A DNA stretch of 64,000 nucleotides from an uncultured Dehalococcoidales bacterium (lineage in GTDB: Bacteria > Chloroflexota > Dehalococcoidia > GIF9 > UBA5629): positions 13,680-77,679 of the forward strand of contig CAZJQG010000001.1 in NCBI GenBank assembly GCA_964548415.1. Reading direction: 5' to 3'. The stretch's first letter is position 1, and each line of letters opens with the position of its first letter. The position numbers and the translations under genes are program-made. The notes under the pieces were generated by a model. It saw only the letters and a list, made by a program, of their open reading frames with translations, searched no databases and was not told the origin of the DNA. Shown piece after piece: positions 1 to 64,000 of this stretch.

Positions 1-44
1 ACAGCTTCGTTCTGTCTAAATTCAGGGCGAGTACTTCGGGTATC

Positions 45-647
45 ATGAGCAGTTTTCAGGTAAAGTGCTATATAGCCGATCCCGAGGCGCCTCCTGCCCA
101 CGTGAAGGTAGGAATTTATGCCGATAACGCGGGAGTACCGGGAGCGCTGCTCAACAAAATAGACGATTCTGATAATGTTACTGTCCTCTCGGGCTGGAAC
201 CCGGTAAACTTCGATGCTACGAGTATCGTAAGTAGAACTTACTACTGGTTAGCGGGGATTGCCGATGCCGACGTTATTTCTGTAAAGAGCCCCAATGAGC
301 CGAGCTTGAATAAAAGTGCTGCATTCACAGGTTTCCTGTTCCCCAATCCGGCCGGGACTGGATTGACTACGCCAACTCCAGCAAACACCTATATGTTCCG
401 CGGCTTCTCAAACAGCCAGGCATTCATATTTCTTATGTCCGTCTGTTGTAAGGTAAATTTGCAGCCCAATGCTTCATTCTATGGCTCTATAGCGGGTGAG
501 ACGAATGTCGAACTGTCACCGCACTGCACCATCAATCTCGTAGATTACGATGAAAACGAACTCGAATTTCCCGGCGTTGGCGGGTCTGCTACCGGTCCTA
601 GTACCGGCGGCAACAGCCCGCCAATACTCACTTATAACATCGAGTAG
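45..647 (+). CDS. hypothetical protein lying upstream of the pilus-assembly genes
   Basis: 200 aa ORF. An in-frame stop at 18-20 prevents any upstream extension. No recognisable motif. Same strand and close spacing to the PilO/PilM-like genes. Confidence 0.3.
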   Translation: MSSFQVKCYIADPEAPPAHVKVGIYADNAGVPGALLNKIDDSDNVTVLSGWNPVNFDATSIVSRTYYWLAGIADADVISVKSPNEPSLNKSAAFTGFLFPNPAGTGLTTPTPANTYMFRGFSNSQAFIFLMSVCCKVNLQPNASFYGSIAGETNVELSPHCTINLVDYDENELEFPGVGGSATGPSTGGNSPPILTYNIE

Positions 648-843
648 TCGACACCGGCTAGGCGTACAACCTGACACCTGGCCGGTGAAGTCGCTGTCTT
701 TATTTAACAGGCAGATTCTGAAATTATGAAGCGCGACTTACAATAATGCCACGTTGCGCTTAAGCGGGTCCGACATCTGGCTGTTCTGTTTTTTTTAACA
801 TAAAAGTGATAAACTACACGCAGTTTACCGAAATTTAGAGATA

Positions 844-1425
844 ATGAAACAACAAGATACAACAGAAAAGAAGCCGGGCATTCTTGACCGGTTGCCCAAG
901 CTGGGCAAGACCAGCCAGTTCGTGCTGCTGATAGGTATTTTTCTGGTTATTTTCGTGGGTCTGTTTATGCTCGACCGTCAGCTGTCGACCAAGAAAACGG
1001 AGCTGAACGGAACTATGACCAACCTGCAGAGAATACTTTCGGGAGCACAAACTCCGCAGAGTAAGTTCGAGTCGGATCTGGCCGTGGCTACAGCTGAAAG
1101 TGAGGCTGCTAAGGGTGCTTACCCTGACCCGAACCAGGCGCCTGAAATAATGGACAGCCTGTTGGAACTGGCAAGCGCTAATGATATTTATGTTATCAGT
1201 ACGGCCATATCAAGTGATACAAAAAAAGGAGATATCGGCCCTACGCTCACCTTTACGCTTGGGCTTAAAGGACAGATACCAAAGTTTGAAAACTTTCTGC
1301 TTGCTCTGGATTCCAAGCTACCCACTTCACAGATCAGCAACTTTACCTTTACAGTAGCCAGTATAGAGGGTAACTATGACAGCGGCACGGTAAAAATTAC
1401 CGTACTGAGTTATGCAGGTGAATAG
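844..1425 (+). CDS. type IV pilus assembly membrane protein (PilO/PilN-like)
   Basis: N-terminal single TM helix (FVLLIGIFLVIFVGLFML) followed by a coiled-coil/periplasmic-type region. Sits 6 nt upstream of the PilM-like gene. Confidence 0.35.
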   Translation: MKQQDTTEKKPGILDRLPKLGKTSQFVLLIGIFLVIFVGLFMLDRQLSTKKTELNGTMTNLQRILSGAQTPQSKFESDLAVATAESEAAKGAYPDPNQAPEIMDSLLELASANDIYVISTAISSDTKKGDIGPTLTFTLGLKGQIPKFENFLLALDSKLPTSQISNFTFTVASIEGNYDSGTVKITVLSYAGE

Positions 1426-1430
1426 CAGCC

Positions 1431-2828
1431 ATGATAACACTTAATATCGAAGATACTGCTATTAAGCTCATGCTGGTCAGGGGGAGGCAGGTTGAGACGT
1501 CAGCCAGCTTGCCCCTTGAGCCCGGTCTGGTCCATGACGGCATTGTCACCAATCCGGCTATCGTGGGCAGGCATTTAAGCGAGCTTATGGCAGCTAATGG
1601 CATAGGGGAGAAAAGGGTACTGGTTAGCCTCAGTGGTATACATGCCATCTATCGCGTGGTTCCCGTGCCTAAGTTGCCTGGAAATCTAATGGCCGAAGCA
1701 GCCAAGCGAGAAATGGAAAGGGTAATGCCGGTATCACTGAACGAACTCTATACCTCGTGGCAACCAATCAACATATCAGACGTAGAGACGATAATCTGCC
1801 TGGTAGGACTACCACGAAATACTGTCGATGCCATGATAGAGACGTTACGCCAGGCTGGCCTGCAGCCCGACGCCATGGATATCAAGCCTTTGTCTGTAGC
1901 CAGAGTCACGGATGAGAGAGATGCTATTGTCATAAATGCCGACTCGACCGGCTTTGATATTGTAGTCATGATAGGAGGCATACCGGAACTGCTCCGCAGT
2001 TTGCCCTACACATCTGAGGCAGGAACGCCTGAGGAAAAAATAGACGAAGTCAAAGAGGAATTAGAGCGGACGATATCGTTTTATAACTCGAGCCACAAAG
2101 GCGCTGAAATCACCAATAGAATGGCGGCGTTTGTCAGTGGAGAGTTGGGAGAGCAGCTGGCACAAACGCTCGACTATAGGATTAAGCCGCTGCCCCGGGT
2201 GCTATCTTATTCCGACAGTTTGAATATCAGCGAGTATGCTGCCAATACCGGATTGGCTCTAAGGCAGGCAAAAAGTGAACTCAGCCCTGTGCGAGTTAGC
2301 CTCAGCGTAACACCAGAGGTATTTCTACCGAAGCCGTTTCCGGTCATGCAGCTCGCCTCCTGGGCTTTTATCGCCTTAGCCGCTATTGTAGTGATATTGT
2401 TCGGTATCAGAACCGTCCAAACATACCTGGATACCACGATGCTGCAAATTCGGATTTCCAGCGCAGAGAACCAGATGATTGCCAGGCAAGGCACCGCTAC
2501 TTCAGTAAAGCAAATTCAAGCCCAGATCGACGCTGCTAATCAAACTACTGCCACTTTTAAGACACCTCTTGATACCGCCAAAGCTCAACGGGAGAGTGTA
2601 AACGACGACTTGAGCACCATTACCAGCTTGCTACCGGGTATAGTGGATTTGAACTCAATTACTTATGGGACGGATGGTTATTTCGTAACCGGCACCGCTC
2701 CGGACGAGAGCACCATTGTTGACTATGTTCGTGCCTTAACGAACTCTGCCAAGTTCTCACAGGTGTTGATATCCGGTATGAACGAAGCAGAATTCAACAA
2801 GTGGCAGTTTACCCTGAAACTTGAATAG
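1431..2828 (+). CDS. pilM: PilM-like actin-fold pilus assembly ATPase fused to a PilN-like TM/coiled-coil C-terminus
   Basis: The first ~300 aa resemble PilM (IGIDIG-type start, LSVARV...). A TM segment (LASWAFIALAAIVVILFGI) and a Q/T-rich coiled coil follow. Confidence 0.55.
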   Translation: MITLNIEDTAIKLMLVRGRQVETSASLPLEPGLVHDGIVTNPAIVGRHLSELMAANGIGEKRVLVSLSGIHAIYRVVPVPKLPGNLMAEAAKREMERVMPVSLNELYTSWQPINISDVETIICLVGLPRNTVDAMIETLRQAGLQPDAMDIKPLSVARVTDERDAIVINADSTGFDIVVMIGGIPELLRSLPYTSEAGTPEEKIDEVKEELERTISFYNSSHKGAEITNRMAAFVSGELGEQLAQTLDYRIKPLPRVLSYSDSLNISEYAANTGLALRQAKSELSPVRVSLSVTPEVFLPKPFPVMQLASWAFIALAAIVVILFGIRTVQTYLDTTMLQIRISSAENQMIARQGTATSVKQIQAQIDAANQTTATFKTPLDTAKAQRESVNDDLSTITSLLPGIVDLNSITYGTDGYFVTGTAPDESTIVDYVRALTNSAKFSQVLISGMNEAEFNKWQFTLKLE

Positions 2829-2829
2829 A

Positions 2830-3805
2830 CTTTCTGGTTCCAACTTAAGGTAGTGGGTCAATTTGAATTTGACTGAATTTGAAATTTTTTCTGAACGTAT
2901 GTTTGCGGTAAGTACGCCGCAGTATCTTGGATGATTTCCCCAATACTCCAAACATGATCGGTAATTCCCGCCGCCATCGCTGGGGTTACGCCCAAGGTTT
3001 TATGTACCCTGGCAAAATTATAGAACATGAAATGCAACGCTACGGCGTGCTTTAAGTTATCTATTTTCTTTGAGAAGCCGTTGGTTAGCCTGGTGAATCG
3101 CCGCATAGCCATTCTCATAGTTAGGTTCTGTCTTTCAATGTAACTCGTAGATATTTGCGTGCGGTCAGGATTGCCCCTTATGACGTGGGTTTCAGTACCT
3201 AGACATTCCGATGGAGTATAACGCTTATCACCGCCGGGTTCTGCGCCATATAGCTTTATAAGCTGCGCGTAGTCTATTTCATCGCCGAACACATCATCTA
3301 CTGCGTCAAGATACATTCTATGACCGTCAGTAGTTAACTGAACTCTATTGATTAGCCTACGCCTTAAATCGGTTAAGAATTCAGTGGCAAAGCGTAGCGT
3401 TCTAAGGCCCACTAACCAGCAGGGCACTAACTTGATATCGGCATCCATAGCCACGTAAGTCCACACATCGCCATAACCTAGCTTGCCGCGTTTCCTGCGG
3501 GGTAAATGATCTTGCTTCGCATAGCAGAATGACCATATTTCATCGCACTGTAATCTAGTGCTTTTCAGGTTCTTTAGGTTCTTAAATTGGTACAGGTAAC
3601 ATGCTTTGCCTACATCTATTAGTAAGCGGGTAACTGTACCCTTAGCAACACCAGTCATCCGGCAGGTAGCCCGAATCGAATTACCCTCCACTAGAGCGGT
3701 AATTACTTGGGTTCTCTGCCTTAAACTTAACTGGTTCATACCTATATTATACTTGACCGCTCAAGCATTGTCAATAGGGAATAGGCTAATTTAAGAAAAT
3801 AATTG
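2830..3805 (-). mobile_element. IS1-family insertion sequence; ends are approximate and the inverted repeats are not resolved
   Basis: The transposase ORF starts 30 nt after the pilM/N stop. The flanks are AT-rich. I could not identify convincing terminal inverted repeats. Confidence 0.4.
2858..3739 (-). CDS. IS1-family DDE transposase (single fused InsA/InsB-type ORF)
   Basis: N-terminal HTH. DEIWSFCYAKQ matches IS1 InsB DEQWGYVGAKS. TDGHRMYLD matches TDGWPLYES. YIERQNLTMRMAMRRFTRLTNGFSKK matches [26 protein letters not shown]. Confidence 0.7.
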   Translation of the reverse strand: MNQLSLRQRTQVITALVEGNSIRATCRMTGVAKGTVTRLLIDVGKACYLYQFKNLKNLKSTRLQCDEIWSFCYAKQDHLPRRKRGKLGYGDVWTYVAMDADIKLVPCWLVGLRTLRFATEFLTDLRRRLINRVQLTTDGHRMYLDAVDDVFGDEIDYAQLIKLYGAEPGGDKRYTPSECLGTETHVIRGNPDRTQISTSYIERQNLTMRMAMRRFTRLTNGFSKKIDNLKHAVALHFMFYNFARVHKTLGVTPAMAAGITDHVWSIGEIIQDTAAYLPQTYVQKKFQIQSNSN

Positions 3806-3815
3806 TGATTATTAT

Positions 3816-4952
3816 TTATTGATCAGATTTATGTTTGTTCTTAATGATCTCTTCAGCTATTCTTATTGCTGCCCTACGCTCGTTCACGATAGAAGCTTTT
3901 CGAGAATTTGAGTTAAGGTATATATCGCGCACTTCTCCCTCAGTAAGGCATAGTAATTCTGCCAATTCTTTTGCTGTATATTTCATATCGGCTATGTAAG
4001 TTATGATAATTTCATTAAGTAGGTTGGGGGGTTCTTTCTGTAGGTCAACCTCGACCGGCTCACGTAATCTGTAGCCTGCCTTACTCATTTGGGTCCATAA
4101 ATTCCTTGCTTGCCTAGTGGTTATTTCGCTCAAATCCGATGCACGTTTCAGCAACGCAGCCATGGATACCTTCCAATATTGCTTCAAAGTGGCCAATTTT
4201 TCCAAAGATAAATCTCTGAGATACGGACGAATTTCGGACTCAGGCATCAGAAATTCGGAAGCAAATTCATCGGCCTGGCTTTCCATATTGGGATAGATAC
4301 TTTCCTGATGCATAATAATATGACCTACTTCATGACAAAGAGTAAAACGCAAACGGTCTGTAGGACTATATGTATTAACAAAAAAAAGGGGGGGCATATC
4401 AGATTGCCAATGACTCATTGCGTCTATCCTGTTAGTTCTGAAATCGAAGGGGATAACCAGGCCACGTTGACTTTCAATAACATCCACCAAGTTTTGTACT
4501 GGCCCCTTGGGTAATTGCCATCCCGCCCGGACGATACGTGCAATTTCCTTGGGTTTGTCATCAAAATCAGCCAGATCTATTTGCCTTATATTTACTTTGC
4601 CAATATTAACGCCACGAAGTAATTTCCGTATATTCATAGTTCTGATGCTGACTTGCGCATAAACAGCGTTCAATATTTTGTTAGGTATATTTTGCCGCTT
4701 GCGATTAAACATCTCACTAATACTTGGGCCGTACACTTTTTCGTCCTGAAAGAAAAAGGTCGGGGGGTAGCCCAATACCGTCGATAATTTCTTTAGGTCC
4801 GCATCATTAATACCACGCATCCCCCCCTCGACTCTGGAAAGCCATCCTTGTGATACAGACAATTTGTCCGCTAATTCTTGCTGAGTAACACCCCGTGATT
4901 CCCTTGCAAGAACTACCATTATTGAGTTTATTCTTTTATCCTTACGCGCCAT
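3816..4952 (-). CDS. fused XRE-family HTH / ImmA-IrrE (COG2856) zinc metallopeptidase regulator
   Basis: N-terminal HTH (RGVTQQELADKLSVSQGWLSRVE). HEXXH zinc motif HEVGHIIMH with a downstream E (EFASEFLMPE). Its start lies 2 nt after the stop of the upstream ORF. Confidence 0.75.
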   Translation of the reverse strand: MARKDKRINSIMVVLARESRGVTQQELADKLSVSQGWLSRVEGGMRGINDADLKKLSTVLGYPPTFFFQDEKVYGPSISEMFNRKRQNIPNKILNAVYAQVSIRTMNIRKLLRGVNIGKVNIRQIDLADFDDKPKEIARIVRAGWQLPKGPVQNLVDVIESQRGLVIPFDFRTNRIDAMSHWQSDMPPLFFVNTYSPTDRLRFTLCHEVGHIIMHQESIYPNMESQADEFASEFLMPESEIRPYLRDLSLEKLATLKQYWKVSMAALLKRASDLSEITTRQARNLWTQMSKAGYRLREPVEVDLQKEPPNLLNEIIITYIADMKYTAKELAELLCLTEGEVRDIYLNSNSRKASIVNERRAAIRIAEEIIKNKHKSDQ

Positions 4953-4954
4953 GC

Positions 4955-5542
4955 CTATTTATCAAGATCGTTCGTTTTTTCTTTCGGGTAAACACGCCTG
5001 CTTGGAGGATTAGAAGCTTCACTTATCTCGCCCGCACTGGAGACTTCCGGGGATTTCACCGCCGCTATTCTTAGTTCCCACTCATTATATTGCCCTCTGG
5101 GGCATATTATATATACGTCTTTAATAGCAGTCTGTAAGTCATTCCAAACGTACCCAGCAATAACATGCGTAACAGGTGAGGGCATATCTGGCAACTGGGC
5201 TTGCGTCTGATTCATTAACTGTACTATTCGCCTAGTTGGAATATTGCTTGGTCGAAGGCGATAATCCAGCTTCTTAAATCTCAGTTGGAACGAATCGCCA
5301 ATAAAAACGCTAAAAGTCTGGTGTCTACGGCTAAAAAGCAAACCAGGTAATCCTTCAAGTTCCGTGGCAGCGTTGAAGGCCATAAAATCATTAATGATAT
5401 TCGCCTTCGTTCTCTTCTTGAACTTAGACCTGGTTTGCGCATCCATCTTGTTATATTCCTCAATAGCACTGGCGATACAAGACTCGATCCGTTCTAAAAA
5501 CGGACTTAGTATGGCCCTGGCTTCCTCAAGAGTAATCATCAT
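4955..5542 (-). CDS. hypothetical protein co-transcribed upstream of the HTH-ImmA gene; candidate effector/toxin partner
   Basis: 195 aa with no recognisable motif. Good RBS (GGTGGAGG). A sigma70-like promoter and palindromic operator lie directly upstream. Confidence 0.5.
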   Translation of the reverse strand: MMITLEEARAILSPFLERIESCIASAIEEYNKMDAQTRSKFKKRTKANIINDFMAFNAATELEGLPGLLFSRRHQTFSVFIGDSFQLRFKKLDYRLRPSNIPTRRIVQLMNQTQAQLPDMPSPVTHVIAGYVWNDLQTAIKDVYIICPRGQYNEWELRIAAVKSPEVSSAGEISEASNPPSRRVYPKEKTNDLDK

Positions 5543-5561
5543 GCTTTACCTCCACCCTTAT

Positions 5562-5590
5562 AGTATACAATATTGTATGGCTCAAGTCAA
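5562..5590 (-). promoter_or_regulatory. sigma70-like promoter (TTGACT-17 nt-TATACT on the minus strand) overlapped by the 14-bp perfect palindrome ATACAATATTGTAT (5565-5578); candidate HTH operator
   Basis: Read directly from the sequence upstream of the 4955-5542 ORF. The palindrome overlaps the spacer and -10 element. Confidence 0.5.
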
Positions 5591-5644
5591 TGGCAAATAT
5601 GCCATATATTATGCCATTTCTAAGCTAAAAAAATATCGCTATTT

Positions 5645-5860
5645 CTACATCCATCTTTTTTGGGCTGCCCTCCTAGCAATTTCTTGGCGTTGCTCCGGGG
5701 TTAAACGTGCAGCCCTGGCCTTACCGCCCTTTAATCCACCCAGTCTACCAAGCGCAACAGCATGAGGATTCTTAGGGCGTTCTTCCGGTTCAGTAGTGGC
5801 CTGCTTAACAATGGAAGCAGCTAACTGGTTGGTATCTTTCTTACTTGACCGCTTAGGCAT
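5645..5860 (-). CDS. small basic protein with a KGG-type stress-protein motif (GGLKGGKARAARLTPEQRQEIARRAAQKRW)
   Basis: 71 aa. Recalled resemblance to KGG-repeat (YciG/GsiB-like) small proteins. TTGACA-17-CATACT promoter at 5867-5895 and no obvious SD, so possibly leaderless. Confidence 0.4.
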   Translation of the reverse strand: MPKRSSKKDTNQLAASIVKQATTEPEERPKNPHAVALGRLGGLKGGKARAARLTPEQRQEIARRAAQKRWM

Positions 5861-5918
5861 AGGTTAAGTATGCCATATTGTCTCTATGGTGTCAATCCAT
5901 CTCGTTGACAGGCTTATT

Positions 5919-5928
5919 CCCCCCCCCC
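5919..5928. repeat. C10 (G10) homopolymer in a divergent intergenic region
   Basis: Ten consecutive C residues. Placed in the spacer between a TTGACA box at 5905-5910 and an A-rich -10-like hexamer. Confidence 0.9.
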
Positions 5929-5981
5929 AAAATTTGAACGTTGTTTTCCTTAATTAGCTTCAAAGTGCCCATTGACGCCAA

Positions 5982-5990
5982 TGTTATAAT
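5982..5990 (+). promoter_or_regulatory. extended -10 promoter TGTTATAAT for the DUF3800 gene
   Basis: Perfect TGnTATAAT 22 nt upstream of ATG 6012. AGGAG RBS at 5999-6003. Confidence 0.5.
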
Positions 5991-6011
5991 TATCGTATAG
6001 GAGATAGAAAT

Positions 6012-6830
6012 ATGTTGGTTTTTATCGATCAAAGTGGCACTCCGCACCCGAATGATTCAGCTATACGGCCCGTATCGGTAGCCGTTTGTATGCAAGAAAG
6101 TGCATCCAGATCAATATCTGGCAGATTGCATACTCTAAAAAGGGAGTTGATTCGGCACGAAGCGCTAGAATTTAAGGCAAATCGCCTTCTTACAAGGGGC
6201 ACCTTCCGACGTTGTCCAGATAAAAGAGAACTTGTGGAGGCGTTCTTTGACTTGATAAGAAATCTTCCTATTACGGTTTTTGCAGTAATAATGGAACGGC
6301 CCATCTCTATTATACCCAAGACTACTCTTTTACCCAATCAATTTAGGTACTTATTACAGCGCTGTGATCTAGTATGTTCCGAATTACCGGAAATGACTAC
6401 AGTATTGTTTGATGGTGATTGTCGACAATGTGACAATTTGTCGCTGAAATTCAGTGCGTTTCTTTATAGGTCAAATGAGGGGCGTTCCATGACAACTATT
6501 ACAGATACGCCATTTTTTGTTGATTCACGGGTAACTGCGGGGATTCAAATGGCTGATATGGCTGCCGGTGTTATACGTATTTATGAAGAGCAACAATTAT
6601 TCCAGGGTGTGCCTTCTGGCGATTCATTTCTTTCTGCCATAAATAGATACTACAAAATATTAGAAGAGAGAACCAAGAATCAGACAAGTTCAGAGGGTTA
6701 CCCTAGAGCAGGGTTCTACCGTATGCCAGAACGAGACCATTATTACACTCTACCAACAGATCAGAACTCCACCGATATTGAAGCTGCCACTAGTAATGGA
6801 ACACCGCCTGTAAAACCAGAGAGCCAGTAG
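6012..6830 (+). CDS. DUF3800-family protein (variant with IDQSG instead of IDESG)
   Basis: N-terminal MLVFIDQSG and a central GIQMADMAAGVI, characteristic of DUF3800 (conserved DES and Q[IL]AD motifs). Confidence 0.55.
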   Translation: MLVFIDQSGTPHPNDSAIRPVSVAVCMQESASRSISGRLHTLKRELIRHEALEFKANRLLTRGTFRRCPDKRELVEAFFDLIRNLPITVFAVIMERPISIIPKTTLLPNQFRYLLQRCDLVCSELPEMTTVLFDGDCRQCDNLSLKFSAFLYRSNEGRSMTTITDTPFFVDSRVTAGIQMADMAAGVIRIYEEQQLFQGVPSGDSFLSAINRYYKILEERTKNQTSSEGYPRAGFYRMPERDHYYTLPTDQNSTDIEAATSNGTPPVKPESQ

Positions 6831-7097
6831 CAACACTCACAGAGTATTGCACCTGGCTCTTATGCTAAGAAGTATACCCTATAGATATTACTTTGTCAAG
6901 TGGTAAAAGGGTGTAGTAATATAGCATAGTACTAAAATACGTGTCAAGCCCCCCTTAACTTTATGTCCAAACTAGACCACTACCCAACTTAACATCGTTG
7001 CTCGAAATAACCCAGAACTTTATTCCAATTATTATGCTTAATATGGCTCAATGCCGGCAACTTCGACGATATTGACGATTCACCGAGTTAGAGAGGC

Positions 7098-7138
7098 CAT
7101 AAAAGAAGAAGGGGCATACCGTAGAGGTATGCCCCTTC
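7098..7138 (-). terminator. rho-independent terminator downstream of the pilin gene
   Basis: Perfect 12-bp stem gaaggggcatac / gtatgccccttc with a 7-nt loop. On the minus strand it is followed by CUUCUUUUAU. Confidence 0.55.
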
Positions 7139-7236
7139 ACCATTGTTTAATAATCTAGCTGCTAGGCGATCCGATCAAATCCGTTATACAACATTTTCAT
7201 AGTTCAAACCGACTCGTCGGATGCCAGCTACACTTG

Positions 7237-7593
7237 TTACGGGCCTCCTTGCGGAGTGCAATTAACGTCGGCAACCTGTGTAGCACAGTCTGGAACTACG
7301 ATACCATCGGTTCCGAAGGTCCAGGTCCACCTGGGGCTATCAAGCAAATACGTTCCCACCAGAGAAGGAACGTCAGCGGGCAACACTCCGTTGGCGTCTG
7401 CTTGCGCGGCTACTACCGCCGTCTGTACGTTGTGTCGCTCGGTCAAGCAGGCCTGACACGAACCTCTACCGATGAACTGACCCACCGCCAGGGTGACCAC
7501 CCCCGCCAGAGCTGCCAGGATACCGATTACCACCAGCAACTCGATGAGGGTGAAGCCTTTTTGACTTCGCATCGACTTCAATATCTTGTGCAT
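7237..7593 (-). CDS. type IV pilin-like protein (prepilin with N-terminal methylation motif)
   Basis: Leader MRSQKG then FTLIELLVVIGILAALAGV, the class III signal. Likely true start at 7572. Cys-rich C-terminus. AGGAGG RBS. Confidence 0.8.
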   Translation of the reverse strand: MHKILKSMRSQKGFTLIELLVVIGILAALAGVVTLAVGQFIGRGSCQACLTERHNVQTAVVAAQADANGVLPADVPSLVGTYLLDSPRWTWTFGTDGIVVPDCATQVADVNCTPQGGP

Positions 7594-8081
7594 TTTATTA
7601 CCAACCTCCTTTCTTTATAAGCTACAATAGAAGTTATCAATTCTGAGTATCAACGACATCTTATAGCAACGGTGTATCTGTGTCAACGGAAATCGATAGC
7701 TATTTAGTCTATTACGTTAATGAGAATATAGTACTAGTAGATAATATATAATATAGGAAATTAGTCCTAGTTCATTGGTAATGTCTCAATATAAATGGCG
7801 GCAATATTCGCCAATATCTGCTTTATTTGTCAATTATACTGTGACCGATAGTATTTGTTCGGCAGGGTTATGAATCGCTTTATCACTGTCCGGGTCGACT
7901 GATTAGCTTAAAGTTAAAGCACATCCCTGGCAACATAGCTGCTAATTGGTGCGCAGCTCGTCATCGGCATCTGGCTTAACCAAAACAGGTCTTTCTGCGG
8001 ATGCTCGGTTTCCAATGCTAAATTTAGGCTGTTTTGCTATGATATGGTTAATTCCCGGCTGCTTGTTAAAAAAGACATACA

Positions 8082-8945
8082 ATGAACAATAGAAGCCTTG
8101 TTAAACAGATAATTAGTTTGGCTGAGACGCCTAATGAAGCTAATGGCCAAAAATATCCGTCTATCAGCTTAAGAGCGCTTTCCCAACTTGCACAGGAACA
8201 CGAAATGGAAGTCAGGGATGCCGAAATAATGTCCCTTAAAAACGGTGTCATACCCCGGCGCTATCTCCGCAATATTGGTTCATTTGGTATTGCGGGGCAG
8301 GTTAAGCTGTTGCAGTCATCGGTGGCTGTCGTCGGGGCCGGCGGGCTGGGCGGCACCATCATCGAACTGCTGGCCAGACAGGGTACGGGCCATATTATCG
8401 TCATCGATGATGACTGCTTTACAGAACAGAATTTAAACCGGCAACTCTTGTCTACGGAGAAAAATCTAGGCAAATATAAGGCTGAGGCGGCAGCCAGGAG
8501 AGTTAGGCATATAAATTCAGCAGTGGCACTGACAGTATTTATAGAAAAATTGAACGAGGAAAATGCCGATAGATTGCTTAACGGTGCACAGGTAGTGGCT
8601 GACGCACTTGATAACCTGCCGTCCCGTTTCACGCTTGAGAAAGCCTGCCGTTATCTGGGGATTCCACTGGTGCACGGGACAATTGCCGGCTTTTGCGGGC
8701 AATTAACCACGATTTTCCCTGAGGACGCCGGTTTCTGCTGCATTTACGGTTCTTCAAATGAATTGCCGGAACAGGGTATGGAAGTGCAAATCGGTAATCC
8801 CTCCTCCACGCCGGCGGTTGTGGCCGCCTGGCAGGTGCAAGAAATTGTGAAGATTATTACCGGCATAGGTACGCCGCTGCGTAATGCACTCCTGGTACTA
8901 GATATGATGGATGGGACGGTCGAAAGGATTAATATTAGCCAATGA
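8082..8945 (+). CDS. ThiF/MoeB/HesA-family E1-like adenylyltransferase
   Basis: Rossmann motif VAVVGAGGLGGTIIELLARQG...IIVIDDDCFTEQNLNRQ. Its stop overlaps the prepilin peptidase start by 4 nt. Confidence 0.7.
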   Translation: MNNRSLVKQIISLAETPNEANGQKYPSISLRALSQLAQEHEMEVRDAEIMSLKNGVIPRRYLRNIGSFGIAGQVKLLQSSVAVVGAGGLGGTIIELLARQGTGHIIVIDDDCFTEQNLNRQLLSTEKNLGKYKAEAAARRVRHINSAVALTVFIEKLNEENADRLLNGAQVVADALDNLPSRFTLEKACRYLGIPLVHGTIAGFCGQLTTIFPEDAGFCCIYGSSNELPEQGMEVQIGNPSSTPAVVAAWQVQEIVKIITGIGTPLRNALLVLDMMDGTVERINISQ

Positions 8946-9748
8946 CCATTTTATGGATGGTCTTGTTTTTCGTTGCGGGCTCCATGGTTGGGAGCTTCTT
9001 AAATGTGGTCGCCGATCGGCTGCCCCAAGGCAAATCTATTATTTGGCCGATGTCACATTGCACCGGTTGCCGGCGCCCCATTTCAGCAAGAGACAATATC
9101 CCAATAGTCAGCTATATCTGGCTTCGAGGTCGCTGCCGAAACTGTAATGCATCCATACCGCAACGTGTGCTGTGGGTGGAAATCAGTACCGCAATTTTAT
9201 TCGCTTTTGTTTACTGGCACTATAACTTCAGCTGGGAATTGCCGCTGGTACTATTATTTTGCTGTGTATTCATTGTATTGCTGCTTATCGACCTAGAGCA
9301 TGGAATACTGCCGAATAAGATAGTTTATCCATCGATGGTTATAGCGCTGGCGCTGGCCGGTGTGGGCTCCATCTTTGGATTTGAACCGGGATATATAATA
9401 TTCTTCGGCTTTCATTTGTGGATAATTAACGTTCTTGTCGGTGGTATCATCGGTTTCGTGCTGATGCTTGTCCCCGCCCTGCTTTATCGCCTTATAGGCC
9501 GTGCAGAAGGAATGGGTTGGGGAGATGTTAAACTGGCAGCACTTATCGGCTTTGTAACCGGCTTTCCGCTGGTTATATTGGCCACATTTCTGGCTGTTAT
9601 TATTGGTGGAATCACGGCCGCTATTTTGCTACTTCTCAAGGTTAGAGGGCGAAAAGACGCCATACCATTCGGCCCTTTTCTCTCCGTGGCCGCCATGGTG
9701 ACCTTGTTTTGGGGAAGCAGTCTCATCATTCGGCTATTCTTATACTAG
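8942..9748 (+). CDS. pilD: prepilin peptidase (A24 family, PilD-like)
   Basis: N-terminal tetra-Cys motif CTGC...CRNC. Multiple TM helices. GWGDVKLAALIGF catalytic Asp region. Confidence 0.85.
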   Translation: MTILWMVLFFVAGSMVGSFLNVVADRLPQGKSIIWPMSHCTGCRRPISARDNIPIVSYIWLRGRCRNCNASIPQRVLWVEISTAILFAFVYWHYNFSWELPLVLLFCCVFIVLLLIDLEHGILPNKIVYPSMVIALALAGVGSIFGFEPGYIIFFGFHLWIINVLVGGIIGFVLMLVPALLYRLIGRAEGMGWGDVKLAALIGFVTGFPLVILATFLAVIIGGITAAILLLLKVRGRKDAIPFGPFLSVAAMVTLFWGSSLIIRLFLY

Positions 9749-9907
9749 AGCCCCCGGCGGCCGGGTCATACCTCCGTATGAGCCGCTATCATCAATAAGT
9801 CTTAGGCTAAAGTCACCTATTTTTGCTGATAAAACCAGCCACACTCAGGATTACTTTAGATCACCTGTCATTTACAATGGTTATGTATTTTTCAGCAGGC
9901 AGGTTCA

Positions 9908-10771
9908 ATGGTGAAAAAAGAAATTGAGACATCTGAAATAAAAGAGTCCCCGATTGTTTTCGGGAGTCACGGACCGCAACTGAAGGGTAAAATCATCATG
10001 CCCACCGGAGCCAGTGCTGACCAGCCGGTACCGGCGGTGGTGCTGTGTCATGGCTTCGGCGCTGCCTGCCGGGTAATGGAACCCGCCGCCCGAATGATGG
10101 CAACTCAGGGAGTGGGTAGCATAGTCTTCGATTTTCGTGGCCACGGAGTTAGCGAGGGCGCTGTCGATGGTAAGCTGGCCGAAGACGTTATCGATGCCTG
10201 GAATGTATTATGTCAACTACCCGAAGTTGATAGTGCTCGTATGGGTGCGGCTGGACACAGCCTTGGAGCCATGTCGGTTATTATGGCAGCCGACAAGTTA
10301 GCTAACCCTCGGGCGCTGGTGGCATTGTCCTGCCCGCCCGAAGTAGAAAGCCAGTTTCCCATCGGAGGTGAAAGAAACTTCGGCCGTTGGGGACGAGATC
10401 TTAAGGTTATTGTTGAATATCCCAGGCACGGCGCTTTCCCGTGGATGAAAGGTCTTGCAGCCCTCATATGCCGGGTCTGGATGTACGTGGGCTGCTTCAA
10501 GGTCCGGGTGGACTGGCATAGCTTTATGGATGCCTTCCCTCAAATGAATATGTCGACTATTCTGGAAAAATTGAAGGACTGCTCCAAGCTTTTTGTATTT
10601 TGCGAAGGCGATAGGGTAACTCCATATCGCAGCTATACGCCGGTTTTTCAAGCTGCTTGCCAGCCTAAAGAACTTCTTCTGGTTAAAGGCGGTTTTCACA
10701 CTACTCCGCTCTTACCGGGGAACCTGCGTTCCCAGTGGACAAGCTGGATGGTAAAAACCCTGACTGCTTAA
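9908..10771 (+). CDS. alpha/beta hydrolase (dienelactone hydrolase-like)
   Basis: GHSLGA nucleophile elbow. VVLCHGFGA... typical fold pattern. Confidence 0.6.
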   Translation: MVKKEIETSEIKESPIVFGSHGPQLKGKIIMPTGASADQPVPAVVLCHGFGAACRVMEPAARMMATQGVGSIVFDFRGHGVSEGAVDGKLAEDVIDAWNVLCQLPEVDSARMGAAGHSLGAMSVIMAADKLANPRALVALSCPPEVESQFPIGGERNFGRWGRDLKVIVEYPRHGAFPWMKGLAALICRVWMYVGCFKVRVDWHSFMDAFPQMNMSTILEKLKDCSKLFVFCEGDRVTPYRSYTPVFQAACQPKELLLVKGGFHTTPLLPGNLRSQWTSWMVKTLTA

Positions 10772-10794
10772 ATCTATTTTCACGAAGGAGCAAT

Positions 10795-11751
10795 ATGAAA
10801 GTATTGATTACAGGTGGAGCCGGACGTTTAGGCACTAACGTTGATAAAGCATTCATAAAGAATGGATTTCAGGTGCGTATCTTCGATCTCGACACACAAG
10901 CCAACAGGAATAGCGTCAAAAAGCTGGGAGCGAATGCTGACGTTTGCTGGGGCGATATTACGCAGCCTGATTCAGTACGTAAAGCTGTTGATGGTGTTGA
11001 CGCGGTGGTGCATATGGCGGGCATTCTACCGCCTGTAGCCTACGAAAGGCCTGACTTAGCAGCCCGTGTCAATGTTGGTGGCACCAGAATCATTGTAGAC
11101 CAGCTCAAACAATCCGGGAAACGGATTCCATTTATATTTACTTCATCGGTAGCTGCCTTCGGTCCGACGCCTGAGATTACCAGGCCACTTTGTCCTGATA
11201 GTCATAATCCCAATCCCAGGGGAGCCTACGGCGAAACCAAGCTCCAGGCTGAGAATATAATCAAGGAGTCCGGAATCGACTACGCTATATTGCGTCTTAC
11301 TGCCACCATGTACCTGAGCTTCTCGCTTAGCGACCTGAAAAGAATGTTCACCGTACCTCTGAACAACCGGGTGGAATATTGCCATCCCGATGATACAGCC
11401 GTAGCATTGGTCAATGCCGTTAAGAATTTCGATGAGGTGAAAGGTAACACCCTGGTCATCAGCGGCGGTCCCGAGCAGCGAATGCTATACAAAGATATGG
11501 TCGCTGCCATGTTGAGAGTCATGGGGTTGCCACTGCCTCCAGCTCATAAATTTACCAAAGAGCCCTACTATCTTGACTGGTATGATACTTCAAAGTCGCA
11601 AAGATTACTCAATTATCAGCGCCGAAGTTTTACCGATTACATCAGGGATTACTCAAAGCAACTTTCACGGCAGTACGGTCCCGGCTTTATACCTTTTATG
11701 CAGAGCTTTGTAGGTCCGGTTTTTGGTAAGGCTATCGTCCAATTTTTTTAA
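10795..11751 (+). CDS. NAD-dependent epimerase/dehydratase family protein
   Basis: MKVLITGGAGRLG Rossmann motif with an RBS GAAGGAG. The ORF-track start at 10735 overlaps the previous gene and was rejected. Confidence 0.7.
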   Translation: MKVLITGGAGRLGTNVDKAFIKNGFQVRIFDLDTQANRNSVKKLGANADVCWGDITQPDSVRKAVDGVDAVVHMAGILPPVAYERPDLAARVNVGGTRIIVDQLKQSGKRIPFIFTSSVAAFGPTPEITRPLCPDSHNPNPRGAYGETKLQAENIIKESGIDYAILRLTATMYLSFSLSDLKRMFTVPLNNRVEYCHPDDTAVALVNAVKNFDEVKGNTLVISGGPEQRMLYKDMVAAMLRVMGLPLPPAHKFTKEPYYLDWYDTSKSQRLLNYQRRSFTDYIRDYSKQLSRQYGPGFIPFMQSFVGPVFGKAIVQFF

Positions 11752-11825
11752 TATTTTTTCTCCCGACCTATTGCATACCATCATCACCGTGTGATATACT
11801 CACCTTCCAGTAAGACCTTTAAGTC

Positions 11826-13496
<1,671 letters not shown>

Positions 13497-13497
<1 letters not shown>

Positions 13498-14822
13498 TGG
13501 CTACTTCCCTATTGATAAGCGGCGGCCGTGTTATCGATCCCGGGCAGCGCATTGATAAAGTTGCAGACTTGCTCATTACCAAGGGCAAGGTTGCCTGGAT
13601 TGGTGAAAAAGGAGCTGCTCCGTCTCACGCCGATTCAAAGGTGGTTGACGCCAGCGGTCTGGTAGTTTGCCCGGGATTTATCGACCTGCACTGTCATCTC
13701 AGAGAACCTGGTTTTGAAGATAAAGAGACGATCAACACTGGAAGCCAGGCTGCCGCCAGAGGGGGCTTCACCACAATCTGCTGCATGCCTAATACTAATC
13801 CACCACTGGATAGTCAATCTTCGATAGATTATGTAAAGAAAGCGGCTCAGGCTGTCGGCATAGTTCAGGTTTTGCCTGTCGGCTGCATAACGAAAGGCAG
13901 ACAGGGTAAGGAACTAACCGAAATGTATGACCTGGCGGAGGCCGGAGTTGTTGCCTTCAGTGACGATGGAAGCCCTGTTTCCAGTTCGCGGATGATGTCG
14001 CTGGCCATGGATTATAGCCTTGGCGTCGGACTGCCAATTATCGACCACTGCGAGGATACGCAACTGACAGAGGACGCCTGTATGAATGAAGGCTGGGTAT
14101 CCGCCCGGCTGGGCCTTAAAGGTATGCCTGCCGCTGCGGAAGAGTTAATGGTTGCCCGTGATATAACGCTGGCGCAGCTTTCCGGTGCCAGACTTCACAT
14201 AGCTCACGTCAGCACGGCGGGCTCGGTAGAACTCATTCGAAGGGCTAAAGAGGCCGGCTTAAAAATTACCGCCGAAGTTACACCGCACCATTTAACCCTC
14301 ACTGAAGAACGAGTAATGAGCAAGTCGGATGATAACGAGCGGATATCCTATGATACGAACGCTAAGGTAAATCCACCGCTGCGAACCAGAAGAGACATCG
14401 AGGCTCTGGTTCAGGGACTGAAAGAGGGGGTTATCGATGTTATTGCTACTGACCATGCCCCTCACACACTCGCGGATAAGGCCTGTGAGTTCGGGCTGGC
14501 TGCCTTCGGTATCAGCGGCTTTGAAACGGCCTTCGGCAGCCTGATGAGTCTGGTGCACGAAGATAAGCTAAAGTTGGAGGGGCTAATATCCAAGCTCACC
14601 ATAGAGCCTGCCCGAATAATCGGCACCAGATACGGTGAACTCGGCACGCTCAAGCCTGGTACCCGGGCCGACGTCACCATCTTCGCTTCCAATAAGGAAT
14701 GGACAGCCGATAGTCGTGATTTCGTGTCTAAAGGTAAGAACACCCCCTTCGATGGTTCAGTGTTTAAGGGGAAAATACAGATGACCATAGCCGCCGGACA
14801 GGTAGTTTATAAGTCCCAATAA
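13497..14822 (+). CDS. pyrC: dihydroorotase (multifunctional type)
   Basis: HxH metal motif (DLHCHLREPG). DHAPH. Amidohydrolase fold. Confidence 0.85.
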
Positions 14823-14839
14823 AAATAAGGAGGTCCTTT

Positions 14840-17800
14840 GTGCCCAGGCGTAACGATATAAATAAAGTCATGATTATTGGTTCGGGGCCTATCGTCATAG
14901 GCCAGGCGTGCGAGTTCGATTATTCAGGAACTCAAGCCTGCAAAGCGCTCCGAAGTCTGGGCTACGAAATTGTATTAGCAAACTCAAATCCGGCAACTAT
15001 CATGACCGACCCGGGAATGGCTGATGTGACCTATATCGAACCGCTGAATCTCGAAATGATGACGCAGATTATAGAAAAGGAGCGGCCTGATGCCCTGCTG
15101 CCCAACCTGGGGGGACAAACCGGCCTCAATCTAAGTGCGGAGCTGGCACGCGCCGGAGTCTTGAAGAAATACGGGGTCCAGGTGATAGGTGTAGATGTAG
15201 ACGCTATTAAAAGCGGAGAGGACCGTATTACTTTCAAGGAAACAATGAACCGCCTGGGAATCGAAATGCCAGAAAGCCAGGCGGTCTATAGTGTCGAAGA
15301 CGCCGAAGTTGTTGCCGCTGAACTGGGTTACCCGGTCGTTATTCGTCCGGCCTATACGCTGGGAGGGACTGGAGGCGGACTCGTTTACAACGTAGAGGAG
15401 TTAAGGACGGTAGCCAGCCGCGGCATCTCAGCCAGCCTTATCGGTCAGGTGTTGGTGGAGGAATCGGTTCTGGGTTGGGAAGAGCTGGAGCTGGAGGTGG
15501 TTAGAGATTCCAAGAACCAGATGATTACCGTGTGCTTTATTGAAAACGTCGATGCCATGGGAGTTCACACAGGCGACTCTTTCTGTACAGCTCCCATGCT
15601 TACCATCGACACCGACCTCCAAAAGCGCCTTCAAGATTATTCATACCGAATTGTAGAGGCGATACGCGTTATAGGCGGCACCAATATACAGTTTGCCCAC
15701 GACCCTAAAACCGGCCGCGTGGTGGTTATAGAGATAAATCCCAGGACGTCACGCTCGTCGGCGCTGGCCTCCAAGGCGACAGGCTTCCCGATAGCCTTTG
15801 TCTCCGCCAAGCTGGCTGCTGGATTGACGCTGGATGAAATACCCTACTGGCGTGATGGCACTCTTGAAAAATATACACCTTCAGGTGACTACGTGGTAGT
15901 TAAATTCGCTCGCTGGGCATTTGAGAAGTTCAAAGATGCCGAAGACAAGCTGGGAACTCAGATGCGAGCTGTCGGTGAAGTTATGAGCATCGGCAAGAAC
16001 TACAAAGAAGCACTTCAGAAGGCAGTCAGGTCGCTGGAGATCGGCAGGCACGGGTTCGGCTTCGCCAAGGATTTTCATAAGAAGTCACTGGATGAACTTC
16101 TGGCCCTGCTTAAAGAGCCTACCAGCGAAAGACAATTCATTATGTATGAAGCCCTCAGAAAAGGCGCCGATATCCAGTCTTTGTACGAAAGGACATATAT
16201 CAAGCCCTGGTTTATCCAGCAGATGAAGGAACTCGTTGAACTCGAGGAAGAAATACTTAAGTACAAGGGCAAGGTGTTACCGGATTCGCTTCTTGTCCAG
16301 GCCAAGAAAGACGGGTTCGCCGACTGCTATCTGGCACAGATCCTTAACATGACCGAAAAGGAAATTCGCCGGAAACGCACCGCACTTGGGGTCGTAGAAG
16401 GTTGGGAGCCGGTGCCTGTAAGCGGCGTGGAAAACGCAGCCTATTACTTCTCTACCTACAATGGCCCCGATAAGACATCGAGCAGTCAAAGAAAGAAAGT
16501 AATGGTACTGGGCGGCGGACCGAACCGCATCGGCCAGGGCATAGAATTCGATTACTGCTGTGTCCACGCTGCTTTTACACTGCGAGATGAAGGTTATGAA
16601 ACCATAATGGTCAATTGCAATCCGGAAACCGTGTCCACAGACTATGACACATCCGATAAGCTTTACTTCGAGCCTCTGACGGTTGAAGACGTACTGAGTA
16701 TCTACGAAAAGGAAAAACCGGAAGGAGTTATCGTGCAGTTTGGGGGACAGACGCCGCTAAATATCTCTAAAGAATTATCTGAAGCCGGCGTAAAAATTCT
16801 GGGGACCACACCTGAGACAATAGACCTTGCAGAAGACAGAGACCGTTTCCGACATATGATGGAAAAACTTCGAATACCCATGCCCGAGTCCGGAATGGCC
16901 AGCAATTTGAAAGATGCGCTTAAAGTAGCCAGGAAAATCGGTTATCCGTTGATGGTCAGGCCGTCGTACGTACTTGGCGGTCGCGGGATGGAAGTTGTTC
17001 ACGATGAAGATATGCTTAAGGAATACGTCGCGGCAGCGGTTGACGTTACCCCAGACAGACCGATACTTATAGATAAGTTTCTTGAAAACGCCATCGAGAC
17101 CGAAGCCGATGCCATAGCTGACGGGACGGATGCATTTGTGCCGGCTGTTATGGAGCACATAGAACTTGCCGGCGTTCATTCCGGCGATTCAGCCTGTGTT
17201 ATACCCCCGGTAACCATACCGCAAAAACACATCGACACCATCAATCAGTACACCAGGACAATTGCCACCGAACTTAACGTGGTAGGCCTGATGAATATTC
17301 AATATGCCATAGCCAAAGATGTCCTTTACGTCCTGGAGGCGAATCCCAGGGCATCGAGGACCGTGCCGCTCGTCTCAAAAGTATGTAATGTGTCCATGGC
17401 GCGGCTGGCAACCCAGGTAATGCTGGGTAAAAAACTGTCGGAGCTTAATCTCAAGCAACGCCGTATACCGCACTTCGGCATAAAGGAAGCAGTTTTCCCC
17501 TTTCCCATGTTCCCTGAGGTTGACCCGATATTGGGCCCGGAAATGCGCTCGACGGGAGAAGTTCTGGGCATCGCCGACTCATTCGGGCTGGCCTTCTTCA
17601 AGGCGCAGATGGCAGCACAGCAGGTGCTTCCTATAGAAGGAACTGTATTGATAAGCCTGTTCAGCAAGGAAATGCCCCCATCTCTGGAGGTGGCCAAGCG
17701 TTTATCCGAGTTGGGGTTTAACATAAAGGCAACACGCGGTACTCATAGATTTCTGGCCAAACACGGCATCAGCTCGGCACTAATTCTCAAGATGCATGAA

Positions 17801-18040
17801 GGCCGTCCCAATATAGCCGACGGTATTAAGAACAGAGAGATTCAGCTTGTTATCAATACTCCGAGCGGCAAATTAAGCAAGTACGACGACTCCTATATCA
17901 GGAAGACGGCAATTAAGCATAAGGTGACCTATATCACGACGTTGGCGGCCGCACTGGCAGCAGCCAAAGGAATAGCTGCTTATCGAAGTGGCAGGCTGGA
18001 AGTAAAGTCCTTACAAAACTATCATGCGGATATTCAATAG
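14840..18040 (+). CDS. carB: carbamoyl-phosphate synthase large subunit
   Basis: 1066 aa with duplicated ATP-grasp halves and an MGS-like C-terminus. GTG start after the RBS AAGGAGG. Confidence 0.95.
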   Translation: MPRRNDINKVMIIGSGPIVIGQACEFDYSGTQACKALRSLGYEIVLANSNPATIMTDPGMADVTYIEPLNLEMMTQIIEKERPDALLPNLGGQTGLNLSAELARAGVLKKYGVQVIGVDVDAIKSGEDRITFKETMNRLGIEMPESQAVYSVEDAEVVAAELGYPVVIRPAYTLGGTGGGLVYNVEELRTVASRGISASLIGQVLVEESVLGWEELELEVVRDSKNQMITVCFIENVDAMGVHTGDSFCTAPMLTIDTDLQKRLQDYSYRIVEAIRVIGGTNIQFAHDPKTGRVVVIEINPRTSRSSALASKATGFPIAFVSAKLAAGLTLDEIPYWRDGTLEKYTPSGDYVVVKFARWAFEKFKDAEDKLGTQMRAVGEVMSIGKNYKEALQKAVRSLEIGRHGFGFAKDFHKKSLDELLALLKEPTSERQFIMYEALRKGADIQSLYERTYIKPWFIQQMKELVELEEEILKYKGKVLPDSLLVQAKKDGFADCYLAQILNMTEKEIRRKRTALGVVEGWEPVPVSGVENAAYYFSTYNGPDKTSSSQRKKVMVLGGGPNRIGQGIEFDYCCVHAAFTLRDEGYETIMVNCNPETVSTDYDTSDKLYFEPLTVEDVLSIYEKEKPEGVIVQFGGQTPLNISKELSEAGVKILGTTPETIDLAEDRDRFRHMMEKLRIPMPESGMASNLKDALKVARKIGYPLMVRPSYVLGGRGMEVVHDEDMLKEYVAAAVDVTPDRPILIDKFLENAIETEADAIADGTDAFVPAVMEHIELAGVHSGDSACVIPPVTIPQKHIDTINQYTRTIATELNVVGLMNIQYAIAKDVLYVLEANPRASRTVPLVSKVCNVSMARLATQVMLGKKLSELNLKQRRIPHFGIKEAVFPFPMFPEVDPILGPEMRSTGEVLGIADSFGLAFFKAQMAAQQVLPIEGTVLISLFSKEMPPSLEVAKRLSELGFNIKATRGTHRFLAKHGISSALILKMHEGRPNIADGIKNREIQLVINTPSGKLSKYDDSYIRKTAIKHKVTYITTLAAALAAAKGIAAYRSGRLEVKSLQNYHADIQ

Positions 18041-18066
18041 GTGGTGACGGTGAAGGAGCCATCCGT

Positions 18067-18840
18067 TTGAAACAAGTCCCGGCTAGACTGTTATCCAATG
18101 AAGAGCTCATGCCTGGATACCACTTGATGCGTCTTGAAGCTCCGTATATTGCTTCAGAAGCTAACCCGGGCCAATTCGTTGCCGTAACCTGTGGCTCCGA
18201 ACTGGTGCTTCGCCGCCCCTTCAGCATTCACATGGTGGAGAACGACAAAGAATTCTCTATTATTTTTGCTGTCGTAGGGTCCGGTACAAGATGGCTGGCA
18301 CAGCGCCGGAAAGGTGAGACTCTGGATGTGCTGGGCCCACTGGGTAACGGTTTTTCCATTGATAACTCATCGAAGAAATTATTGCTGGCGGCCGGAGGTA
18401 TAGGCATTGCCCCTCTGGTTTTTTTAGCGCAAAAAGCCACAGCCAGCGATAAGCTTGTAAAGTTACTCCTGGGCGCTCGCACAAAGGATTGCCTCTACCC
18501 TCGCCACCTCCTGCCCGACAAAGTCGAGATTCTGGTTACCAGCGAAGACGGCAGTGAGGGTATAAAAGGAAAATTGACGGACATTTTTCCTGGATACGTA
18601 GATTGGGCGGACCAAATTTACGTTTGCGGTCCACTGGCCATGTATCAATCGATAAACGATTATCAAGCAGTAAGGCAGACCCACAAAAAGATTCAGGTCT
18701 CTTTGGAAGTAAGGCTTGGGTGCGGCATCGGTGCCTGCCTTGGCTGCAGTATCAAAACGAAAACCGGTATGAAAAAGGTCTGCCTTGATGGTCCGGTTTT
18801 TAACCTGGATGAAGTCATGCTGGAAGAGGTGAGAATATGA
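18067..18840 (+). CDS. pyrK: dihydroorotate dehydrogenase electron-transfer subunit (FAD/NAD-binding, 2Fe-2S)
   Basis: RPFS FAD motif. C-terminal CGxGxCxxC...C cluster. TTG start after GAAGGAG. Confidence 0.8.
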   Translation: MKQVPARLLSNEELMPGYHLMRLEAPYIASEANPGQFVAVTCGSELVLRRPFSIHMVENDKEFSIIFAVVGSGTRWLAQRRKGETLDVLGPLGNGFSIDNSSKKLLLAAGGIGIAPLVFLAQKATASDKLVKLLLGARTKDCLYPRHLLPDKVEILVTSEDGSEGIKGKLTDIFPGYVDWADQIYVCGPLAMYQSINDYQAVRQTHKKIQVSLEVRLGCGIGACLGCSIKTKTGMKKVCLDGPVFNLDEVMLEEVRI

Positions 18841-19256
18841 CGATAGTGACTAAAACGATTCACATTAATACCAGGGGAAATTGCGACATGCTGGATATTA
18901 CAGGTCAGGTAGAGAAAGAAATCCATGCCGCCAATATTGAGAGCGGGTTAGCCACTATTTTCATTACCGGGTCGACCGCAGGCGTAACCACTATTGAGTA
19001 CGAAGGAGGCGTCCTTAACGACTATAAAGCTATGTGGGAGAGGAACGCACCCTCAAATATAGATTATCAGCACGACCTCAGGTGGGGAGACGGCAATGGA
19101 TTTTCCCACGTTAGAGCGTCCCTGCAGGGGCCATCCTTGGTTGTGCCTTTTGTTAAAAAGAAAATGATGCTCGGGACATGGCAGCAAATCGTGGTTGTCG
19201 ACTTCGATAACCGTCCCAGGTCCAGAGAAATCGCACTTCAGATTCTGGGGGAATAG
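18837..19256 (+). CDS. YjbQ/UPF0047-family protein (secondary thiamine-phosphate synthase-like)
   Basis: Characteristic length and motifs (ITGSTAGVTTIEYE, DGNGFSHVRASLQGPS). Confidence 0.75.
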   Translation: MTIVTKTIHINTRGNCDMLDITGQVEKEIHAANIESGLATIFITGSTAGVTTIEYEGGVLNDYKAMWERNAPSNIDYQHDLRWGDGNGFSHVRASLQGPSLVVPFVKKKMMLGTWQQIVVVDFDNRPRSREIALQILGE

Positions 19257-19305
19257 GCTAAAGAGGTTGCCTTATCCAATGTCAGAATGGCATACTAATT
19301 AAACT

Positions 19306-19884
19306 GTGCCTCAAATAGATATCCTTTCTATTCTTCTTATTGCCCTGGCTCTATCCGCTGATTGTTTTGCAGTAGCCCTGGGCAGTGGTTTTAATATAAA
19401 GACCACCTCGCTGTCTCCTATTGTACGTATGGCTGTTGCCTTCGGTTTGGCACAGGCTTTAATGACAGGCTTAGGATGGCTGGTAGGACGGACTGTGGTC
19501 GATCTGGTATCGGCCTACGATCATTGGGTTGCCTTCATTCTACTGGCAATTATCGGTGGAAGAATGATTTGGGAGTCGTTCCATCCTGAAGATAAGAGAA
19601 AAAAGGTGGACATCAGTAAAGGGGTGGTACTGGTCGGCCTGGCAGTGGCTACCAGCATTGACGCTCTGGCAGTAGGACTATCTTTTGCGTTTCTCAAAGT
19701 AAATATCGTCTTGGCTTGCCTGGTAATCGGAGTCGTTGCCTTCGGCGTAACTATCGGCGGCTTCTTCTTAGGCAAAAGAGTCCAATCATTTTTAGGCAAG
19801 TACGCGGAAGCTATCGGTGGCGTTATTCTCATAGCCATCGGCATTAGAATCCTTCTGAGTCATCTACTCCAGCAGCAATTATGA
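19306..19884 (+). CDS. mntP: manganese efflux pump MntP
   Basis: Start ILSILLIALALSADCFAVALGSG and an internal repeat with SIDALAVGLSF (two DUF204 halves). Confidence 0.85.
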   Translation: MPQIDILSILLIALALSADCFAVALGSGFNIKTTSLSPIVRMAVAFGLAQALMTGLGWLVGRTVVDLVSAYDHWVAFILLAIIGGRMIWESFHPEDKRKKVDISKGVVLVGLAVATSIDALAVGLSFAFLKVNIVLACLVIGVVAFGVTIGGFFLGKRVQSFLGKYAEAIGGVILIAIGIRILLSHLLQQQL

Positions 19885-19962
19885 TTTATTGCTAAGCGGT
19901 GCATTCACAGGTAAAATGTCAGCGGTTAGTCTCTATGCCCGGTCAGCACATTTACTAATATA

Positions 19963-21222
19963 ATGCGTATCTGTTTTCTTAGTTACAGGAGCTATCGCTA
20001 TTCCGGCGGTCAGGGAATTTATTTAAGGTACCTGAGCAGGTCGCTGCGCGACCTGGGCCACCAGGTTGATATAGTTTCCGGCCCGCCTTATCCGGAGCTT
20101 GACGAAGGTGTGCGGCTCATCAAATTACCGAGTCTAGACTTATACTCCATGTCTTCCGTCCGGCGCCTCTTTATCAATCCCAGAAAATTAAATACTCGTG
20201 CCAATCTGGTCGAATGGACGGGTATCATGACCGGCTATTTCTCGGAACCCCTGGCTTTCGGTATGAGAGCTTACGACATGATGCTTAATGGGGCTCTGAA
20301 TAAATACGATATCATTCATGATAACCAGACTATGTCTTACGGCATCCTGAAGATTCAAGACCTCGGGCTGCCTGTTGTCGAGACTATTCACCACCCGGTT
20401 ACAATAGATCGCGATTCAGCAATTCAGTCGGCGAAATCAGTAAAAGACAAACTTGGTCTTAGAAGATGGTTCTCCTTTATCAACATGCAGATGAAGGTGG
20501 CTCGCCGGCTTCGTCACATAATTACTGTTTCACAGACGGCATGCCGCCACATAGTAGATACCTTTGGCCTGCCCCAGGAAAGAATGCATGTGGTTTACAA
20601 TGGAATTGATACGAAGGTTTTCAGCCCGTCTCGAACCGTTTCCCGGCGCGATAACCGGTTGTTGGTGGTTATAAGCAGAGACACGCCGGTGAAAGGTCTC
20701 CGCTATATGCTTGAAGCTCTTGCCGTTTTGCGCCAGGAACATAACCTGACATTGGTGGTAGTGGCTAAAGGAACAGATAATACACTGACCCAGAGACTGA
20801 TTGACACTTTAGGTATTAGAGATAACGTCCAGATTATTGACGAAATAGATACTCCGGAACTTGTACACCAGTACCGCATGGCTACAATAGTGGTAGTCCC
20901 CTCTGTTTACGAAGGATTTGGTTTACCGGCCGCCGAAGGTATGGCCTGCGAAGCTCCGGTTATTTCCACTACCGCAGGTGCTCTGCCCGAAGTGGTGGGT
21001 GATGCCGGTATTCTAGTGGCTCCGGCCAACGTCAAAGCGCTGGTGGATGCCATATCCGCTCTAATAGAATCTCCGCAAAAACGCTACACTCTAGGTCGAA
21101 ATGGAAGAGACAGGATTTTGCGCGAATTCAATTGGGACAACACTGCTCAAGGCACGCTAGCTGTCTACGCGGAAGCAATCGAGTACCGGAAACGCTCAAA
21201 TATGTCTAGTCCAGTCAAATAA
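19963..21222 (+). CDS. GT4-family glycosyltransferase (paralog 1)
   Basis: EGFGLPAAEGMACEAPVISTTAGALPEVV GT-B C-terminal motif. N-terminus MRICFLSYRSYRYSGGQG. Confidence 0.8.
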   Translation: MRICFLSYRSYRYSGGQGIYLRYLSRSLRDLGHQVDIVSGPPYPELDEGVRLIKLPSLDLYSMSSVRRLFINPRKLNTRANLVEWTGIMTGYFSEPLAFGMRAYDMMLNGALNKYDIIHDNQTMSYGILKIQDLGLPVVETIHHPVTIDRDSAIQSAKSVKDKLGLRRWFSFINMQMKVARRLRHIITVSQTACRHIVDTFGLPQERMHVVYNGIDTKVFSPSRTVSRRDNRLLVVISRDTPVKGLRYMLEALAVLRQEHNLTLVVVAKGTDNTLTQRLIDTLGIRDNVQIIDEIDTPELVHQYRMATIVVVPSVYEGFGLPAAEGMACEAPVISTTAGALPEVVGDAGILVAPANVKALVDAISALIESPQKRYTLGRNGRDRILREFNWDNTAQGTLAVYAEAIEYRKRSNMSSPVK

Positions 21223-21380
21223 GAACCTGGTAAATCCTCCTATACCTGTTTTCGCTGATAATAAATTACGACCAATGACCTGACCTAAATCCTATTGATA
21301 TATCGTGACAACATATGTAAAATGTCTTGGTATTGTGGGTTTTATTAAATTGAGAATCTGACGTTCAGGTGAATTGTGGA

Positions 21381-22628
21381 ATGCGCATTTGTTTGCTTAG
21401 TTACAGAGGTTATCGTTATTCGGGCGGACAGGGTATCTATGTCCGCTATCTTAGCCGATTCCTTAGAGAACTCGGTCATGATATAGATGTAATTGCGGGG
21501 CCCCCCTACCCAGATCTTGATGACGGCATTAAACTCATAAAATTGCCAAGTCTCGACCTGTATACCCGTTCAGAATTAATGCGTCTTTTTGTAAATCCCG
21601 CAAGACTTAATTCCTCAGCAAACATAGTCGAATGGCTCGGCGAATGCAGCGGCTTCTTCACTGAGCCGCTGACCTTCGGTATGCGAGCCTACAAATATTT
21701 GCGAAACAACAACCACTTTAAAAAATATGACGTCGTACATGATAATCAGAGCTTGTCCTACAGCATCCCGAAAATTCAGGACATTGGAATCCCCGTGGTG
21801 GCTACAATTCATCACCCCATCGCTATCGACCGTGACCTGGCTGTTAAAGCAACCAGGTCTTGGTGGAAAGCCATGGGAATAAAACGCTGGTATTATTTCA
21901 TTAACATGCAAATAAAAGTTTCTAAAAAACTTTCCCAATTCATCACCGGGTCACACAATTCTTATAAACAGGTACTTGATGTCTTTCACATGCCGGAGAA
22001 GAGCCTGCATGTAATTTATGATGGTGTGGACACCTCTGTTTTTCAACGAACATCGAGAAATGGACGATTCAACGACCGGCTGCTGGTAATCAATAGTGGA
22101 GATATACCGCTAAAAGGATTGAAGTATCTATTGGAAGCAGTAGCTGCCCTGAAAACGGAGAGGAAGGTACATCTCACCATTGTGGGGAAACAGGTAAAAA
22201 ACGGCTATACACAAGGACTGGTGGACAGCCTGGGCATAGGCGATTGTGTTGTACATAAAGGACAGGTAGATACTGACGAACTTGTTCGACAGTACTCGGA
22301 GGCTACAATGCTCGTGGTGCCCTCCGTTTACGAAGGTTTTGGCCTGCCCGCTGCCGAGGCCATGTGCTGCAAGACACCGGTTATTTCGACAACCGCCGGC
22401 GCCTTGCCCGAGATCGTAGGAGATGCAGGTATTCTTGTGCCCCCAGCCAACACAAAAGCTTTGGTGGATTCAATATCTGACCTGCTGGATAATCCCGAAA
22501 AGAGACACCAGTTGGGCGAAATGGGATACAAGCGAGTGACCGCTATGTTCGACTGGAGAAATACCGCCCGGCAAACAGCCGATGTCTACAGAGAAGCAAT
22601 CGAGCAACGTAAGGCAGTGGCACAATGA
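21381..22628 (+). CDS. GT4-family glycosyltransferase (paralog 2)
   Basis: About 60% identical to the upstream gene along its whole length (MRICLLSYRGYRYSGGQG...EGFGLPAAEAMCCKTPVISTTAGALPEIV). Start chosen by paralog alignment. Confidence 0.8.
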   Translation: MRICLLSYRGYRYSGGQGIYVRYLSRFLRELGHDIDVIAGPPYPDLDDGIKLIKLPSLDLYTRSELMRLFVNPARLNSSANIVEWLGECSGFFTEPLTFGMRAYKYLRNNNHFKKYDVVHDNQSLSYSIPKIQDIGIPVVATIHHPIAIDRDLAVKATRSWWKAMGIKRWYYFINMQIKVSKKLSQFITGSHNSYKQVLDVFHMPEKSLHVIYDGVDTSVFQRTSRNGRFNDRLLVINSGDIPLKGLKYLLEAVAALKTERKVHLTIVGKQVKNGYTQGLVDSLGIGDCVVHKGQVDTDELVRQYSEATMLVVPSVYEGFGLPAAEAMCCKTPVISTTAGALPEIVGDAGILVPPANTKALVDSISDLLDNPEKRHQLGEMGYKRVTAMFDWRNTARQTADVYREAIEQRKAVAQ

Positions 22629-22650
22629 CATCTACTTTGGAGCAATTCGG

Positions 22651-23682
22651 ATGACGTTAGAACTGGATAATTGCCTTTCTCGAGAGTATCTTCAGCCGAC
22701 TGTTGGGTCCATTGTGACCGTTCAACAGCCTGATGGTGCTATACCGTGGCTCCCGGGCGGAATTATCGACCCGTGGACACACGTTGAAAACGCCATGGCT
22801 CTGGATGTAGGTAAGTTTCACCTGGAAGCGGAACATGCCTACAACTGGCTGTCCGAGAACCAGATGCCCGATGGCAGCTGGTTTGCTACATATCAGGATG
22901 GAAAACCGCTCGATATTTCGAAGGTTTCGCACGGTATTTCATATATTGCCGTAGGCATATGGCACCACTATCTTTCGACGGGGAATATTCCGTTCGTTCA
23001 GAAAATATGGCCATGCGTCCAGGCGGCCATCGACTTCGTTCTGGACATGAGAGGCCCTGCCGGAGAAATTTACTGGGCCAGGGACAGCGCCGGTAAAATC
23101 TATCCTACGGCACTGATAAGCAGTTGCAGTTCAAGCTACTTAAGCATAAAGAGCGCTATGTCGATAGCGTCGCTGTTGGAAGAATGCAGGCCTGACTGGA
23201 AAGAGGCCAATAAAACGCTGGCAAAAGCCATTCAAGACATGCCCTGTATTCTCACCGCGCCAAAAGGGGATAATCCGACTTTTGCCATGGATTGGTATTA
23301 TCCGGCAATGTGCTCCGTCATAAATGGCGACGAGGCCAGGCAGCACCTGTCCAGCGGCTGGGACAAATTTGTTATCGAGGGCATGGGCTCCCTGTGCAGC
23401 CTCGAGCAGGGCTGGGTCACTGCCGCTGAGACCAGCGAACTGGCCATGGCATTGGCAGTGCATGGCGAGTATGAACATTCAACGAGAGTATTTAACTGGA
23501 TTCACCAGATGCGCGATGACGACGGCGCCTACTGGTATGGAATGGCCATACCTGATAACGAAATCTGGCCGCAGGAAAAACCCACCTGGACATCGGCAGC
23601 GGTGGTTCTGGCAGCGGATATGCTCAGGCCGATGTCACCCACCAATTTACTTCTCGATCACCATAGCCCGGCGCCGCTGTAA
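22651..23682 (+). CDS. prenyltransferase / squalene-oxidase-repeat (terpene cyclase-like alpha/alpha toroid) protein
   Basis: QxxDGSW repeat (ENQMPDGSW, DDDGAYWY). The start could be 22582, which overlaps the previous gene. Confidence 0.55.
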   Translation: MTLELDNCLSREYLQPTVGSIVTVQQPDGAIPWLPGGIIDPWTHVENAMALDVGKFHLEAEHAYNWLSENQMPDGSWFATYQDGKPLDISKVSHGISYIAVGIWHHYLSTGNIPFVQKIWPCVQAAIDFVLDMRGPAGEIYWARDSAGKIYPTALISSCSSSYLSIKSAMSIASLLEECRPDWKEANKTLAKAIQDMPCILTAPKGDNPTFAMDWYYPAMCSVINGDEARQHLSSGWDKFVIEGMGSLCSLEQGWVTAAETSELAMALAVHGEYEHSTRVFNWIHQMRDDDGAYWYGMAIPDNEIWPQEKPTWTSAAVVLAADMLRPMSPTNLLLDHHSPAPL

Positions 23683-24297
23683 AATCCCCAGCGTCTTTAT
23701 CATCTCCAGCTCTTCAAAAACGCCCGATTTCAGCGCCAGCTTATATACTTCATATGGAGCCTGCCCACCCTGCGCCGGGTCCAAAAAGATGTCATGAAAT
23801 ACAAGCAAACCGCCGGGCAGGACATGCGGATACCAGCACTCGTAATCGGTTAGCACTGTTTGGTAGCTGTGACCGCCGTCGATGAATACCATACCCAGAG
23901 GTGTCGCCCAATCCCTGGCAGCCACATGAGATTTAGCGACTATCGGTACCACCACTTCCTCTAATCCGGCCTTATCAATCGTGGCACGAAAATATGGAAA
24001 GCTGTTTATTGTTTCTGAGTTTTTGTCCAGCAGTTCGGAATCGAAGTATAGCTGGCCCGGCTGTTGTTCCTCAGAGCCCCGGTGATAATCGATGGAAAAC
24101 AGCGTTCTACCCCGTATTTTGCAGGCCGTCCCCAAGTATACGGTAGACTTACCACAAAAGCTGCCAATCTCCAGGCAGGGACCGATTAAGCAGCCCTGTA
24201 GGGCCAGTTCGTATAGCCTCACCCCCTCGCTCTCATCCAGAAAGCCCTTTATTTCATTAACAAATGCGGGTATGGCTCTTTTATCTTTCTTTTCCAT
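23647..24297 (-). CDS. class I SAM-dependent methyltransferase (TylF/MycF-type O-methyltransferase-like)
   Basis: LEIGSFCGKST SAM-binding motif and VFIDGGHSY. Start taken at MEKKDK. Confidence 0.7.
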   Translation of the reverse strand: MEKKDKRAIPAFVNEIKGFLDESEGVRLYELALQGCLIGPCLEIGSFCGKSTVYLGTACKIRGRTLFSIDYHRGSEEQQPGQLYFDSELLDKNSETINSFPYFRATIDKAGLEEVVVPIVAKSHVAARDWATPLGMVFIDGGHSYQTVLTDYECWYPHVLPGGLLVFHDIFLDPAQGGQAPYEVYKLALKSGVFEELEMIKTLGILQRRRAMVIEK

Positions 24298-24437
24298 GTG
24301 TCCAGAGTATAGCATACCGCTAACTTTAATCCCTATCACCGTCTTTCCGACGGGTTGTAAATGGGCAGAAAGCAACAAAAGCAGTATGGTATGATGCCAC
24401 GACCAGGCTTAAATCCAAAGCGGAGATATCACATCAC

Positions 24438-24569
24438 ATGAAAAAGAAACTGATTAAAGCCACAACTATTATAGTAGCTATTTGTTCAATACCTTTGGCC
24501 GGTTGTACCGGCAAAGAGACCGGGACCACTGATGAAAGTACCGTATCCGGATACGTCGACCTCGCTTGA
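24438..24569 (+). CDS. possible 43-aa lipoprotein (MKKKLIKATTIIVAICSIPLAGC...)
   Basis: Signal peptide plus L-A-G-C lipobox. GGAG 11 nt upstream. Below the ORF-track size cutoff. Confidence 0.3.
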   Translation: MKKKLIKATTIIVAICSIPLAGCTGKETGTTDESTVSGYVDLA

Positions 24570-24710
24570 ATGGGTCAGGGCGAACGGGGAAATAAGTTAA
24601 ACGCTAAAAGCTAAAGGTCAAAAGTTCAGGTTATACGTTAAATGTAAGGCACGGGTAACGGGTCAGCAAAAAGTCTCCCTTTGGAAAGGGAGATTTAGAG
24701 GGATTCTATC
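24570..24710. repeat. copy of the dispersed modular repeat, in reverse-complement orientation to 31291-31366
   Basis: The reverse complement of 24570-24650 aligns closely with 31291-31366 (cgtttaac...ccgttcgccctga modules). 24670-24700 matches the 42041-42083 'ctccctttNNaaagggagatttagagggatt' module. Confidence 0.55.
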
Positions 24711-24712
24711 CT

Positions 24713-25279
24713 TTATTTTCCCAGTACGAGTGACAGAAACTCGGCGCGCGTGGCCGATCGACTCCGGAAAGACCCTCTTGTTGCCGATGTTATAACATTA
24801 CTTCCCGGTTTCTTAATGCCGCGCATGGTCATACATAAATGCTCGGCTTGAATGACCACCGCCACTCCATCGGGCTGTAAAGCCTCGCAAATCGCATCCG
24901 CTATCTGCGAGGTCATCCTCTCCTGTATTTGAAGCCGTTTAGCGAAAATTTCTACCACTCGTGCCAGTTTGCTCACGCCGACCACTCTCCCCTCCTGATT
25001 CGGAATATAGCCCACGTGAGCCACGCCGTAGAACGGCAGCAGGTGATGCTCGCACATCGAGTAAAACGGGATATCTCTAAGTATCACCATTTCACGATGT
25101 CCCACTTCAAAACCAACGGTCAGTTCGGCTTTGGCATCCATATCCAGGCCGGCAAAAAGCTCCTTATACATATCGGCCACGCGCTTGGGTGTATCCCGCA
25201 GGCCCTCCTTTTCCGGTTCCTCGCCAATGGCTTTGATAATGGAACGTACCGCTTTTTGAATTTCTGCTTCGTCTACCAC
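24713..25279 (-). CDS. folE: GTP cyclohydrolase I
   Basis: CEHHLLPF and GxxHxGYIP motifs. Confidence 0.9.
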
Positions 25280-25306
25280 TGAAGTCTCCTCTCTGGACGA
25301 CCTCGC

Positions 25307-25909
25307 CTATCGCCTTCCGTAAGTTTCGCGGTCAAGTAATCTCTCTGACTCTTTCTTTGTAGTTATGTAAAGTTCTGCGCCCAGATAAAGAGCCGGATTC
25401 AGCTGGCTCAGGTCCAGCGTGCCTTTGGCCGTAAATAAATCATCGCTGAAGTGCACGGCGACTATTTCACCCACCATCCAAGCATGATCGCCGTAAACTT
25501 TAGAATCCACAAGTTTACACTCATAAGCGGCGTAGGCATCTTTAAGTACGGGGGCACTTGTTTTAAACGGTTTCTCTTCAATCATATTGAACCGGCTGAA
25601 CTTATCAATCTGGCTGCCTCCACTGCCTCCTACCGAAGCAATAAGGTCGGCGGACTCGTACGGTACAAAGTTAATACCAAACTCCCCGGATTGCACAATT
25701 AGGTTGTATGTAAATCTCTTAGGCGCCACTGACACGCCGTATAGTGGAGGTTTGAAGGATATTGGACTGTGCCAGGCAGCCGCCATGGCATTCTTCTTGC
25801 CGCCGGCGTTTACCGTAAGTATAGCTACTACCCTGGGATAATGCTGATAGAATTCACCAACTTCGCCTTTAACTAATTTCGCCACTGGTCTCCCCCTATT
25901 TTGCGGCAA
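25307..25909 (-). CDS. flavin reductase-like FMN-binding protein
   Basis: Split-barrel flavin reductase pattern (VAILTVNAGGKKNAMAAAWHSP). Confidence 0.7.
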   Translation of the reverse strand: MPQNRGRPVAKLVKGEVGEFYQHYPRVVAILTVNAGGKKNAMAAAWHSPISFKPPLYGVSVAPKRFTYNLIVQSGEFGINFVPYESADLIASVGGSGGSQIDKFSRFNMIEEKPFKTSAPVLKDAYAAYECKLVDSKVYGDHAWMVGEIVAVHFSDDLFTAKGTLDLSQLNPALYLGAELYITTKKESERLLDRETYGRR

Positions 25910-25915
25910 CTGGAA

Positions 25916-26983
25916 TTAATGCCAGCCCAGTGCTCTCCCAACCGCTTTTATATCAGCTGGCAATTCCGGGAATGGCTCGGCAAACTTGGCCGGCAAACTG
26001 GGGTCTTTCAGACCGCTGCCGGTGATAATACATACCACCTTTTTCCCGGAAAGGTTAAGTCCCTTAGAAGTCATTTTGATAAGACCGGCTACCGATGCTG
26101 CCGACGCCGGTTCGCCGAAGACGCCTTCTTTTCTGGCCAGCAGCTTGTAAGCAGCCACAATCTCATCGTCGGTTACGGAATCGATTATTCCTCCCGATTC
26201 ATCCCGGGCCGCTACTGCGCTCTGCCAGCTGGCAGGATTGCCGATACGAATGGCTGTGGCCAGAGTTTTCGGCTTGTCGACTACCTTTCCTCTGACAATT
26301 GGCGCGGCTCCGGCAGCCTGAAAGCCCATCATTTTCGGAGTCTGCCCGGCTTTGCCGGAACTGTTATATTCCAGGAAACCTTTCCAGTAGGCAGTGATAT
26401 TGCCGGCGTTGCCCACCGGAATAAAAAAGTAGTCCGGAGCGTTGCCCAGAGCATCTACAATCTCAAAAGCGGCCGTCTTTTGGCCCTGAATCCGGTTTGG
26501 ATTGACCGAATTGACCAGAGTCACCGGATGTTTTTCAGCCAGGCTGCGTACTATCTGCAGCGCCTGGTCGAAGTTTCCCTGAATGGCAATAATCCTGGCG
26601 CCGTAGGCTATGGCCTGTGCCATCTTACCCAGCGCTATCTTGCCCTTCGGGACCATTACGACTACATCCAGGCCGAATCTGGCACCATAAGCGGCCGCTG
26701 AAGCGCTGGTATTTCCCGTAGAAGCGCAGATAACGCTGCGACTGCCCTCTTCGACGGCTTTGGCTATGGCCACGACCATACCCCGGTCCTTGAACGAACC
26801 GGTTGGATTACAGCCTTCCAGCTTAAAATATAGCTCCCCGCAGCCGAGTTCCTTTTCTAAGAAAAGCGACCTCAACAGCGGGGTACTGCCCTCGCCCAGA
26901 GTTATCATGGGCGTGGCTGCTGTAACCGGCAGAAAATCGCGGTATCGGAATAAAACGCCGCGTTCCATATTATTCGGCCTCAA
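25916..26983 (-). CDS. thrC: threonine synthase
   Basis: PLP lysine motif [16 protein letters not shown]. Overlaps hom by 14 nt. Confidence 0.9.
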
Positions 26984-28271
26984 CCCTGACGAAATTGCTG
27001 ATCTCTTTGACCACGCCCAGCTTCTGCGTCTCTTTGAGCGCCTTCTGTACTGCCTGTTCCTCGGCCGGATGGGTCATTATTACGATTTCCGCCAGCCGAG
27101 TTGAGGTGTCCGTCTCCTTCTGAATCACTGACGATATGCTGATGGCATGGTCGCCTAATATCTTAGATATCTGTGCCAGCACACCCGGCTGGTCATTAAC
27201 GCTCATCCTCATATAGTAGCGGGTCTTTATACCATCCATAGGAATAACCTTGCGGTGGGTGGCAAAAGGCAGCCGCGGAACGGTAGGCTTACCGCTGTTT
27301 ATATCCTGAGCGATTTTGATTATGTCCGAGACCACGGCGCTGGAAGTTGCTCTTGCCCCGGCGCCCTGTCCGTAAAAAATAACCGGACCCACCAGGTCGC
27401 CCTCTACCAGTATGGCATTGAAAACACCGTCTACTTTAGCCAGAAGCGAGTCCTCCGATATAAATACCGGGTGTACGCGGGCTTCTATGGAATCATCGGT
27501 CCGCTTGGCGATTGCCAGTAGCTTTATAGCATAGCCCAGCTCGCGGGCATAACGGAAATCACGTGCTTTCAACCGTGAGATACCCTCATGAAACACGTTT
27601 TCCGGCTTTACCTCGGTACCGAAAGCTATAGTAGTTAGTATAGCCAGCTTATAAGCTGCGTCGATGCCCTCCACGTCATTGGTGGGGTCGGCTTCGGCAT
27701 AGCCCAATTTCTGTGCGTTCTTCAAAGCTACCGAGAAGTCCAGCCCTTCTTTGGCCATCCTGGTTAGAATATAGTTAGTGGTGCCGTTAACGATGGCGTA
27801 GATGGCTGAGACGTCGTTGGCTATCAAGTCTTCCTGAAACGGGGTGATCAGTGGAATGCCTCCGCCCACACTGGCCTCATATCGTATAACGACATGATTA
27901 TCGCGGGCTGCGGTCAGCAGTTCCGCCCAGTGCTTCGACATTACCTCTTTATTAGCGGTGACCACATGCTTGCCGCGGGTCAGCGCCTCTTTCATGAACT
28001 CGAAAGCGGGATGTTCACCGCCCATCAGCTCTACAACTATGTCTATGCCAGGTTCCTGCACCAGGTCTTCAACTCTGGTGGTGAAAATAGCGCGGTCGAG
28101 CCCCGAAGCTCCGTGCTTCGATACGTCTTTTTCCAGGACCTTCTTGAGCACCAGCGCGCTGCCCGCTTCCCTGGCCAGAGTATCCGGTTTTTCGAGAAGC
28201 ACCTTGACCACACCGGTCCCGATTACCCCGATGCCCATAAGCCCTATATTGATGCTTTTTCTGCCTGCCAT
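26970..28271 (-). CDS. hom: homoserine dehydrogenase with C-terminal ACT domain
   Basis: N-terminal [12 protein letters not shown] motif, catalytic region and ACT domain. Confidence 0.9.
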
Positions 28272-28277
28272 TTCAAT

Positions 28278-29561
28278 TTATCCCCTGCTTTTAACGACCA
28301 GGTCTATAGCCCAGCTTTTTTGCTGATCGGTCATTACCGTATTCACAACATCAGTGTTCATTTTCTCCATAAGCCAGTTTTGAAAAAGCCCGCTGATTAA
28401 TGTCTGCCGGGTATTGTTATCCAGCGTTTTATTATCATCCCTGTCTATCACCTTGACCACCCAATAACCACCGATAGTTTTTACGCTGCTATCGGCAGCC
28501 GGTTCACTTACGTCTCCGACTCCGAGTGGCATAGCCAGCCCAAGGACAGTTCTGTTGGAGATCGTAGCTTCTCCAGTCCAACCTAATTCCCCGGCAAGAC
28601 TGGCGCTATCATAATCTTGCGAATAGCTCTTAACCAGTCCGGCAAAATCCTCTCCGGCGAGTATCTTTTCTCTAATAACATCGGCATCATGCCGGCTGCC
28701 GGTTAGAATACCCCGCACGTAGTTGCCCTTTGTTGGGTCGGTTTCGGTCACCTGCACTACCCAGTAACCGACAGACTTGCTGACCGTGCCATCGAACGTG
28801 GGCTGACTGACTTCTCCGGCCTGCAATGTAAAGGGGATATCCTTTAACGCTGAGTTACCCAGACTACCCAGCAGTAGATAGGCGAAGTCCTTGGGCAGCC
28901 AGCCGAGATTCCCTCCCGCAGCTTTAGTCAGTGGCTCCAGGTCGTATTCGTCAACAAGAGCCGTAAAATTATCTCCCGCAGCCGCTTTAGCTCTGGCTTT
29001 ATCGGCTATGTCCTGGCTTTCTACGAATAACGCCTGGGCGTTAACCTGTTCTACGCTGGCAGGTATTTGCTTGTCGAAATGGTTTTGGATCAGCTTACTC
29101 GCCACTATTTGCGCCTCAATGGCGTCACGGTTTGGCTGATTATCGGTCCATCCATTGGACTCAAGCGCTGTGTCTATCTCGTCTTTAGTGGCGCTGATAC
29201 CCAGCTCCGGTGCATACTTAACCAGTGCCTGGTTAGACCGAATAAAATTTATAGTCTGGTCTGCCGCACTGGAAACCTGGCTACTATCCGTACCGGTGGT
29301 GGTCATCTTGGCGTATGCACTTAGAGATTTCACATAATAATCCATATTATAGGTGACGCCGTTTATGGTAACCGCAGTCTGGTGATAGGGTTTAATTTGC
29401 TCAGTCCAGAATGCCCATCCCAAAAAACCAATCAGCGCCGCCAGAAATACAGCGCCCGCTATATAAATGATATGCTGAATTCGCTCCTGGCGCCTGTGCC
29501 TGGATAACTGCCTTCTGGTAGGCACATGCTTGACTTCGATACTATCGCGTTTTTTAGCCAA
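28278..29561 (-). CDS. membrane-anchored peptidyl-prolyl cis-trans isomerase (SurA/PrsA-like, parvulin domains)
   Basis: N-terminal TM helix and two parvulin-like segments (GGNLGWLPKD..., ELGWTGEATI...). Confidence 0.65.
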   Translation of the reverse strand: MAKKRDSIEVKHVPTRRQLSRHRRQERIQHIIYIAGAVFLAALIGFLGWAFWTEQIKPYHQTAVTINGVTYNMDYYVKSLSAYAKMTTTGTDSSQVSSAADQTINFIRSNQALVKYAPELGISATKDEIDTALESNGWTDNQPNRDAIEAQIVASKLIQNHFDKQIPASVEQVNAQALFVESQDIADKARAKAAAGDNFTALVDEYDLEPLTKAAGGNLGWLPKDFAYLLLGSLGNSALKDIPFTLQAGEVSQPTFDGTVSKSVGYWVVQVTETDPTKGNYVRGILTGSRHDADVIREKILAGEDFAGLVKSYSQDYDSASLAGELGWTGEATISNRTVLGLAMPLGVGDVSEPAADSSVKTIGGYWVVKVIDRDDNKTLDNNTRQTLISGLFQNWLMEKMNTDVVNTVMTDQQKSWAIDLVVKSRG

Positions 29562-29584
29562 CTTAGCTTCTCCTAATTAAAATC

Positions 29585-29645
29585 CCTTTCTAACAAATTT
29601 CCCCCTTTCAGAAGGGGGATCGAAGGGGAAATCTCCCGTATATCC
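29585..29645. repeat. 'cccccttt...aaggggga' hairpin repeat module
   Basis: ccccctttcagaaggggg hairpin plus ggggaaatctccc. The same module type occurs at 34775-34860 and 41985-42085. Confidence 0.45.
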
Positions 29646-29711
29646 TAGCCAATTTGCCAGATTGTTTCAAATATCGACTTATGATACCATAATGACTGAG
29701 CCAAAGCCACG

Positions 29712-29788
29712 CGGGGTGTAGCGCAGCCTGGTAGCGCACCTGAATGGGGTTCAGGTGGTCGTCGGTTCAAATCCGACCACCCCGACCA
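29712..29788 (+). tRNA. tRNA-Pro (anticodon GGG), CCA encoded
   Basis: Manual cloverleaf: acceptor CGGGGUG/CACCCCG. D stem GCGC. Anticodon stem CCUGA/UCAGG. Loop AUGGGGU. T arm GUCGG-UUCAAAU-CCGAC. Confidence 0.85.
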
Positions 29789-29874
29789 TTTATTCCCGGT
29801 GACATGTCCTGTAACACTTCTCCGTAATTTTCGTATATTATGTTAGTCAACCGGATAAAGGGAGGTAGGTAGAT

Positions 29875-31206
29875 ATGAAATACAGTGCCCCGGTATCGAT
29901 AATTCTGGTTGCCGTCCTTCTTATAGGCGGCATGTCCTGCGTGGTGCCTCCGACACCGCCCTCTCCACCGCAGGGACAGGAATTGCAATCTGACAAACAA
30001 AGAATCACTTCGCCTGTAGCCAGCCAGGTCGACCTGGCAACCCTGGTAGACGGCAACAACGACTTCGCCTTCGAGGCTTATCAGACAATTAAGGGCGACG
30101 GCAACGTGTTCTTTTCACCCTACAGCATTTCCATCGCGCTGGCTATGACCTATGCCGGCGCCAGAAACAGCACCGAACAGCAGATGGCTGATACACTTCA
30201 CTTCACCCTGCCGCAGGACCGGCTGCATCCCGTATTCAATAGCCTCGATTTGGAACTAGCCCAGCGCGGCCAGGGCGCTAAAGGTAAGGACGATAAAGGA
30301 TTCAGGCTGAACATCGTTAACGCGCTCTGGGCTGAGAAAGACTTCACCTTTTTACAGACCTTCCTGGATACGCTGGCACAGAACTACGGCGCCGGCATCC
30401 GGCTGCTTGATTTTAAGAACGCCCCCGAGCCTGCACGCCTGACCATAAACGACTGGGTCAGCGAACAGACGGAAGGCAAGATCAAGGACTTGATTCCACA
30501 GGGCGCTATCAATGCTCTGACCCGGCTTGTTCTGACCAACGCCATCTATTTCAATGCTGCCTGGCAGAACGCCTTCTCCAAGAACAACACCAGCGACGGC
30601 ACCTTCCATTTACGGAATTCCGGCGAGGTTACGGTACCCATGATGCACCAGACCGACCGTTTCACTTACACCGAGGGCACGGACTATCAGGCGGTAGAGC
30701 TGCCCTATGACGGCCGCGAGCTGTCTATGGTGGTCCTGCTGCCTAAAGAGGGCCAGTTCAACGCCTTCGAAAGTTCGCTTGACGCCGGCAAAGTCGATGC
30801 CATTGTTCAAGGCCTGGAAGGCAAAGAAGTCCAGCTGACGATGCCCAGGTGGGAGTTCACTTCCAGCTTCGGTTTAAATGCAGCTCTGGGCGATTTAGGT
30901 ATGCCGGTAGCTTTTGTGCCGCCCGTTTCCAGTGGTTGCACTCCACAGCAAGCCAATTTCTCCGGCATGGACGGCACCTGCGACCTGTACATATCCGACG
31001 TAATCCATAAGGCGTTTATCTCAGTCGATGAGACGGGTACCGAGGCAGCCGCCGCCACCGCAGTCATTGTGGGAGTTACCAGTATGCCGATGCCCGAGGA
31101 AACCGTCGTCATGACCATCGACCGGCCGTTCATATTCCTGATACGTGATATCCAGACCGGCACCATCCTGTTCCTCGGCCGCGTCATGGACCCGGAAAAT
31201 AAGTAA
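29875..31206 (+). CDS. serpin-family serine protease inhibitor, lipoprotein signal
   Basis: Serpin fold signatures (NAIYFNAAW, reactive-centre hinge GTEAAAATAV, FIFLIRD). N-terminal signal with GGMSC lipobox. Confidence 0.85.
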   Translation: MKYSAPVSIILVAVLLIGGMSCVVPPTPPSPPQGQELQSDKQRITSPVASQVDLATLVDGNNDFAFEAYQTIKGDGNVFFSPYSISIALAMTYAGARNSTEQQMADTLHFTLPQDRLHPVFNSLDLELAQRGQGAKGKDDKGFRLNIVNALWAEKDFTFLQTFLDTLAQNYGAGIRLLDFKNAPEPARLTINDWVSEQTEGKIKDLIPQGAINALTRLVLTNAIYFNAAWQNAFSKNNTSDGTFHLRNSGEVTVPMMHQTDRFTYTEGTDYQAVELPYDGRELSMVVLLPKEGQFNAFESSLDAGKVDAIVQGLEGKEVQLTMPRWEFTSSFGLNAALGDLGMPVAFVPPVSSGCTPQQANFSGMDGTCDLYISDVIHKAFISVDETGTEAAAATAVIVGVTSMPMPEETVVMTIDRPFIFLIRDIQTGTILFLGRVMDPENK

Positions 31207-31209
31207 AAA

Positions 31210-31600
31210 ATCAAATATCAAAAGGCAAAAGTACAGATAAAAGTTTAAAATGGAAAATATTTCAAACTAATTTGCAGTGCAATTGTCAACTTTTAACGTT
31301 TAACCTGAACCTTTGACTTTTAGCTTTTAACGTTTAACTTATTTCTCCGTTCGCCCTGAGCTTGTAGACAGGGGCTTTACCCCCCACTGAGATTCTTCGC
31401 GGAGTTTATCCTGAGGAGATTTATTGACGAAGGGCTCAGAATGACACGTCACTGCCTCGTCATTGCGAGTCCTTCCTGCATAGGAAGGACGTGGCAATCT
31501 CATCATTCTCAGCCAACGGATCGAATTGCTGAAAACCGTTTCCGCTATGGTTCGACAAGCTCACCACGAGCGGATTCTAAGTTGGGTTTTTGGTTTAAGT
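31210..31600. repeat. composite block of dispersed repeat modules: cgtttaac/ccgttcgccctgagc, cttcgcggagtttatcc, gtccttcc...ggaaggac hairpin, ggttcgacaagctcaccacgagcgg
   Basis: Each module recurs elsewhere in the window (24570-24650, 34994-35066, 35140-35206, 41870-41935) in either orientation. Confidence 0.6.
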
Positions 31601-31797
31601 ACTTATCTGCCCGAACTTGTAAGCTTCAATTACCAGGTCCACGATATACCAGATTCCTAAACCGCCACAGGTGATCAGCTTGACCACACCCAGTGCCACC
31701 TCACCCTTGTAAAACCTGTCCAAACCCAAATAGCCTGCCACAAAGGATATGATCAGTATCGTTAGCTGCCGTTTATATTCATTCTTCGCTGCCATAA
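31595..31797 (-). CDS. TM2 domain-containing small membrane protein
   Basis: GYLGLDRFYKGEVALGVVKLITCGGLGIWYIVD is a TM2 signature. Start taken at MAAKNEY after a GAGGAGG RBS. Confidence 0.65.
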
Positions 31798-31980
31798 TAG
31801 CCTCCTCTGGTTTTATCAGCTGGTCATACAAGCAGTTTAGTCTATATAAACGCCATTGTAAAATTCAGCAAAAATATTTTTGGCTTCTGATTTTTGTATT
31901 TTGGTCTTTTGTTTCTTTCCCCATTATAAAAAAGGGGTATGAAGGGGGTTTGCTTAAACTGAATACCCGAAGGCCGAGGG

Positions 31981-32385
31981 TTACTTGTCGTGGAAATGGG
32001 CCTTCCAATGAGATCCATCGCAGAAAGGCATTTTCTTTGAAGCGCCGCAGCGGCACAGAGCAAAGGGTGCATCGACTTTGACGTTGTCGCCGTTTTCGTT
32101 TATCAGGCGACACTTGCCCGTAATCTTGTAAGGGCCGTCCTTCATTATTTTGATGATTGTTTCCGGCTTAGATCTTTTGCCCGGTATTTCGTAACTTAGC
32201 GCTCCGGTCGGGCAGGTGTCTATGACGCGCTTGATAGTTTCCGGGTCGGCTGCGTTAATATTCACCCACGGTCTCTTTTCAGGATTAAAAACCTGCGGCA
32301 ATTGCCCGTCACACCTGCCAGCCCTTATGCACTTGTCGCTGTCCCAGTTAACTATCAGTTTATTATTAGAATATTGAACCTTCAT
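31981..32385 (-). CDS. small iron-sulfur protein: divergent 4Fe-4S mono-cluster domain fused to a CDGSH-type domain
   Basis: N-terminal C-x-R-A-G-R-C-D... C-terminal CRCGASKKMPFCDGSH (the CDGSH motif). Confidence 0.65.
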   Translation of the reverse strand: MKVQYSNNKLIVNWDSDKCIRAGRCDGQLPQVFNPEKRPWVNINAADPETIKRVIDTCPTGALSYEIPGKRSKPETIIKIMKDGPYKITGKCRLINENGDNVKVDAPFALCRCGASKKMPFCDGSHWKAHFHDK

Positions 32386-32477
32386 CGTTCGAGATATATT
32401 CTAGCACAATAATTTTAAACACGTCTCTGTCCTTCTCCCGCAGAGCCCAGTCGTAGAACCCCTTTTTAGCTTTTGGG

Positions 32478-32512
32478 CTTTGGTTTTTGGTTTTCGTCTG
32501 GGGATTTTACCC
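32478..32512. repeat. TTTTGG-rich repeat module
   Basis: Sequence gcttttgggctttggtttttggttttcgtc. Similar modules at 33396-33434, 35097-35132 and 31576-31592, and reverse-complement copies at 37911-37960 and 41838-41872. Confidence 0.45.
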
Positions 32513-32518
32513 AATAGA

Positions 32519-33292
32519 CTAGACCGACTTCTCCAGCCGCTGTATCACCGGCAGGGCGTCTTCTATGTTTATGGCATAGCCCATGCCCTCCACCCCACCG
32601 ATGGCCAGTTTCAGGCTGGTTATGCCCACTACCTCACCCGACAGGTTGACCAGCGGGCCGCCGCTGTTGCCGGGATTTATGGCGGCATTGGTCTCGATTA
32701 AACCGGAATAGGTTTCGCTCAGTGATATCTCTATGCTCACGCCCAGGCGGCTGACGATTCCATCCTTCACACTTATACCCATTCCCAGTGCATTCCCTAC
32801 CGCCACCACCCAGTCGCCTACTCTCAGCTTCGAGGTATCGCCAACTTTGAGAGCCGGCAGCGTTCCGGCATTTATCTTCAATATGGCTATATCGGAAGCC
32901 GGGTCGGTTTTTATGCTGACAGGAGTATAGGTCTTTCCGTTTTCCAGCTCGACCGTAATAGTCTGTGCGCCTTCGATTACATGGTTGTTAGTCACGATAA
33001 TGCCGCTGCTATCGATGATCCAGCCGGAGCCGGCTCCCTGTACGGTACGTTGAATATATCTCCTGCCGACCACGGTCTCGGTGTCGATCGATACCACCGA
33101 ATGCTTGACCGTATCGGTCAAATCGGCAAAGCTGGGCAGCACAATCATCGGTGTGGCCACCGCCGCCGGCGTGCTGACGGTTGACGGTGGGTCTATTTTG
33201 GACTGCGGTGCGGATGGCGGTACCAGGCAACCGCCCATTAACATTACTACGACAAAAGAAAAACTTAATAACAGGTATTTATAACGTTTCAT
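32519..33292 (-). CDS. trypsin-like serine protease (S1 family, HtrA-like without PDZ), lipoprotein
   Basis: TNNHVIEG (His), catalytic Asp region and GNSGGPLVN (Ser). Signal with LMGGC lipobox. Confidence 0.85.
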   Translation of the reverse strand: MKRYKYLLLSFSFVVVMLMGGCLVPPSAPQSKIDPPSTVSTPAAVATPMIVLPSFADLTDTVKHSVVSIDTETVVGRRYIQRTVQGAGSGWIIDSSGIIVTNNHVIEGAQTITVELENGKTYTPVSIKTDPASDIAILKINAGTLPALKVGDTSKLRVGDWVVAVGNALGMGISVKDGIVSRLGVSIEISLSETYSGLIETNAAINPGNSGGPLVNLSGEVVGITSLKLAIGGVEGMGYAINIEDALPVIQRLEKSV

Positions 33293-33395
33293 TCATACTC
33301 CTTATTCAGAGCGGACCTCTATTCAATTCCAGCCATAAATTTTGGGTAGGGAATGGTACAACCTGTGCCGCAAGGTGTCAAAATGCCGAAATTTC

Positions 33396-33488
33396 TAATT
33401 TTTGGCTTTTGGTCTTTGGTTTATGGTCTTCGTTGTCATCCTCGAGCGAAGCGAAGGATCTCGAAAATTGAATCACGTTTTGTTTTTT
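33396..33488 (+). repeat. composite repeat: TTTTGG-rich module + gtcatcctcgagcgaagcgaaggatctcga...aatcacgttttgt
   Basis: About 92% identical to 35207-35261 over the 54-bp core. Near-palindromic core gtcatcctcgagcgaagcgaaggatctcgac. Confidence 0.6.
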
Positions 33489-33542
33489 ACATCTCTTTCC
33501 CGTTGACATCTCTCTATAACTGCCTTAATATTTAACCCAGCC

Positions 33543-34769
33543 ATGAAGAAGCCCCCCATCCCCATAACCAGGACCAACATCAACCGTGTCTTCAAATTCA
33601 CTGACGAAGTCGTAGAAAACTACCCCGACCGCTTGGCCGGCACCGAAGCCTGCCGTCAGGCCGCCGACCGCATCAAGCAGGAGTTCACCAAATACTGCGA
33701 CCGTAGCTCGGTGCAGATAGAGGATTTCGAGGTCCACCCCAGGAGCTTCTTAAAATACATTCCCGCCCTGGTCGTCATGTACTTCATCGGCGCCGTTCTC
33801 CTCTATTTCGGAAAACCGCTGCCGGCGTTCGTCATCCTCGGTCTGGCCATCTTCATGTTTTACGCCCAGTTCGCCCGCTACTGGGAAATAATCGACCCCT
33901 ATTTCCCCAAAGCCACCGGCTACAACATCATCGGCTCCATCGAGCCGGAAGGCGAGGTAAAGCAGCAAATCGTCGTCAGCGGCCACCACGATGCCGCCTA
34001 CGTTTTCCAGTTGCTGACGTATATACCCAAATACTATGCCATGCTCATCAATGCCGGCATACTCGTTTTAATCATCGCTTTCCTGGTATCTCTGGCTGCC
34101 CTTGTCCTGGCGTTAGTCCATGTAATATTTCCAACCTGGATAGCCATCGTCTTAATGGCCCTGGGTATTTTCCAGATTCCCCTGGCATTCTTCACCACGC
34201 GGGAGGTATCGCCGGCCGCCGGTGATAACATGGTCGCCGTGGCCGTTGCCGCCGAGACCGCCGGCATTTTCCGCAAGTCCAAAAAACCTTTGCGCCATAC
34301 CCGCCTTATCTTCGCCTCCTTCGATGCCGAAGAAGCCGGCCTCCGCGGTGCCCGTGACTACTGCCGCAAGCACGGTCGGGAGCTTCTGGATACCAAGACC
34401 TACGTTTTTAATATCGACACGCTGTACAAGCTTGAAGACCTCCACTTTCTCACCAGGGACCTGAACGGCTCGGTCAAGCTGTCTCTTCCCATGGCGCAGG
34501 ACTGCGTCGATATTGCCGCCGGGCTGGGCTATAAAGCCGGGACCGCCGTCATGCCCTTCGGCGCTGGCGCCACCGACGCCGCCGAGTTCGGCAAGCTGGG
34601 CGTGGAAGCCACGAACATGGCCGGCATCTCATTCGATATCAAGAAATTCAACGCGGACATGGTCTACCACACGCCGGACGATTTCTCCGCCTACATCGAG
34701 CCTGCCCTCGTCGAAGCCTCCCTCAAAATCATCACCTCCTACATCCTCCAAAAAGACAACCAGGTCTGA
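33543..34769 (+). CDS. M28-family zinc peptidase with internal transmembrane segments
   Basis: SGHHDA, FDAEEAGLRGA and YHTPDD metal-ligand motifs. Hydrophobic helices at residues 70-110 and 170-220. Confidence 0.7.
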   Translation: MKKPPIPITRTNINRVFKFTDEVVENYPDRLAGTEACRQAADRIKQEFTKYCDRSSVQIEDFEVHPRSFLKYIPALVVMYFIGAVLLYFGKPLPAFVILGLAIFMFYAQFARYWEIIDPYFPKATGYNIIGSIEPEGEVKQQIVVSGHHDAAYVFQLLTYIPKYYAMLINAGILVLIIAFLVSLAALVLALVHVIFPTWIAIVLMALGIFQIPLAFFTTREVSPAAGDNMVAVAVAAETAGIFRKSKKPLRHTRLIFASFDAEEAGLRGARDYCRKHGRELLDTKTYVFNIDTLYKLEDLHFLTRDLNGSVKLSLPMAQDCVDIAAGLGYKAGTAVMPFGAGATDAAEFGKLGVEATNMAGISFDIKKFNADMVYHTPDDFSAYIEPALVEASLKIITSYILQKDNQV

Positions 34770-34774
34770 TCTCT

Positions 34775-35265
34775 TCCCCCCTTAGAATAAGTGCCTCCCA
34801 AAATCCCCCTTAGAAAAAGGGGGGGCTTTGTACCAAAAGGGGGATTAAGGGGGATTTAAATCTATCCTCTCTCCCCTGGATGGAGAGAGTTAGAGTGAGG
34901 GTGATTTTCCCGCTCATCCTGAGATTGTCGAAAGGTGAACTGGGTACCTTGGAGCATCCGCTCCAAGGTCGTGTCATCCTCAATAAACCATCTCCCCGTT
35001 CGCCCTGAGCTAGTCGAAGGGTGAATGTTAATCCGCCATGGTTCGACAAGCTCACCACGAGCGGAATATAGCATAATTTTTACATTTGTATCTGTCATTT
35101 TGATTTTTGGTTTTTTATTTTTGGTTTGCGTTGTCATCCTAAGCCCTTCGTCAGTCCTTCCGTGGAAGGATCTCCTTAGGATAAACTCCGCGAAGTATCC
35201 GTACGTGTCATCCTCGAGCGAAGCGAAGGATCTCGACAATTAAATCACGCTTTTGTCTTTTCACC
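34775..35265. repeat. 490-bp intergenic region composed almost entirely of nested hairpin repeat modules
   Basis: Contains aaggggga hairpins, ctctctcccctggatggagagag, gtcatcctgagattgtcgaaaggtgaac, ccttggagcatccgctccaagg, ccgttcgccctgagc, ggttcgacaagctcaccacgagcgg, a TTTTGG module and a gtcatcc-flanked nested insert at 35140-35206. Confidence 0.6.
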
Positions 35266-35289
35266 TCAATCTTGTTAACATTCTTGGTC

Positions 35290-36438
35290 ATGCCCAAATC
35301 CAAGGTAGCCCTGGTAAAATGCACCACCTACGATAAAAACGAAGTCCTCCACGCCGTCCGCACCGGCCTGGACCTCCTTGGCGGCGCCTCCCGCTTCATC
35401 AAACCCGGCGACAAAATCGTCCTCAAGCCCAACGTCCTCATCGGCACCAGCCCAGATAACGGCGTCACCACCCATACCGCCATATTCAGGGCCGCCGCCG
35501 GCCTCTTCAAAGAAGCCGGCGCCGTCGTCTCTTACGGCGATTCCCCCGCCTTCGGCAAATGCGAGGGCAACCTCAGAAGGGCCGGCTTAAAGAAAGTTGG
35601 TGATGAGCTGGGGCTAAAACTGGCCGATTTCGATTCCGGCAAGGAGGTCAGCCACAAAGATGCCCTGCTGGTCAAGAAGTTCGTCATTGCCAATGGCGTG
35701 CTACAGGCTGACGGCCTGGTCAGCCTGCCCCGGCTAAAAACGCACGGCTTTATGCTTTTTACCGGAGCGGTTAAAAACCAGTTCGGCTGCATCCCCGGCC
35801 TGCTCAAGAGCCAGTACCACGTTAAACTGCCTGACCCCTACGATTTCGCCGCCATGCTGGTTGACTTGAATGCGCTTATAAAGCCTCGCCTTTACATTCT
35901 GGATGGTATTACCGCCATGGAGGGCAACGGCCCCAGGAGCGGCCAGCCGAAGCAGCTAAATGTCCTGCTGTTCTCCAGCGACCCCATCGCCCTGGATGCC
36001 ACCGCCTGCCGTATTATCAACCTCGATCCCCACATAGTGCCCACCAGCCGGCCCGGTGAAAAAGCCGGACTGGGAACCTATCATGCTGAGAACATCGAGC
36101 TGTTAGGCGGAGACATTGATACCTTCTTCGACCCGAGCTTTGAGATAAAGCGGACGTCTCCTGCCCACAGTACCGGCGGCCGGTTCAGCACCTTCATCAA
36201 GAATCGTATAACCCAGCGGCCGGTTATCGATAAAACCAGGTGCGACCTCTGCGGTGTCTGCGTTAAGATGTGTCCCGTCAGCCCCAAGGCCGTTGACTGG
36301 TACAACGGTGATAAGTCTCAGCCTCCCCGGCACAACTACGACCGCTGCATCCGCTGCTACTGCTGCCAGGAAACCTGCCCCGACGGAGCCATCCACATCG
36401 AAACTCCCCTGCTAGGAAGATTGTTCGCCAAGATTTGA
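35290..36438 (+). CDS. DUF362 domain protein with C-terminal 2x[4Fe-4S] ferredoxin domain
   Basis: DUF362-type N-terminus (KVALVKCTTYD...). C-terminal CxxCxxCxxxCP twice (CDLCGVCVKMCP, CIRCYCCQETCP). Confidence 0.75.
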   Translation: MPKSKVALVKCTTYDKNEVLHAVRTGLDLLGGASRFIKPGDKIVLKPNVLIGTSPDNGVTTHTAIFRAAAGLFKEAGAVVSYGDSPAFGKCEGNLRRAGLKKVGDELGLKLADFDSGKEVSHKDALLVKKFVIANGVLQADGLVSLPRLKTHGFMLFTGAVKNQFGCIPGLLKSQYHVKLPDPYDFAAMLVDLNALIKPRLYILDGITAMEGNGPRSGQPKQLNVLLFSSDPIALDATACRIINLDPHIVPTSRPGEKAGLGTYHAENIELLGGDIDTFFDPSFEIKRTSPAHSTGGRFSTFIKNRITQRPVIDKTRCDLCGVCVKMCPVSPKAVDWYNGDKSQPPRHNYDRCIRCYCCQETCPDGAIHIETPLLGRLFAKI

Positions 36439-36601
36439 ACTATGGTAAGAATTCCCATGATTTGAGATTGTCTATATCATAATCGTAGACCGCTTTATTA
36501 TTGTATCGCCAACTGCCTGAATGTGGTATAACTATGCCACCGAGTAGGTTCTTCCCTTTAGCATTCTGCTCTTTTATATATTGGTATAGACCTTCTGTCT
36601 T

Positions 36602-36943
36602 TCATTTTGCAGTCTCAGCTGTAATTTTCAATTTAGTATCAAATAGACCAAGCTTACCGTTTTTGTACTTCACAATTGCTTTCTCGTGGGAATAATTTAG
36701 CACAGACAGGGCATGGTAGTTGTCACCCTCAATAAGTATATGGGTAATATCATCATCGCCAGAATGGATTTCATTATCCTTAATCTCTTTGAGAACTGGC
36801 AGCTCATTCTGGTAATCAAGGACTATTTTTTCCGGTTCTCTCTCTGTATCCCAGACGAGACCGTATTTCTTTCGCTTTTCTAAAGCGTTAATTCTTTTAA
36901 TTAAGTCTTCTTTTGGCCAACTTGAATAGTCAGTCTTAGGCAT
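36602..36943 (-). pseudogene. truncated N-terminal fragment of an N6-adenine/N4-cytosine DNA methyltransferase (restriction-modification remnant)
   Basis: HILIEGDNYHALSVL resembles the conserved N-terminal region of type III Mod / beta-class MTases. The ORF stops at 113 aa before any DPPY catalytic motif. No continuation in any frame. AT-rich flanks. Confidence 0.4.
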
Positions 36944-37142
36944 CGCTTATTGCCTCAAGTTCTATAATGAGTCCTTAGCTACGGCTAATTATACCTCCCT
37001 CTCGTTTCGTCAACAATATGTAACATTTTGAATGCTCTATTGCGTTCCGAATAAACAATTATATAAACAAATTATGGCTATTGGCGCCCTTCTATGCTAT
37101 CTTATTTCTTAGGGAGACCTTAATTGTCACAGGAGGTGAGAC

Positions 37143-37910
37143 ATGGCAAAATCGTTCTGGAAGGGTGTTATCAGCTTCGGACTGGTGGCCATACCGGTCA
37201 AGATGTACGTGGCCACCGAAACCAGGCCGGTGAGCTTTCATCTGCTGCATAAGAAGTGCCTGACACGGCCGAAACAGGTGCTTCACTGCCATGTAGACAA
37301 CGAGTACTTCAGTATAAAAGATACGGTGCGCGGCTACGAGGTGTCTAAAGACCAGTACGTCGTCCTCGACGAGAGTGATTTCGAGAAGGTACCTATTAAA
37401 TCCTCTCACGCTATCGATATTCAGTGTTTTATTGACGCTAAAGAAATCGACCCGGTCTACTACTACGGCGGCCATTATATCGAGCCGGAGGAGCTGGGGG
37501 TGAAGCCGTTTCAACTGCTGCGAGAGGCACTGGAGAAGACAGGCAAGGTGGGCATCGCCAAGGTGGCCTTCCAGCACCGGGAGCACCTGTGCTGTCTGAG
37601 GCCGCTGGAGGATATACTGGCGCTGCAGACTATACATTTCCAGAGCGAGATATTGCCACATGATGAGATTGAAGTTCCGGAGGCGAAGACAACGGCGGCG
37701 GAGATGGATATGGCGGTGTCATTGATTAAGGCGATGGTGAAGTCCTTTAAGCCGGAGGATTATCATGATGAGTACCAGGAGGCTTTGAAGAAGGTGGTGG
37801 AAGCAAAGATTAAGGGGCAGAAGTTCGTGGCGCCTTCGGTGGCCAAGGTGGAGATGATGGATTTGATGGCGGCATTGAGAGCAAGTGTGGAAGCGACTAA
37901 AGTCAAATAA
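37143..37910 (+). CDS. ku: Ku protein (non-homologous end joining)
   Basis: MAKSFWKGVISFGLVAIPVKMY... is the canonical bacterial Ku N-terminus. RBS GGAGGTG. Confidence 0.9.
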   Translation: MAKSFWKGVISFGLVAIPVKMYVATETRPVSFHLLHKKCLTRPKQVLHCHVDNEYFSIKDTVRGYEVSKDQYVVLDESDFEKVPIKSSHAIDIQCFIDAKEIDPVYYYGGHYIEPEELGVKPFQLLREALEKTGKVGIAKVAFQHREHLCCLRPLEDILALQTIHFQSEILPHDEIEVPEAKTTAAEMDMAVSLIKAMVKSFKPEDYHDEYQEALKKVVEAKIKGQKFVAPSVAKVEMMDLMAALRASVEATKVK

Positions 37911-38054
37911 AAAACCAAAACCCAAAACCCAAAAATACAAAAGCCAAAAATTCAGATAATAAAGTAAAAATTAGACGAGGTCAGGATTGGCGGAACCACA
38001 ACGATGTACGGCACCTATTTTTTACTTTTGGTTTGTATCTTTTCATTTTGGTCT
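37911..38054. repeat. AAAACC / TTTTGG repeat modules filling the convergent gap between ku and the DUF72 gene
   Basis: aaaaccaaaacccaaaacccaaaaatacaaaagccaaaaa, followed in the opposite sense by ttttacttttggtttgtatcttttcattttggtcttt. Confidence 0.45.
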
Positions 38055-38954
38055 TTAATCTTTGATTTTCGTTGCTTCTAGCAACGACTGCATCTGGGTG
38101 ACGTTGCGGATGGGAAAGTCAAGGTGCTTGTTTTTGAAGATGACGTGGATCTCGGCGGTAACGGCCAGGTGACGGATGCGCGGCACCCACTCCATCAGCT
38201 CCTCTTCGGTGTAAAGATAGTTGAACCTTTCATCGGCGGGTATCCCCTTCTTTTCCCAGGTATCGGCGTTCCGGCCGTGAAACCGGATAATCGCCAGGTC
38301 AGAAGTGGCCTCCGCTACCGGCGGCACGCTCGACCTGAAGCCCTGCGGCTCGTCGACGCAGACCAGCGCGATTTTCCGCTGTCTCAGAAACTCCAGCGTC
38401 GCGTCTTTATGCTGAGCCAGCCATGAGCCCGTGCGGAACTCCACGGCCACATGACAGTGCTTTATCCGCCGGCAGCAGTCCTCTATATACTGGTAGTTGT
38501 CCGGCTCGGGATGAAACCACGACGGGAACTGGAAGAGCACGGCGCCCAACTTGCTGGCGTCATGAAAGCGGTTGACTATCAGGTCGAATACCGCCCACAG
38601 CTCGTCAATTGCCTCCGCAGGCAGATGGTGCGCGTAAATATTGCTCTTCGCCTGAATCCGGTCGTTATACCTGTCGCGAATGGATTTGGGCAGCGATTCG
38701 GGCGATGTGGGATGCCCGGTGAGCAGGCTGAAAGCCCTGACATTGAAAACGAAGCCAGCGGCGGCGTTTTCCAGCCACAGTTCTACGTTGTGCGCGGTGG
38801 GGAAAAAGTGAAAGCTGGAATCTATCTCGGCCACCGAGAACCTCGAAGAGTAATACTTGAGCCTGTCCGCGGCCGACTTTACTTCCGGCGGGTAGAAGCT
38901 CTTCTCCAGCTCGGGCGTCGACCAGGTGGAAATGCCAAACCGAATTCGTCCCAT
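38055..38954 (-). CDS. DUF72 (UPF0759) family protein
   Basis: MGRIRFGISTWSTPELEKSFYP... is a typical DUF72 start, with conservation throughout. Confidence 0.8.
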   Translation of the reverse strand: MGRIRFGISTWSTPELEKSFYPPEVKSAADRLKYYSSRFSVAEIDSSFHFFPTAHNVELWLENAAAGFVFNVRAFSLLTGHPTSPESLPKSIRDRYNDRIQAKSNIYAHHLPAEAIDELWAVFDLIVNRFHDASKLGAVLFQFPSWFHPEPDNYQYIEDCCRRIKHCHVAVEFRTGSWLAQHKDATLEFLRQRKIALVCVDEPQGFRSSVPPVAEATSDLAIIRFHGRNADTWEKKGIPADERFNYLYTEEELMEWVPRIRHLAVTAEIHVIFKNKHLDFPIRNVTQMQSLLEATKIKD

Positions 38955-39001
38955 TACTCGGCACCGTAGACAGTAGTAAATATCTATTATAACATGTAGA
39001 T

Positions 39002-41683
39002 ATGAGCCCCAAACTGAAGGAATACGGCGAGAAGCGCGATTTTAAGCTGACACCCGAGCCGGAGGCAAAGATCCCAGAAAGGCAGGGGCCGCTGATATTC
39101 GTCGTCCAGAAACACCGCGCCCGGGTGCTGCACTACGATTTGAGGCTGGAAGTCGACGGTGTGCTGAAGTCATGGTCGGTGCCCAAGGGACCGTCGCTCG
39201 ACCCGCTGACGAAGCGGCTGGCGGTGATGGTGGAAGACCACCCAATCGACTACGCCGGCTTCGAGGGCACGATTCCCAAGGGAGAGTACGGTGCCGGCGA
39301 GGTCATCGTCTGGGACAACGGCACCTACTCACCGGATGAAGGCGGCAAGCTGCTGTTTAACGACCGTTCGGCCGCCGAAGAGGAGATGAGGCAGGGGCTG
39401 GCCAAAGGCAAGCTGTCGTTTAGGCTCCGGGGTCACAAACTGAAAGGTTCTTGGACGCTGGTGAAGACCCGCCAGGCAGCAAACAGCTGGCTGCTGATGA
39501 AGCACAGGGACGAGTTCGCCCGAGCGGATAAGGATATACTGGAAGAGGACCGCTCGGTGCTGTCGGGCCGGACCACGGAAGAGGTCAAGGCTTCGGAGGC
39601 GGCCGAGGCGCCCCCGCCAGCCTTAAACCCGGGAGATATGGAGGGCGCCAAAAAGGCGCGTTTTCCATCCGCTATCAAGCCGATGCTGGCGCGGCTGGCC
39701 GCTGGGCCGTTCTCCAGATCGGGCTGGATATTCGAGCCCAAGCTCGACGGTTACAGAACGCTGGCTTACATCCGTAACGGACAGGTGCGACTATTGTCAC
39801 GGCGCGGCATAGACGTGACCGAACATTACACGGCGCTGGTGCCCGAGCTTGAGCGTCAGCCGGTTTCGGAAATGGTACTGGATGGAGAAATCATCGCCCT
39901 GGACGAAAAGGGCAAGCAGTGCTTTCAGTGCCTGCAGAACTACCTGCGGTCGGTGCAGCGGATAAAGACGGCGGGCGGCGAAGCGGCGGCGCTGATTTAC
40001 TACGTCTTCGATATACTTTACCTGGACGGCTACGACCTGCGCGGCGTCGACCTGCGCCATAGAAAAGAGCTGCTGGGCAATATATTCAGGCCGTCACAAG
40101 AGGTAAGGCTGGTCGACCACTTCGAAACCGAAGGCGAGCGCGTTTACCAGGCGGCGGTGGAGAACGGGCTGGAAGGAGTCATGGCGAAGCAGAGCGACAG
40201 CCGTTATGAATCGGGCGAGAGGTCTGGCAGCTGGCTGAAGATGAAGTCGGCGCTGTCCGACGAGTTCGTCATCGGCGGCTACACCACGGGTCAGGGCAGT
40301 CGGGCGCATTCCTTCGGCGCGCTACTGCTCGGCTACTATGATGACAAAGGCAAACTGAAGTTCGCCGGGCACGTGGGCACCGGTCTCGACGAGCGGTCGC
40401 TTGGCGACCTGAAGAAGAAGCTGGACGAGCTACGGATTGACCGCTGCCCGTTTACCGAGGTACCGGAGACAAATACGCCTGCCGTTTGGGTGCGTCCGAA
40501 GCTGGTGGCCGAGGTCAAGTTCTCGGAATGGACGCAGGATGGGAGGTTGAGGATTCCGGTGTTCATGAGGCTGCGCGAAGATAAGGCGCCATCCGAGGTT
40601 CACAGGAGCCAGACTGTTACCGCTGCTTCTGCCCCGGACATGACACATAACTCACCGAACCTGGTAGAGCAGCTGGAAAAGTCCGGCGATAGCGTATCGG
40701 TGCAAATTGAGGGAAACCATATTAGCTTGACGCATATGGACAAAATCCTATGGCCTGAGAGTAAAGGCCACGCGGCGTTGACTAAGCGGCATTTTCTGGC
40801 ATATCTAGCCGCTGTCTCATCGTATTTACTGCCGCATTTGAAGGACCGGCCGCTGACTTTGAGCCGCTACCCCGACGGCATCGGGGGCGAGCACTTCTGG
40901 CAGAAGCACTGGAACAGTCCCCTGCCTGACTTCGTGCAGCGAGTCAATATCACACAGGAGGGAGACAGCGTCCAGGAATACCTGTTGTGCGATAATCTTG
41001 CGACTCTCATCTGGTTGGGCCAACAGGCGGACATCGAGTTTCACGCCTGGTTTTCACGGACGAATCCTACGCCTGACATGCGGGCTAAGAAGGACGTCGA
41101 TTATATATTGGACTACCCCGACTTTCTCATCTTCGACCTGGATCCGTATATATATTCCGGCAAGGAAAAAGCCGGCGACGAACCGGAGCTGAACCGGAAG
41201 GCGTTCGATAAGGTGTGCCAGGTGGCGCTGTGGATCAAGGAAGTGCTTGATAAACTTTCGTTAGTATCTTATGTCAAGTCATCGGGCAAGACGGGGCTGC
41301 ACATCTACGTCCCGATTGTGCGCAATTTGGACTACAAGGCAGTGAGGTCGTCCGCTGAAACCATCGGCCACTTCGTGCTGCGGAACCATCCTGAAGACGT
41401 CACCATGGAATGGTCGGTGGAAAAGCGCACCGGCAAGGTCTTTATCGACTTCAACCAGAACGTACGCGGCAAGACGCTGGCGGCGGCGTATTCGCCACGG
41501 CCGGCACCGGGAGGCCCGGCGTCCACGCCGCTGCACTGGCACGAACTGGGCAAGGTCTACCCTACCGATTTCACCATACTGACGCTGCCGGAGCGGCTTA
41601 AAAAGTCGGGCGATTTATGGGAGGACATACTGAAAGACAAGCGTGATGTCAGGAAAGCACTCAACCCTCCGGTCAGAAAATAG
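39002..41683 (+). CDS. ligD: multidomain ATP-dependent DNA ligase D: phosphoesterase, then ligase, then polymerase/primase
   Basis: N-terminal PE domain (FVVQKHRARVLHYDLRLE). Ligase KxDG (EPKLDGYR). C-terminal primase-polymerase domain (ISLTHMDKILWP...RYPDGIGGEHFWQKH). Confidence 0.9.
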   Translation: MSPKLKEYGEKRDFKLTPEPEAKIPERQGPLIFVVQKHRARVLHYDLRLEVDGVLKSWSVPKGPSLDPLTKRLAVMVEDHPIDYAGFEGTIPKGEYGAGEVIVWDNGTYSPDEGGKLLFNDRSAAEEEMRQGLAKGKLSFRLRGHKLKGSWTLVKTRQAANSWLLMKHRDEFARADKDILEEDRSVLSGRTTEEVKASEAAEAPPPALNPGDMEGAKKARFPSAIKPMLARLAAGPFSRSGWIFEPKLDGYRTLAYIRNGQVRLLSRRGIDVTEHYTALVPELERQPVSEMVLDGEIIALDEKGKQCFQCLQNYLRSVQRIKTAGGEAAALIYYVFDILYLDGYDLRGVDLRHRKELLGNIFRPSQEVRLVDHFETEGERVYQAAVENGLEGVMAKQSDSRYESGERSGSWLKMKSALSDEFVIGGYTTGQGSRAHSFGALLLGYYDDKGKLKFAGHVGTGLDERSLGDLKKKLDELRIDRCPFTEVPETNTPAVWVRPKLVAEVKFSEWTQDGRLRIPVFMRLREDKAPSEVHRSQTVTAASAPDMTHNSPNLVEQLEKSGDSVSVQIEGNHISLTHMDKILWPESKGHAALTKRHFLAYLAAVSSYLLPHLKDRPLTLSRYPDGIGGEHFWQKHWNSPLPDFVQRVNITQEGDSVQEYLLCDNLATLIWLGQQADIEFHAWFSRTNPTPDMRAKKDVDYILDYPDFLIFDLDPYIYSGKEKAGDEPELNRKAFDKVCQVALWIKEVLDKLSLVSYVKSSGKTGLHIYVPIVRNLDYKAVRSSAETIGHFVLRNHPEDVTMEWSVEKRTGKVFIDFNQNVRGKTLAAAYSPRPAPGGPASTPLHWHELGKVYPTDFTILTLPERLKKSGDLWEDILKDKRDVRKALNPPVRK

Positions 41684-41689
41684 GCTCGA

Positions 41690-42090
41690 CTTTTTGGCAC
41701 CATAAACCTTTCCCGTTTTATTACGTTTTATATATTAGGAGCGAGTCATCGCCCCCTTAACCAAACTGAGAGACCAGCGTCGTGACCAGCGCTGGTTTCT
41801 CCCTTTTTAATTGGTTTAAATCCCCCTTAATCCCCCAATGAAAACCAAAGACCAAAAGCCAAAAGCAAAAAAAGTTAAATGTTAAAGGCTAAAAGTCAAA
41901 GGTTCAGGTAAAACGTAAAAAGTTAGGTTATAAAGACATAGTTAAACATTTTATATTTGACGTTTAATTTTTAACTTCGGTTGAAATCCCCCTTAGTCCC
42001 CCTTTTTCTAAGGGGGAGAGTAGAGATCATGTTGAGTGAAAAGTCTCCCTTTCGTAAAGGGAGATTTAGAGGGATTTTTGAGACTAAATC
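41690..42090. repeat. repeat-packed intergenic region: AAAACC module, gttaaatgttaaaggctaaaagtcaaaggttcagg module, aaggggga and ctccctttcgtaaagggagatttagagggatt hairpins
   Basis: Modules match 24595-24700 and 31291-31335. The small ORFs predicted here (41971-42163) are repeat artefacts. Confidence 0.55.
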
Positions 42091-42324
42091 GTCACTTATC
42101 CGCATTATTGCTAAGTTTAAAACAGGTCTATATATCCTGAACGTTATGACCAACAGAATTTAGTAACTATGTAATAAAATTTTTATAAAATCGCTCGAAA
42201 TTTTATATTTTTGTAATCATCTGCATGCTAATATGTATTAAATTATATATTTGAAATGAGGAAGGTAAAATTCACCTCGATATCCTGCCGGTGGCAGCCT
42301 GATAGCAACCCGGATAAAGCATAA

Positions 42325-42672
42325 ATGCACGTACTAATTGTCGACGACGATGCCAGAATACTGAGGTTTATCAGTTCGAGCCTCAAGCTGGCCGGGCATT
42401 CCGTGTCTATCGCTACTTGCGGAGAGGATGCGCTCAAGCTGGCGGAATCAGACGAGCCTGATGTCATGGTCCTCGACCTGCTGATGCCTAAAGTAGACGG
42501 CTTCGAGGTTTTGACCAGATTACGCGCTGTCTCTGAGATACCCGTGATAGCCATCAGCGCTCACACGTCCTCTCGTGAGAAAGCCCTGAGCCTGGGAGCC
42601 AACACTTTTCTGGCCAAGCCGTTCAGGCCCGAAGAATTGATCAGGATAATCGCCTCCCTGTCTGTAGCATAA
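42325..42672 (+). CDS. stand-alone response-regulator receiver domain (CheY-like)
   Basis: DDD...D phospho-acceptor (VMVLDLLMP)...K pattern. No output domain. Confidence 0.8.
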   Translation: MHVLIVDDDARILRFISSSLKLAGHSVSIATCGEDALKLAESDEPDVMVLDLLMPKVDGFEVLTRLRAVSEIPVIAISAHTSSREKALSLGANTFLAKPFRPEELIRIIASLSVA

Positions 42673-42722
42673 CAACCAAATCGATTTCATCAGGTGGATT
42701 CAGTTATCCGGTAGTTGGGCAC

Positions 42723-45101
42723 CTACGCCAGCGGCAGGCTGAAGAAGAAAGTAGCGCCCCGTCCCGGCTCCGATTCGACCCAGATGCGGCCTCCGTGAGC
42801 TTCCACCAGCCGGCGGCAGACATTGAGCCCCAGCCCAAACCCTCCGACGTTATCAAGCAGCTCCAGTCGCTCGAATGGCTGGAATAGCTTTGCCTGGTCT
42901 GCTTTCGAAATGCCGATTCCACGGTCTTTGACCACCACGACCAGGCAATCATTCTCTTTCCGGGCGAGTACCGAAATATCGCCACCATCGGGAGAGTATT
43001 TGATGGCGTTGTCCAGCAGATTATGCAGTATCCTCTCCAGGCGAATCTTATCGGCGTTTACCGGAGGCAGACCATCATCGATGTTCACAACTAAATTATG
43101 CATATCCGATCTGCCCCTGTATACTTCCACGACATTTCGTATGATATCAGCGATATCTATTCGTTCTCTTCTTATTACCAACCGATCTGCCTGAGCCCGT
43201 GATAGTTCGAGCAGATTGTCCACAATAGTGGCCAGCGTTTCCGCCGATGAAGCGGCGTCCTGGAGGAGTTCGCGTGCGTCTTTCTTTGATATACGCGGGC
43301 TCATAGCCGTGGACACGGCTCCGATAACCACGGTAATCGGCGTCTTTAGCTCATGAGAAACCAGGCCGATGAATTCGTCCTTTAGCTGTTCTGCCTTTTT
43401 ACGCTCGGTGATATCCTGACCCTGGGCAATGGTGGCTACCGGAGTTTTGCCGTCGGCGTCGAAGATAGTGGCGGAGTTCCACAGGACGATCCGGATCGGG
43501 CCATCGATATGCTGAATGGGTATTTCGACTACCTCCAGGTGCTGGCTGGCCATGGCATCAAGAATATGGCCAAGGGATGCCTCCCGGCTATCATCCGGGA
43601 ATAGTATGTCCAGTTTCTTGCCCAGCACTTCTTCGGCAGTTCGTCCCGTAAGCCGCTCGAAGGCATGATTAAATCGGGTAATCTCCAGCGCCGGATTCAG
43701 TACCACAATGGGGGCATTGGCGTAGTTAAACAGGTTATCCAGATAATCACGTGCCTCCCGCAGTGACTCTTCGGCCCTGTCACGCTCTTCCCTGATGCGC
43801 AGTACTGTAATGCCGAATGCCAGGTCGCCGGCCAGCTCCTCGAGTAGCTGTACTTCGACCGGGGTGAAGCCGTTGGGCTCAGCGGCGTACAACGTGAATA
43901 CGCCGAATATTTTGCCGTCGTTATCCGACAGCGGAATGGCTATGCTGGAGCGGAAACCCCTGGCAAGTGCCGCCTCTCGCCACGGAGCTGCCCTGGTTTG
44001 GGTGGCAAAATCCTGACAGAAGTCGGTCTTGCCGGTACGCACGGCCGTGCCGGTAGGTCCGCGTCCCAATTCGGTATCAGCCCACGAAATCCTGGCTTCC
44101 TTTAGATAACCATCTTCTACACCCGCCGAGGCTACCGGACGCACCGACCTGGCTGCATCGTTTTCCGCCAGGCCCACCCAGGCCATGCGGTAGCCGACCA
44201 CATCGCACATAATACGGCAGACTTCATTTAGGAGCATCGGCTCGTCTGTAGCCCGGACTATAGCCTGGTTGCAGTCACTAATGGCCCTCAGCCGGCGGTT
44301 TAATCGACCCAGCTCTTCTTCGGCCTTTTTACGCTCGGCAATCTCTCTTTCCAGGTCTGTCTTGGAAGCGGTCACCTCTTTCAGACTGGCCGTCATACGG
44401 TTAAAGGCTGCGGACAAATCACCAATTTCATCATTCCTCCTCACCTTAAGTTTGAAATCCATATTGCCGGCTCCTATTACCAAGGCGCCTGCTTGAAGCT
44501 TGTTTATGGATTTTAAAACACGCTGCTGGACAATAAGGTAGCTGACCAAGAAGTAGGCGCCAAATACACCTATCATGGCGAATATCACAGTCATATTAAG
44601 TCTGTGCAATTGCCCTACTTGCGCATCTAGAAGCTGATTCAGGCGGGCAGCATCTAAGGCTAAAGCCTGGGTCTGTATCGCCATTCGGCTCCATGAGACC
44701 TGGAAAAAGGCCATGTCCGAGGGGGCATTCTGATTTTGTGACGTAGTGGCCACGCCGGATACTATACTGTCAAATACTTCCTTTAAGCGCTGTGCATTGG
44801 CCTGTATATTGGTGATTAGAGCCTGCTGTTCCGGTACATCCGTCTTCAGGCTGTCAACATCTTCGGAAAAGGTGATGAACCTGGACTGCCACCGGCTGAG
44901 TTGCTGGCTTTCACGGTAAATAAGGTAGTCGCTCGCCAGATAGTTTAAATCGCCGGCTCCCTGCGCGATATCTCCTGAAATCTCCGCCTGCCGGCTTATT
45001 TTTTCCACCAGTTGGCTGGTAAATATTACCGAACCGACAATGGCAACCAGAACGACACTGAAAAGAATTATGGTTATATAAAATTGCGTCCGTATTTTCA
45101 A
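42723..45101 (-). CDS. membrane sensor histidine kinase (HAMP-GAF-PAS-HisKA-HATPase)
   Basis: H-box SHELKTP. N-box, G1 (DRGIGI) and G2 (GGFGLGL). GAF and PAS regions. N-terminal TM. Confidence 0.85.
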   Translation of the reverse strand: MKIRTQFYITIILFSVVLVAIVGSVIFTSQLVEKISRQAEISGDIAQGAGDLNYLASDYLIYRESQQLSRWQSRFITFSEDVDSLKTDVPEQQALITNIQANAQRLKEVFDSIVSGVATTSQNQNAPSDMAFFQVSWSRMAIQTQALALDAARLNQLLDAQVGQLHRLNMTVIFAMIGVFGAYFLVSYLIVQQRVLKSINKLQAGALVIGAGNMDFKLKVRRNDEIGDLSAAFNRMTASLKEVTASKTDLEREIAERKKAEEELGRLNRRLRAISDCNQAIVRATDEPMLLNEVCRIMCDVVGYRMAWVGLAENDAARSVRPVASAGVEDGYLKEARISWADTELGRGPTGTAVRTGKTDFCQDFATQTRAAPWREAALARGFRSSIAIPLSDNDGKIFGVFTLYAAEPNGFTPVEVQLLEELAGDLAFGITVLRIREERDRAEESLREARDYLDNLFNYANAPIVVLNPALEITRFNHAFERLTGRTAEEVLGKKLDILFPDDSREASLGHILDAMASQHLEVVEIPIQHIDGPIRIVLWNSATIFDADGKTPVATIAQGQDITERKKAEQLKDEFIGLVSHELKTPITVVIGAVSTAMSPRISKKDARELLQDAASSAETLATIVDNLLELSRAQADRLVIRRERIDIADIIRNVVEVYRGRSDMHNLVVNIDDGLPPVNADKIRLERILHNLLDNAIKYSPDGGDISVLARKENDCLVVVVKDRGIGISKADQAKLFQPFERLELLDNVGGFGLGLNVCRRLVEAHGGRIWVESEPGRGATFFFSLPLA

Positions 45102-45175
45102 TTCAGTTCCTTACGAATTATGTTTACCGTTTCATTGTTTTTTAGTCTATCGGTTAATTATACCGCCTGGCCGGG

Positions 45176-46153
45176 TTACCTAATAATATTTACGCTTTCA
45201 GGTTTTATCGCTTTAAGGTAACTCTCGTCAACGTAGTTGAGGAAATCCGGCACCTGTTTTTCGGTCGTAAGATCGTTATTTATCATCCACCTGGCTTCGT
45301 CTTCCATCGACAGGATGAGTGACTGGTCGAGAGATACGGAATACTGGTTTCGAGGCCAGACCGTTTCCACATAAGGAGCATCCAGGCCTAACGACTTTTG
45401 TACGATTGATTTTGCTTCCTGCGGATGGTGGATGAAATAGCCTTCAGCTTGCACCAGCGATTTAAGGAACCTGCCCGCCGGTTCCGGGTGCTCTGCTACC
45501 CACCCAGGCGAAGAGATGATTAATCCATAAGTGGACTGGCTGCTTTGTGCCGGCCATATAAGCACGTTTCCGTCCATTTTATCCCGAATTGACTCTATAT
45601 ACGGTTTAGCAGTACAAACGGCATCGACGTCTCCGTCTACGATGGCGTTCACCCATTCTTCCGGTGTTTTGAGGTCAACCGGGACTACATCCTGGATACC
45701 CAGACCATTCAGATCAAGAAACCGCCCCAGGTAGAAATGTGCGACAGTTCCAAAAGTAGTTCCAACTCTTTTCCCTTTCAGGTCTGAGACCTCATCAATC
45801 CCCCGGTCTTTCCGCGCCACAAGGTAAATGAGATCAACTTTATCAATGTTTCCAATTATGAGCATTGGCTCTTTCTGGAAGGCCCTCCCGACAACGGGAA
45901 ATTCGGTTGTACCTACGACAATATCAGCTTCTCCCTTTAGCATTCCGGCCAGCGCACCTGCACCGCTATCATATTTGCGCCATGTTATGTTAAGTCCGTT
46001 TTGGCTGAAAAAGTTCTGGTCCTGGGCAATCCAGGCAAGCGCGATAGTTTCAAACGGGGAGTACGCCGCTGTGATGAAATCGGTTTTTGTCGTACAGGAT
46101 ATTGCGCCGAGGCCGGCCGTCAGGCTGACCAGAACAGCACACATAAAGAACAC
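45176..46153 (-). CDS. periplasmic substrate-binding protein (NMT1/THI5-like, nitrate/sulfonate/bicarbonate family)
   Basis: Signal peptide. Family-typical segments (GLNITWRKYDSGAGAL, VGTTFGTVAHFYLGRFL). Confidence 0.65.
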   Translation of the reverse strand: MFFMCAVLVSLTAGLGAISCTTKTDFITAAYSPFETIALAWIAQDQNFFSQNGLNITWRKYDSGAGALAGMLKGEADIVVGTTEFPVVGRAFQKEPMLIIGNIDKVDLIYLVARKDRGIDEVSDLKGKRVGTTFGTVAHFYLGRFLDLNGLGIQDVVPVDLKTPEEWVNAIVDGDVDAVCTAKPYIESIRDKMDGNVLIWPAQSSQSTYGLIISSPGWVAEHPEPAGRFLKSLVQAEGYFIHHPQEAKSIVQKSLGLDAPYVETVWPRNQYSVSLDQSLILSMEDEARWMINNDLTTEKQVPDFLNYVDESYLKAIKPESVNIIR

Positions 46154-46232
46154 AACCTTCGTTATGGCTTCGCCCCCTGTTTAGCCCAAAGACATTCAAC
46201 TGTAAAGCCGGGATTTACTCAAACTACGATTT

Positions 46233-46730
46233 CTAGTTAAGGTTAAATGAGGAGATAATATAGGGGAAGGGATAACCACTGTATCCCGCCGCATCTCCGG
46301 CTGTATCTAATTTATAGACGTGGTCCTCGGTGCTCTTGAAATAAGCCTCCCCGTGATATGGTCCCGTACCGGCATCGTAGTCGTATGACACGTACCAGTT
46401 CCAAAATCCCTCCATGGCTTTGTTTTCCAGCAGCGCGAAATCTACGTTACCAGTCCCCATAGCCATAACCCATCTCTGGGCGGCATCCTGTGCCGTCATT
46501 GGCCCTATCACGTCTATTCTCACGGATGCCAATCCCGACTGAGATTTTACGACGTATATCAAAGAATCCTTGGAAATTTCAGACTGCCAGTTTATCGGAT
46601 ATTTAAAGCTGTAGCCGCCGACATCGTTGGTATAAGTGGTATATCCGGACTGCCCACAAGCTGTGACAACTCCAGCCAGTAATACCACAACCCACAGAAG
46701 CGAAAACCAATGTTTGACGCTATTCCTCAT
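46233..46730 (-). CDS. secreted lipoprotein with a YxFxYPxxW domain
   Basis: Signal plus AGVVTAC lipobox. GYSFKYPINWQSE resembles EYGFSFEYPKDWVERPD in the 54488 and 55281 proteins. Confidence 0.5.
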   Translation of the reverse strand: MRNSVKHWFSLLWVVVLLAGVVTACGQSGYTTYTNDVGGYSFKYPINWQSEISKDSLIYVVKSQSGLASVRIDVIGPMTAQDAAQRWVMAMGTGNVDFALLENKAMEGFWNWYVSYDYDAGTGPYHGEAYFKSTEDHVYKLDTAGDAAGYSGYPFPYIISSFNLN

Positions 46731-46803
46731 TGAACCTCCTTGTGGCCGCCTTATTTACCGGCCTGCATGATTATACTGTTTAACCGCAGACGTGTCACGT
46801 TAG

Positions 46804-46839
46804 TATCAAATTGCTAGCAAAATGAGATTAAATTTGATA
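46804..46839 (+). promoter_or_regulatory. 9-bp inverted repeat TATCAAATT-N18-AATTTGATA upstream of the acyl-CoA ligase operon (candidate operator)
   Basis: Seen directly, about 40 nt upstream of the RBS for 46878. Confidence 0.25.
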
Positions 46840-46877
46840 TACTTACGACTTAGCAAAAAGGAGGACACTATACAATC

Positions 46878-48740
46878 ATGGCTCAGCCAAAGAAGTCACG
46901 CCCTAAGAAGCCTTTCCCGAAGAAACCTCTCGCCAAGAAATCTCTCGCCAAGAAATCCTTCGCAAAGAAATCTCTCAAAAAGATATCTGTCACCAAGAAG
47001 CCTCTCGTGAAGAAGGCTGAATCAAGAAAAGGCGATATCAATAAAGCTCGATACGAATCCAGACCATGGCTCAAGTTCTACCTCAAAGAAGTACCGGCAG
47101 ATGTTAAAATCCCGGAAAAATCAGCAGTGGAAACCTTTGATGAATCCACAACTAAATGGAAGGATAGGACTGCTGTAATATTTTACGGCAGGAAGATAAG
47201 TTACAGCGAATTAAGAGACCAGGTAGACAGGTTTGCAGCCGCTATGCAAGACCTGGGCGTAAAAAAAGGCGACCGGGTCGCACTGCTGCTACTAAATTCG
47301 CCACAATTCATCATAGCCTATTTCGGCGCCCTGAAGGCAGGAGCTGTACTGACGGCAATCAGCCCGGTATACGTCAGTCCTGAAATCAAACATCAAATTG
47401 AAGACAGCGGCGCCAGGATATTAATTTGTCAGGATATACTTTATGATAATGTGGAACGCTCCGGTGTTAAACTGGACAAGGTAATATTAACCAGTATCGC
47501 CGAATACCTGCCCGGTATGAAAAAGTTCCTGGGCAGCAGCATTTTAAGGGCAGTCTATCAGAAGATGGCTGCACCGCCTGTAGAAATCTTCCAGAGGGAA
47601 GGCTTCCATCAATTTCAGGACCTGATCAAGAAATACCCACCTAATCCGCCAAAAATTAAGTTCGATATACATAATGACTTGGTCACCCTACCCTATACTG
47701 GAGGGACCACAGGACTTCCCAAGGGTGCCATGATAACGCATTATAATATCACCGCAGCCCGATTCATAAGCTCGGAGTTCTGGGGCAATGTCGTAGAAGA
47801 AGGTAAAGAGACCATACTGGCATATTTACCCTTCTACCATATTTACGGTCAATCGGTGATTATGCTGGGAGGTATGTCTCAGGGCTATACTCTGGTAATT
47901 TTCACGACGCCGGACCTCGATGATATGCTTAACGCCATTGAAAGCTATAAAGTGACCCTTTTCTTCAGTGTTCCTTCACTGTATGAATATCTGAGAGACT
48001 ATCATCGGACAGATAGAGTCAACTGGAAGCGTATTAAGGTACTGGTTTCCGGTGCCGATGCTCTACTGGAAGATACAGCGGCAGGCTGGGAAAAACGGAC
48101 GGGTACCAAAATTCACGAAGGCTGGGGAATGACCGAGACCAGTTCCATCGGAATGGGCAGCCCTTACGGCAGACCGAAGATAGGTTCTTTTGGTGTACCC
48201 ATGTGCAATACCGTAGCTGGGATAATGTCCCCCGAAAGCACAAAATTTATGCCTCCCGGCGAGATAGGTGAACTGGTCGTCAGGGGTCCCCAGATAGCGA
48301 AAGGTTACTGGAAGAAACCTGAAGAGACCAAGAAGATGTTTATCACCCTCGACGGGCAAACATGGCTGCGTACCGGCGACCTGGCTCGAATGGACGAGGA
48401 CGGCTACTTCTTCTTTTACGATAGAAAACGCGACATGATTAAGTATAAGGGCCTGGCAGTATTCGCCAGAGAGGTTGAGGAAGTACTGAAAGCTCACCCG
48501 CAGATTAAGGAAGCAGGTGTAATAGGAGTTCCGGACCCCGAGGTGGGAGAGAAGGTAAAAGCCATAGTGGTTCTGGAATCCGACGCCAGAGGCAAGATTA
48601 GCGAAGAGGAAATTATGAAGTATTGCGCCCAGCAAATGGCGCACTACAAATGCCCCAAAATCGTTGAGTTCAGGGGCGAGGTCCCCAAGACTGACGTAGG
48701 CAAAGTTTCACGGCGGGAACTCAGGGAAGAAGAGCTTTAA
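46878..48740 (+). CDS. long-chain fatty-acid-CoA ligase (AMP-binding) with a Lys-rich repetitive N-terminal extension
   Basis: AMP-binding motif LPYTGGTTGLPKG. C-terminal K of PKTDVGKV. Strong RBS AAAGGAGGA. About 55-aa K-rich N-terminus before the region shared with its paralog (ESRPWLKFYL). Confidence 0.85.
   Translation: MAQPKKSRPKKPFPKKPLAKKSLAKKSFAKKSLKKISVTKKPLVKKAESRKGDINKARYESRPWLKFYLKEVPADVKIPEKSAVETFDESTTKWKDRTAVIFYGRKISYSELRDQVDRFAAAMQDLGVKKGDRVALLLLNSPQFIIAYFGALKAGAVLTAISPVYVSPEIKHQIEDSGARILICQDILYDNVERSGVKLDKVILTSIAEYLPGMKKFLGSSILRAVYQKMAAPPVEIFQREGFHQFQDLIKKYPPNPPKIKFDIHNDLVTLPYTGGTTGLPKGAMITHYNITAARFISSEFWGNVVEEGKETILAYLPFYHIYGQSVIMLGGMSQGYTLVIFTTPDLDDMLNAIESYKVTLFFSVPSLYEYLRDYHRTDRVNWKRIKVLVSGADALLEDTAAGWEKRTGTKIHEGWGMTETSSIGMGSPYGRPKIGSFGVPMCNTVAGIMSPESTKFMPPGEIGELVVRGPQIAKGYWKKPEETKKMFITLDGQTWLRTGDLARMDEDGYFFFYDRKRDMIKYKGLAVFAREVEEVLKAHPQIKEAGVIGVPDPEVGEKVKAIVVLESDARGKISEEEIMKYCAQQMAHYKCPKIVEFRGEVPKTDVGKVSRRELREEEL
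46893..47010 (+). repeat. degenerate 18-nt tandem repeat encoding (P/S)LAKKS units inside the CDS
   Basis: cctctcgccaagaaatct / ctcgccaagaaatccttc / gcaaagaaatctctc. Generates spurious ORFs on both strands (46822-47010 and 46883-47074). Confidence 0.7.
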
Positions 48741-49032
48741 CAGCCGCGTGACCCGACTGATTTTGGACATCAATAACTGTATAATATAGTGCTGTTCCAG
48801 GCTCTCTACTCAATTAGAGCCTGACAAAGGCTTGAAGGCAGATTCCCTTTTAGGGGATGTTAGAATTTGGTGCTATTATGAAAGTACCAGAGCGAAATCT
48901 GAAAGCGCTCGAGAATCCAATCTCATTTGTATTTGCATCTCTGTTTCGTACTATTATTTTTAGCCTCAGTTGCATTGGCAAAAACCAGTCGCTGTGCTAT
49001 ACTTTGCCACAAATAAAGGAGGAGGTGACGTA

Positions 49033-50742
49033 ATGGCGGTCGATCCTAACAAAACGTTATATGAATCTAGGCCATGGCTAAAGTTTTATCTCCCCGAGGT
49101 ACCGGCTGACATTAAGATCGAGGATAAGTCGGCGGTACAGGTCTTTGATGAAGCCACGGATAAATGGCAGGACAGGACTGCCATTGTGTTCTACGGCCGC
49201 AAGATGACCTATAAAGAGCTGAGAGAACATGTAGACAGATTCGCTACGGCTCTTCACGACCTCGGAGTACAAAAAGGCGACCGTGTGGCGCTATTGCTCC
49301 TCAATTCGCCACAATTCATTATCGCTTTTTTCGGTGCTTTGAAAGCGGGAGCCATTTTAACCGCTATCAGTCCGTTCTATGTTAGCCCTGAAATCAAGCA
49401 TCAAATCGAGGACAGCGGCGCCAAGTATATTATCTGCCAAGATAATCTCTACGATAATGTAGAACGGTCGGGCGTCCAACTCGACAAGGTTATCCTCGTT
49501 AACATTACCGATTACCTGCCCTGGCTAAAAAGATTCATGGGCAGCAGCGTTCTGCGTGCCGTCTATCAGAAGATGGCAGCTCCACCAACCGAGCTTTATA
49601 AAAGGGAAGGAATCTATAGTTTCAAAGAGTTGATCAAGAAGTATCCACCTAATCCACCGCAAGTAGAATTCAGCAAGGATGACCTGGTGACGCTTCCTTA
49701 CACCGGCGGGACCACAGGACTACCTAAAGGCGTCATGATAACTCACGAAAATATCAACGCATCAGAACACATCGCCGCAAATTTCTGGGGTGACATTACG
49801 CAGGAAGGTAAGGAGACTATTTTGGCCTACTTGCCTTTTTATCATATTTACGGGCAGGCGGTGCTAGTGGCCGGAGGCATAGCACAGGGCTACACTCTGG
49901 TGATATTTACTACAATCGATCTTGACGACCTGTTAAATGCCATGCAAACCTACCATGCCACTATTTTCTACAGCGTGGCTGCTTTATATGAATACCTCAG
50001 AGATTACCACCGTACCGACAGGGTAGACTGGAAAAAGGTTAAAGTTCTCGTTTCCGGCGCCGACATACTTCTTGAAGACACCGCCAAGGGATGGGAAAAG
50101 AGGACCGGCGCTAAAATCCACGAAGGTTGGGGTATGACGGAGACAACATCAGTTGGTATCGTTAATCCGTATGGCAAAACCAAAGTAGGCTCTTTCGGTG
50201 TGCCGCTTCCCAACACAGTCGCCGCTATAGTCGATCCCGACAGCGAAAAATTCTTCCCGATTGGCGAGATAGGCGAGCTTATTATTAAAGGCCCACAGGT
50301 TGCCAAAGGTTACTGGAAAAATGAGAAGGCAACCGACGAGACATTCGTTCATATAGACGGAGACGTATGGCTGCGTACCGGCGACCTATGCCGGATGGAT
50401 GAAGACGGCTACTTCTTCTTCTATGACAGAAAACGAGATATGATCAAGCACAAGGGGAAGGTGGTATTCGCTAGGGAAGTGGAAGAGGTTTTGGCGGCCC
50501 ATCCTCAAATCAAAGAGACAGGTGTCATTGGCGTAAAGGATGCAGAGGTAGGCGAGAAGGTTAAAGCCGTGGTTGTCCTTGAGACGGAAGCCAGAGGCAA
50601 GCTTTCAGAAATGGAAATAATGAAGTATTGCGCTGAAAGATTGCCCGATTATAAGTGCCCAACAATCATCGAGTTTAGAGGCGAGGTACCAAAGACAGAC
50701 GTGGGCAAAGTCTCTCGCCGAGAATTGAGAGAGGAGGACTAG
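49033..50742 (+). CDS. long-chain fatty-acid-CoA ligase (AMP-binding), paralog 2
   Basis: About 75% identical to the 46878 product. Start MAVDPNKTLYESRPWLKFY after the RBS AAGGAGGAGG. The 48970 start was rejected. Confidence 0.85.
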   Translation: MAVDPNKTLYESRPWLKFYLPEVPADIKIEDKSAVQVFDEATDKWQDRTAIVFYGRKMTYKELREHVDRFATALHDLGVQKGDRVALLLLNSPQFIIAFFGALKAGAILTAISPFYVSPEIKHQIEDSGAKYIICQDNLYDNVERSGVQLDKVILVNITDYLPWLKRFMGSSVLRAVYQKMAAPPTELYKREGIYSFKELIKKYPPNPPQVEFSKDDLVTLPYTGGTTGLPKGVMITHENINASEHIAANFWGDITQEGKETILAYLPFYHIYGQAVLVAGGIAQGYTLVIFTTIDLDDLLNAMQTYHATIFYSVAALYEYLRDYHRTDRVDWKKVKVLVSGADILLEDTAKGWEKRTGAKIHEGWGMTETTSVGIVNPYGKTKVGSFGVPLPNTVAAIVDPDSEKFFPIGEIGELIIKGPQVAKGYWKNEKATDETFVHIDGDVWLRTGDLCRMDEDGYFFFYDRKRDMIKHKGKVVFAREVEEVLAAHPQIKETGVIGVKDAEVGEKVKAVVVLETEARGKLSEMEIMKYCAERLPDYKCPTIIEFRGEVPKTDVGKVSRRELREED

Positions 50743-50745
50743 CAA

Positions 50746-51519
50746 ATGGCATTTCTCGAAGTCGAAGGTTTAACCAAGACCTTCGGTGGTTTGTCTGCGG
50801 TTAACAATGTCAGTTTCAAGATAGAAAGGGACGAAATTGTCGGCCTTATCGGCCCCAATGGAGCAGGGAAAACAACATTAATACGTTGTTTACTCGGCAT
50901 ATTGAAGCCGGACTCGGGTAAAGTCATTTTGGAAGGTAAGGATATAACCAAAAAACGTTCCTGGGAAATCGTGCAGAGAGGTATGGTGGGAACTTTTCAG
51001 GTGGTTAAACCGTTCCGCCATCTGCCAATCATAGCTAATGTCATGGTAGGCTGTCTTTGTCCCAGAATCACCAAGCGCGGTGAGTGGGTTAAAAGGGTCG
51101 AGGTGAAAGCACGTGATGCCCTGGAGTTCGTGGGCATCGCCGACCTGGCCCTGGAGCCGGCCTCCATCCTTTCTCACGGCGACTTGAAACGATTGGAAGT
51201 AGCCAGAGCTATTGCCACCGAACCGGAGTTACTTATCCTGGACGAGCCTTTCGGAGGACTGAACCCTGCAGAAACCGAGCTTGTTGCCAAGTCTATGAAA
51301 CGCTTGCACAAGGGTGGAAGGTTCGGCAGGCTGCACAGCGAAGGCCCGGCCATGCTAATCATTGAGCACAAACTTAGTGAGCTGATGAAAATAGTCGATA
51401 GGGTTATCGTGCTCAGCTTCGGCGAAATCATCGCCACGGGCACACCGGAAGAAATATCTAAAAACGCAACCGTTGTTGAAGCCTATACCGGTAAGGAGGT
51501 GCTCATTGCTAGAAGCTAA
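50746..51519 (+). CDS. livG: branched-chain amino acid-type ABC transporter ATP-binding protein (LivG-like)
   Basis: Walker A GPNGAGKTT, signature region and Walker B ILDEP. Confidence 0.8.
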   Translation: MAFLEVEGLTKTFGGLSAVNNVSFKIERDEIVGLIGPNGAGKTTLIRCLLGILKPDSGKVILEGKDITKKRSWEIVQRGMVGTFQVVKPFRHLPIIANVMVGCLCPRITKRGEWVKRVEVKARDALEFVGIADLALEPASILSHGDLKRLEVARAIATEPELLILDEPFGGLNPAETELVAKSMKRLHKGGRFGRLHSEGPAMLIIEHKLSELMKIVDRVIVLSFGEIIATGTPEEISKNATVVEAYTGKEVLIARS

Positions 51520-52255
51520 AAACGTAACTGTCCGTTACGACACCGCCATGGTGCTGGACGACGCCAACATCAATGTACAAAAGGGAGAGTTAGTCGGCCT
51601 CGTCGGCCCCAATGGAGCAGGGAAAACAACACTGCTCAGGGCTATGTCAGGGCTGATAAAGTGGGAAAAAGAAGTACTAAAAGGTACGAGGCAGGCGGAT
51701 ATCACCTTCGAGGGGACTATAGAATTCGAGGGTGAAAGAATCGAGAAACTTTCTGCATCCGATATAGCCAAGAGAGGCTTGCTTCTTTGTCCTGAACGAG
51801 GACGACCGTTTGTAGAAATGACAGTTAAGGATAACCTATTTGCCGGCGCTTATCTGGTCAAAGACCAGAAAGTCGTAAATGCCAGCCTGGCCAAAGTATA
51901 TGAGCTGTTTCCCCGTCTGAAGGAGCGACATAACCAAGTTTCAGGGACGCTTTCCGGCGGCGAAAGACAGATGTTGGCTATCGGCAGAGCGTTGATGAGA
52001 CGGCCCAAGCTAATGCTGGTAGATGAACCTTCCAGCGGACTGGCGCCAAAGCTGAAGCAGGACCTTTTCACGCGGGTGGAGGAGATTTACCACGAACTGG
52101 GCGTAACCATCTTATTGGCCGAACAGGATATTAGTTTTGCCTTTGACCTGTCCGTCAGAAACTACGTCATGTCCAGGGGACATATCATCGCCCACGGTAC
52201 CGCTAAAGAATTGCTCTCGGATGAGACTATAAGAAAGACCTACCTGGGTCTATAA
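51509..52255 (+). CDS. livF: branched-chain amino acid-type ABC transporter ATP-binding protein (LivF-like)
   Basis: Walker A GPNGAGKTT. LSGGERQMLAIGRAL. Walker B LVDEP. TTG start after GGTAAGGAGG. Confidence 0.8.
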   Translation, partial: LEAKNVTVRYDTAMVLDDANINVQKGELVGLVGPNGAGKTTLLRAMSGLIKWEKEVLKGTRQADITFEGTIEFEGERIEKLSASDIAKRGLLLCPERGRPFVEMTVKDNLFAGAYLVKDQKVVNASLAKVYELFPRLKERHNQVSGTLSGGERQMLAIGRALMRRPKLMLVDEPSSGLAPKLKQDLFTRVEEIYHELGVTILLAEQDISFAFDLSVRNYVMSRGHIIAHGTAKELLSDETIRKTYLGL

Positions 52256-52278
52256 ACTTTATTTACAGGATAGAAAAA

Positions 52279-52309
52279 GCTCACCTACTTTTGGTAGGTG
52301 AGCTTTTTT
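52279..52309. terminator. bidirectional rho-independent terminator between the convergent liv-like operons
   Basis: 10-bp stem gctcacctac / gtaggtgagc with a 5-nt loop. Flanked by A5 upstream and T6 downstream. Confidence 0.6.
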
Positions 52310-52336
52310 ACGTCTACTTATAAGTAACCGTAAGAT

Positions 52337-53407
52337 CTAGTACAAATCCGCTCCGCAAGCCCGGCACGCATGACGCCACGATACATTGGTTAGCTTACAT
52401 CTAGGGCACTGTCTCTCGATCTTATCGCGAATCCAAACTGCGATACCTTCCGGCATGAATAAAAGAATCAGGATTACGATGACAGCAAAAATCAACAACC
52501 TGTACTCGGAGATAAAACGTAAAGACTCGGTCAGCGGATAAAGGATGTAAGTCCCTACTACTGCGCCGTAGATGCTTACGATGCCTCCAAAGACAGTCCA
52601 TATTATCGCCTGAAATGACAGGGTTAGGTCCAAACTAGAAGGGCCAGCTATTCTGAGAAAGTGTGCGTACATAGCACCTGATAAACCAGCGAAGAAACCG
52701 CCCACGGCAAAAGCGAATAGTTTGTAAGCTATGGTATTTATACCGCTGGCGCGCGCTGCAATCTCGTCCTCACGGATGGCATGCATAATAATCCCTGTGC
52801 GCACCAGCGAACTTTGGGCATCGGTTAGCTTCCACATTATGAGTACCGAAACCAGCATAACCACCACCGAAATGTAGTAATCGGCTACCCTTGAGTCAGT
52901 CATCCGGTCGATGCCGGAAATGCCTAACTCACCGCCGGTAAACTGGGTGAAAGAGAAAATGACCCCGAGAAGAATAAGAGGAAATGCCAGGGTTACCAGC
53001 GCCAGATATGGTCCTCTCAACCTCAAGGCCGGTAAGCACATAATAACGCCGGCGACCACTGCTGCTAACGCGCCAATCGGTATAGTTGCCCATATCGGCC
53101 AGTGCGGTCCCAGGGGAGCTCCCCTGTTCAGCATGGCCGTCACATAGGCAGCTACCCCGAAGAAAAGCGCATGACCGAAGTTCATCTGTCCGGTATAGCC
53201 GGATATAAAATCCCAGCTTACAGCGAAGATAACGAACATGTTGGTGAAAATCAGCATGCGCAGTATATAAGACTGCTGGGTAAATGCAGGAAAGAGGAAC
53301 AGAAGCACGAAGAAAATAAGGGCTATCAACCTCCCTGGAATGGCTATTATGTCACCTTGAAAATCTTTAAATAATCTACTTAGCACTTTACAATCTCTCC
53401 TCTTCAA
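52337..53407 (-). CDS. livM: ABC transporter permease (LivM-like) with a C-terminal zinc-ribbon extension
   Basis: Multiple TM helices with LivM-like conservation. C-terminus CPRCK...CRACG. Confidence 0.75.
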   Translation of the reverse strand: MKRRDCKVLSRLFKDFQGDIIAIPGRLIALIFFVLLFLFPAFTQQSYILRMLIFTNMFVIFAVSWDFISGYTGQMNFGHALFFGVAAYVTAMLNRGAPLGPHWPIWATIPIGALAAVVAGVIMCLPALRLRGPYLALVTLAFPLILLGVIFSFTQFTGGELGISGIDRMTDSRVADYYISVVVMLVSVLIMWKLTDAQSSLVRTGIIMHAIREDEIAARASGINTIAYKLFAFAVGGFFAGLSGAMYAHFLRIAGPSSLDLTLSFQAIIWTVFGGIVSIYGAVVGTYILYPLTESLRFISEYRLLIFAVIVILILLFMPEGIAVWIRDKIERQCPRCKLTNVSWRHACRACGADLY

Positions 53408-54281
53408 ATACTATGCCAAATAGACCCTCAGGCCTGAAAATTAGCACGATTATCATAACCAGTAAGGCGGCGGCCCCTTTGAGAAAGGCACCGGTCGGTA
53501 GTAAGAAGACAACCAGTGTCTCAACCAGCGCCAGAATGAAGGCACCTATCACACTCCCCTTAATACTGCCCAGGCCTCCCAGCGTAATTATGGCCATTAC
53601 CATAACGAACGGCGGCCATAACATTCCCGGTTCCAGTACCATAGTTGGTGCCACCAGGATGCCGGCAATGGCAGCCAGCGCTGCAGCGATACCCATAACC
53701 AGGAATAGTATGGTGGACACATTTATTCCCATCAGATTTGCGATTTCCGTATCCTGGGCCGTCGCTCTAATGGCAATGCCCAGTCTTGTTTTTTGCAAAA
53801 GCGCCCATACTATCAATAGGACTATGCCGGCAGCTACAAACACCAGTACATTCTGATAGGCGACCTTTACACCCAGTATTTCCCAGTACCCGGTCACAAA
53901 GGATGGCGCTGAGCGATACTGGCCGGAGAAAATAATAACCATAATCTGCTGAAAAGCCATAGCCACAGCCAGTGTTATAAGCATCACAGTAACATGGTGC
54001 TCTCGTACACGATCGATGAAGAGTTTATATACGGCAAGCCCGATACCGGTAGTAATAAGTAAAGAGAGGACAATTGCCACAGCGGGGTTGCTAAGAGGCG
54101 CATATTTTCCCAGAAATGCGATGTCCGTAAAAGTAAATAAGCCGTAGGCGGCCAGCATGTAGAACGAGGTATGCGACAGCTGAAGCACACGGGCTACGCC
54201 GAATATCAGTGCAAAACCGAGAGCCAGCAGTGCATACACGCTTCCCTTTACCAGAGTTTGAACAATAATTCCTTCAATCAT
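53388..54281 (-). CDS. livH: ABC transporter permease (LivH-like)
   Basis: MIEGIIVQTLVKGSVYALLALGFALIFG is a canonical LivH N-terminus. Confidence 0.85.
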   Translation of the reverse strand: MIEGIIVQTLVKGSVYALLALGFALIFGVARVLQLSHTSFYMLAAYGLFTFTDIAFLGKYAPLSNPAVAIVLSLLITTGIGLAVYKLFIDRVREHHVTVMLITLAVAMAFQQIMVIIFSGQYRSAPSFVTGYWEILGVKVAYQNVLVFVAAGIVLLIVWALLQKTRLGIAIRATAQDTEIANLMGINVSTILFLVMGIAAALAAIAGILVAPTMVLEPGMLWPPFVMVMAIITLGGLGSIKGSVIGAFILALVETLVVFLLPTGAFLKGAAALLVMIIVLIFRPEGLFGIVFEEERL

Positions 54282-54487
54282 ACTCTACGTTACCTAACCT
54301 TCACTGTTGAATTGACTGATCTACTGGTACCTAGTTGTTGACACATATATACTAAAGAGCAGCCGTAAGCACATCATATAGCTACTCGATTGCCGGCCTA
54401 AATAATACCAGCTAACAAGTTGTTTATCAAGCCTTTGAAGACCCCAGGACTCGTAGCGCCCGGGGTCTTCAAATAAGCCATGAATCT

Positions 54488-55159
54488 CTATTGGAATTTG
54501 ACTGTACTGAGTATCTCTTCGTATAGCGTCTCGTTGAACGGCTCGAATTCTGTCACGGTGAATACCATGAAGCGGATACGCTTGGCGCCGCGGTCAACAT
54601 CCAGACATAGGCCCTGTGCCTGATAGCCGGAGGAAGAGATATAGCCAAGCTGGTACATATAGCCCGTGCTGCCGTCCTGAGTGGTGACTGGAGTGATGTC
54701 GGTCAGCACTTTGGGGCTCTGGCCGCCAATCAGGCCAACACTAGACTTTATCCAGTCCGCCGATTCTGGGGCATCGGCATCGAACTGGATGACAACAATT
54801 CCCGGAACAAAGGCGCTGACGCTAAACGCTACAACGTGATGGGGAGTGGTCAACATGTCAGGACGTTCCACCCAGTCCTTGGGATACTCGAAACTGAAGC
54901 CGTATTCTGCGTTGGTATACGTAGCGGCCTCAAATGATAGGGTAGCAGGTGGTGTTAGTTGTTTTCCCCCTGTTGTTGGCGGTGTGGTTGGCGGCGGTGT
55001 GGTCGGTGGTGGTGTTGTTGGTGGGGGTGTTGTTGTTGGCGTTGTGGTCGGCGGGGGCGTCGTGGGTGGAGTGGTTGGTGCTGCGCAGGCCGATACTACC
55101 AGGCCCAGCACGAGCATGACGGCTAAAAATACGGTTACGATTCTAAACGATTTTTTCAT
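54488..55159 (-). CDS. lipoprotein with a (T/P)-rich linker and a C-terminal YxFxYPxxW domain
   Basis: Lipobox VSAC. PTTPPPTTTPTTTPPPTT repeats. The C-terminal 150 aa are about 75% identical to the C-terminal extension of the 55281 binding protein. Confidence 0.6.
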   Translation of the reverse strand: MKKSFRIVTVFLAVMLVLGLVVSACAAPTTPPTTPPPTTTPTTTPPPTTPPPTTPPPTTPPTTGGKQLTPPATLSFEAATYTNAEYGFSFEYPKDWVERPDMLTTPHHVVAFSVSAFVPGIVVIQFDADAPESADWIKSSVGLIGGQSPKVLTDITPVTTQDGSTGYMYQLGYISSSGYQAQGLCLDVDRGAKRIRFMVFTVTEFEPFNETLYEEILSTVKFQ

Positions 55160-55280
55160 CGTCCCTCCTTTAATATTTTATTATTACGGGACATTGCCGT
55201 CCCGATTGCTTCCTTCATTTTTAGGATGGAGACTCCGGGCCGTTGCCGGCCCGGAGTTCTTCTTATAAGCAAACTGGACA

Positions 55281-57203
55281 CTACTTGAAAGTAACGGTGT
55301 TTACTATCTCCTCAAACAGCGCTTGATCGTAGTCCGCGAATGCAGTTACGGTATAAACCATGAAGCGTAGCCGCTTGCCATCGCGGTCTACGTCCTTGCA
55401 CCAACCCTCTGCTTCGTAGCCCGTTGACGAGATGTAACCGAGTTTATAAGTATAGGCCTTGCTGCCATCTGGAGTTGTTGCATCCGTGATATCCGTAAGC
55501 ACTTTGGGGCTCTGACCGCCGATTTGTCCCACGCTTGCCTTTATCCAGTCGACGGATTCAGGAGCATCAGCGTCGAACTGCATTGCCACAATCCCCGGAA
55601 CAAAGGCGCTTACACTGAACGCTGCAAGATGATGTACGGTTGTCACCATATCCGGCCGTTCCACCCAGTCACTGGGGTACTGGAAGGTGAAACCATATTC
55701 AGTGTTGGTGTACGTTTTGGCTGCAAATGAGGTGGCTGCTGCCGCGGTCTCTTCGCCAGCCGCTGGTGTCGCCTCTGGTGTCGCCGCAGGCGTCTCTGGT
55801 GCCACAGGCGCAGTTCCACCTTCAGCCTTCAGTTTATCAAGCAACAATGGCGGCACTACCCATTTGTGAATGCCACCGTATTTTACATCCTTCCACGTGG
55901 CAGGATATCCAGCAGCGACAGAAGCATCAGCGTAATCCGCGTTCGGCCAGACGGCTAGCTGTTCTCCAGCCACCCACTGCGTGGATATGCCCGTGGTTAT
56001 GCCCGGACCGTAAGGCACATCATGAGGATTGCCGCCGGGCGCATCCATAGTTGTAAACTGGAAGGGTGTGGCCAGGGTTGAGACCTGGTTTGTCTTCTCG
56101 AGTTCGGCAACCATCATGTCTGAATCCCAGGTTCCGTCACTCTTAATGGCCGCTGTTCCGGCTCTCTCCAGAGCTGATTTAATGATATAAATAGCATCGT
56201 AAGTGCCAGCATTGTATGCAGGTACCTGGCCATTCAGCTCTATAAATTTATCAATGAAGGGCAATGTCAGCGGATCCACTTCCAGTCCCCTTGCATAGGA
56301 ATTCAGTGAAGTATCGTACTCACCTAACCCGTTGGTATTCTTCCAGAAGCCGGGGTCGCTCTGTGACTCGACGTTAATGCCTACTGAAGCCGCCGGTATC
56401 TTCAACTCACCGTATGACCTGGCGTACGGGATGCCCACGGGACCCGAGAAAATCTCACAGATTATATCAGTATTTTTGGACTGCATGTCTGTCATTTCCG
56501 CGGTAAGCTCGGTAGCTGTGGGGGAAGGTCTCCAGGTACCTACAACCTCCATCCCCAACTTTTTCGGTACGTAAGCGTTCATTATTCCCGTGATCGAGTC
56601 AGCCCATTTAGCTCCTTCAGTACATACAGCCACTTTCAGCTTTCTCTGTATGCCAGTCTCTTCTTTAATTCTGGCCTGTGCCATAGCCAATGTCATTACC
56701 ACATTGTCAGCCAGCTTGGCACTGACGAACGGCGTGACTCTGAAGGTGTACTTATAGCGCTCGTAATCCGATTTTACCGGTGCTACCAGTATCTGGTCAG
56801 CGGCGCCACAGATCATGAAAATCATTTTGTTGTCCATGGCAACTTCTTGCATAGGGATCACAGCTTCCGTTCGGAAACCGCCGATAACAAAATTTGCGCC
56901 ATCCACCGTTATCAGTTTTTCCATAGCTGACGTAGCATCGGTAACGCTGTTAATCTCATTCGAATCCGATTGAATCAGCTCAATCTGATACGACTTGTCG
57001 CCAATCTGTATACCACCGGCTGCATTAATTTCATCACGGGCTTGCGTGGCGCCCCACCAGTGGTTCTGCCCCTGTAGATATTGCATCGGCCCGATAACGC
57101 CTATTTTTATCACGTCGCCTGCTTCTGTGGTGGGTTTGCAGGCAGGAATAACCATGGCAACAAGCATGAGGCAGGTAAACAATAAAAATAGAATTTTTTT
57201 CAC
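55281..57203 (-). CDS. ABC transporter substrate-binding protein (Leu/Ile/Val-binding family) with an extra C-terminal YxFxYPxxW domain
   Basis: Lipoprotein signal. Type I periplasmic binding fold over about 430 aa. A/P/T-rich linker. C-terminal domain paralogous to 54488. Confidence 0.8.
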   Translation of the reverse strand: MKKILFLLFTCLMLVAMVIPACKPTTEAGDVIKIGVIGPMQYLQGQNHWWGATQARDEINAAGGIQIGDKSYQIELIQSDSNEINSVTDATSAMEKLITVDGANFVIGGFRTEAVIPMQEVAMDNKMIFMICGAADQILVAPVKSDYERYKYTFRVTPFVSAKLADNVVMTLAMAQARIKEETGIQRKLKVAVCTEGAKWADSITGIMNAYVPKKLGMEVVGTWRPSPTATELTAEMTDMQSKNTDIICEIFSGPVGIPYARSYGELKIPAASVGINVESQSDPGFWKNTNGLGEYDTSLNSYARGLEVDPLTLPFIDKFIELNGQVPAYNAGTYDAIYIIKSALERAGTAAIKSDGTWDSDMMVAELEKTNQVSTLATPFQFTTMDAPGGNPHDVPYGPGITTGISTQWVAGEQLAVWPNADYADASVAAGYPATWKDVKYGGIHKWVVPPLLLDKLKAEGGTAPVAPETPAATPEATPAAGEETAAAATSFAAKTYTNTEYGFTFQYPSDWVERPDMVTTVHHLAAFSVSAFVPGIVAMQFDADAPESVDWIKASVGQIGGQSPKVLTDITDATTPDGSKAYTYKLGYISSTGYEAEGWCKDVDRDGKRLRFMVYTVTAFADYDQALFEEIVNTVTFK

Positions 57204-57494
57204 TTAGCCATTAACCTCCTAAAACGTTGCAAAGGGTCTCATTGCTGGCAAACACAGATCGACCCCGGTTTGCCCCCAAACGCTAAATCTCATTCACTCG
57301 ATAATACCACCCCCTTCTCCCGAAATCTTATTTTTAATATTCATACGGTAAATATGTGCACTTAAAAATACACTGCAATCGGAGGTTTAAATGACATTAT
57401 ACCACAGCGTGTCAATACTAAAAGTACCCCAACCACGCTCAGCATATACCCTTTTTTCGAAGCCGTCAACTGGTTGTAAGTCCAGGCTAAATAC

Positions 57495-58697
57495 TTATAA
57501 ACCGACGATGGCGACGCTGACAATATTCATTGCCGGAAAACCACCCATATTATGTGTCAGCCCCAGCCTGGGATTCTTCAACTGGCGTTCAGGCAGCTGG
57601 GCTTTCCCCTGCAGCTGTTTATACATTTCGTACATCATCCTCAGCCCCGAAGCACCGATGGGATGTCCGAAGCATTTTAGCCCTCCATCGGGTTGAATTG
57701 GCTGCTCACCGTTGAGGTCAAAGCGCCCGGCTTCGATATCTTCTTTCACCTTGCCGCGAGGGCTGAACTGTAAATCTTCCATAGTTACCGCCTCGGTGAT
57801 AGAAAAGCAGTCATGTACCTCGGCCATACTGATCTCATTTCTCGGGTCTTTGACTCCTGCCTCCTTGTATGCCAGAATCCCGGCGCGAAGCCCGGTTTCA
57901 ACGTGAGCGCCATCCCACTTTGTGTACATTAACTCTTCGCCGGAACTCAACGCAATCTGTAGTGATTTAATGTACACAGGATCGGGCCTGAACTTCTTGG
58001 CCAGTTCTGCAGTTGTCACAATTGCAGCCGCAGAACCATCGCTAACGCCACAGCAGTCGAAAAGGCCCAGTGGCCAGGCTATAATAGGCGCATTCATTAC
58101 TTGCTCGACCGTGATTTCCCTACGCAAGTGTGCCTTGGGATTGAGCGAGCCGTTGTGATGGCTTTTAGCCGAGACCCTGGCCAGCATTTTTTTACCGTCT
58201 TCGGGGCTAAGCCCGTAAACCGCGAAATACCGCGTAGCCATCATGGCAAAACTTCCCGGCGCGGTGATTTTGGGCATTATCAGAGCGTTTCTTGCACCAA
58301 GAAGACCCTGGCCACCCGGCAGGCCGCCATAACCCGTGTCCTTTAGTTTCTCCACCCCCAAGGCCAGAGCGATGTCACACGCTCCCGACGCGACTCCGTA
58401 ACAAGCACCTCTAAGAGCCTCGGTGCCGGTGGCACAAAAGTTTTCCACTCTGGTAACGGGAATAAAAGGCAACTTTAATGCCAGCGCCATCGAGGTTGCA
58501 CCCTTGCCGACGCTCTGTTCCTCGAAATGTACGCCGAACCAGGCTGCCTCGATATCTTTCTTCTCAATACCCGCATCCTCGAGGCACTCCTGGAATGACT
58601 CTACCATCAAGTCCTCGGCACCTTTGTTCCAGAGTTCTCCAAACTTCGTGCAACCCATCCCGATGATAGCTACTTTATCTTTAATTCCCTCTGCCAT
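57495..58697 (-). CDS. thiolase (SCP-x/archaeal-type acetyl-CoA C-acetyltransferase-like)
   Basis: N-terminus MAEGIKDKVAIIGMGCTKFGE with the active Cys. C-terminal GHPIGASG. Confidence 0.85.
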   Translation of the reverse strand: MAEGIKDKVAIIGMGCTKFGELWNKGAEDLMVESFQECLEDAGIEKKDIEAAWFGVHFEEQSVGKGATSMALALKLPFIPVTRVENFCATGTEALRGACYGVASGACDIALALGVEKLKDTGYGGLPGGQGLLGARNALIMPKITAPGSFAMMATRYFAVYGLSPEDGKKMLARVSAKSHHNGSLNPKAHLRREITVEQVMNAPIIAWPLGLFDCCGVSDGSAAAIVTTAELAKKFRPDPVYIKSLQIALSSGEELMYTKWDGAHVETGLRAGILAYKEAGVKDPRNEISMAEVHDCFSITEAVTMEDLQFSPRGKVKEDIEAGRFDLNGEQPIQPDGGLKCFGHPIGASGLRMMYEMYKQLQGKAQLPERQLKNPRLGLTHNMGGFPAMNIVSVAIVGL

Positions 58698-58730
58698 TTC
58701 TAATCTCCTCCGTATCGTTAGTTCAACCCA

Positions 58731-60170
58731 TCAAGCACGCACAGGCATGGCTTTCCAGGAGTAGCCGTATACACCATGGCCCTCATCAACATATCTCCTG
58801 CGAAAAGTCATTTCAACGGGCATCCCTACTTTAATTGATTCGAGATCACAGTCGGTGAGGTCGAACCAGAACCTGCCTCCTCCATTAAAATCTACGAATC
58901 CGTATATTGCCGGCGGGTCTATGCTGGCTGCCAGGTTGTCACCGGTATAGGTGAACAGCACGCCTTTCCTGTCAGAAAAGCGGTAGCCTTCCATCTGGTC
59001 TACGGCGCCGCAATCGGGATTGACACATATTCTCTGGCGTGGATACTGTGGCGTTCCACACTTCTTACACTTGGAGCCACATAATGCCAGAACCGTTTCT
59101 CGTTCTCTGAATAGCGTGGACATTGGGGTCCGAAAATCTACTTCACCTCTCATTCCCAGATCCATAGGCGCCAGATTACGAAACGCCAGGTATTTTTCGT
59201 AACTGGCAAGCTCTTTTTTCGTTTCTAAATTTTTACTGACGCCGCGGTGGCCCGGTAAATTTTTAATGTTTTCCGTTACCTGTAAAAACATGGCATCGCT
59301 GCCATTGCCGAAGCTGGCCACAAGAATCTTGTCGCCGGGCTTAGCCTTTTCCAGTACCTCTACTAGCATCATCAGTGGAGATGCAGAACCTGTATCTCCA
59401 ACTTTGTCAACCAGCGATGTTGGGAGCTGGCGTGGTTCAGCACCCAATCGCTTGATAATTGCGGCATGCTCCCTGGGATAAAGGTCCGGAAATGCAATTG
59501 TGGCAAAATCGGCAATGGCCAGATTATATTTTTTTAGCAATCCGGAAATCGCCTCAGGCAGCATCTTGGTATAGCCTTCATCGCGAATGAACCTGTCTTC
59601 CCAGGAATGCTCAAATTTCTCAGTAGCCGCCCTCCAGCGATCGGGAAAATCGTAAGATACCGAGTAAAAACCCTCCAGCGTAGCGATCAAATCCTGGCTA
59701 CCGGTTAGTAAAGCTGCGGCACCGTCACCGTACAGCGGCTCTTGCGGGCTGCCCGGTTTACTGACTCGGCAATCGGAAGCACAGACCAGCACATTTGACG
59801 TGCCGCTATTGACAGCATCGAAAGCAGACAGAAGCGCACTTGTGCCTGACTTGGTAGAGCCCAGGAAATCACTCGTCCTTATGTTACTAGGCAGGTCAAG
59901 GGCAGCAGCCACTAGTGCCGAGTTCTGACGTAACATATAAGGCTGGCTGGTGGTTGCCAAGAAAAGGCCGCCTAGCTCCTCCCTTTTTATATTGCTCAGA
60001 CAATCCATGCCGGCCGCCACTGCCATGCTTAGAGTATCCTCGTCATGGTTTGCCACCGCGTTCTCCCCCGGCGGAGGAAAACTGCCTAAGAATCCAATAG
60101 CCGTAAAAATTGTATTGTGACTAATTCTGTACCTTGGGATGTAAGCACCATACGATTTGATACCTACCAT
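58731..60170 (-). CDS. fused HMG-CoA-synthase-like condensing enzyme + DUF35 (OB-fold / zinc-ribbon) protein
   Basis: N-terminus MVGIKSYGAYIPRYRI with the thiolase-fold Cys region (VCASDC). C-terminal CxxC...CxxC ribbon (CGSKCKKCGT...CVNPDCG) followed by an OB-fold region. Confidence 0.75.
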   Translation of the reverse strand: MVGIKSYGAYIPRYRISHNTIFTAIGFLGSFPPPGENAVANHDEDTLSMAVAAGMDCLSNIKREELGGLFLATTSQPYMLRQNSALVAAALDLPSNIRTSDFLGSTKSGTSALLSAFDAVNSGTSNVLVCASDCRVSKPGSPQEPLYGDGAAALLTGSQDLIATLEGFYSVSYDFPDRWRAATEKFEHSWEDRFIRDEGYTKMLPEAISGLLKKYNLAIADFATIAFPDLYPREHAAIIKRLGAEPRQLPTSLVDKVGDTGSASPLMMLVEVLEKAKPGDKILVASFGNGSDAMFLQVTENIKNLPGHRGVSKNLETKKELASYEKYLAFRNLAPMDLGMRGEVDFRTPMSTLFRERETVLALCGSKCKKCGTPQYPRQRICVNPDCGAVDQMEGYRFSDRKGVLFTYTGDNLAASIDPPAIYGFVDFNGGGRFWFDLTDCDLESIKVGMPVEMTFRRRYVDEGHGVYGYSWKAMPVRA

Positions 60171-60396
60171 GAAGCAACCTCCTGATTAGCAGTAGATTGA
60201 AGAAAAAAGTCAGCCAACGTAGACTAACACAGCCTTCGCTCACAGTCAACATTACTAACTCACAAACAGCCAATATAGGAATAAATTCCTATACCTGCAT
60301 TTCAGACTTGACGTGTAAAATCTACAAGTTGTACTATCGTATCCACTCTCAGGGGGTAATCCGTTAGTGCAATAAGCTACTGGAGAAAGGGGAACC

Positions 60397-61995
60397 ATGA
60401 ACGTCGGCAGTCTCATCGCAGAAAACGTTAAGAGATTTGGCGAGTACGAAAGCATCTATTTTGAGGGCAGGTGGTATACAAATTCTGAAATAAATCTCAC
60501 CTCTAATAAACTCGGTAACGTTTTGAAATCACTCGGCATAGCCAAAGGTGACCGGGTGGCAGTACAGATGCCCAACAGCCCACCGGTTTTTTCGGCCTTT
60601 CCCGCTATATATAAGGTAGGCGGCGTCGTAGTACCATTGAATCCACTGCTACGTCCCGACCAGGCAGCATACATATATCATGACTGCGGAGCCAAAGCGC
60701 TTCTGACCAGTTCTGATTTTCTGGGCTGGGTAATGGAAGCACGGAAACAAGCTCCGGACCTGAAACATATAATTGTGACCGACAAGGATGATATTCCCGA
60801 TACTTTGTCGTACGGCAAGCTAATGTCCGAAAGCCCTGACGAATTGATAGTGGTAGAAACCGATAACGATGACCTTGCGGCTCTGATCTATACAGCGGGT
60901 ACCACGGGATATCCTAAAGGAGTAATGCATACACATTTTTCGCTTTACATTAATGCTTTATGCTTTTTTGAATACGTACTTTTTAATCTGGGTACGACCA
61001 TAAACCAGAATATTACGCATATAGACCCAAAGACACTTCAACCAATCGAAGATTCCATTATGACTACCGGCGTGAGCCGTTCCAATGTCAGCCTCGGAGT
61101 ATTGCCGCTTTCCCATTCGTACGGCATCGCATTCAGCATGGGCGGTTCATTCGTTGGCGGTAAAGCCATCGTACTAAAATGGTGGAATCCCGAGGAAGCT
61201 CTGAAAATGATTCAGGCTTTCAAGGTTACGCACATGGCAGCTGTGCCAACAATGTACGTACAGTTGCTGGACCATCCGGATTTCGACAAGTATGATATCA
61301 GTTCACTGCTGGGTTGCAACTCAGGAGGCGCACCACTTCCGGTAGAAGTCGCGCTGAGGTGGAAAGAAAAGACAGGCGTTGATATCAGAGAAGGATGGGG
61401 ACTTACCGAATCGGGGGCTACTACCACCGGACAGCCCGTCGACCTCCTACCCAAATATGGTTCTGTTGGCAAAAACTTACTTAGATGCAACAGCGTCAAA
61501 GTATTTGATGACAATGAAAAGGAGCTTCCTCTAGGAGAACGCGGTGAAATCGTAGTCAAAGGCCCTACACTGATGAAAGGCTACTGGAATCTACCGGAAG
61601 AGACGGAACAGGCCATGAAAGGCGGCTGGCTTCATACCGGTGATGTGGGCTATGTAGATGAAGATGGCTATGTATATTTAACCGATAGGAAGAAGGATAT
61701 TATTATTCGCGGCGGAGAAAATGTATCTCCACGGGAAATTGAAGATGTACTAAGCACAAATCAGAAAGTTGCTGAAGCCGGTGTCATCGGAGTACCCGAT
61801 AAAGTCTACGGGGAAGAAATAAAAGCATTCGTTGTGCTTAAAACCCGGGAGAACGCAACCGAAGAAGAACTGATAGCTTATTGTAAACAGTCTTTGCCCA
61901 CCTTCAAAATACCGAAGACGGTACAGTTTATCGACACATTGCCTAAAAATCTTTTGGGCAAATTATTGAGGGCTGAACTGCGTAAGCTTGGTTAA
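60397..61995 (+). CDS. AMP-dependent synthetase/ligase (acyl-CoA synthetase)
   Basis: YTAGTTGYPKG AMP motif. C-terminal PKTVQFIDTLPKNLLGKLLR. Confidence 0.85.
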   Translation: MNVGSLIAENVKRFGEYESIYFEGRWYTNSEINLTSNKLGNVLKSLGIAKGDRVAVQMPNSPPVFSAFPAIYKVGGVVVPLNPLLRPDQAAYIYHDCGAKALLTSSDFLGWVMEARKQAPDLKHIIVTDKDDIPDTLSYGKLMSESPDELIVVETDNDDLAALIYTAGTTGYPKGVMHTHFSLYINALCFFEYVLFNLGTTINQNITHIDPKTLQPIEDSIMTTGVSRSNVSLGVLPLSHSYGIAFSMGGSFVGGKAIVLKWWNPEEALKMIQAFKVTHMAAVPTMYVQLLDHPDFDKYDISSLLGCNSGGAPLPVEVALRWKEKTGVDIREGWGLTESGATTTGQPVDLLPKYGSVGKNLLRCNSVKVFDDNEKELPLGERGEIVVKGPTLMKGYWNLPEETEQAMKGGWLHTGDVGYVDEDGYVYLTDRKKDIIIRGGENVSPREIEDVLSTNQKVAEAGVIGVPDKVYGEEIKAFVVLKTRENATEEELIAYCKQSLPTFKIPKTVQFIDTLPKNLLGKLLRAELRKLG

Positions 61996-62007
61996 TTAAT
62001 AAAAAAA

Positions 62008-62081
62008 CGACCCCGATGGGATTCGAACCCACGATCTCCACCGTGACAGGGTGGCATGTTAGTCCGCTACACCACGGGGCC
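62008..62081 (-). tRNA. tRNA-Asp (anticodon GUC), CCA not encoded
   Basis: Manual cloverleaf on the minus strand: acceptor GGCCCCG/CGGGGUC. Anticodon stem CCACC/GGUGG. Loop CUGUCAC. T arm GUGGG-UUCGAAU-CCCAU. Followed by U7. Confidence 0.85.
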
Positions 62082-62247
62082 GCGCTGGAAAGATCCAACC
62101 TCAAGAGTCTATCAATACGACGAATGTGATGTCAAGCCAGCAGGCACAGAAATAATCCTCGTTCAACAGCTCGTTCTATAAATTATTATTTGATTTTTCC
62201 ATCCGGGAACTATAAACTAGTTCTTCAAAATAATTTGGAGATAAAAT

Positions 62248-63870
62248 TTGGGGCGGTTTAGAATTCTACGATTACTAGCTATAGTGTTTTTTATTACTTT
62301 TTTATTTTTGTGGCCAGCTATTCCGGTCCACGCTTCCAACATCGCTATCACGCCCACATCCGGAGCAACCGCCTCCATTGTTCATATTAGTGGATACGGA
62401 TTTTCAGGACACGAGGCTACAATCTACTGGGACAGGCAGGCAACGCTTAATAATATTCCGATATCAGAAAGAGGGGAACTGAATTATGATTACCAGGTTC
62501 CTACAGACGCTAAGGGGGCACATACCATCAAGATTACCGATGACAGCAACTGGGACGCAGGCATAGCCACTGCAACGTTTACCATATTACCTGCCATATC
62601 GATATTCCCCACCATCGGCCGGCCCTACGCTTCAATTATAGTGACTGGTACAGGATTTGGTCGTCTTGAAAAAGACATTAAAATAACGATGGATAAGTCA
62701 GTATTACCAACTCCTATTAGCGCCAATTATATGGGTACCTGGAGCGCCAATATCGATGCTCCTGGTCCGAACAAGGGTGAACATTTTATTAGTGCCTTTA
62801 GTGCTTCTACTACTGCTGCCGAAGTAGGCGACCACAAATTCATTGCTGGGCCATTTGCCAGTATAAACCCAACATCCGGACCAGTTGGATCAGAAATATC
62901 TATAGATGGATGTGGTTTTCGTACCAGCGAGGATGGTATAACCATAACCTGGGACAATCAAATAATCTTCATGAACTTTATCGCCGGTTTCGACGGAATA
63001 TTACATACAACATTTACTGTTCCCGCCACTACTCAGGGGCATCATTTAGTAGGGCTTTTCGGCAGCGATTTTACGCCTAAGGGAGTTATCCCGGATATGT
63101 ACTTCAACGTCGTCCCGAATATAGAATTACAGCCTGCTTCAGGAAATAAGGGCACAAAAGTCACCGTTAACGGAACCGGGTTCGCTAAAGGCGAAACCAT
63201 TAATTTAAGTTTTGAGGGAAATAGCTTAAATATAGATGCCAGTACTGATGACCATGGTAGTTTTACCACTAACTTTCTTGCACCTCAAAGTGCGAATACA
63301 GAAAATAAGGTGAAGGCCCAGGGAACGACGGGAAGTTCATCTGAAGCAATCTTCGTTATTCAACGCGTCACGCCTCCAGCACCTACATTAGTATATCCTG
63401 AACCCGGGTCTACGGTCGCGGCTTTTAACTCCACAGGTGCGGTGTTTATAGGAGCGGCCAAACAGTTATTCCGTGTTCTGTCTTTCAGTAGTAATGGACG
63501 AGTGCCAATGGGGCTATCAGACGAAACTTTTCAATGGTCGAACGATAATAACAAGGGCAATAAGACATACTGTCTCCAGATCGCCAATAATGGCGACTTT
63601 TCATCGCCAATTCTATCAAAGGAAGGATTAACCAGCACCGAGTATACATTATCCGACGGCGAGGTATTAAGTATCGGTAAGCATAGCTGGCGAGTAAGGG
63701 CGGTCGATGAAATAGGCAATGAGGGTTCGTGGTCTGAGGCCAGGCAATTTACAGTGATATCTATGTCGGCTGGAATACTTATTATGTCGTTGACTATTCC
63801 TCTATTATTTATAGGGGTTGCTATAGCTGTGGGTATAGTAATCTGGAGACGGCACCAGGCCGGCACATAA
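62248..63870 (+). CDS. cell-surface protein with repeated Ig-like/beta-sandwich domains and a C-terminal TM anchor
   Basis: Signal peptide. Recurring domain motifs (GYGFSG, GTGFG, DGCGF, NGTGFAKGE). C-terminal hydrophobic helix plus RRHQAG. TTG start. Confidence 0.55.
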   Translation: MGRFRILRLLAIVFFITFLFLWPAIPVHASNIAITPTSGATASIVHISGYGFSGHEATIYWDRQATLNNIPISERGELNYDYQVPTDAKGAHTIKITDDSNWDAGIATATFTILPAISIFPTIGRPYASIIVTGTGFGRLEKDIKITMDKSVLPTPISANYMGTWSANIDAPGPNKGEHFISAFSASTTAAEVGDHKFIAGPFASINPTSGPVGSEISIDGCGFRTSEDGITITWDNQIIFMNFIAGFDGILHTTFTVPATTQGHHLVGLFGSDFTPKGVIPDMYFNVVPNIELQPASGNKGTKVTVNGTGFAKGETINLSFEGNSLNIDASTDDHGSFTTNFLAPQSANTENKVKAQGTTGSSSEAIFVIQRVTPPAPTLVYPEPGSTVAAFNSTGAVFIGAAKQLFRVLSFSSNGRVPMGLSDETFQWSNDNNKGNKTYCLQIANNGDFSSPILSKEGLTSTEYTLSDGEVLSIGKHSWRVRAVDEIGNEGSWSEARQFTVISMSAGILIMSLTIPLLFIGVAIAVGIVIWRRHQAGT

Positions 63871-64000
63871 TCCTACTTTTAAAAATATTTTATTTGTTTC
63901 AGAACAACACTATGTGATATATTGAATACTGGTTTTCGGTAACCGCTAGGGGTGCCCTGAAATAAACCAGGCTGAGACTCCGCCATTGCGGAGAACCGTC

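Follow-up and report, generated by a model that had tools for sequence, protein, structure and literature searches.

The gene cluster at positions 46878-61995 of the window (the 64-kb stretch of DNA that was analysed, from a Dehalococcoidia bacterium of the Chloroflexota, an anaerobic lineage) was best explained as a catabolic locus for organic-acid uptake, CoA activation and thiolytic cleavage, a reading to which we assign a probability of about 0.55. The cluster is of an ordinary bacterial type and contains a fused protein whose family was already described in 2026. An earlier note on this DNA had proposed an uptake, activation and condensation route; its gene inventory, its layout and an importer probably not specific for Leu/Ile/Val stood, whereas the condensing enzyme, the rarity of the fusion and the condensation route did not. 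The only intact active site is that of a thiolase, and the dead HMG-CoA synthase (HMGS)-like domain of the fusion, a characterised homologue that is thiolytic and a beta-oxidation-like family context together point to catabolism.

Every gene previously named was recovered with strong Pfam support (Table 1) and in the convergent arrangement described. The thiolase and fusion genes, which had been placed downstream, actually lie upstream of the genes for the substrate-binding lipoprotein (SBP) and the permeases, which are likewise on the (-) strand; the gene order is fusion, thiolase, SBP, 223-aa gene, livH, livM. The two halves of the transporter converge on a terminator with RNA fold energies of -26.7 kcal/mol (+) and -22.3 kcal/mol (-) and z-scores of about -7.6 and -8.0, and none of 200 shuffles folded equally well. 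No dehydrogenase or hydratase genes were found in the cluster or elsewhere within the 64 kb.

Table 1. Features of the gene cluster, with positions in the window.
Feature	Position	Strand	Support or description
Acyl-CoA ligase 1, FadD-like, ANL superfamily	46878-48740	+	Pfam AMP-binding 2.1e-90, AMP-binding_C 1e-19
Acyl-CoA ligase 2, tandem paralogue of ligase 1	48970-50742	+	Pfam AMP-binding 4e-94
Promoter-like site	48975-49003		Consensus match only
LivG-type ABC ATPase	50746-51519	+	ABC_tran 1e-30, BCA_ABC_TP_C tail 2.9e-8
LivF-type ABC ATPase, overlaps livG	51473-52255	+	ABC_tran 1.1e-26
Bidirectional intrinsic terminator between convergent livF and livM	52277-52310		A-run, 10-bp GC-rich stem, T-run
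LivM-type permease	52337-53407	-	BPD_transp_2 9.5e-46
LivH-type permease, 20-nt overlap with livM	53388-54281	-	BPD_transp_2 1.6e-36
223-aa lipoprotein	54488-55159	-	Signal peptide with lipobox Cys, Pro/Thr-rich linker, PsbP-fold domain
Hairpin just past the SBP stop codon	55231-55258	-	12-bp stem, 9 GC pairs, without U-tract
Substrate-binding lipoprotein (SBP)	55281-57203	-	Peripla_BP_6 2.1e-23
SCP2-type (archaeal ACAT-like) thiolase	57495-58697	-	Thiolase_C_1 4.7e-30, Thiolase_N 3.3e-18
479-aa HMGS/PhlA-like + DUF35 fusion	58731-60170	-	Pfam ACP_syn_III_C, zf-ChsH2, OB_ChsH2_C
Acyl-CoA ligase 3, different subfamily	60397-61995	+	AMP-binding 5.4e-86

The fusion protein has an HMGS/PhlA-like domain (residue 1 to about 335), joined by a linker to a DUF35 module (about 361-479) with a Zn-ribbon (C368, C371, C382, C387) and an OB-fold. 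In a phmmer search of the PDB its best match was PhlA (9skh_A; 1.6e-39), above archaeal HMGS (6esq_I; 7.6e-33), with the DUF35 module matching 6esq_E (5.6e-13). The AF2 model was confident and compact (pLDDT 90.8, pTM 0.93) and its top Foldseek matches were PhlA, archaeal HMGS and MucA. The catalytic tetrad of archaeal HMGS, E82/C114/H238/N270, is replaced by T74/T106/P228/D259, so the fusion cannot condense by the HMGS mechanism; with all four residues replaced and scores below both HMGS equivalog cut-offs, it is not the HMGCS-like condensing enzyme it had been taken for. The tetrad was lost in 170/170 sampled relatives (Glu or Cys kept in 0/170) and the Zn-ribbon cysteines were kept in at least 160/170, while dN/dS values of about 0.04-0.05 (0.047 against a 92%-identical orthologue) indicated strong purifying selection. 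Judged from sequence, the HMGS-like domain is a conserved pseudoenzyme that has lost its catalytic residues yet is under selection. By analogy with solved homologous complexes, this domain and DUF35 most likely serve the thiolase as scaffold and solubility partner, with half of a shared CoA-binding chamber possibly also contributed by the fusion.

The three modules and their folds are those of the archaeal 6ESQ/6ET9 complex, with the DUF35 Zn-ribbon and OB-fold conserved, and source databases label homologues 'hydroxymethylglutaryl-CoA synthase', both in favour of a true channelling complex of HMG-CoA synthase and thiolase that would supply a mevalonate pathway as in archaea. The residue test effectively refutes this reading, whose probability we consider close to nil: an archaeal quadruple mutant equivalent to the fusion makes no HMG-CoA (PMC12960953), and the curated HMGS cut-offs are not reached. 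In the archaeal complex DUF35 is a separate chain, whereas here it shares a polypeptide with the HMGS-like domain, and the destroyed HMGS active site precludes channelling to HMG-CoA.

The thiolase has an intact catalytic apparatus, comprising Cys88, His295-Asp-Cys-Phe298 (HDCF) and Gly344-His345-Pro (GHP), and these motifs were invariant in 69/69 partner thiolases. It scored 622.9 bits against NCBIfam PRK06157, above the cut-off of 403, and had a dN/dS of 0.008. Its best PDB match was archaeal ACAT (6esq_A; 9.5e-58), the match to PhlC reaching only 1e-20. These features bear on a highly improbable alternative, a Friedel-Crafts C-acyltransferase of PhlACB/MucABC type acylating a small aromatic or tetramic-acid acceptor. 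The HMGS-like subunits of PhlACB (P. protegens) and MucABC (Streptococcus macacae), with PDB entries 5M3K/5MG5, 9SKH and 9VBO/9VBT, are the top sequence and structure matches of the N-terminal domain of the fusion, which resembles PhlA slightly more than it does archaeal HMGS, and they also lack the tetrad, PhlA sharing the Asp at the N270 position. However, the thiolase subunits of these systems (PhlC, MucB) have lost HDxF and gained acceptor-binding residues (PMC12960953), whereas the cluster thiolase keeps HDCF and is far closer to ACAT than to PhlC. Moreover, PhlACB and MucABC are three separate proteins, DUF35 included, encoded in secondary-metabolite gene clusters, and no PKS or NRPS genes neighbour the thiolase/fusion pair in this cluster.

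A DUF35 module as obligate partner of an SCP2-type thiolase-fold enzyme is also seen among the thiolases and aldolases of pathways resembling beta-oxidation, namely BbsAB (benzoylsuccinyl-CoA thiolase; 7PXP) and Ltp2-ChsH2 and Sal-Shy (steroid side chain), with comparable neighbourhoods in which ACADs, MaoC hydratases and SDRs occur in pairs and CoA-transferases are present. Unlike the fusion, all three lack an HMGS-like pseudoenzyme domain. Scores against the BbsB and BbsA NCBIfam models were far below the cut-offs (134 vs 750 and 27.6 vs 250, respectively), and the aldolases carry YDHF or YDCY where the cluster thiolase carries HDCF, the SCP2-thiolase motif.

By architecture, residues and neighbours the pair appears to match the bacterial "ACAT/HMGS-DUF35" class of Liao et al. 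(Nat Commun 2026, PMC12960953). The fused HMGS-DUF35/ACAT complex of P. fluorescens described there lacks the tetrad, keeps HDxF and cleaves acetoacetyl-CoA, making neither HMG-CoA nor acetoacetyl-CoA; the authors termed it an 'evolutionary intermediate' and assigned it no pathway (PMC12960953). Common to both are an HMGS-like domain and DUF35 on one polypeptide without the E-C-H-N tetrad, an adjacent SCP2/ACAT-type thiolase with catalytic Cys, HDxF and GHx, and an absence of PKS or NRPS neighbours. Unlike the P. fluorescens complex, the present pair belongs to an anaerobic Chloroflexota lineage and has a Liv-type importer and three ligases as neighbours.

The fusion had been thought uncommon, but its family is large: at E<=1e-30 it comprises 634 clusters of 50% identity, species-representative genomes contain at least 549 loci, and one member was biochemically characterised in 2026 (PMC12960953). 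In 72/83 loci, across Chloroflexota, Desulfobacterota, Bacillota and others, the fusion gene had an intact thiolase gene next to it in the same orientation, directly downstream in most, an adjacency from which we infer that thiolase and fusion are an obligate module. Among 207 ORFs flanking the pair were 29 ACADs, 23 MaoC/MFE-2 hydratases, 20 SDRs, 12 SCP2, 10 family-III CoA-transferases and 4 ETF, and genes of these kinds occurred in 45 of the 60 pair loci of at least 10 kb. In one relative the fusion was extended by SDR and SCP2 domains and lay beside an MFE-2 and an ACOX-like ACAD.

A corrected form of the condensation idea would have the imported, activated acid elongated by Claisen condensation at the thiolase, CoA-dependent and ACP-independent, in the manner of either the fatty-acid synthase complex (KT/DUF35-SDR-MaoC) or the ACAT step of archaea. 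Thiolases are reversible, so the direction of reaction is not readable from sequence, and the thiolase is most similar to a biosynthetic archaeal ACAT. In Sulfolobus acidocaldarius a synthase is assembled from a KT/DUF35 pair, an SDR reductase and a MaoC dehydratase (bioRxiv 10.1101/2024.07.05.601840); the thiolase/fusion pair of relatives is flanked by SDR and MaoC genes, and the cluster has no ACAD. Nevertheless, we regard elongation as improbable. HMGS, the pulling reaction of the archaeal complex, is dead in the fusion, and the characterised fused homologue cleaved acetoacetyl-CoA and formed none from acetyl-CoA (PMC12960953). The pair in relatives lies beside acyl-CoA dehydrogenases and ETF and not beside the NADPH enoyl-CoA reductase of the synthase pathway, and an importer with three ligases is the usual catabolic signature.

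Ligases 1 and 2 share 74% identity, in an alignment that begins at residue 53, which identifies them as recent tandem paralogues; the true start of ligase 1 is probably some 40-50 codons inside its ORF. The best NCBIfam match of ligase 1 was PRK08314 (482 bits, below the cut-off of 705). The ligase 2 and livG genes are separated by 3 nt, which together with the livG/livF overlap fits co-transcription, as the earlier note had proposed; the coupling was kept at 1-7 nt in every relative examined, with a tight junction in L001 and L003. Ligase 3 has only 31% identity to ligase 2 and scored 468.2 bits against PRK06187, just below the cut-off of 476. A 226-nt spacer separates its gene from the divergently transcribed fusion gene, an arrangement kept in eight relatives (L001-L004, L006, L008, L087, L088); in L005 the fusion gene and a ligase-3 homologue are about 9 kb apart.

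The LivG-type and LivF-type ATPases had LivG and LivF as their best NCBIfam matches, in both cases below the cut-off (199.6 bits vs 362 and 193.7 bits vs 441, respectively). The SBP scored 26.8 bits against the LivJ/K model, with a cut-off of 477, so this is probably not a Leu/Ile/Val system, in agreement with the former view that it was not simple amino-acid transport. COG0683 Liv-type SBPs beside CoA-ligase genes bind fatty, dicarboxylic and aromatic acids, and in Rhodopseudomonas palustris such SBP genes lie beside CoA-ligase and beta-oxidation operons, as with RPA3723-3725 and pimFABCDE, or SBP RPA1789 and a coumarate-CoA ligase (PMC3223731). The present importer resembles these HAAT importers in its five Liv-type components, its linkage to an acyl-CoA ligase and beta-oxidation genes, and an SBP that by family score is not for Leu/Ile/Val. 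Unlike them, its SBP is very divergent, lipid-anchored and extended by a PsbP-fold domain, and its ligase genes appear translationally coupled to the ATPase genes. The SBP, in which a P/A/T/E linker joins a Peripla_BP_6 domain (about residues 32-387) to a C-terminal PsbP-fold domain (486-640), owes its length of 640 aa to this extra C-terminal domain. Its best solved relative was found at E 3e-5, and its dN/dS of 0.15 marks it as faster-evolving than its neighbours. The strong hairpin that follows its gene (-26 kcal/mol, z -6.6) is possibly an attenuator or mRNA-stabilising element.

Between the SBP and livH genes lies the 223-aa lipoprotein gene, which was missing from the earlier inventory. 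The PsbP-fold domain fused to the SBP is duplicated in this gene; the two domains are paralogues, the lipoprotein having 70% identity to SBP residues 486-640 (BLASTP 7e-78). Its AF2 model (pLDDT 93.6) had PsbP/CyanoP as top Foldseek PDB matches (TM about 0.72), and only about 14 homologues of it were found, every one a hypothetical protein.

The functional link of the thiolase pair to the transporter and ligases rests on synteny in one closely related clade, and here a second alternative has to be weighed, namely that the genes are neighbours by descent in that clade without a shared pathway. In that case the Liv system would be an importer of amino acids or of some other nitrogen compound, the ligases would belong to general acyl-CoA metabolism, and thiolase and fusion together would act as a housekeeping beta-oxidation thiolase. 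Pair, importer and ligases occurred together only in relatives with a fusion at least 77-79% identical, and among the surveyed loci the pair was never beside Liv genes at 61% fusion identity or less. Unrelated flanking genes (TIG, ThiC, CinA, arginase, GreA) were also syntenic in close relatives, so shared ancestry alone could explain the linkage. The 291-nt gap between the thiolase and SBP genes suggests separate promoters, and the rate of evolution is much higher for the SBP than for the enzymes. Against this stand the tight ligase 2-livG junction in every relative examined, the distance of the SBP from the LivJ/K model, and the beta-oxidation genes that relatives carry inserted exactly between the thiolase and SBP genes in the same orientation: one SDR in L003, L004 and L088, a MaoC pair and two SDRs in L008 (as far as the fetched DNA extends), and a MaoC pair, two SDRs and two ACADs in L005. 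On balance we consider mere juxtaposition unlikely.

In the preferred catabolic reading, the organic acid captured outside the cell by the lipid-anchored Liv-family SBP would most likely be a carboxylic acid of fatty, branched, dicarboxylic or aryl-substituted type and not Leu/Ile/Val. The LivHM permeases and LivGF ATPases, assigned by family, would import the acid, and one of the three ANL-type ligases would convert it to its CoA thioester. Oxidation to the 3-oxoacyl-CoA would be carried out by enzymes encoded elsewhere in the genome, such enzymes being encoded within the locus in relatives. The SCP2-type thiolase, for which the 479-aa fusion would be an obligate complex partner, would then cleave the 3-oxoacyl-CoA with CoA, and HMG-CoA would not be made. 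Whereas the P. fluorescens complex was left without a pathway, the survey of genomic context points to beta-oxidation-type pathways for the family.

The gene list, drawn up from the ORF listing and Pfam scans of the window, bore out the cluster at 46878-61995 with its eleven genes. All the genes named in an earlier note on this DNA were found, and it had missed the gene of a 223-aa lipoprotein and an extra domain in the Peripla_BP_6 substrate-binding protein (SBP). Transcription on the minus strand runs in the order fusion gene, thiolase, SBP, 223-aa lipoprotein, LivH and LivM; the thiolase and fusion genes, previously described as downstream, thus precede the genes of the SBP and permeases on that strand.

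Genes of the cluster, with coordinates in the window
Gene	Coordinates	Strand	Remarks
lig1, acyl-CoA ligase	46878-48740	+	Pfam AMP-binding + AMP-binding_C
lig2, acyl-CoA ligase	48970-50742	+	Pfam AMP-binding + AMP-binding_C
LivG-like ATPase	50746-51519	+	
LivF-like ATPase	51473-52255	+	
LivM permease	53407 to 52337	-	
LivH permease	54281 to 53388	-	
223-aa lipoprotein	55159 to 54488	-	
SBP, 640 aa	57203 to 55281	-	Peripla_BP_6
SCP2-type thiolase	58697 to 57495	-	
Fusion protein, 479 aa	60170 to 58731	-	
lig3, acyl-CoA ligase	60397-61995	+	Divergent from fusion gene

The genes lig2 and livG are separated by 3 nt and livG and livF overlap. All three ligases carry both AMP-binding domains (Pfam) of FadD-like acyl-CoA ligases of the ANL superfamily, and none reached an equivalog cut-off (NCBIfam). 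Ligases lig1 and lig2 have 74% identity and are therefore recent tandem paralogues, whereas lig3 has only 31% identity to lig2. A bidirectional terminator of textbook form (52277-52310) is located where the two convergent units meet. The SBP stop codon is followed by a strong hairpin without a U-tract. The minus strand may hold more than one transcription unit, because an extended -10-like site (TGgTATAAT) lies within the 291-nt gap between the thiolase and SBP genes. A consensus scan returned 38 sigma-70 promoter-like sites against a shuffled expectation of 24.8, and 21 terminator-like sites against 17.6, which is only weakly above expectation, and the scan served as a hint only. No regulatory RNA was detected inside the cluster by an Rfam scan. 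A tRNA-Asp(GTC) gene (62007-62082, minus strand) starts 12 nt past the lig3 stop codon and forms the right-hand border of the cluster.

Genes elsewhere in the window identify the host as a bacterium: they encode PilM/PilN, PpiC-type rotamases, an A24 prepilin peptidase of the bacterial type and a PyrR-regulated pyr operon. A PyrR-binding RNA element (11812-11941, plus strand; Rfam RF00515, 61.4 bits) precedes an ordinary pyrR-pyrB-pyrC-carB-pyrK-like operon (11940-18840). A bacterial NHEJ pair consists of Ku (37143-37910, plus strand) and a three-domain LigD (39002-41683, plus strand; phosphoesterase, ligase and primase-polymerase domains), with a DUF72 gene between them. A bacterial serpin (Pfam, 3.5e-114) is encoded near a trypsin-like serine protease and an M28 peptidase (29875-31206, plus strand; 32519-33292, minus strand). 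The region 3816-6830, with a gene for an HTH and M78 (ImmA/IrrE-type) regulator and a DUF3800 gene, has a GC content of 0.43-0.45 compared to about 0.50 elsewhere and may be a small mobile or defence-related island.

The fusion protein is a single 479-aa ORF with ACP_syn_III_C, zf-ChsH2 and OB_ChsH2_C domains (Pfam). In a PDB sequence search residues 2-332 matched PhlA (1.6e-39) just ahead of the archaeal HMG-CoA synthase (HMGS) chain 6esq_I (7.6e-33), and residues 361-477 matched the archaeal DUF35 chain 6esq_E (5.6e-13). The AF2 model was confident, compact and two-domain (pLDDT 90.8, pTM 0.93), with PhlA, archaeal HMGS and MucA as its closest structural matches and a target-normalised TM of 0.89-0.90 to the HMGS chains of 6esq/6et9; the HMGS fold is therefore present. 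The catalytic tetrad of HMGS consists of E82, C114, H238 and N270 in M. thermolithotrophicus numbering (Liao et al., PMC12960953), and when this numbering was rebuilt from an alignment with 6esq_I the corresponding residues of the window protein were T74, T106, P228 and D259. Among 170 family members, Glu was found at the first position in none, Cys at the second in none and His at the third in one. The fusion protein also scored under all three curated HMGS equivalog cut-offs of NCBIfam (NF003274, 218.9 against 244; TIGR00748, 139 against 353; TIGR01835, 50.5 against 360). A quadruple mutant of the archaeal HMGS made no HMG-CoA (PMC12960953). The earlier description of this protein as an HMGCS-like condensing enzyme fails at the residue level, with the tetrad gone and the curated cut-offs missed, and the same two observations rule out a true HMGS with a role in the mevalonate pathway.

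Compared to an orthologue of 92% identity, dN/dS was 0.047 for the HMGS-like domain and 0.020 for DUF35, ratios that are rough and if anything overestimated as dS was about 1. The four Zn-ribbon cysteines were kept in at least 160 of the 170 relatives. The low dN/dS, the retained cysteines and the confident AF2 model argue that the HMGS-like domain, though catalytically dead, is not decaying.

The thiolase gene adjoins the fusion gene in the same orientation with a gap of 33 nt. Its product passed the cut-off of NCBIfam PRK06157 (622.9 against 403), and its closest solved relative was the archaeal acetyl-CoA acetyltransferase (ACAT) of the 6ESQ complex (9.5e-58). The catalytic residues are all in place (Cys88 within C-A-T; His295-Asp-Cys-Phe298; Gly344-His345-Pro), the Cys, HDCF and GHP motifs were invariant in all 69 thiolases encoded beside fusion genes, and dN/dS was 0.008. 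SCP2-thiolases carry the motif HDCF while steroid aldolases carry YDHF or YDCY (PMC12329534); the nucleophilic Cys together with HDCF identifies the enzyme as an SCP2-type thiolase, and the same two features rule out an aldolase of the Ltp2/Sal type. An acyltransferase like PhlACB was also considered. The match of PhlC to the thiolase was weak (1e-20), and the thiolase subunits of PhlACB and MucABC have lost HDxF, carry acceptor-binding residues and are encoded in PKS/NRPS biosynthetic clusters. The window thiolase, in contrast, keeps HDCF, and no PKS/NRPS domains were detected by Pfam in the cluster or anywhere in the 64-kb window, which excludes this candidate.

This pair of proteins closely resembles a published class. 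Liao et al. (Nat Commun 2026, PMC12960953) mined 1,030 bacterial HMGS/ACAT/DUF35 loci and characterised a P. fluorescens member whose fused HMGS-DUF35 lacks the tetrad and whose ACAT has Cys, HDxF and GHx; this complex cleaved acetoacetyl-CoA and formed neither HMG-CoA nor acetoacetyl-CoA. The window likewise encodes an HMGS-like domain and DUF35 (Zn-ribbon and OB-fold) in one polypeptide, with the tetrad lost, the thiolase Cys/HDxF/GHx kept and the thiolase gene adjoining and co-oriented. The pair agrees with the class in every feature that can be read from sequence. We regard the fusion protein as almost certainly a pseudoenzyme and a member of that class.

Far from being uncommon, as the earlier note had it, the fusion belongs to this class already described and is widespread. 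A search of 5.8 billion proteins returned 4,171 matches at E<=1e-10, of which the best 120 were 464-494 aa long with the fused domain architecture. An exhaustive search of 50%-identity representatives returned 634 clusters at E<=1e-30 (136 of the best 150 being 440-520 aa), and at least 549 loci were present in species-representative genomes. These came from Dehalococcoidia, Anaerolineae, Actinomycetota, Bacillota (Syntrophomonas, Dethiosulfatibacter) and one Hadesarchaeon, with many in Desulfobacterota (Smithella, Syntrophaceae, Desulfomonilaceae, and Desulfosarcina alkanivorans PL12 with two copies). The nearest homologues of the fusion protein (74-92% identity) were almost all from Dehalococcoidia or Chloroflexi MAGs. 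One homologue with 77% identity (P0060) is labelled 'Candidatus Methanomethyliaceae archaeon' and another with 51% identity (locus L047) comes from a Hadesarchaea MAG; these archaeal labels are due either to mis-binning or to transfer across the domains of life.

The context of the pair in other genomes is of a beta-oxidation type. Searching 83 loci with the window proteins (tblastn), we found the thiolase gene adjoining the fusion gene on the same strand in 72, directly downstream in most, and most of the exceptions were contig ends. Pfam was used to classify the two ORFs that flank the pair on either side in the loci with both genes (L009-L083); these 207 ORFs included 29 acyl-CoA dehydrogenases (ACADs), 23 MaoC or MFE-2 hydratases, 20 SDRs, 12 proteins with SCP2, 10 family-III CoA-transferases, 8 TetR regulators and 4 ETF subunits. 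At least one ACAD, MaoC or SDR gene was present within 10 kb in 45 of the 60 loci of at least 10 kb, and an ACAD plus a hydratase or SDR in 21 of them. The fusion protein itself was extended further in about 16 loci, most by about 430 aa, and fusion ORFs of about 910-960 aa were seen in L053, L055, L061, L068, L071, L072, L074, L079, L080 and L082. The 911-aa homologue P0123 (L086, 6449-9184) carries SDR and SCP2 domains and is encoded beside an MFE-2-like protein and an ACOX-like ACAD. Most cases of such a four-module fusion (pseudo-HMGS, DUF35, SDR, SCP2) were from Desulfobacterota, Desulfosarcina alkanivorans PL12 among them. The neighbourhood of the pair resembles the bbs operon and steroid side-chain gene sets, both of which also use DUF35-partnered SCP2-type enzymes.

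The full layout of lig3, fusion, thiolase, SBP, small lipoproteins, LivH, LivM, LivF, LivG and one or both tandem ligases recurred, as far as contigs reach, in five loci of other genomes (L001-L004 and L087; fusion proteins 79-92% identical), and L088 (86% identical) has the same gene order up to its contig end. The gap between the thiolase and SBP genes is a variable slot in these close relatives. It is empty in the window, L001 and L087, and holds one SDR in L003 (12736-13644), L004 and L088 (12718-13497). In L008 (12711-15565) two SDRs accompany a MaoC-type hydratase pair, as far as the fetched DNA extends. The slot of L005 (12470-18023) contains a hydratase pair together with two ACADs and two SDRs, and a MarR regulator is encoded upstream in this locus. 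The strongest evidence for linking the enzymes with the importer is this insertion of co-oriented beta-oxidation genes exactly between thiolase and SBP. The unrelated flanking genes (TIG, ThiC, CinA, AdoMetDC, arginase, GreA) are also syntenic in the same close relatives, and among the 83 loci searched by tblastn the pair was never found beside Liv genes at fusion identities of 61% or below. For these two reasons we grade a functional link of the pair to the importer and ligases as likely and not higher.

The importer is complete and of the Liv/HAAT type (TC 3.A.1.4), with two BPD_transp_2 permeases, LivG and LivF ATPases and the Peripla_BP_6 SBP (Pfam). The SBP scored 26.8 bits against the LivJ/K subfamily model NF011933, far below the cut-off of 477, and is thus not identified as a LivJ/LivK orthologue. 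A PDB search for a ligand clue returned no solved SBP relative better than E 3e-5. In R. palustris most SBPs of COG0683 bound aromatic, fatty or dicarboxylic acids and not branched-chain amino acids, and some of these SBPs are encoded next to the pim beta-oxidation operon or to a gene for coumarate-CoA ligase (PMC3223731). Given this precedent and the distance of the SBP from LivJ/K, import of an organic acid by the Liv system is plausible. Of the uptake-activation-condensation route envisaged in the earlier note, uptake and activation therefore remain plausible, while condensation by the HMGCS-like enzyme is refuted. Compared to its counterpart in L087 the SBP had 61% amino-acid identity and a dN/dS of 0.15, against 89-98% and 0.008-0.05 for its neighbours, evolving about tenfold faster than the thiolase, ATPases and ligases; a changing ligand specificity could lie behind this.

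The cluster contains two copies, 70% identical to each other, of a PsbP-fold domain of about 155 aa: one is the C-terminal extension of the SBP (55284-55748, minus strand) and the other the body of the 223-aa lipoprotein (54491-54955, minus strand). For the lipoprotein domain, the AF2 model (pLDDT 93.6) matched PsbP/CyanoP at a TM of about 0.72 and, more distantly, DcrB, Mog1, Apa, LpqN and Mtc28. A homologue search returned only about 14 true relatives of the lipoprotein, none annotated, and relatives of the cluster carry one or two stand-alone PsbP-fold genes. A third, distant copy (46233-46730, minus strand), located immediately before the cluster, is a 165-aa lipoprotein with the same TYTN..GYSFKYP.NW motif (hhalign probability 79%, E 1.6e-5). 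It is encoded directly upstream of an NMT1/THI5-type binding protein (45176-46153), with a HAMP-GAF-PAS histidine kinase (42723-45101) and a response regulator (42325-42672) nearby. In this organism, binding proteins may in general have PsbP-like lipoproteins as partners.

In the most likely mechanism, to which we assign a probability of about 0.55 as a whole chain, an organic acid would be imported and then activated to its CoA ester by the ligases, oxidized by enzymes encoded elsewhere in the genome and finally thiolysed by the SCP2-type thiolase in complex with the conserved pseudo-HMGS-DUF35 scaffold. A very different reading, which we consider improbable, is that the complex in this Dehalococcoidia clade condenses and is the bacterial equivalent of the CoA-based fatty-acid synthase of archaea, which works independently of ACP. 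Short- or medium-chain imported acids, activated by the transporter-coupled ligases, would then be elongated and not degraded, with the pseudo-HMGS keeping the CoA arm in place and the PsbP-fold lipoprotein domains serving as a new accessory that passes hydrophobic ligands to the SBP. In the archaeal KT/DUF35-ACR-HCD synthase the KT/DUF35 pair has three partners, namely an SDR ketoacyl-CoA reductase, a MaoC dehydratase and an NADPH enoyl-CoA reductase. None of these partners is encoded in the window; relatives have SDR and MaoC genes, with ACADs in place of the enoyl-CoA reductase.

The 2026 study left the bacterial HMGS/ACAT/DUF35 loci without a role and proposed that they are 'evolutionary intermediates' (PMC12960953). 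Strong purifying selection on the dead domain, the invariant thiolase residues and neighbourhoods rich in ACAD, MaoC, SDR and SCP2 argue for another view, in which the loci encode functional thiolase complexes that serve pathways of the beta-oxidation type, above all in anaerobes. The refinement is modest and does not amount to a new kind of system. Members of this very large family are routinely annotated as 'hydroxymethylglutaryl-CoA synthase', a label that could mistakenly suggest that Dehalococcoidia, Desulfobacterota and syntrophs have a mevalonate pathway; the residue test shows these proteins to be pseudoenzymes. The analysis is of value mainly because it corrects this widespread annotation and proposes a physiological role for the orphan HMGS/ACAT/DUF35 loci.
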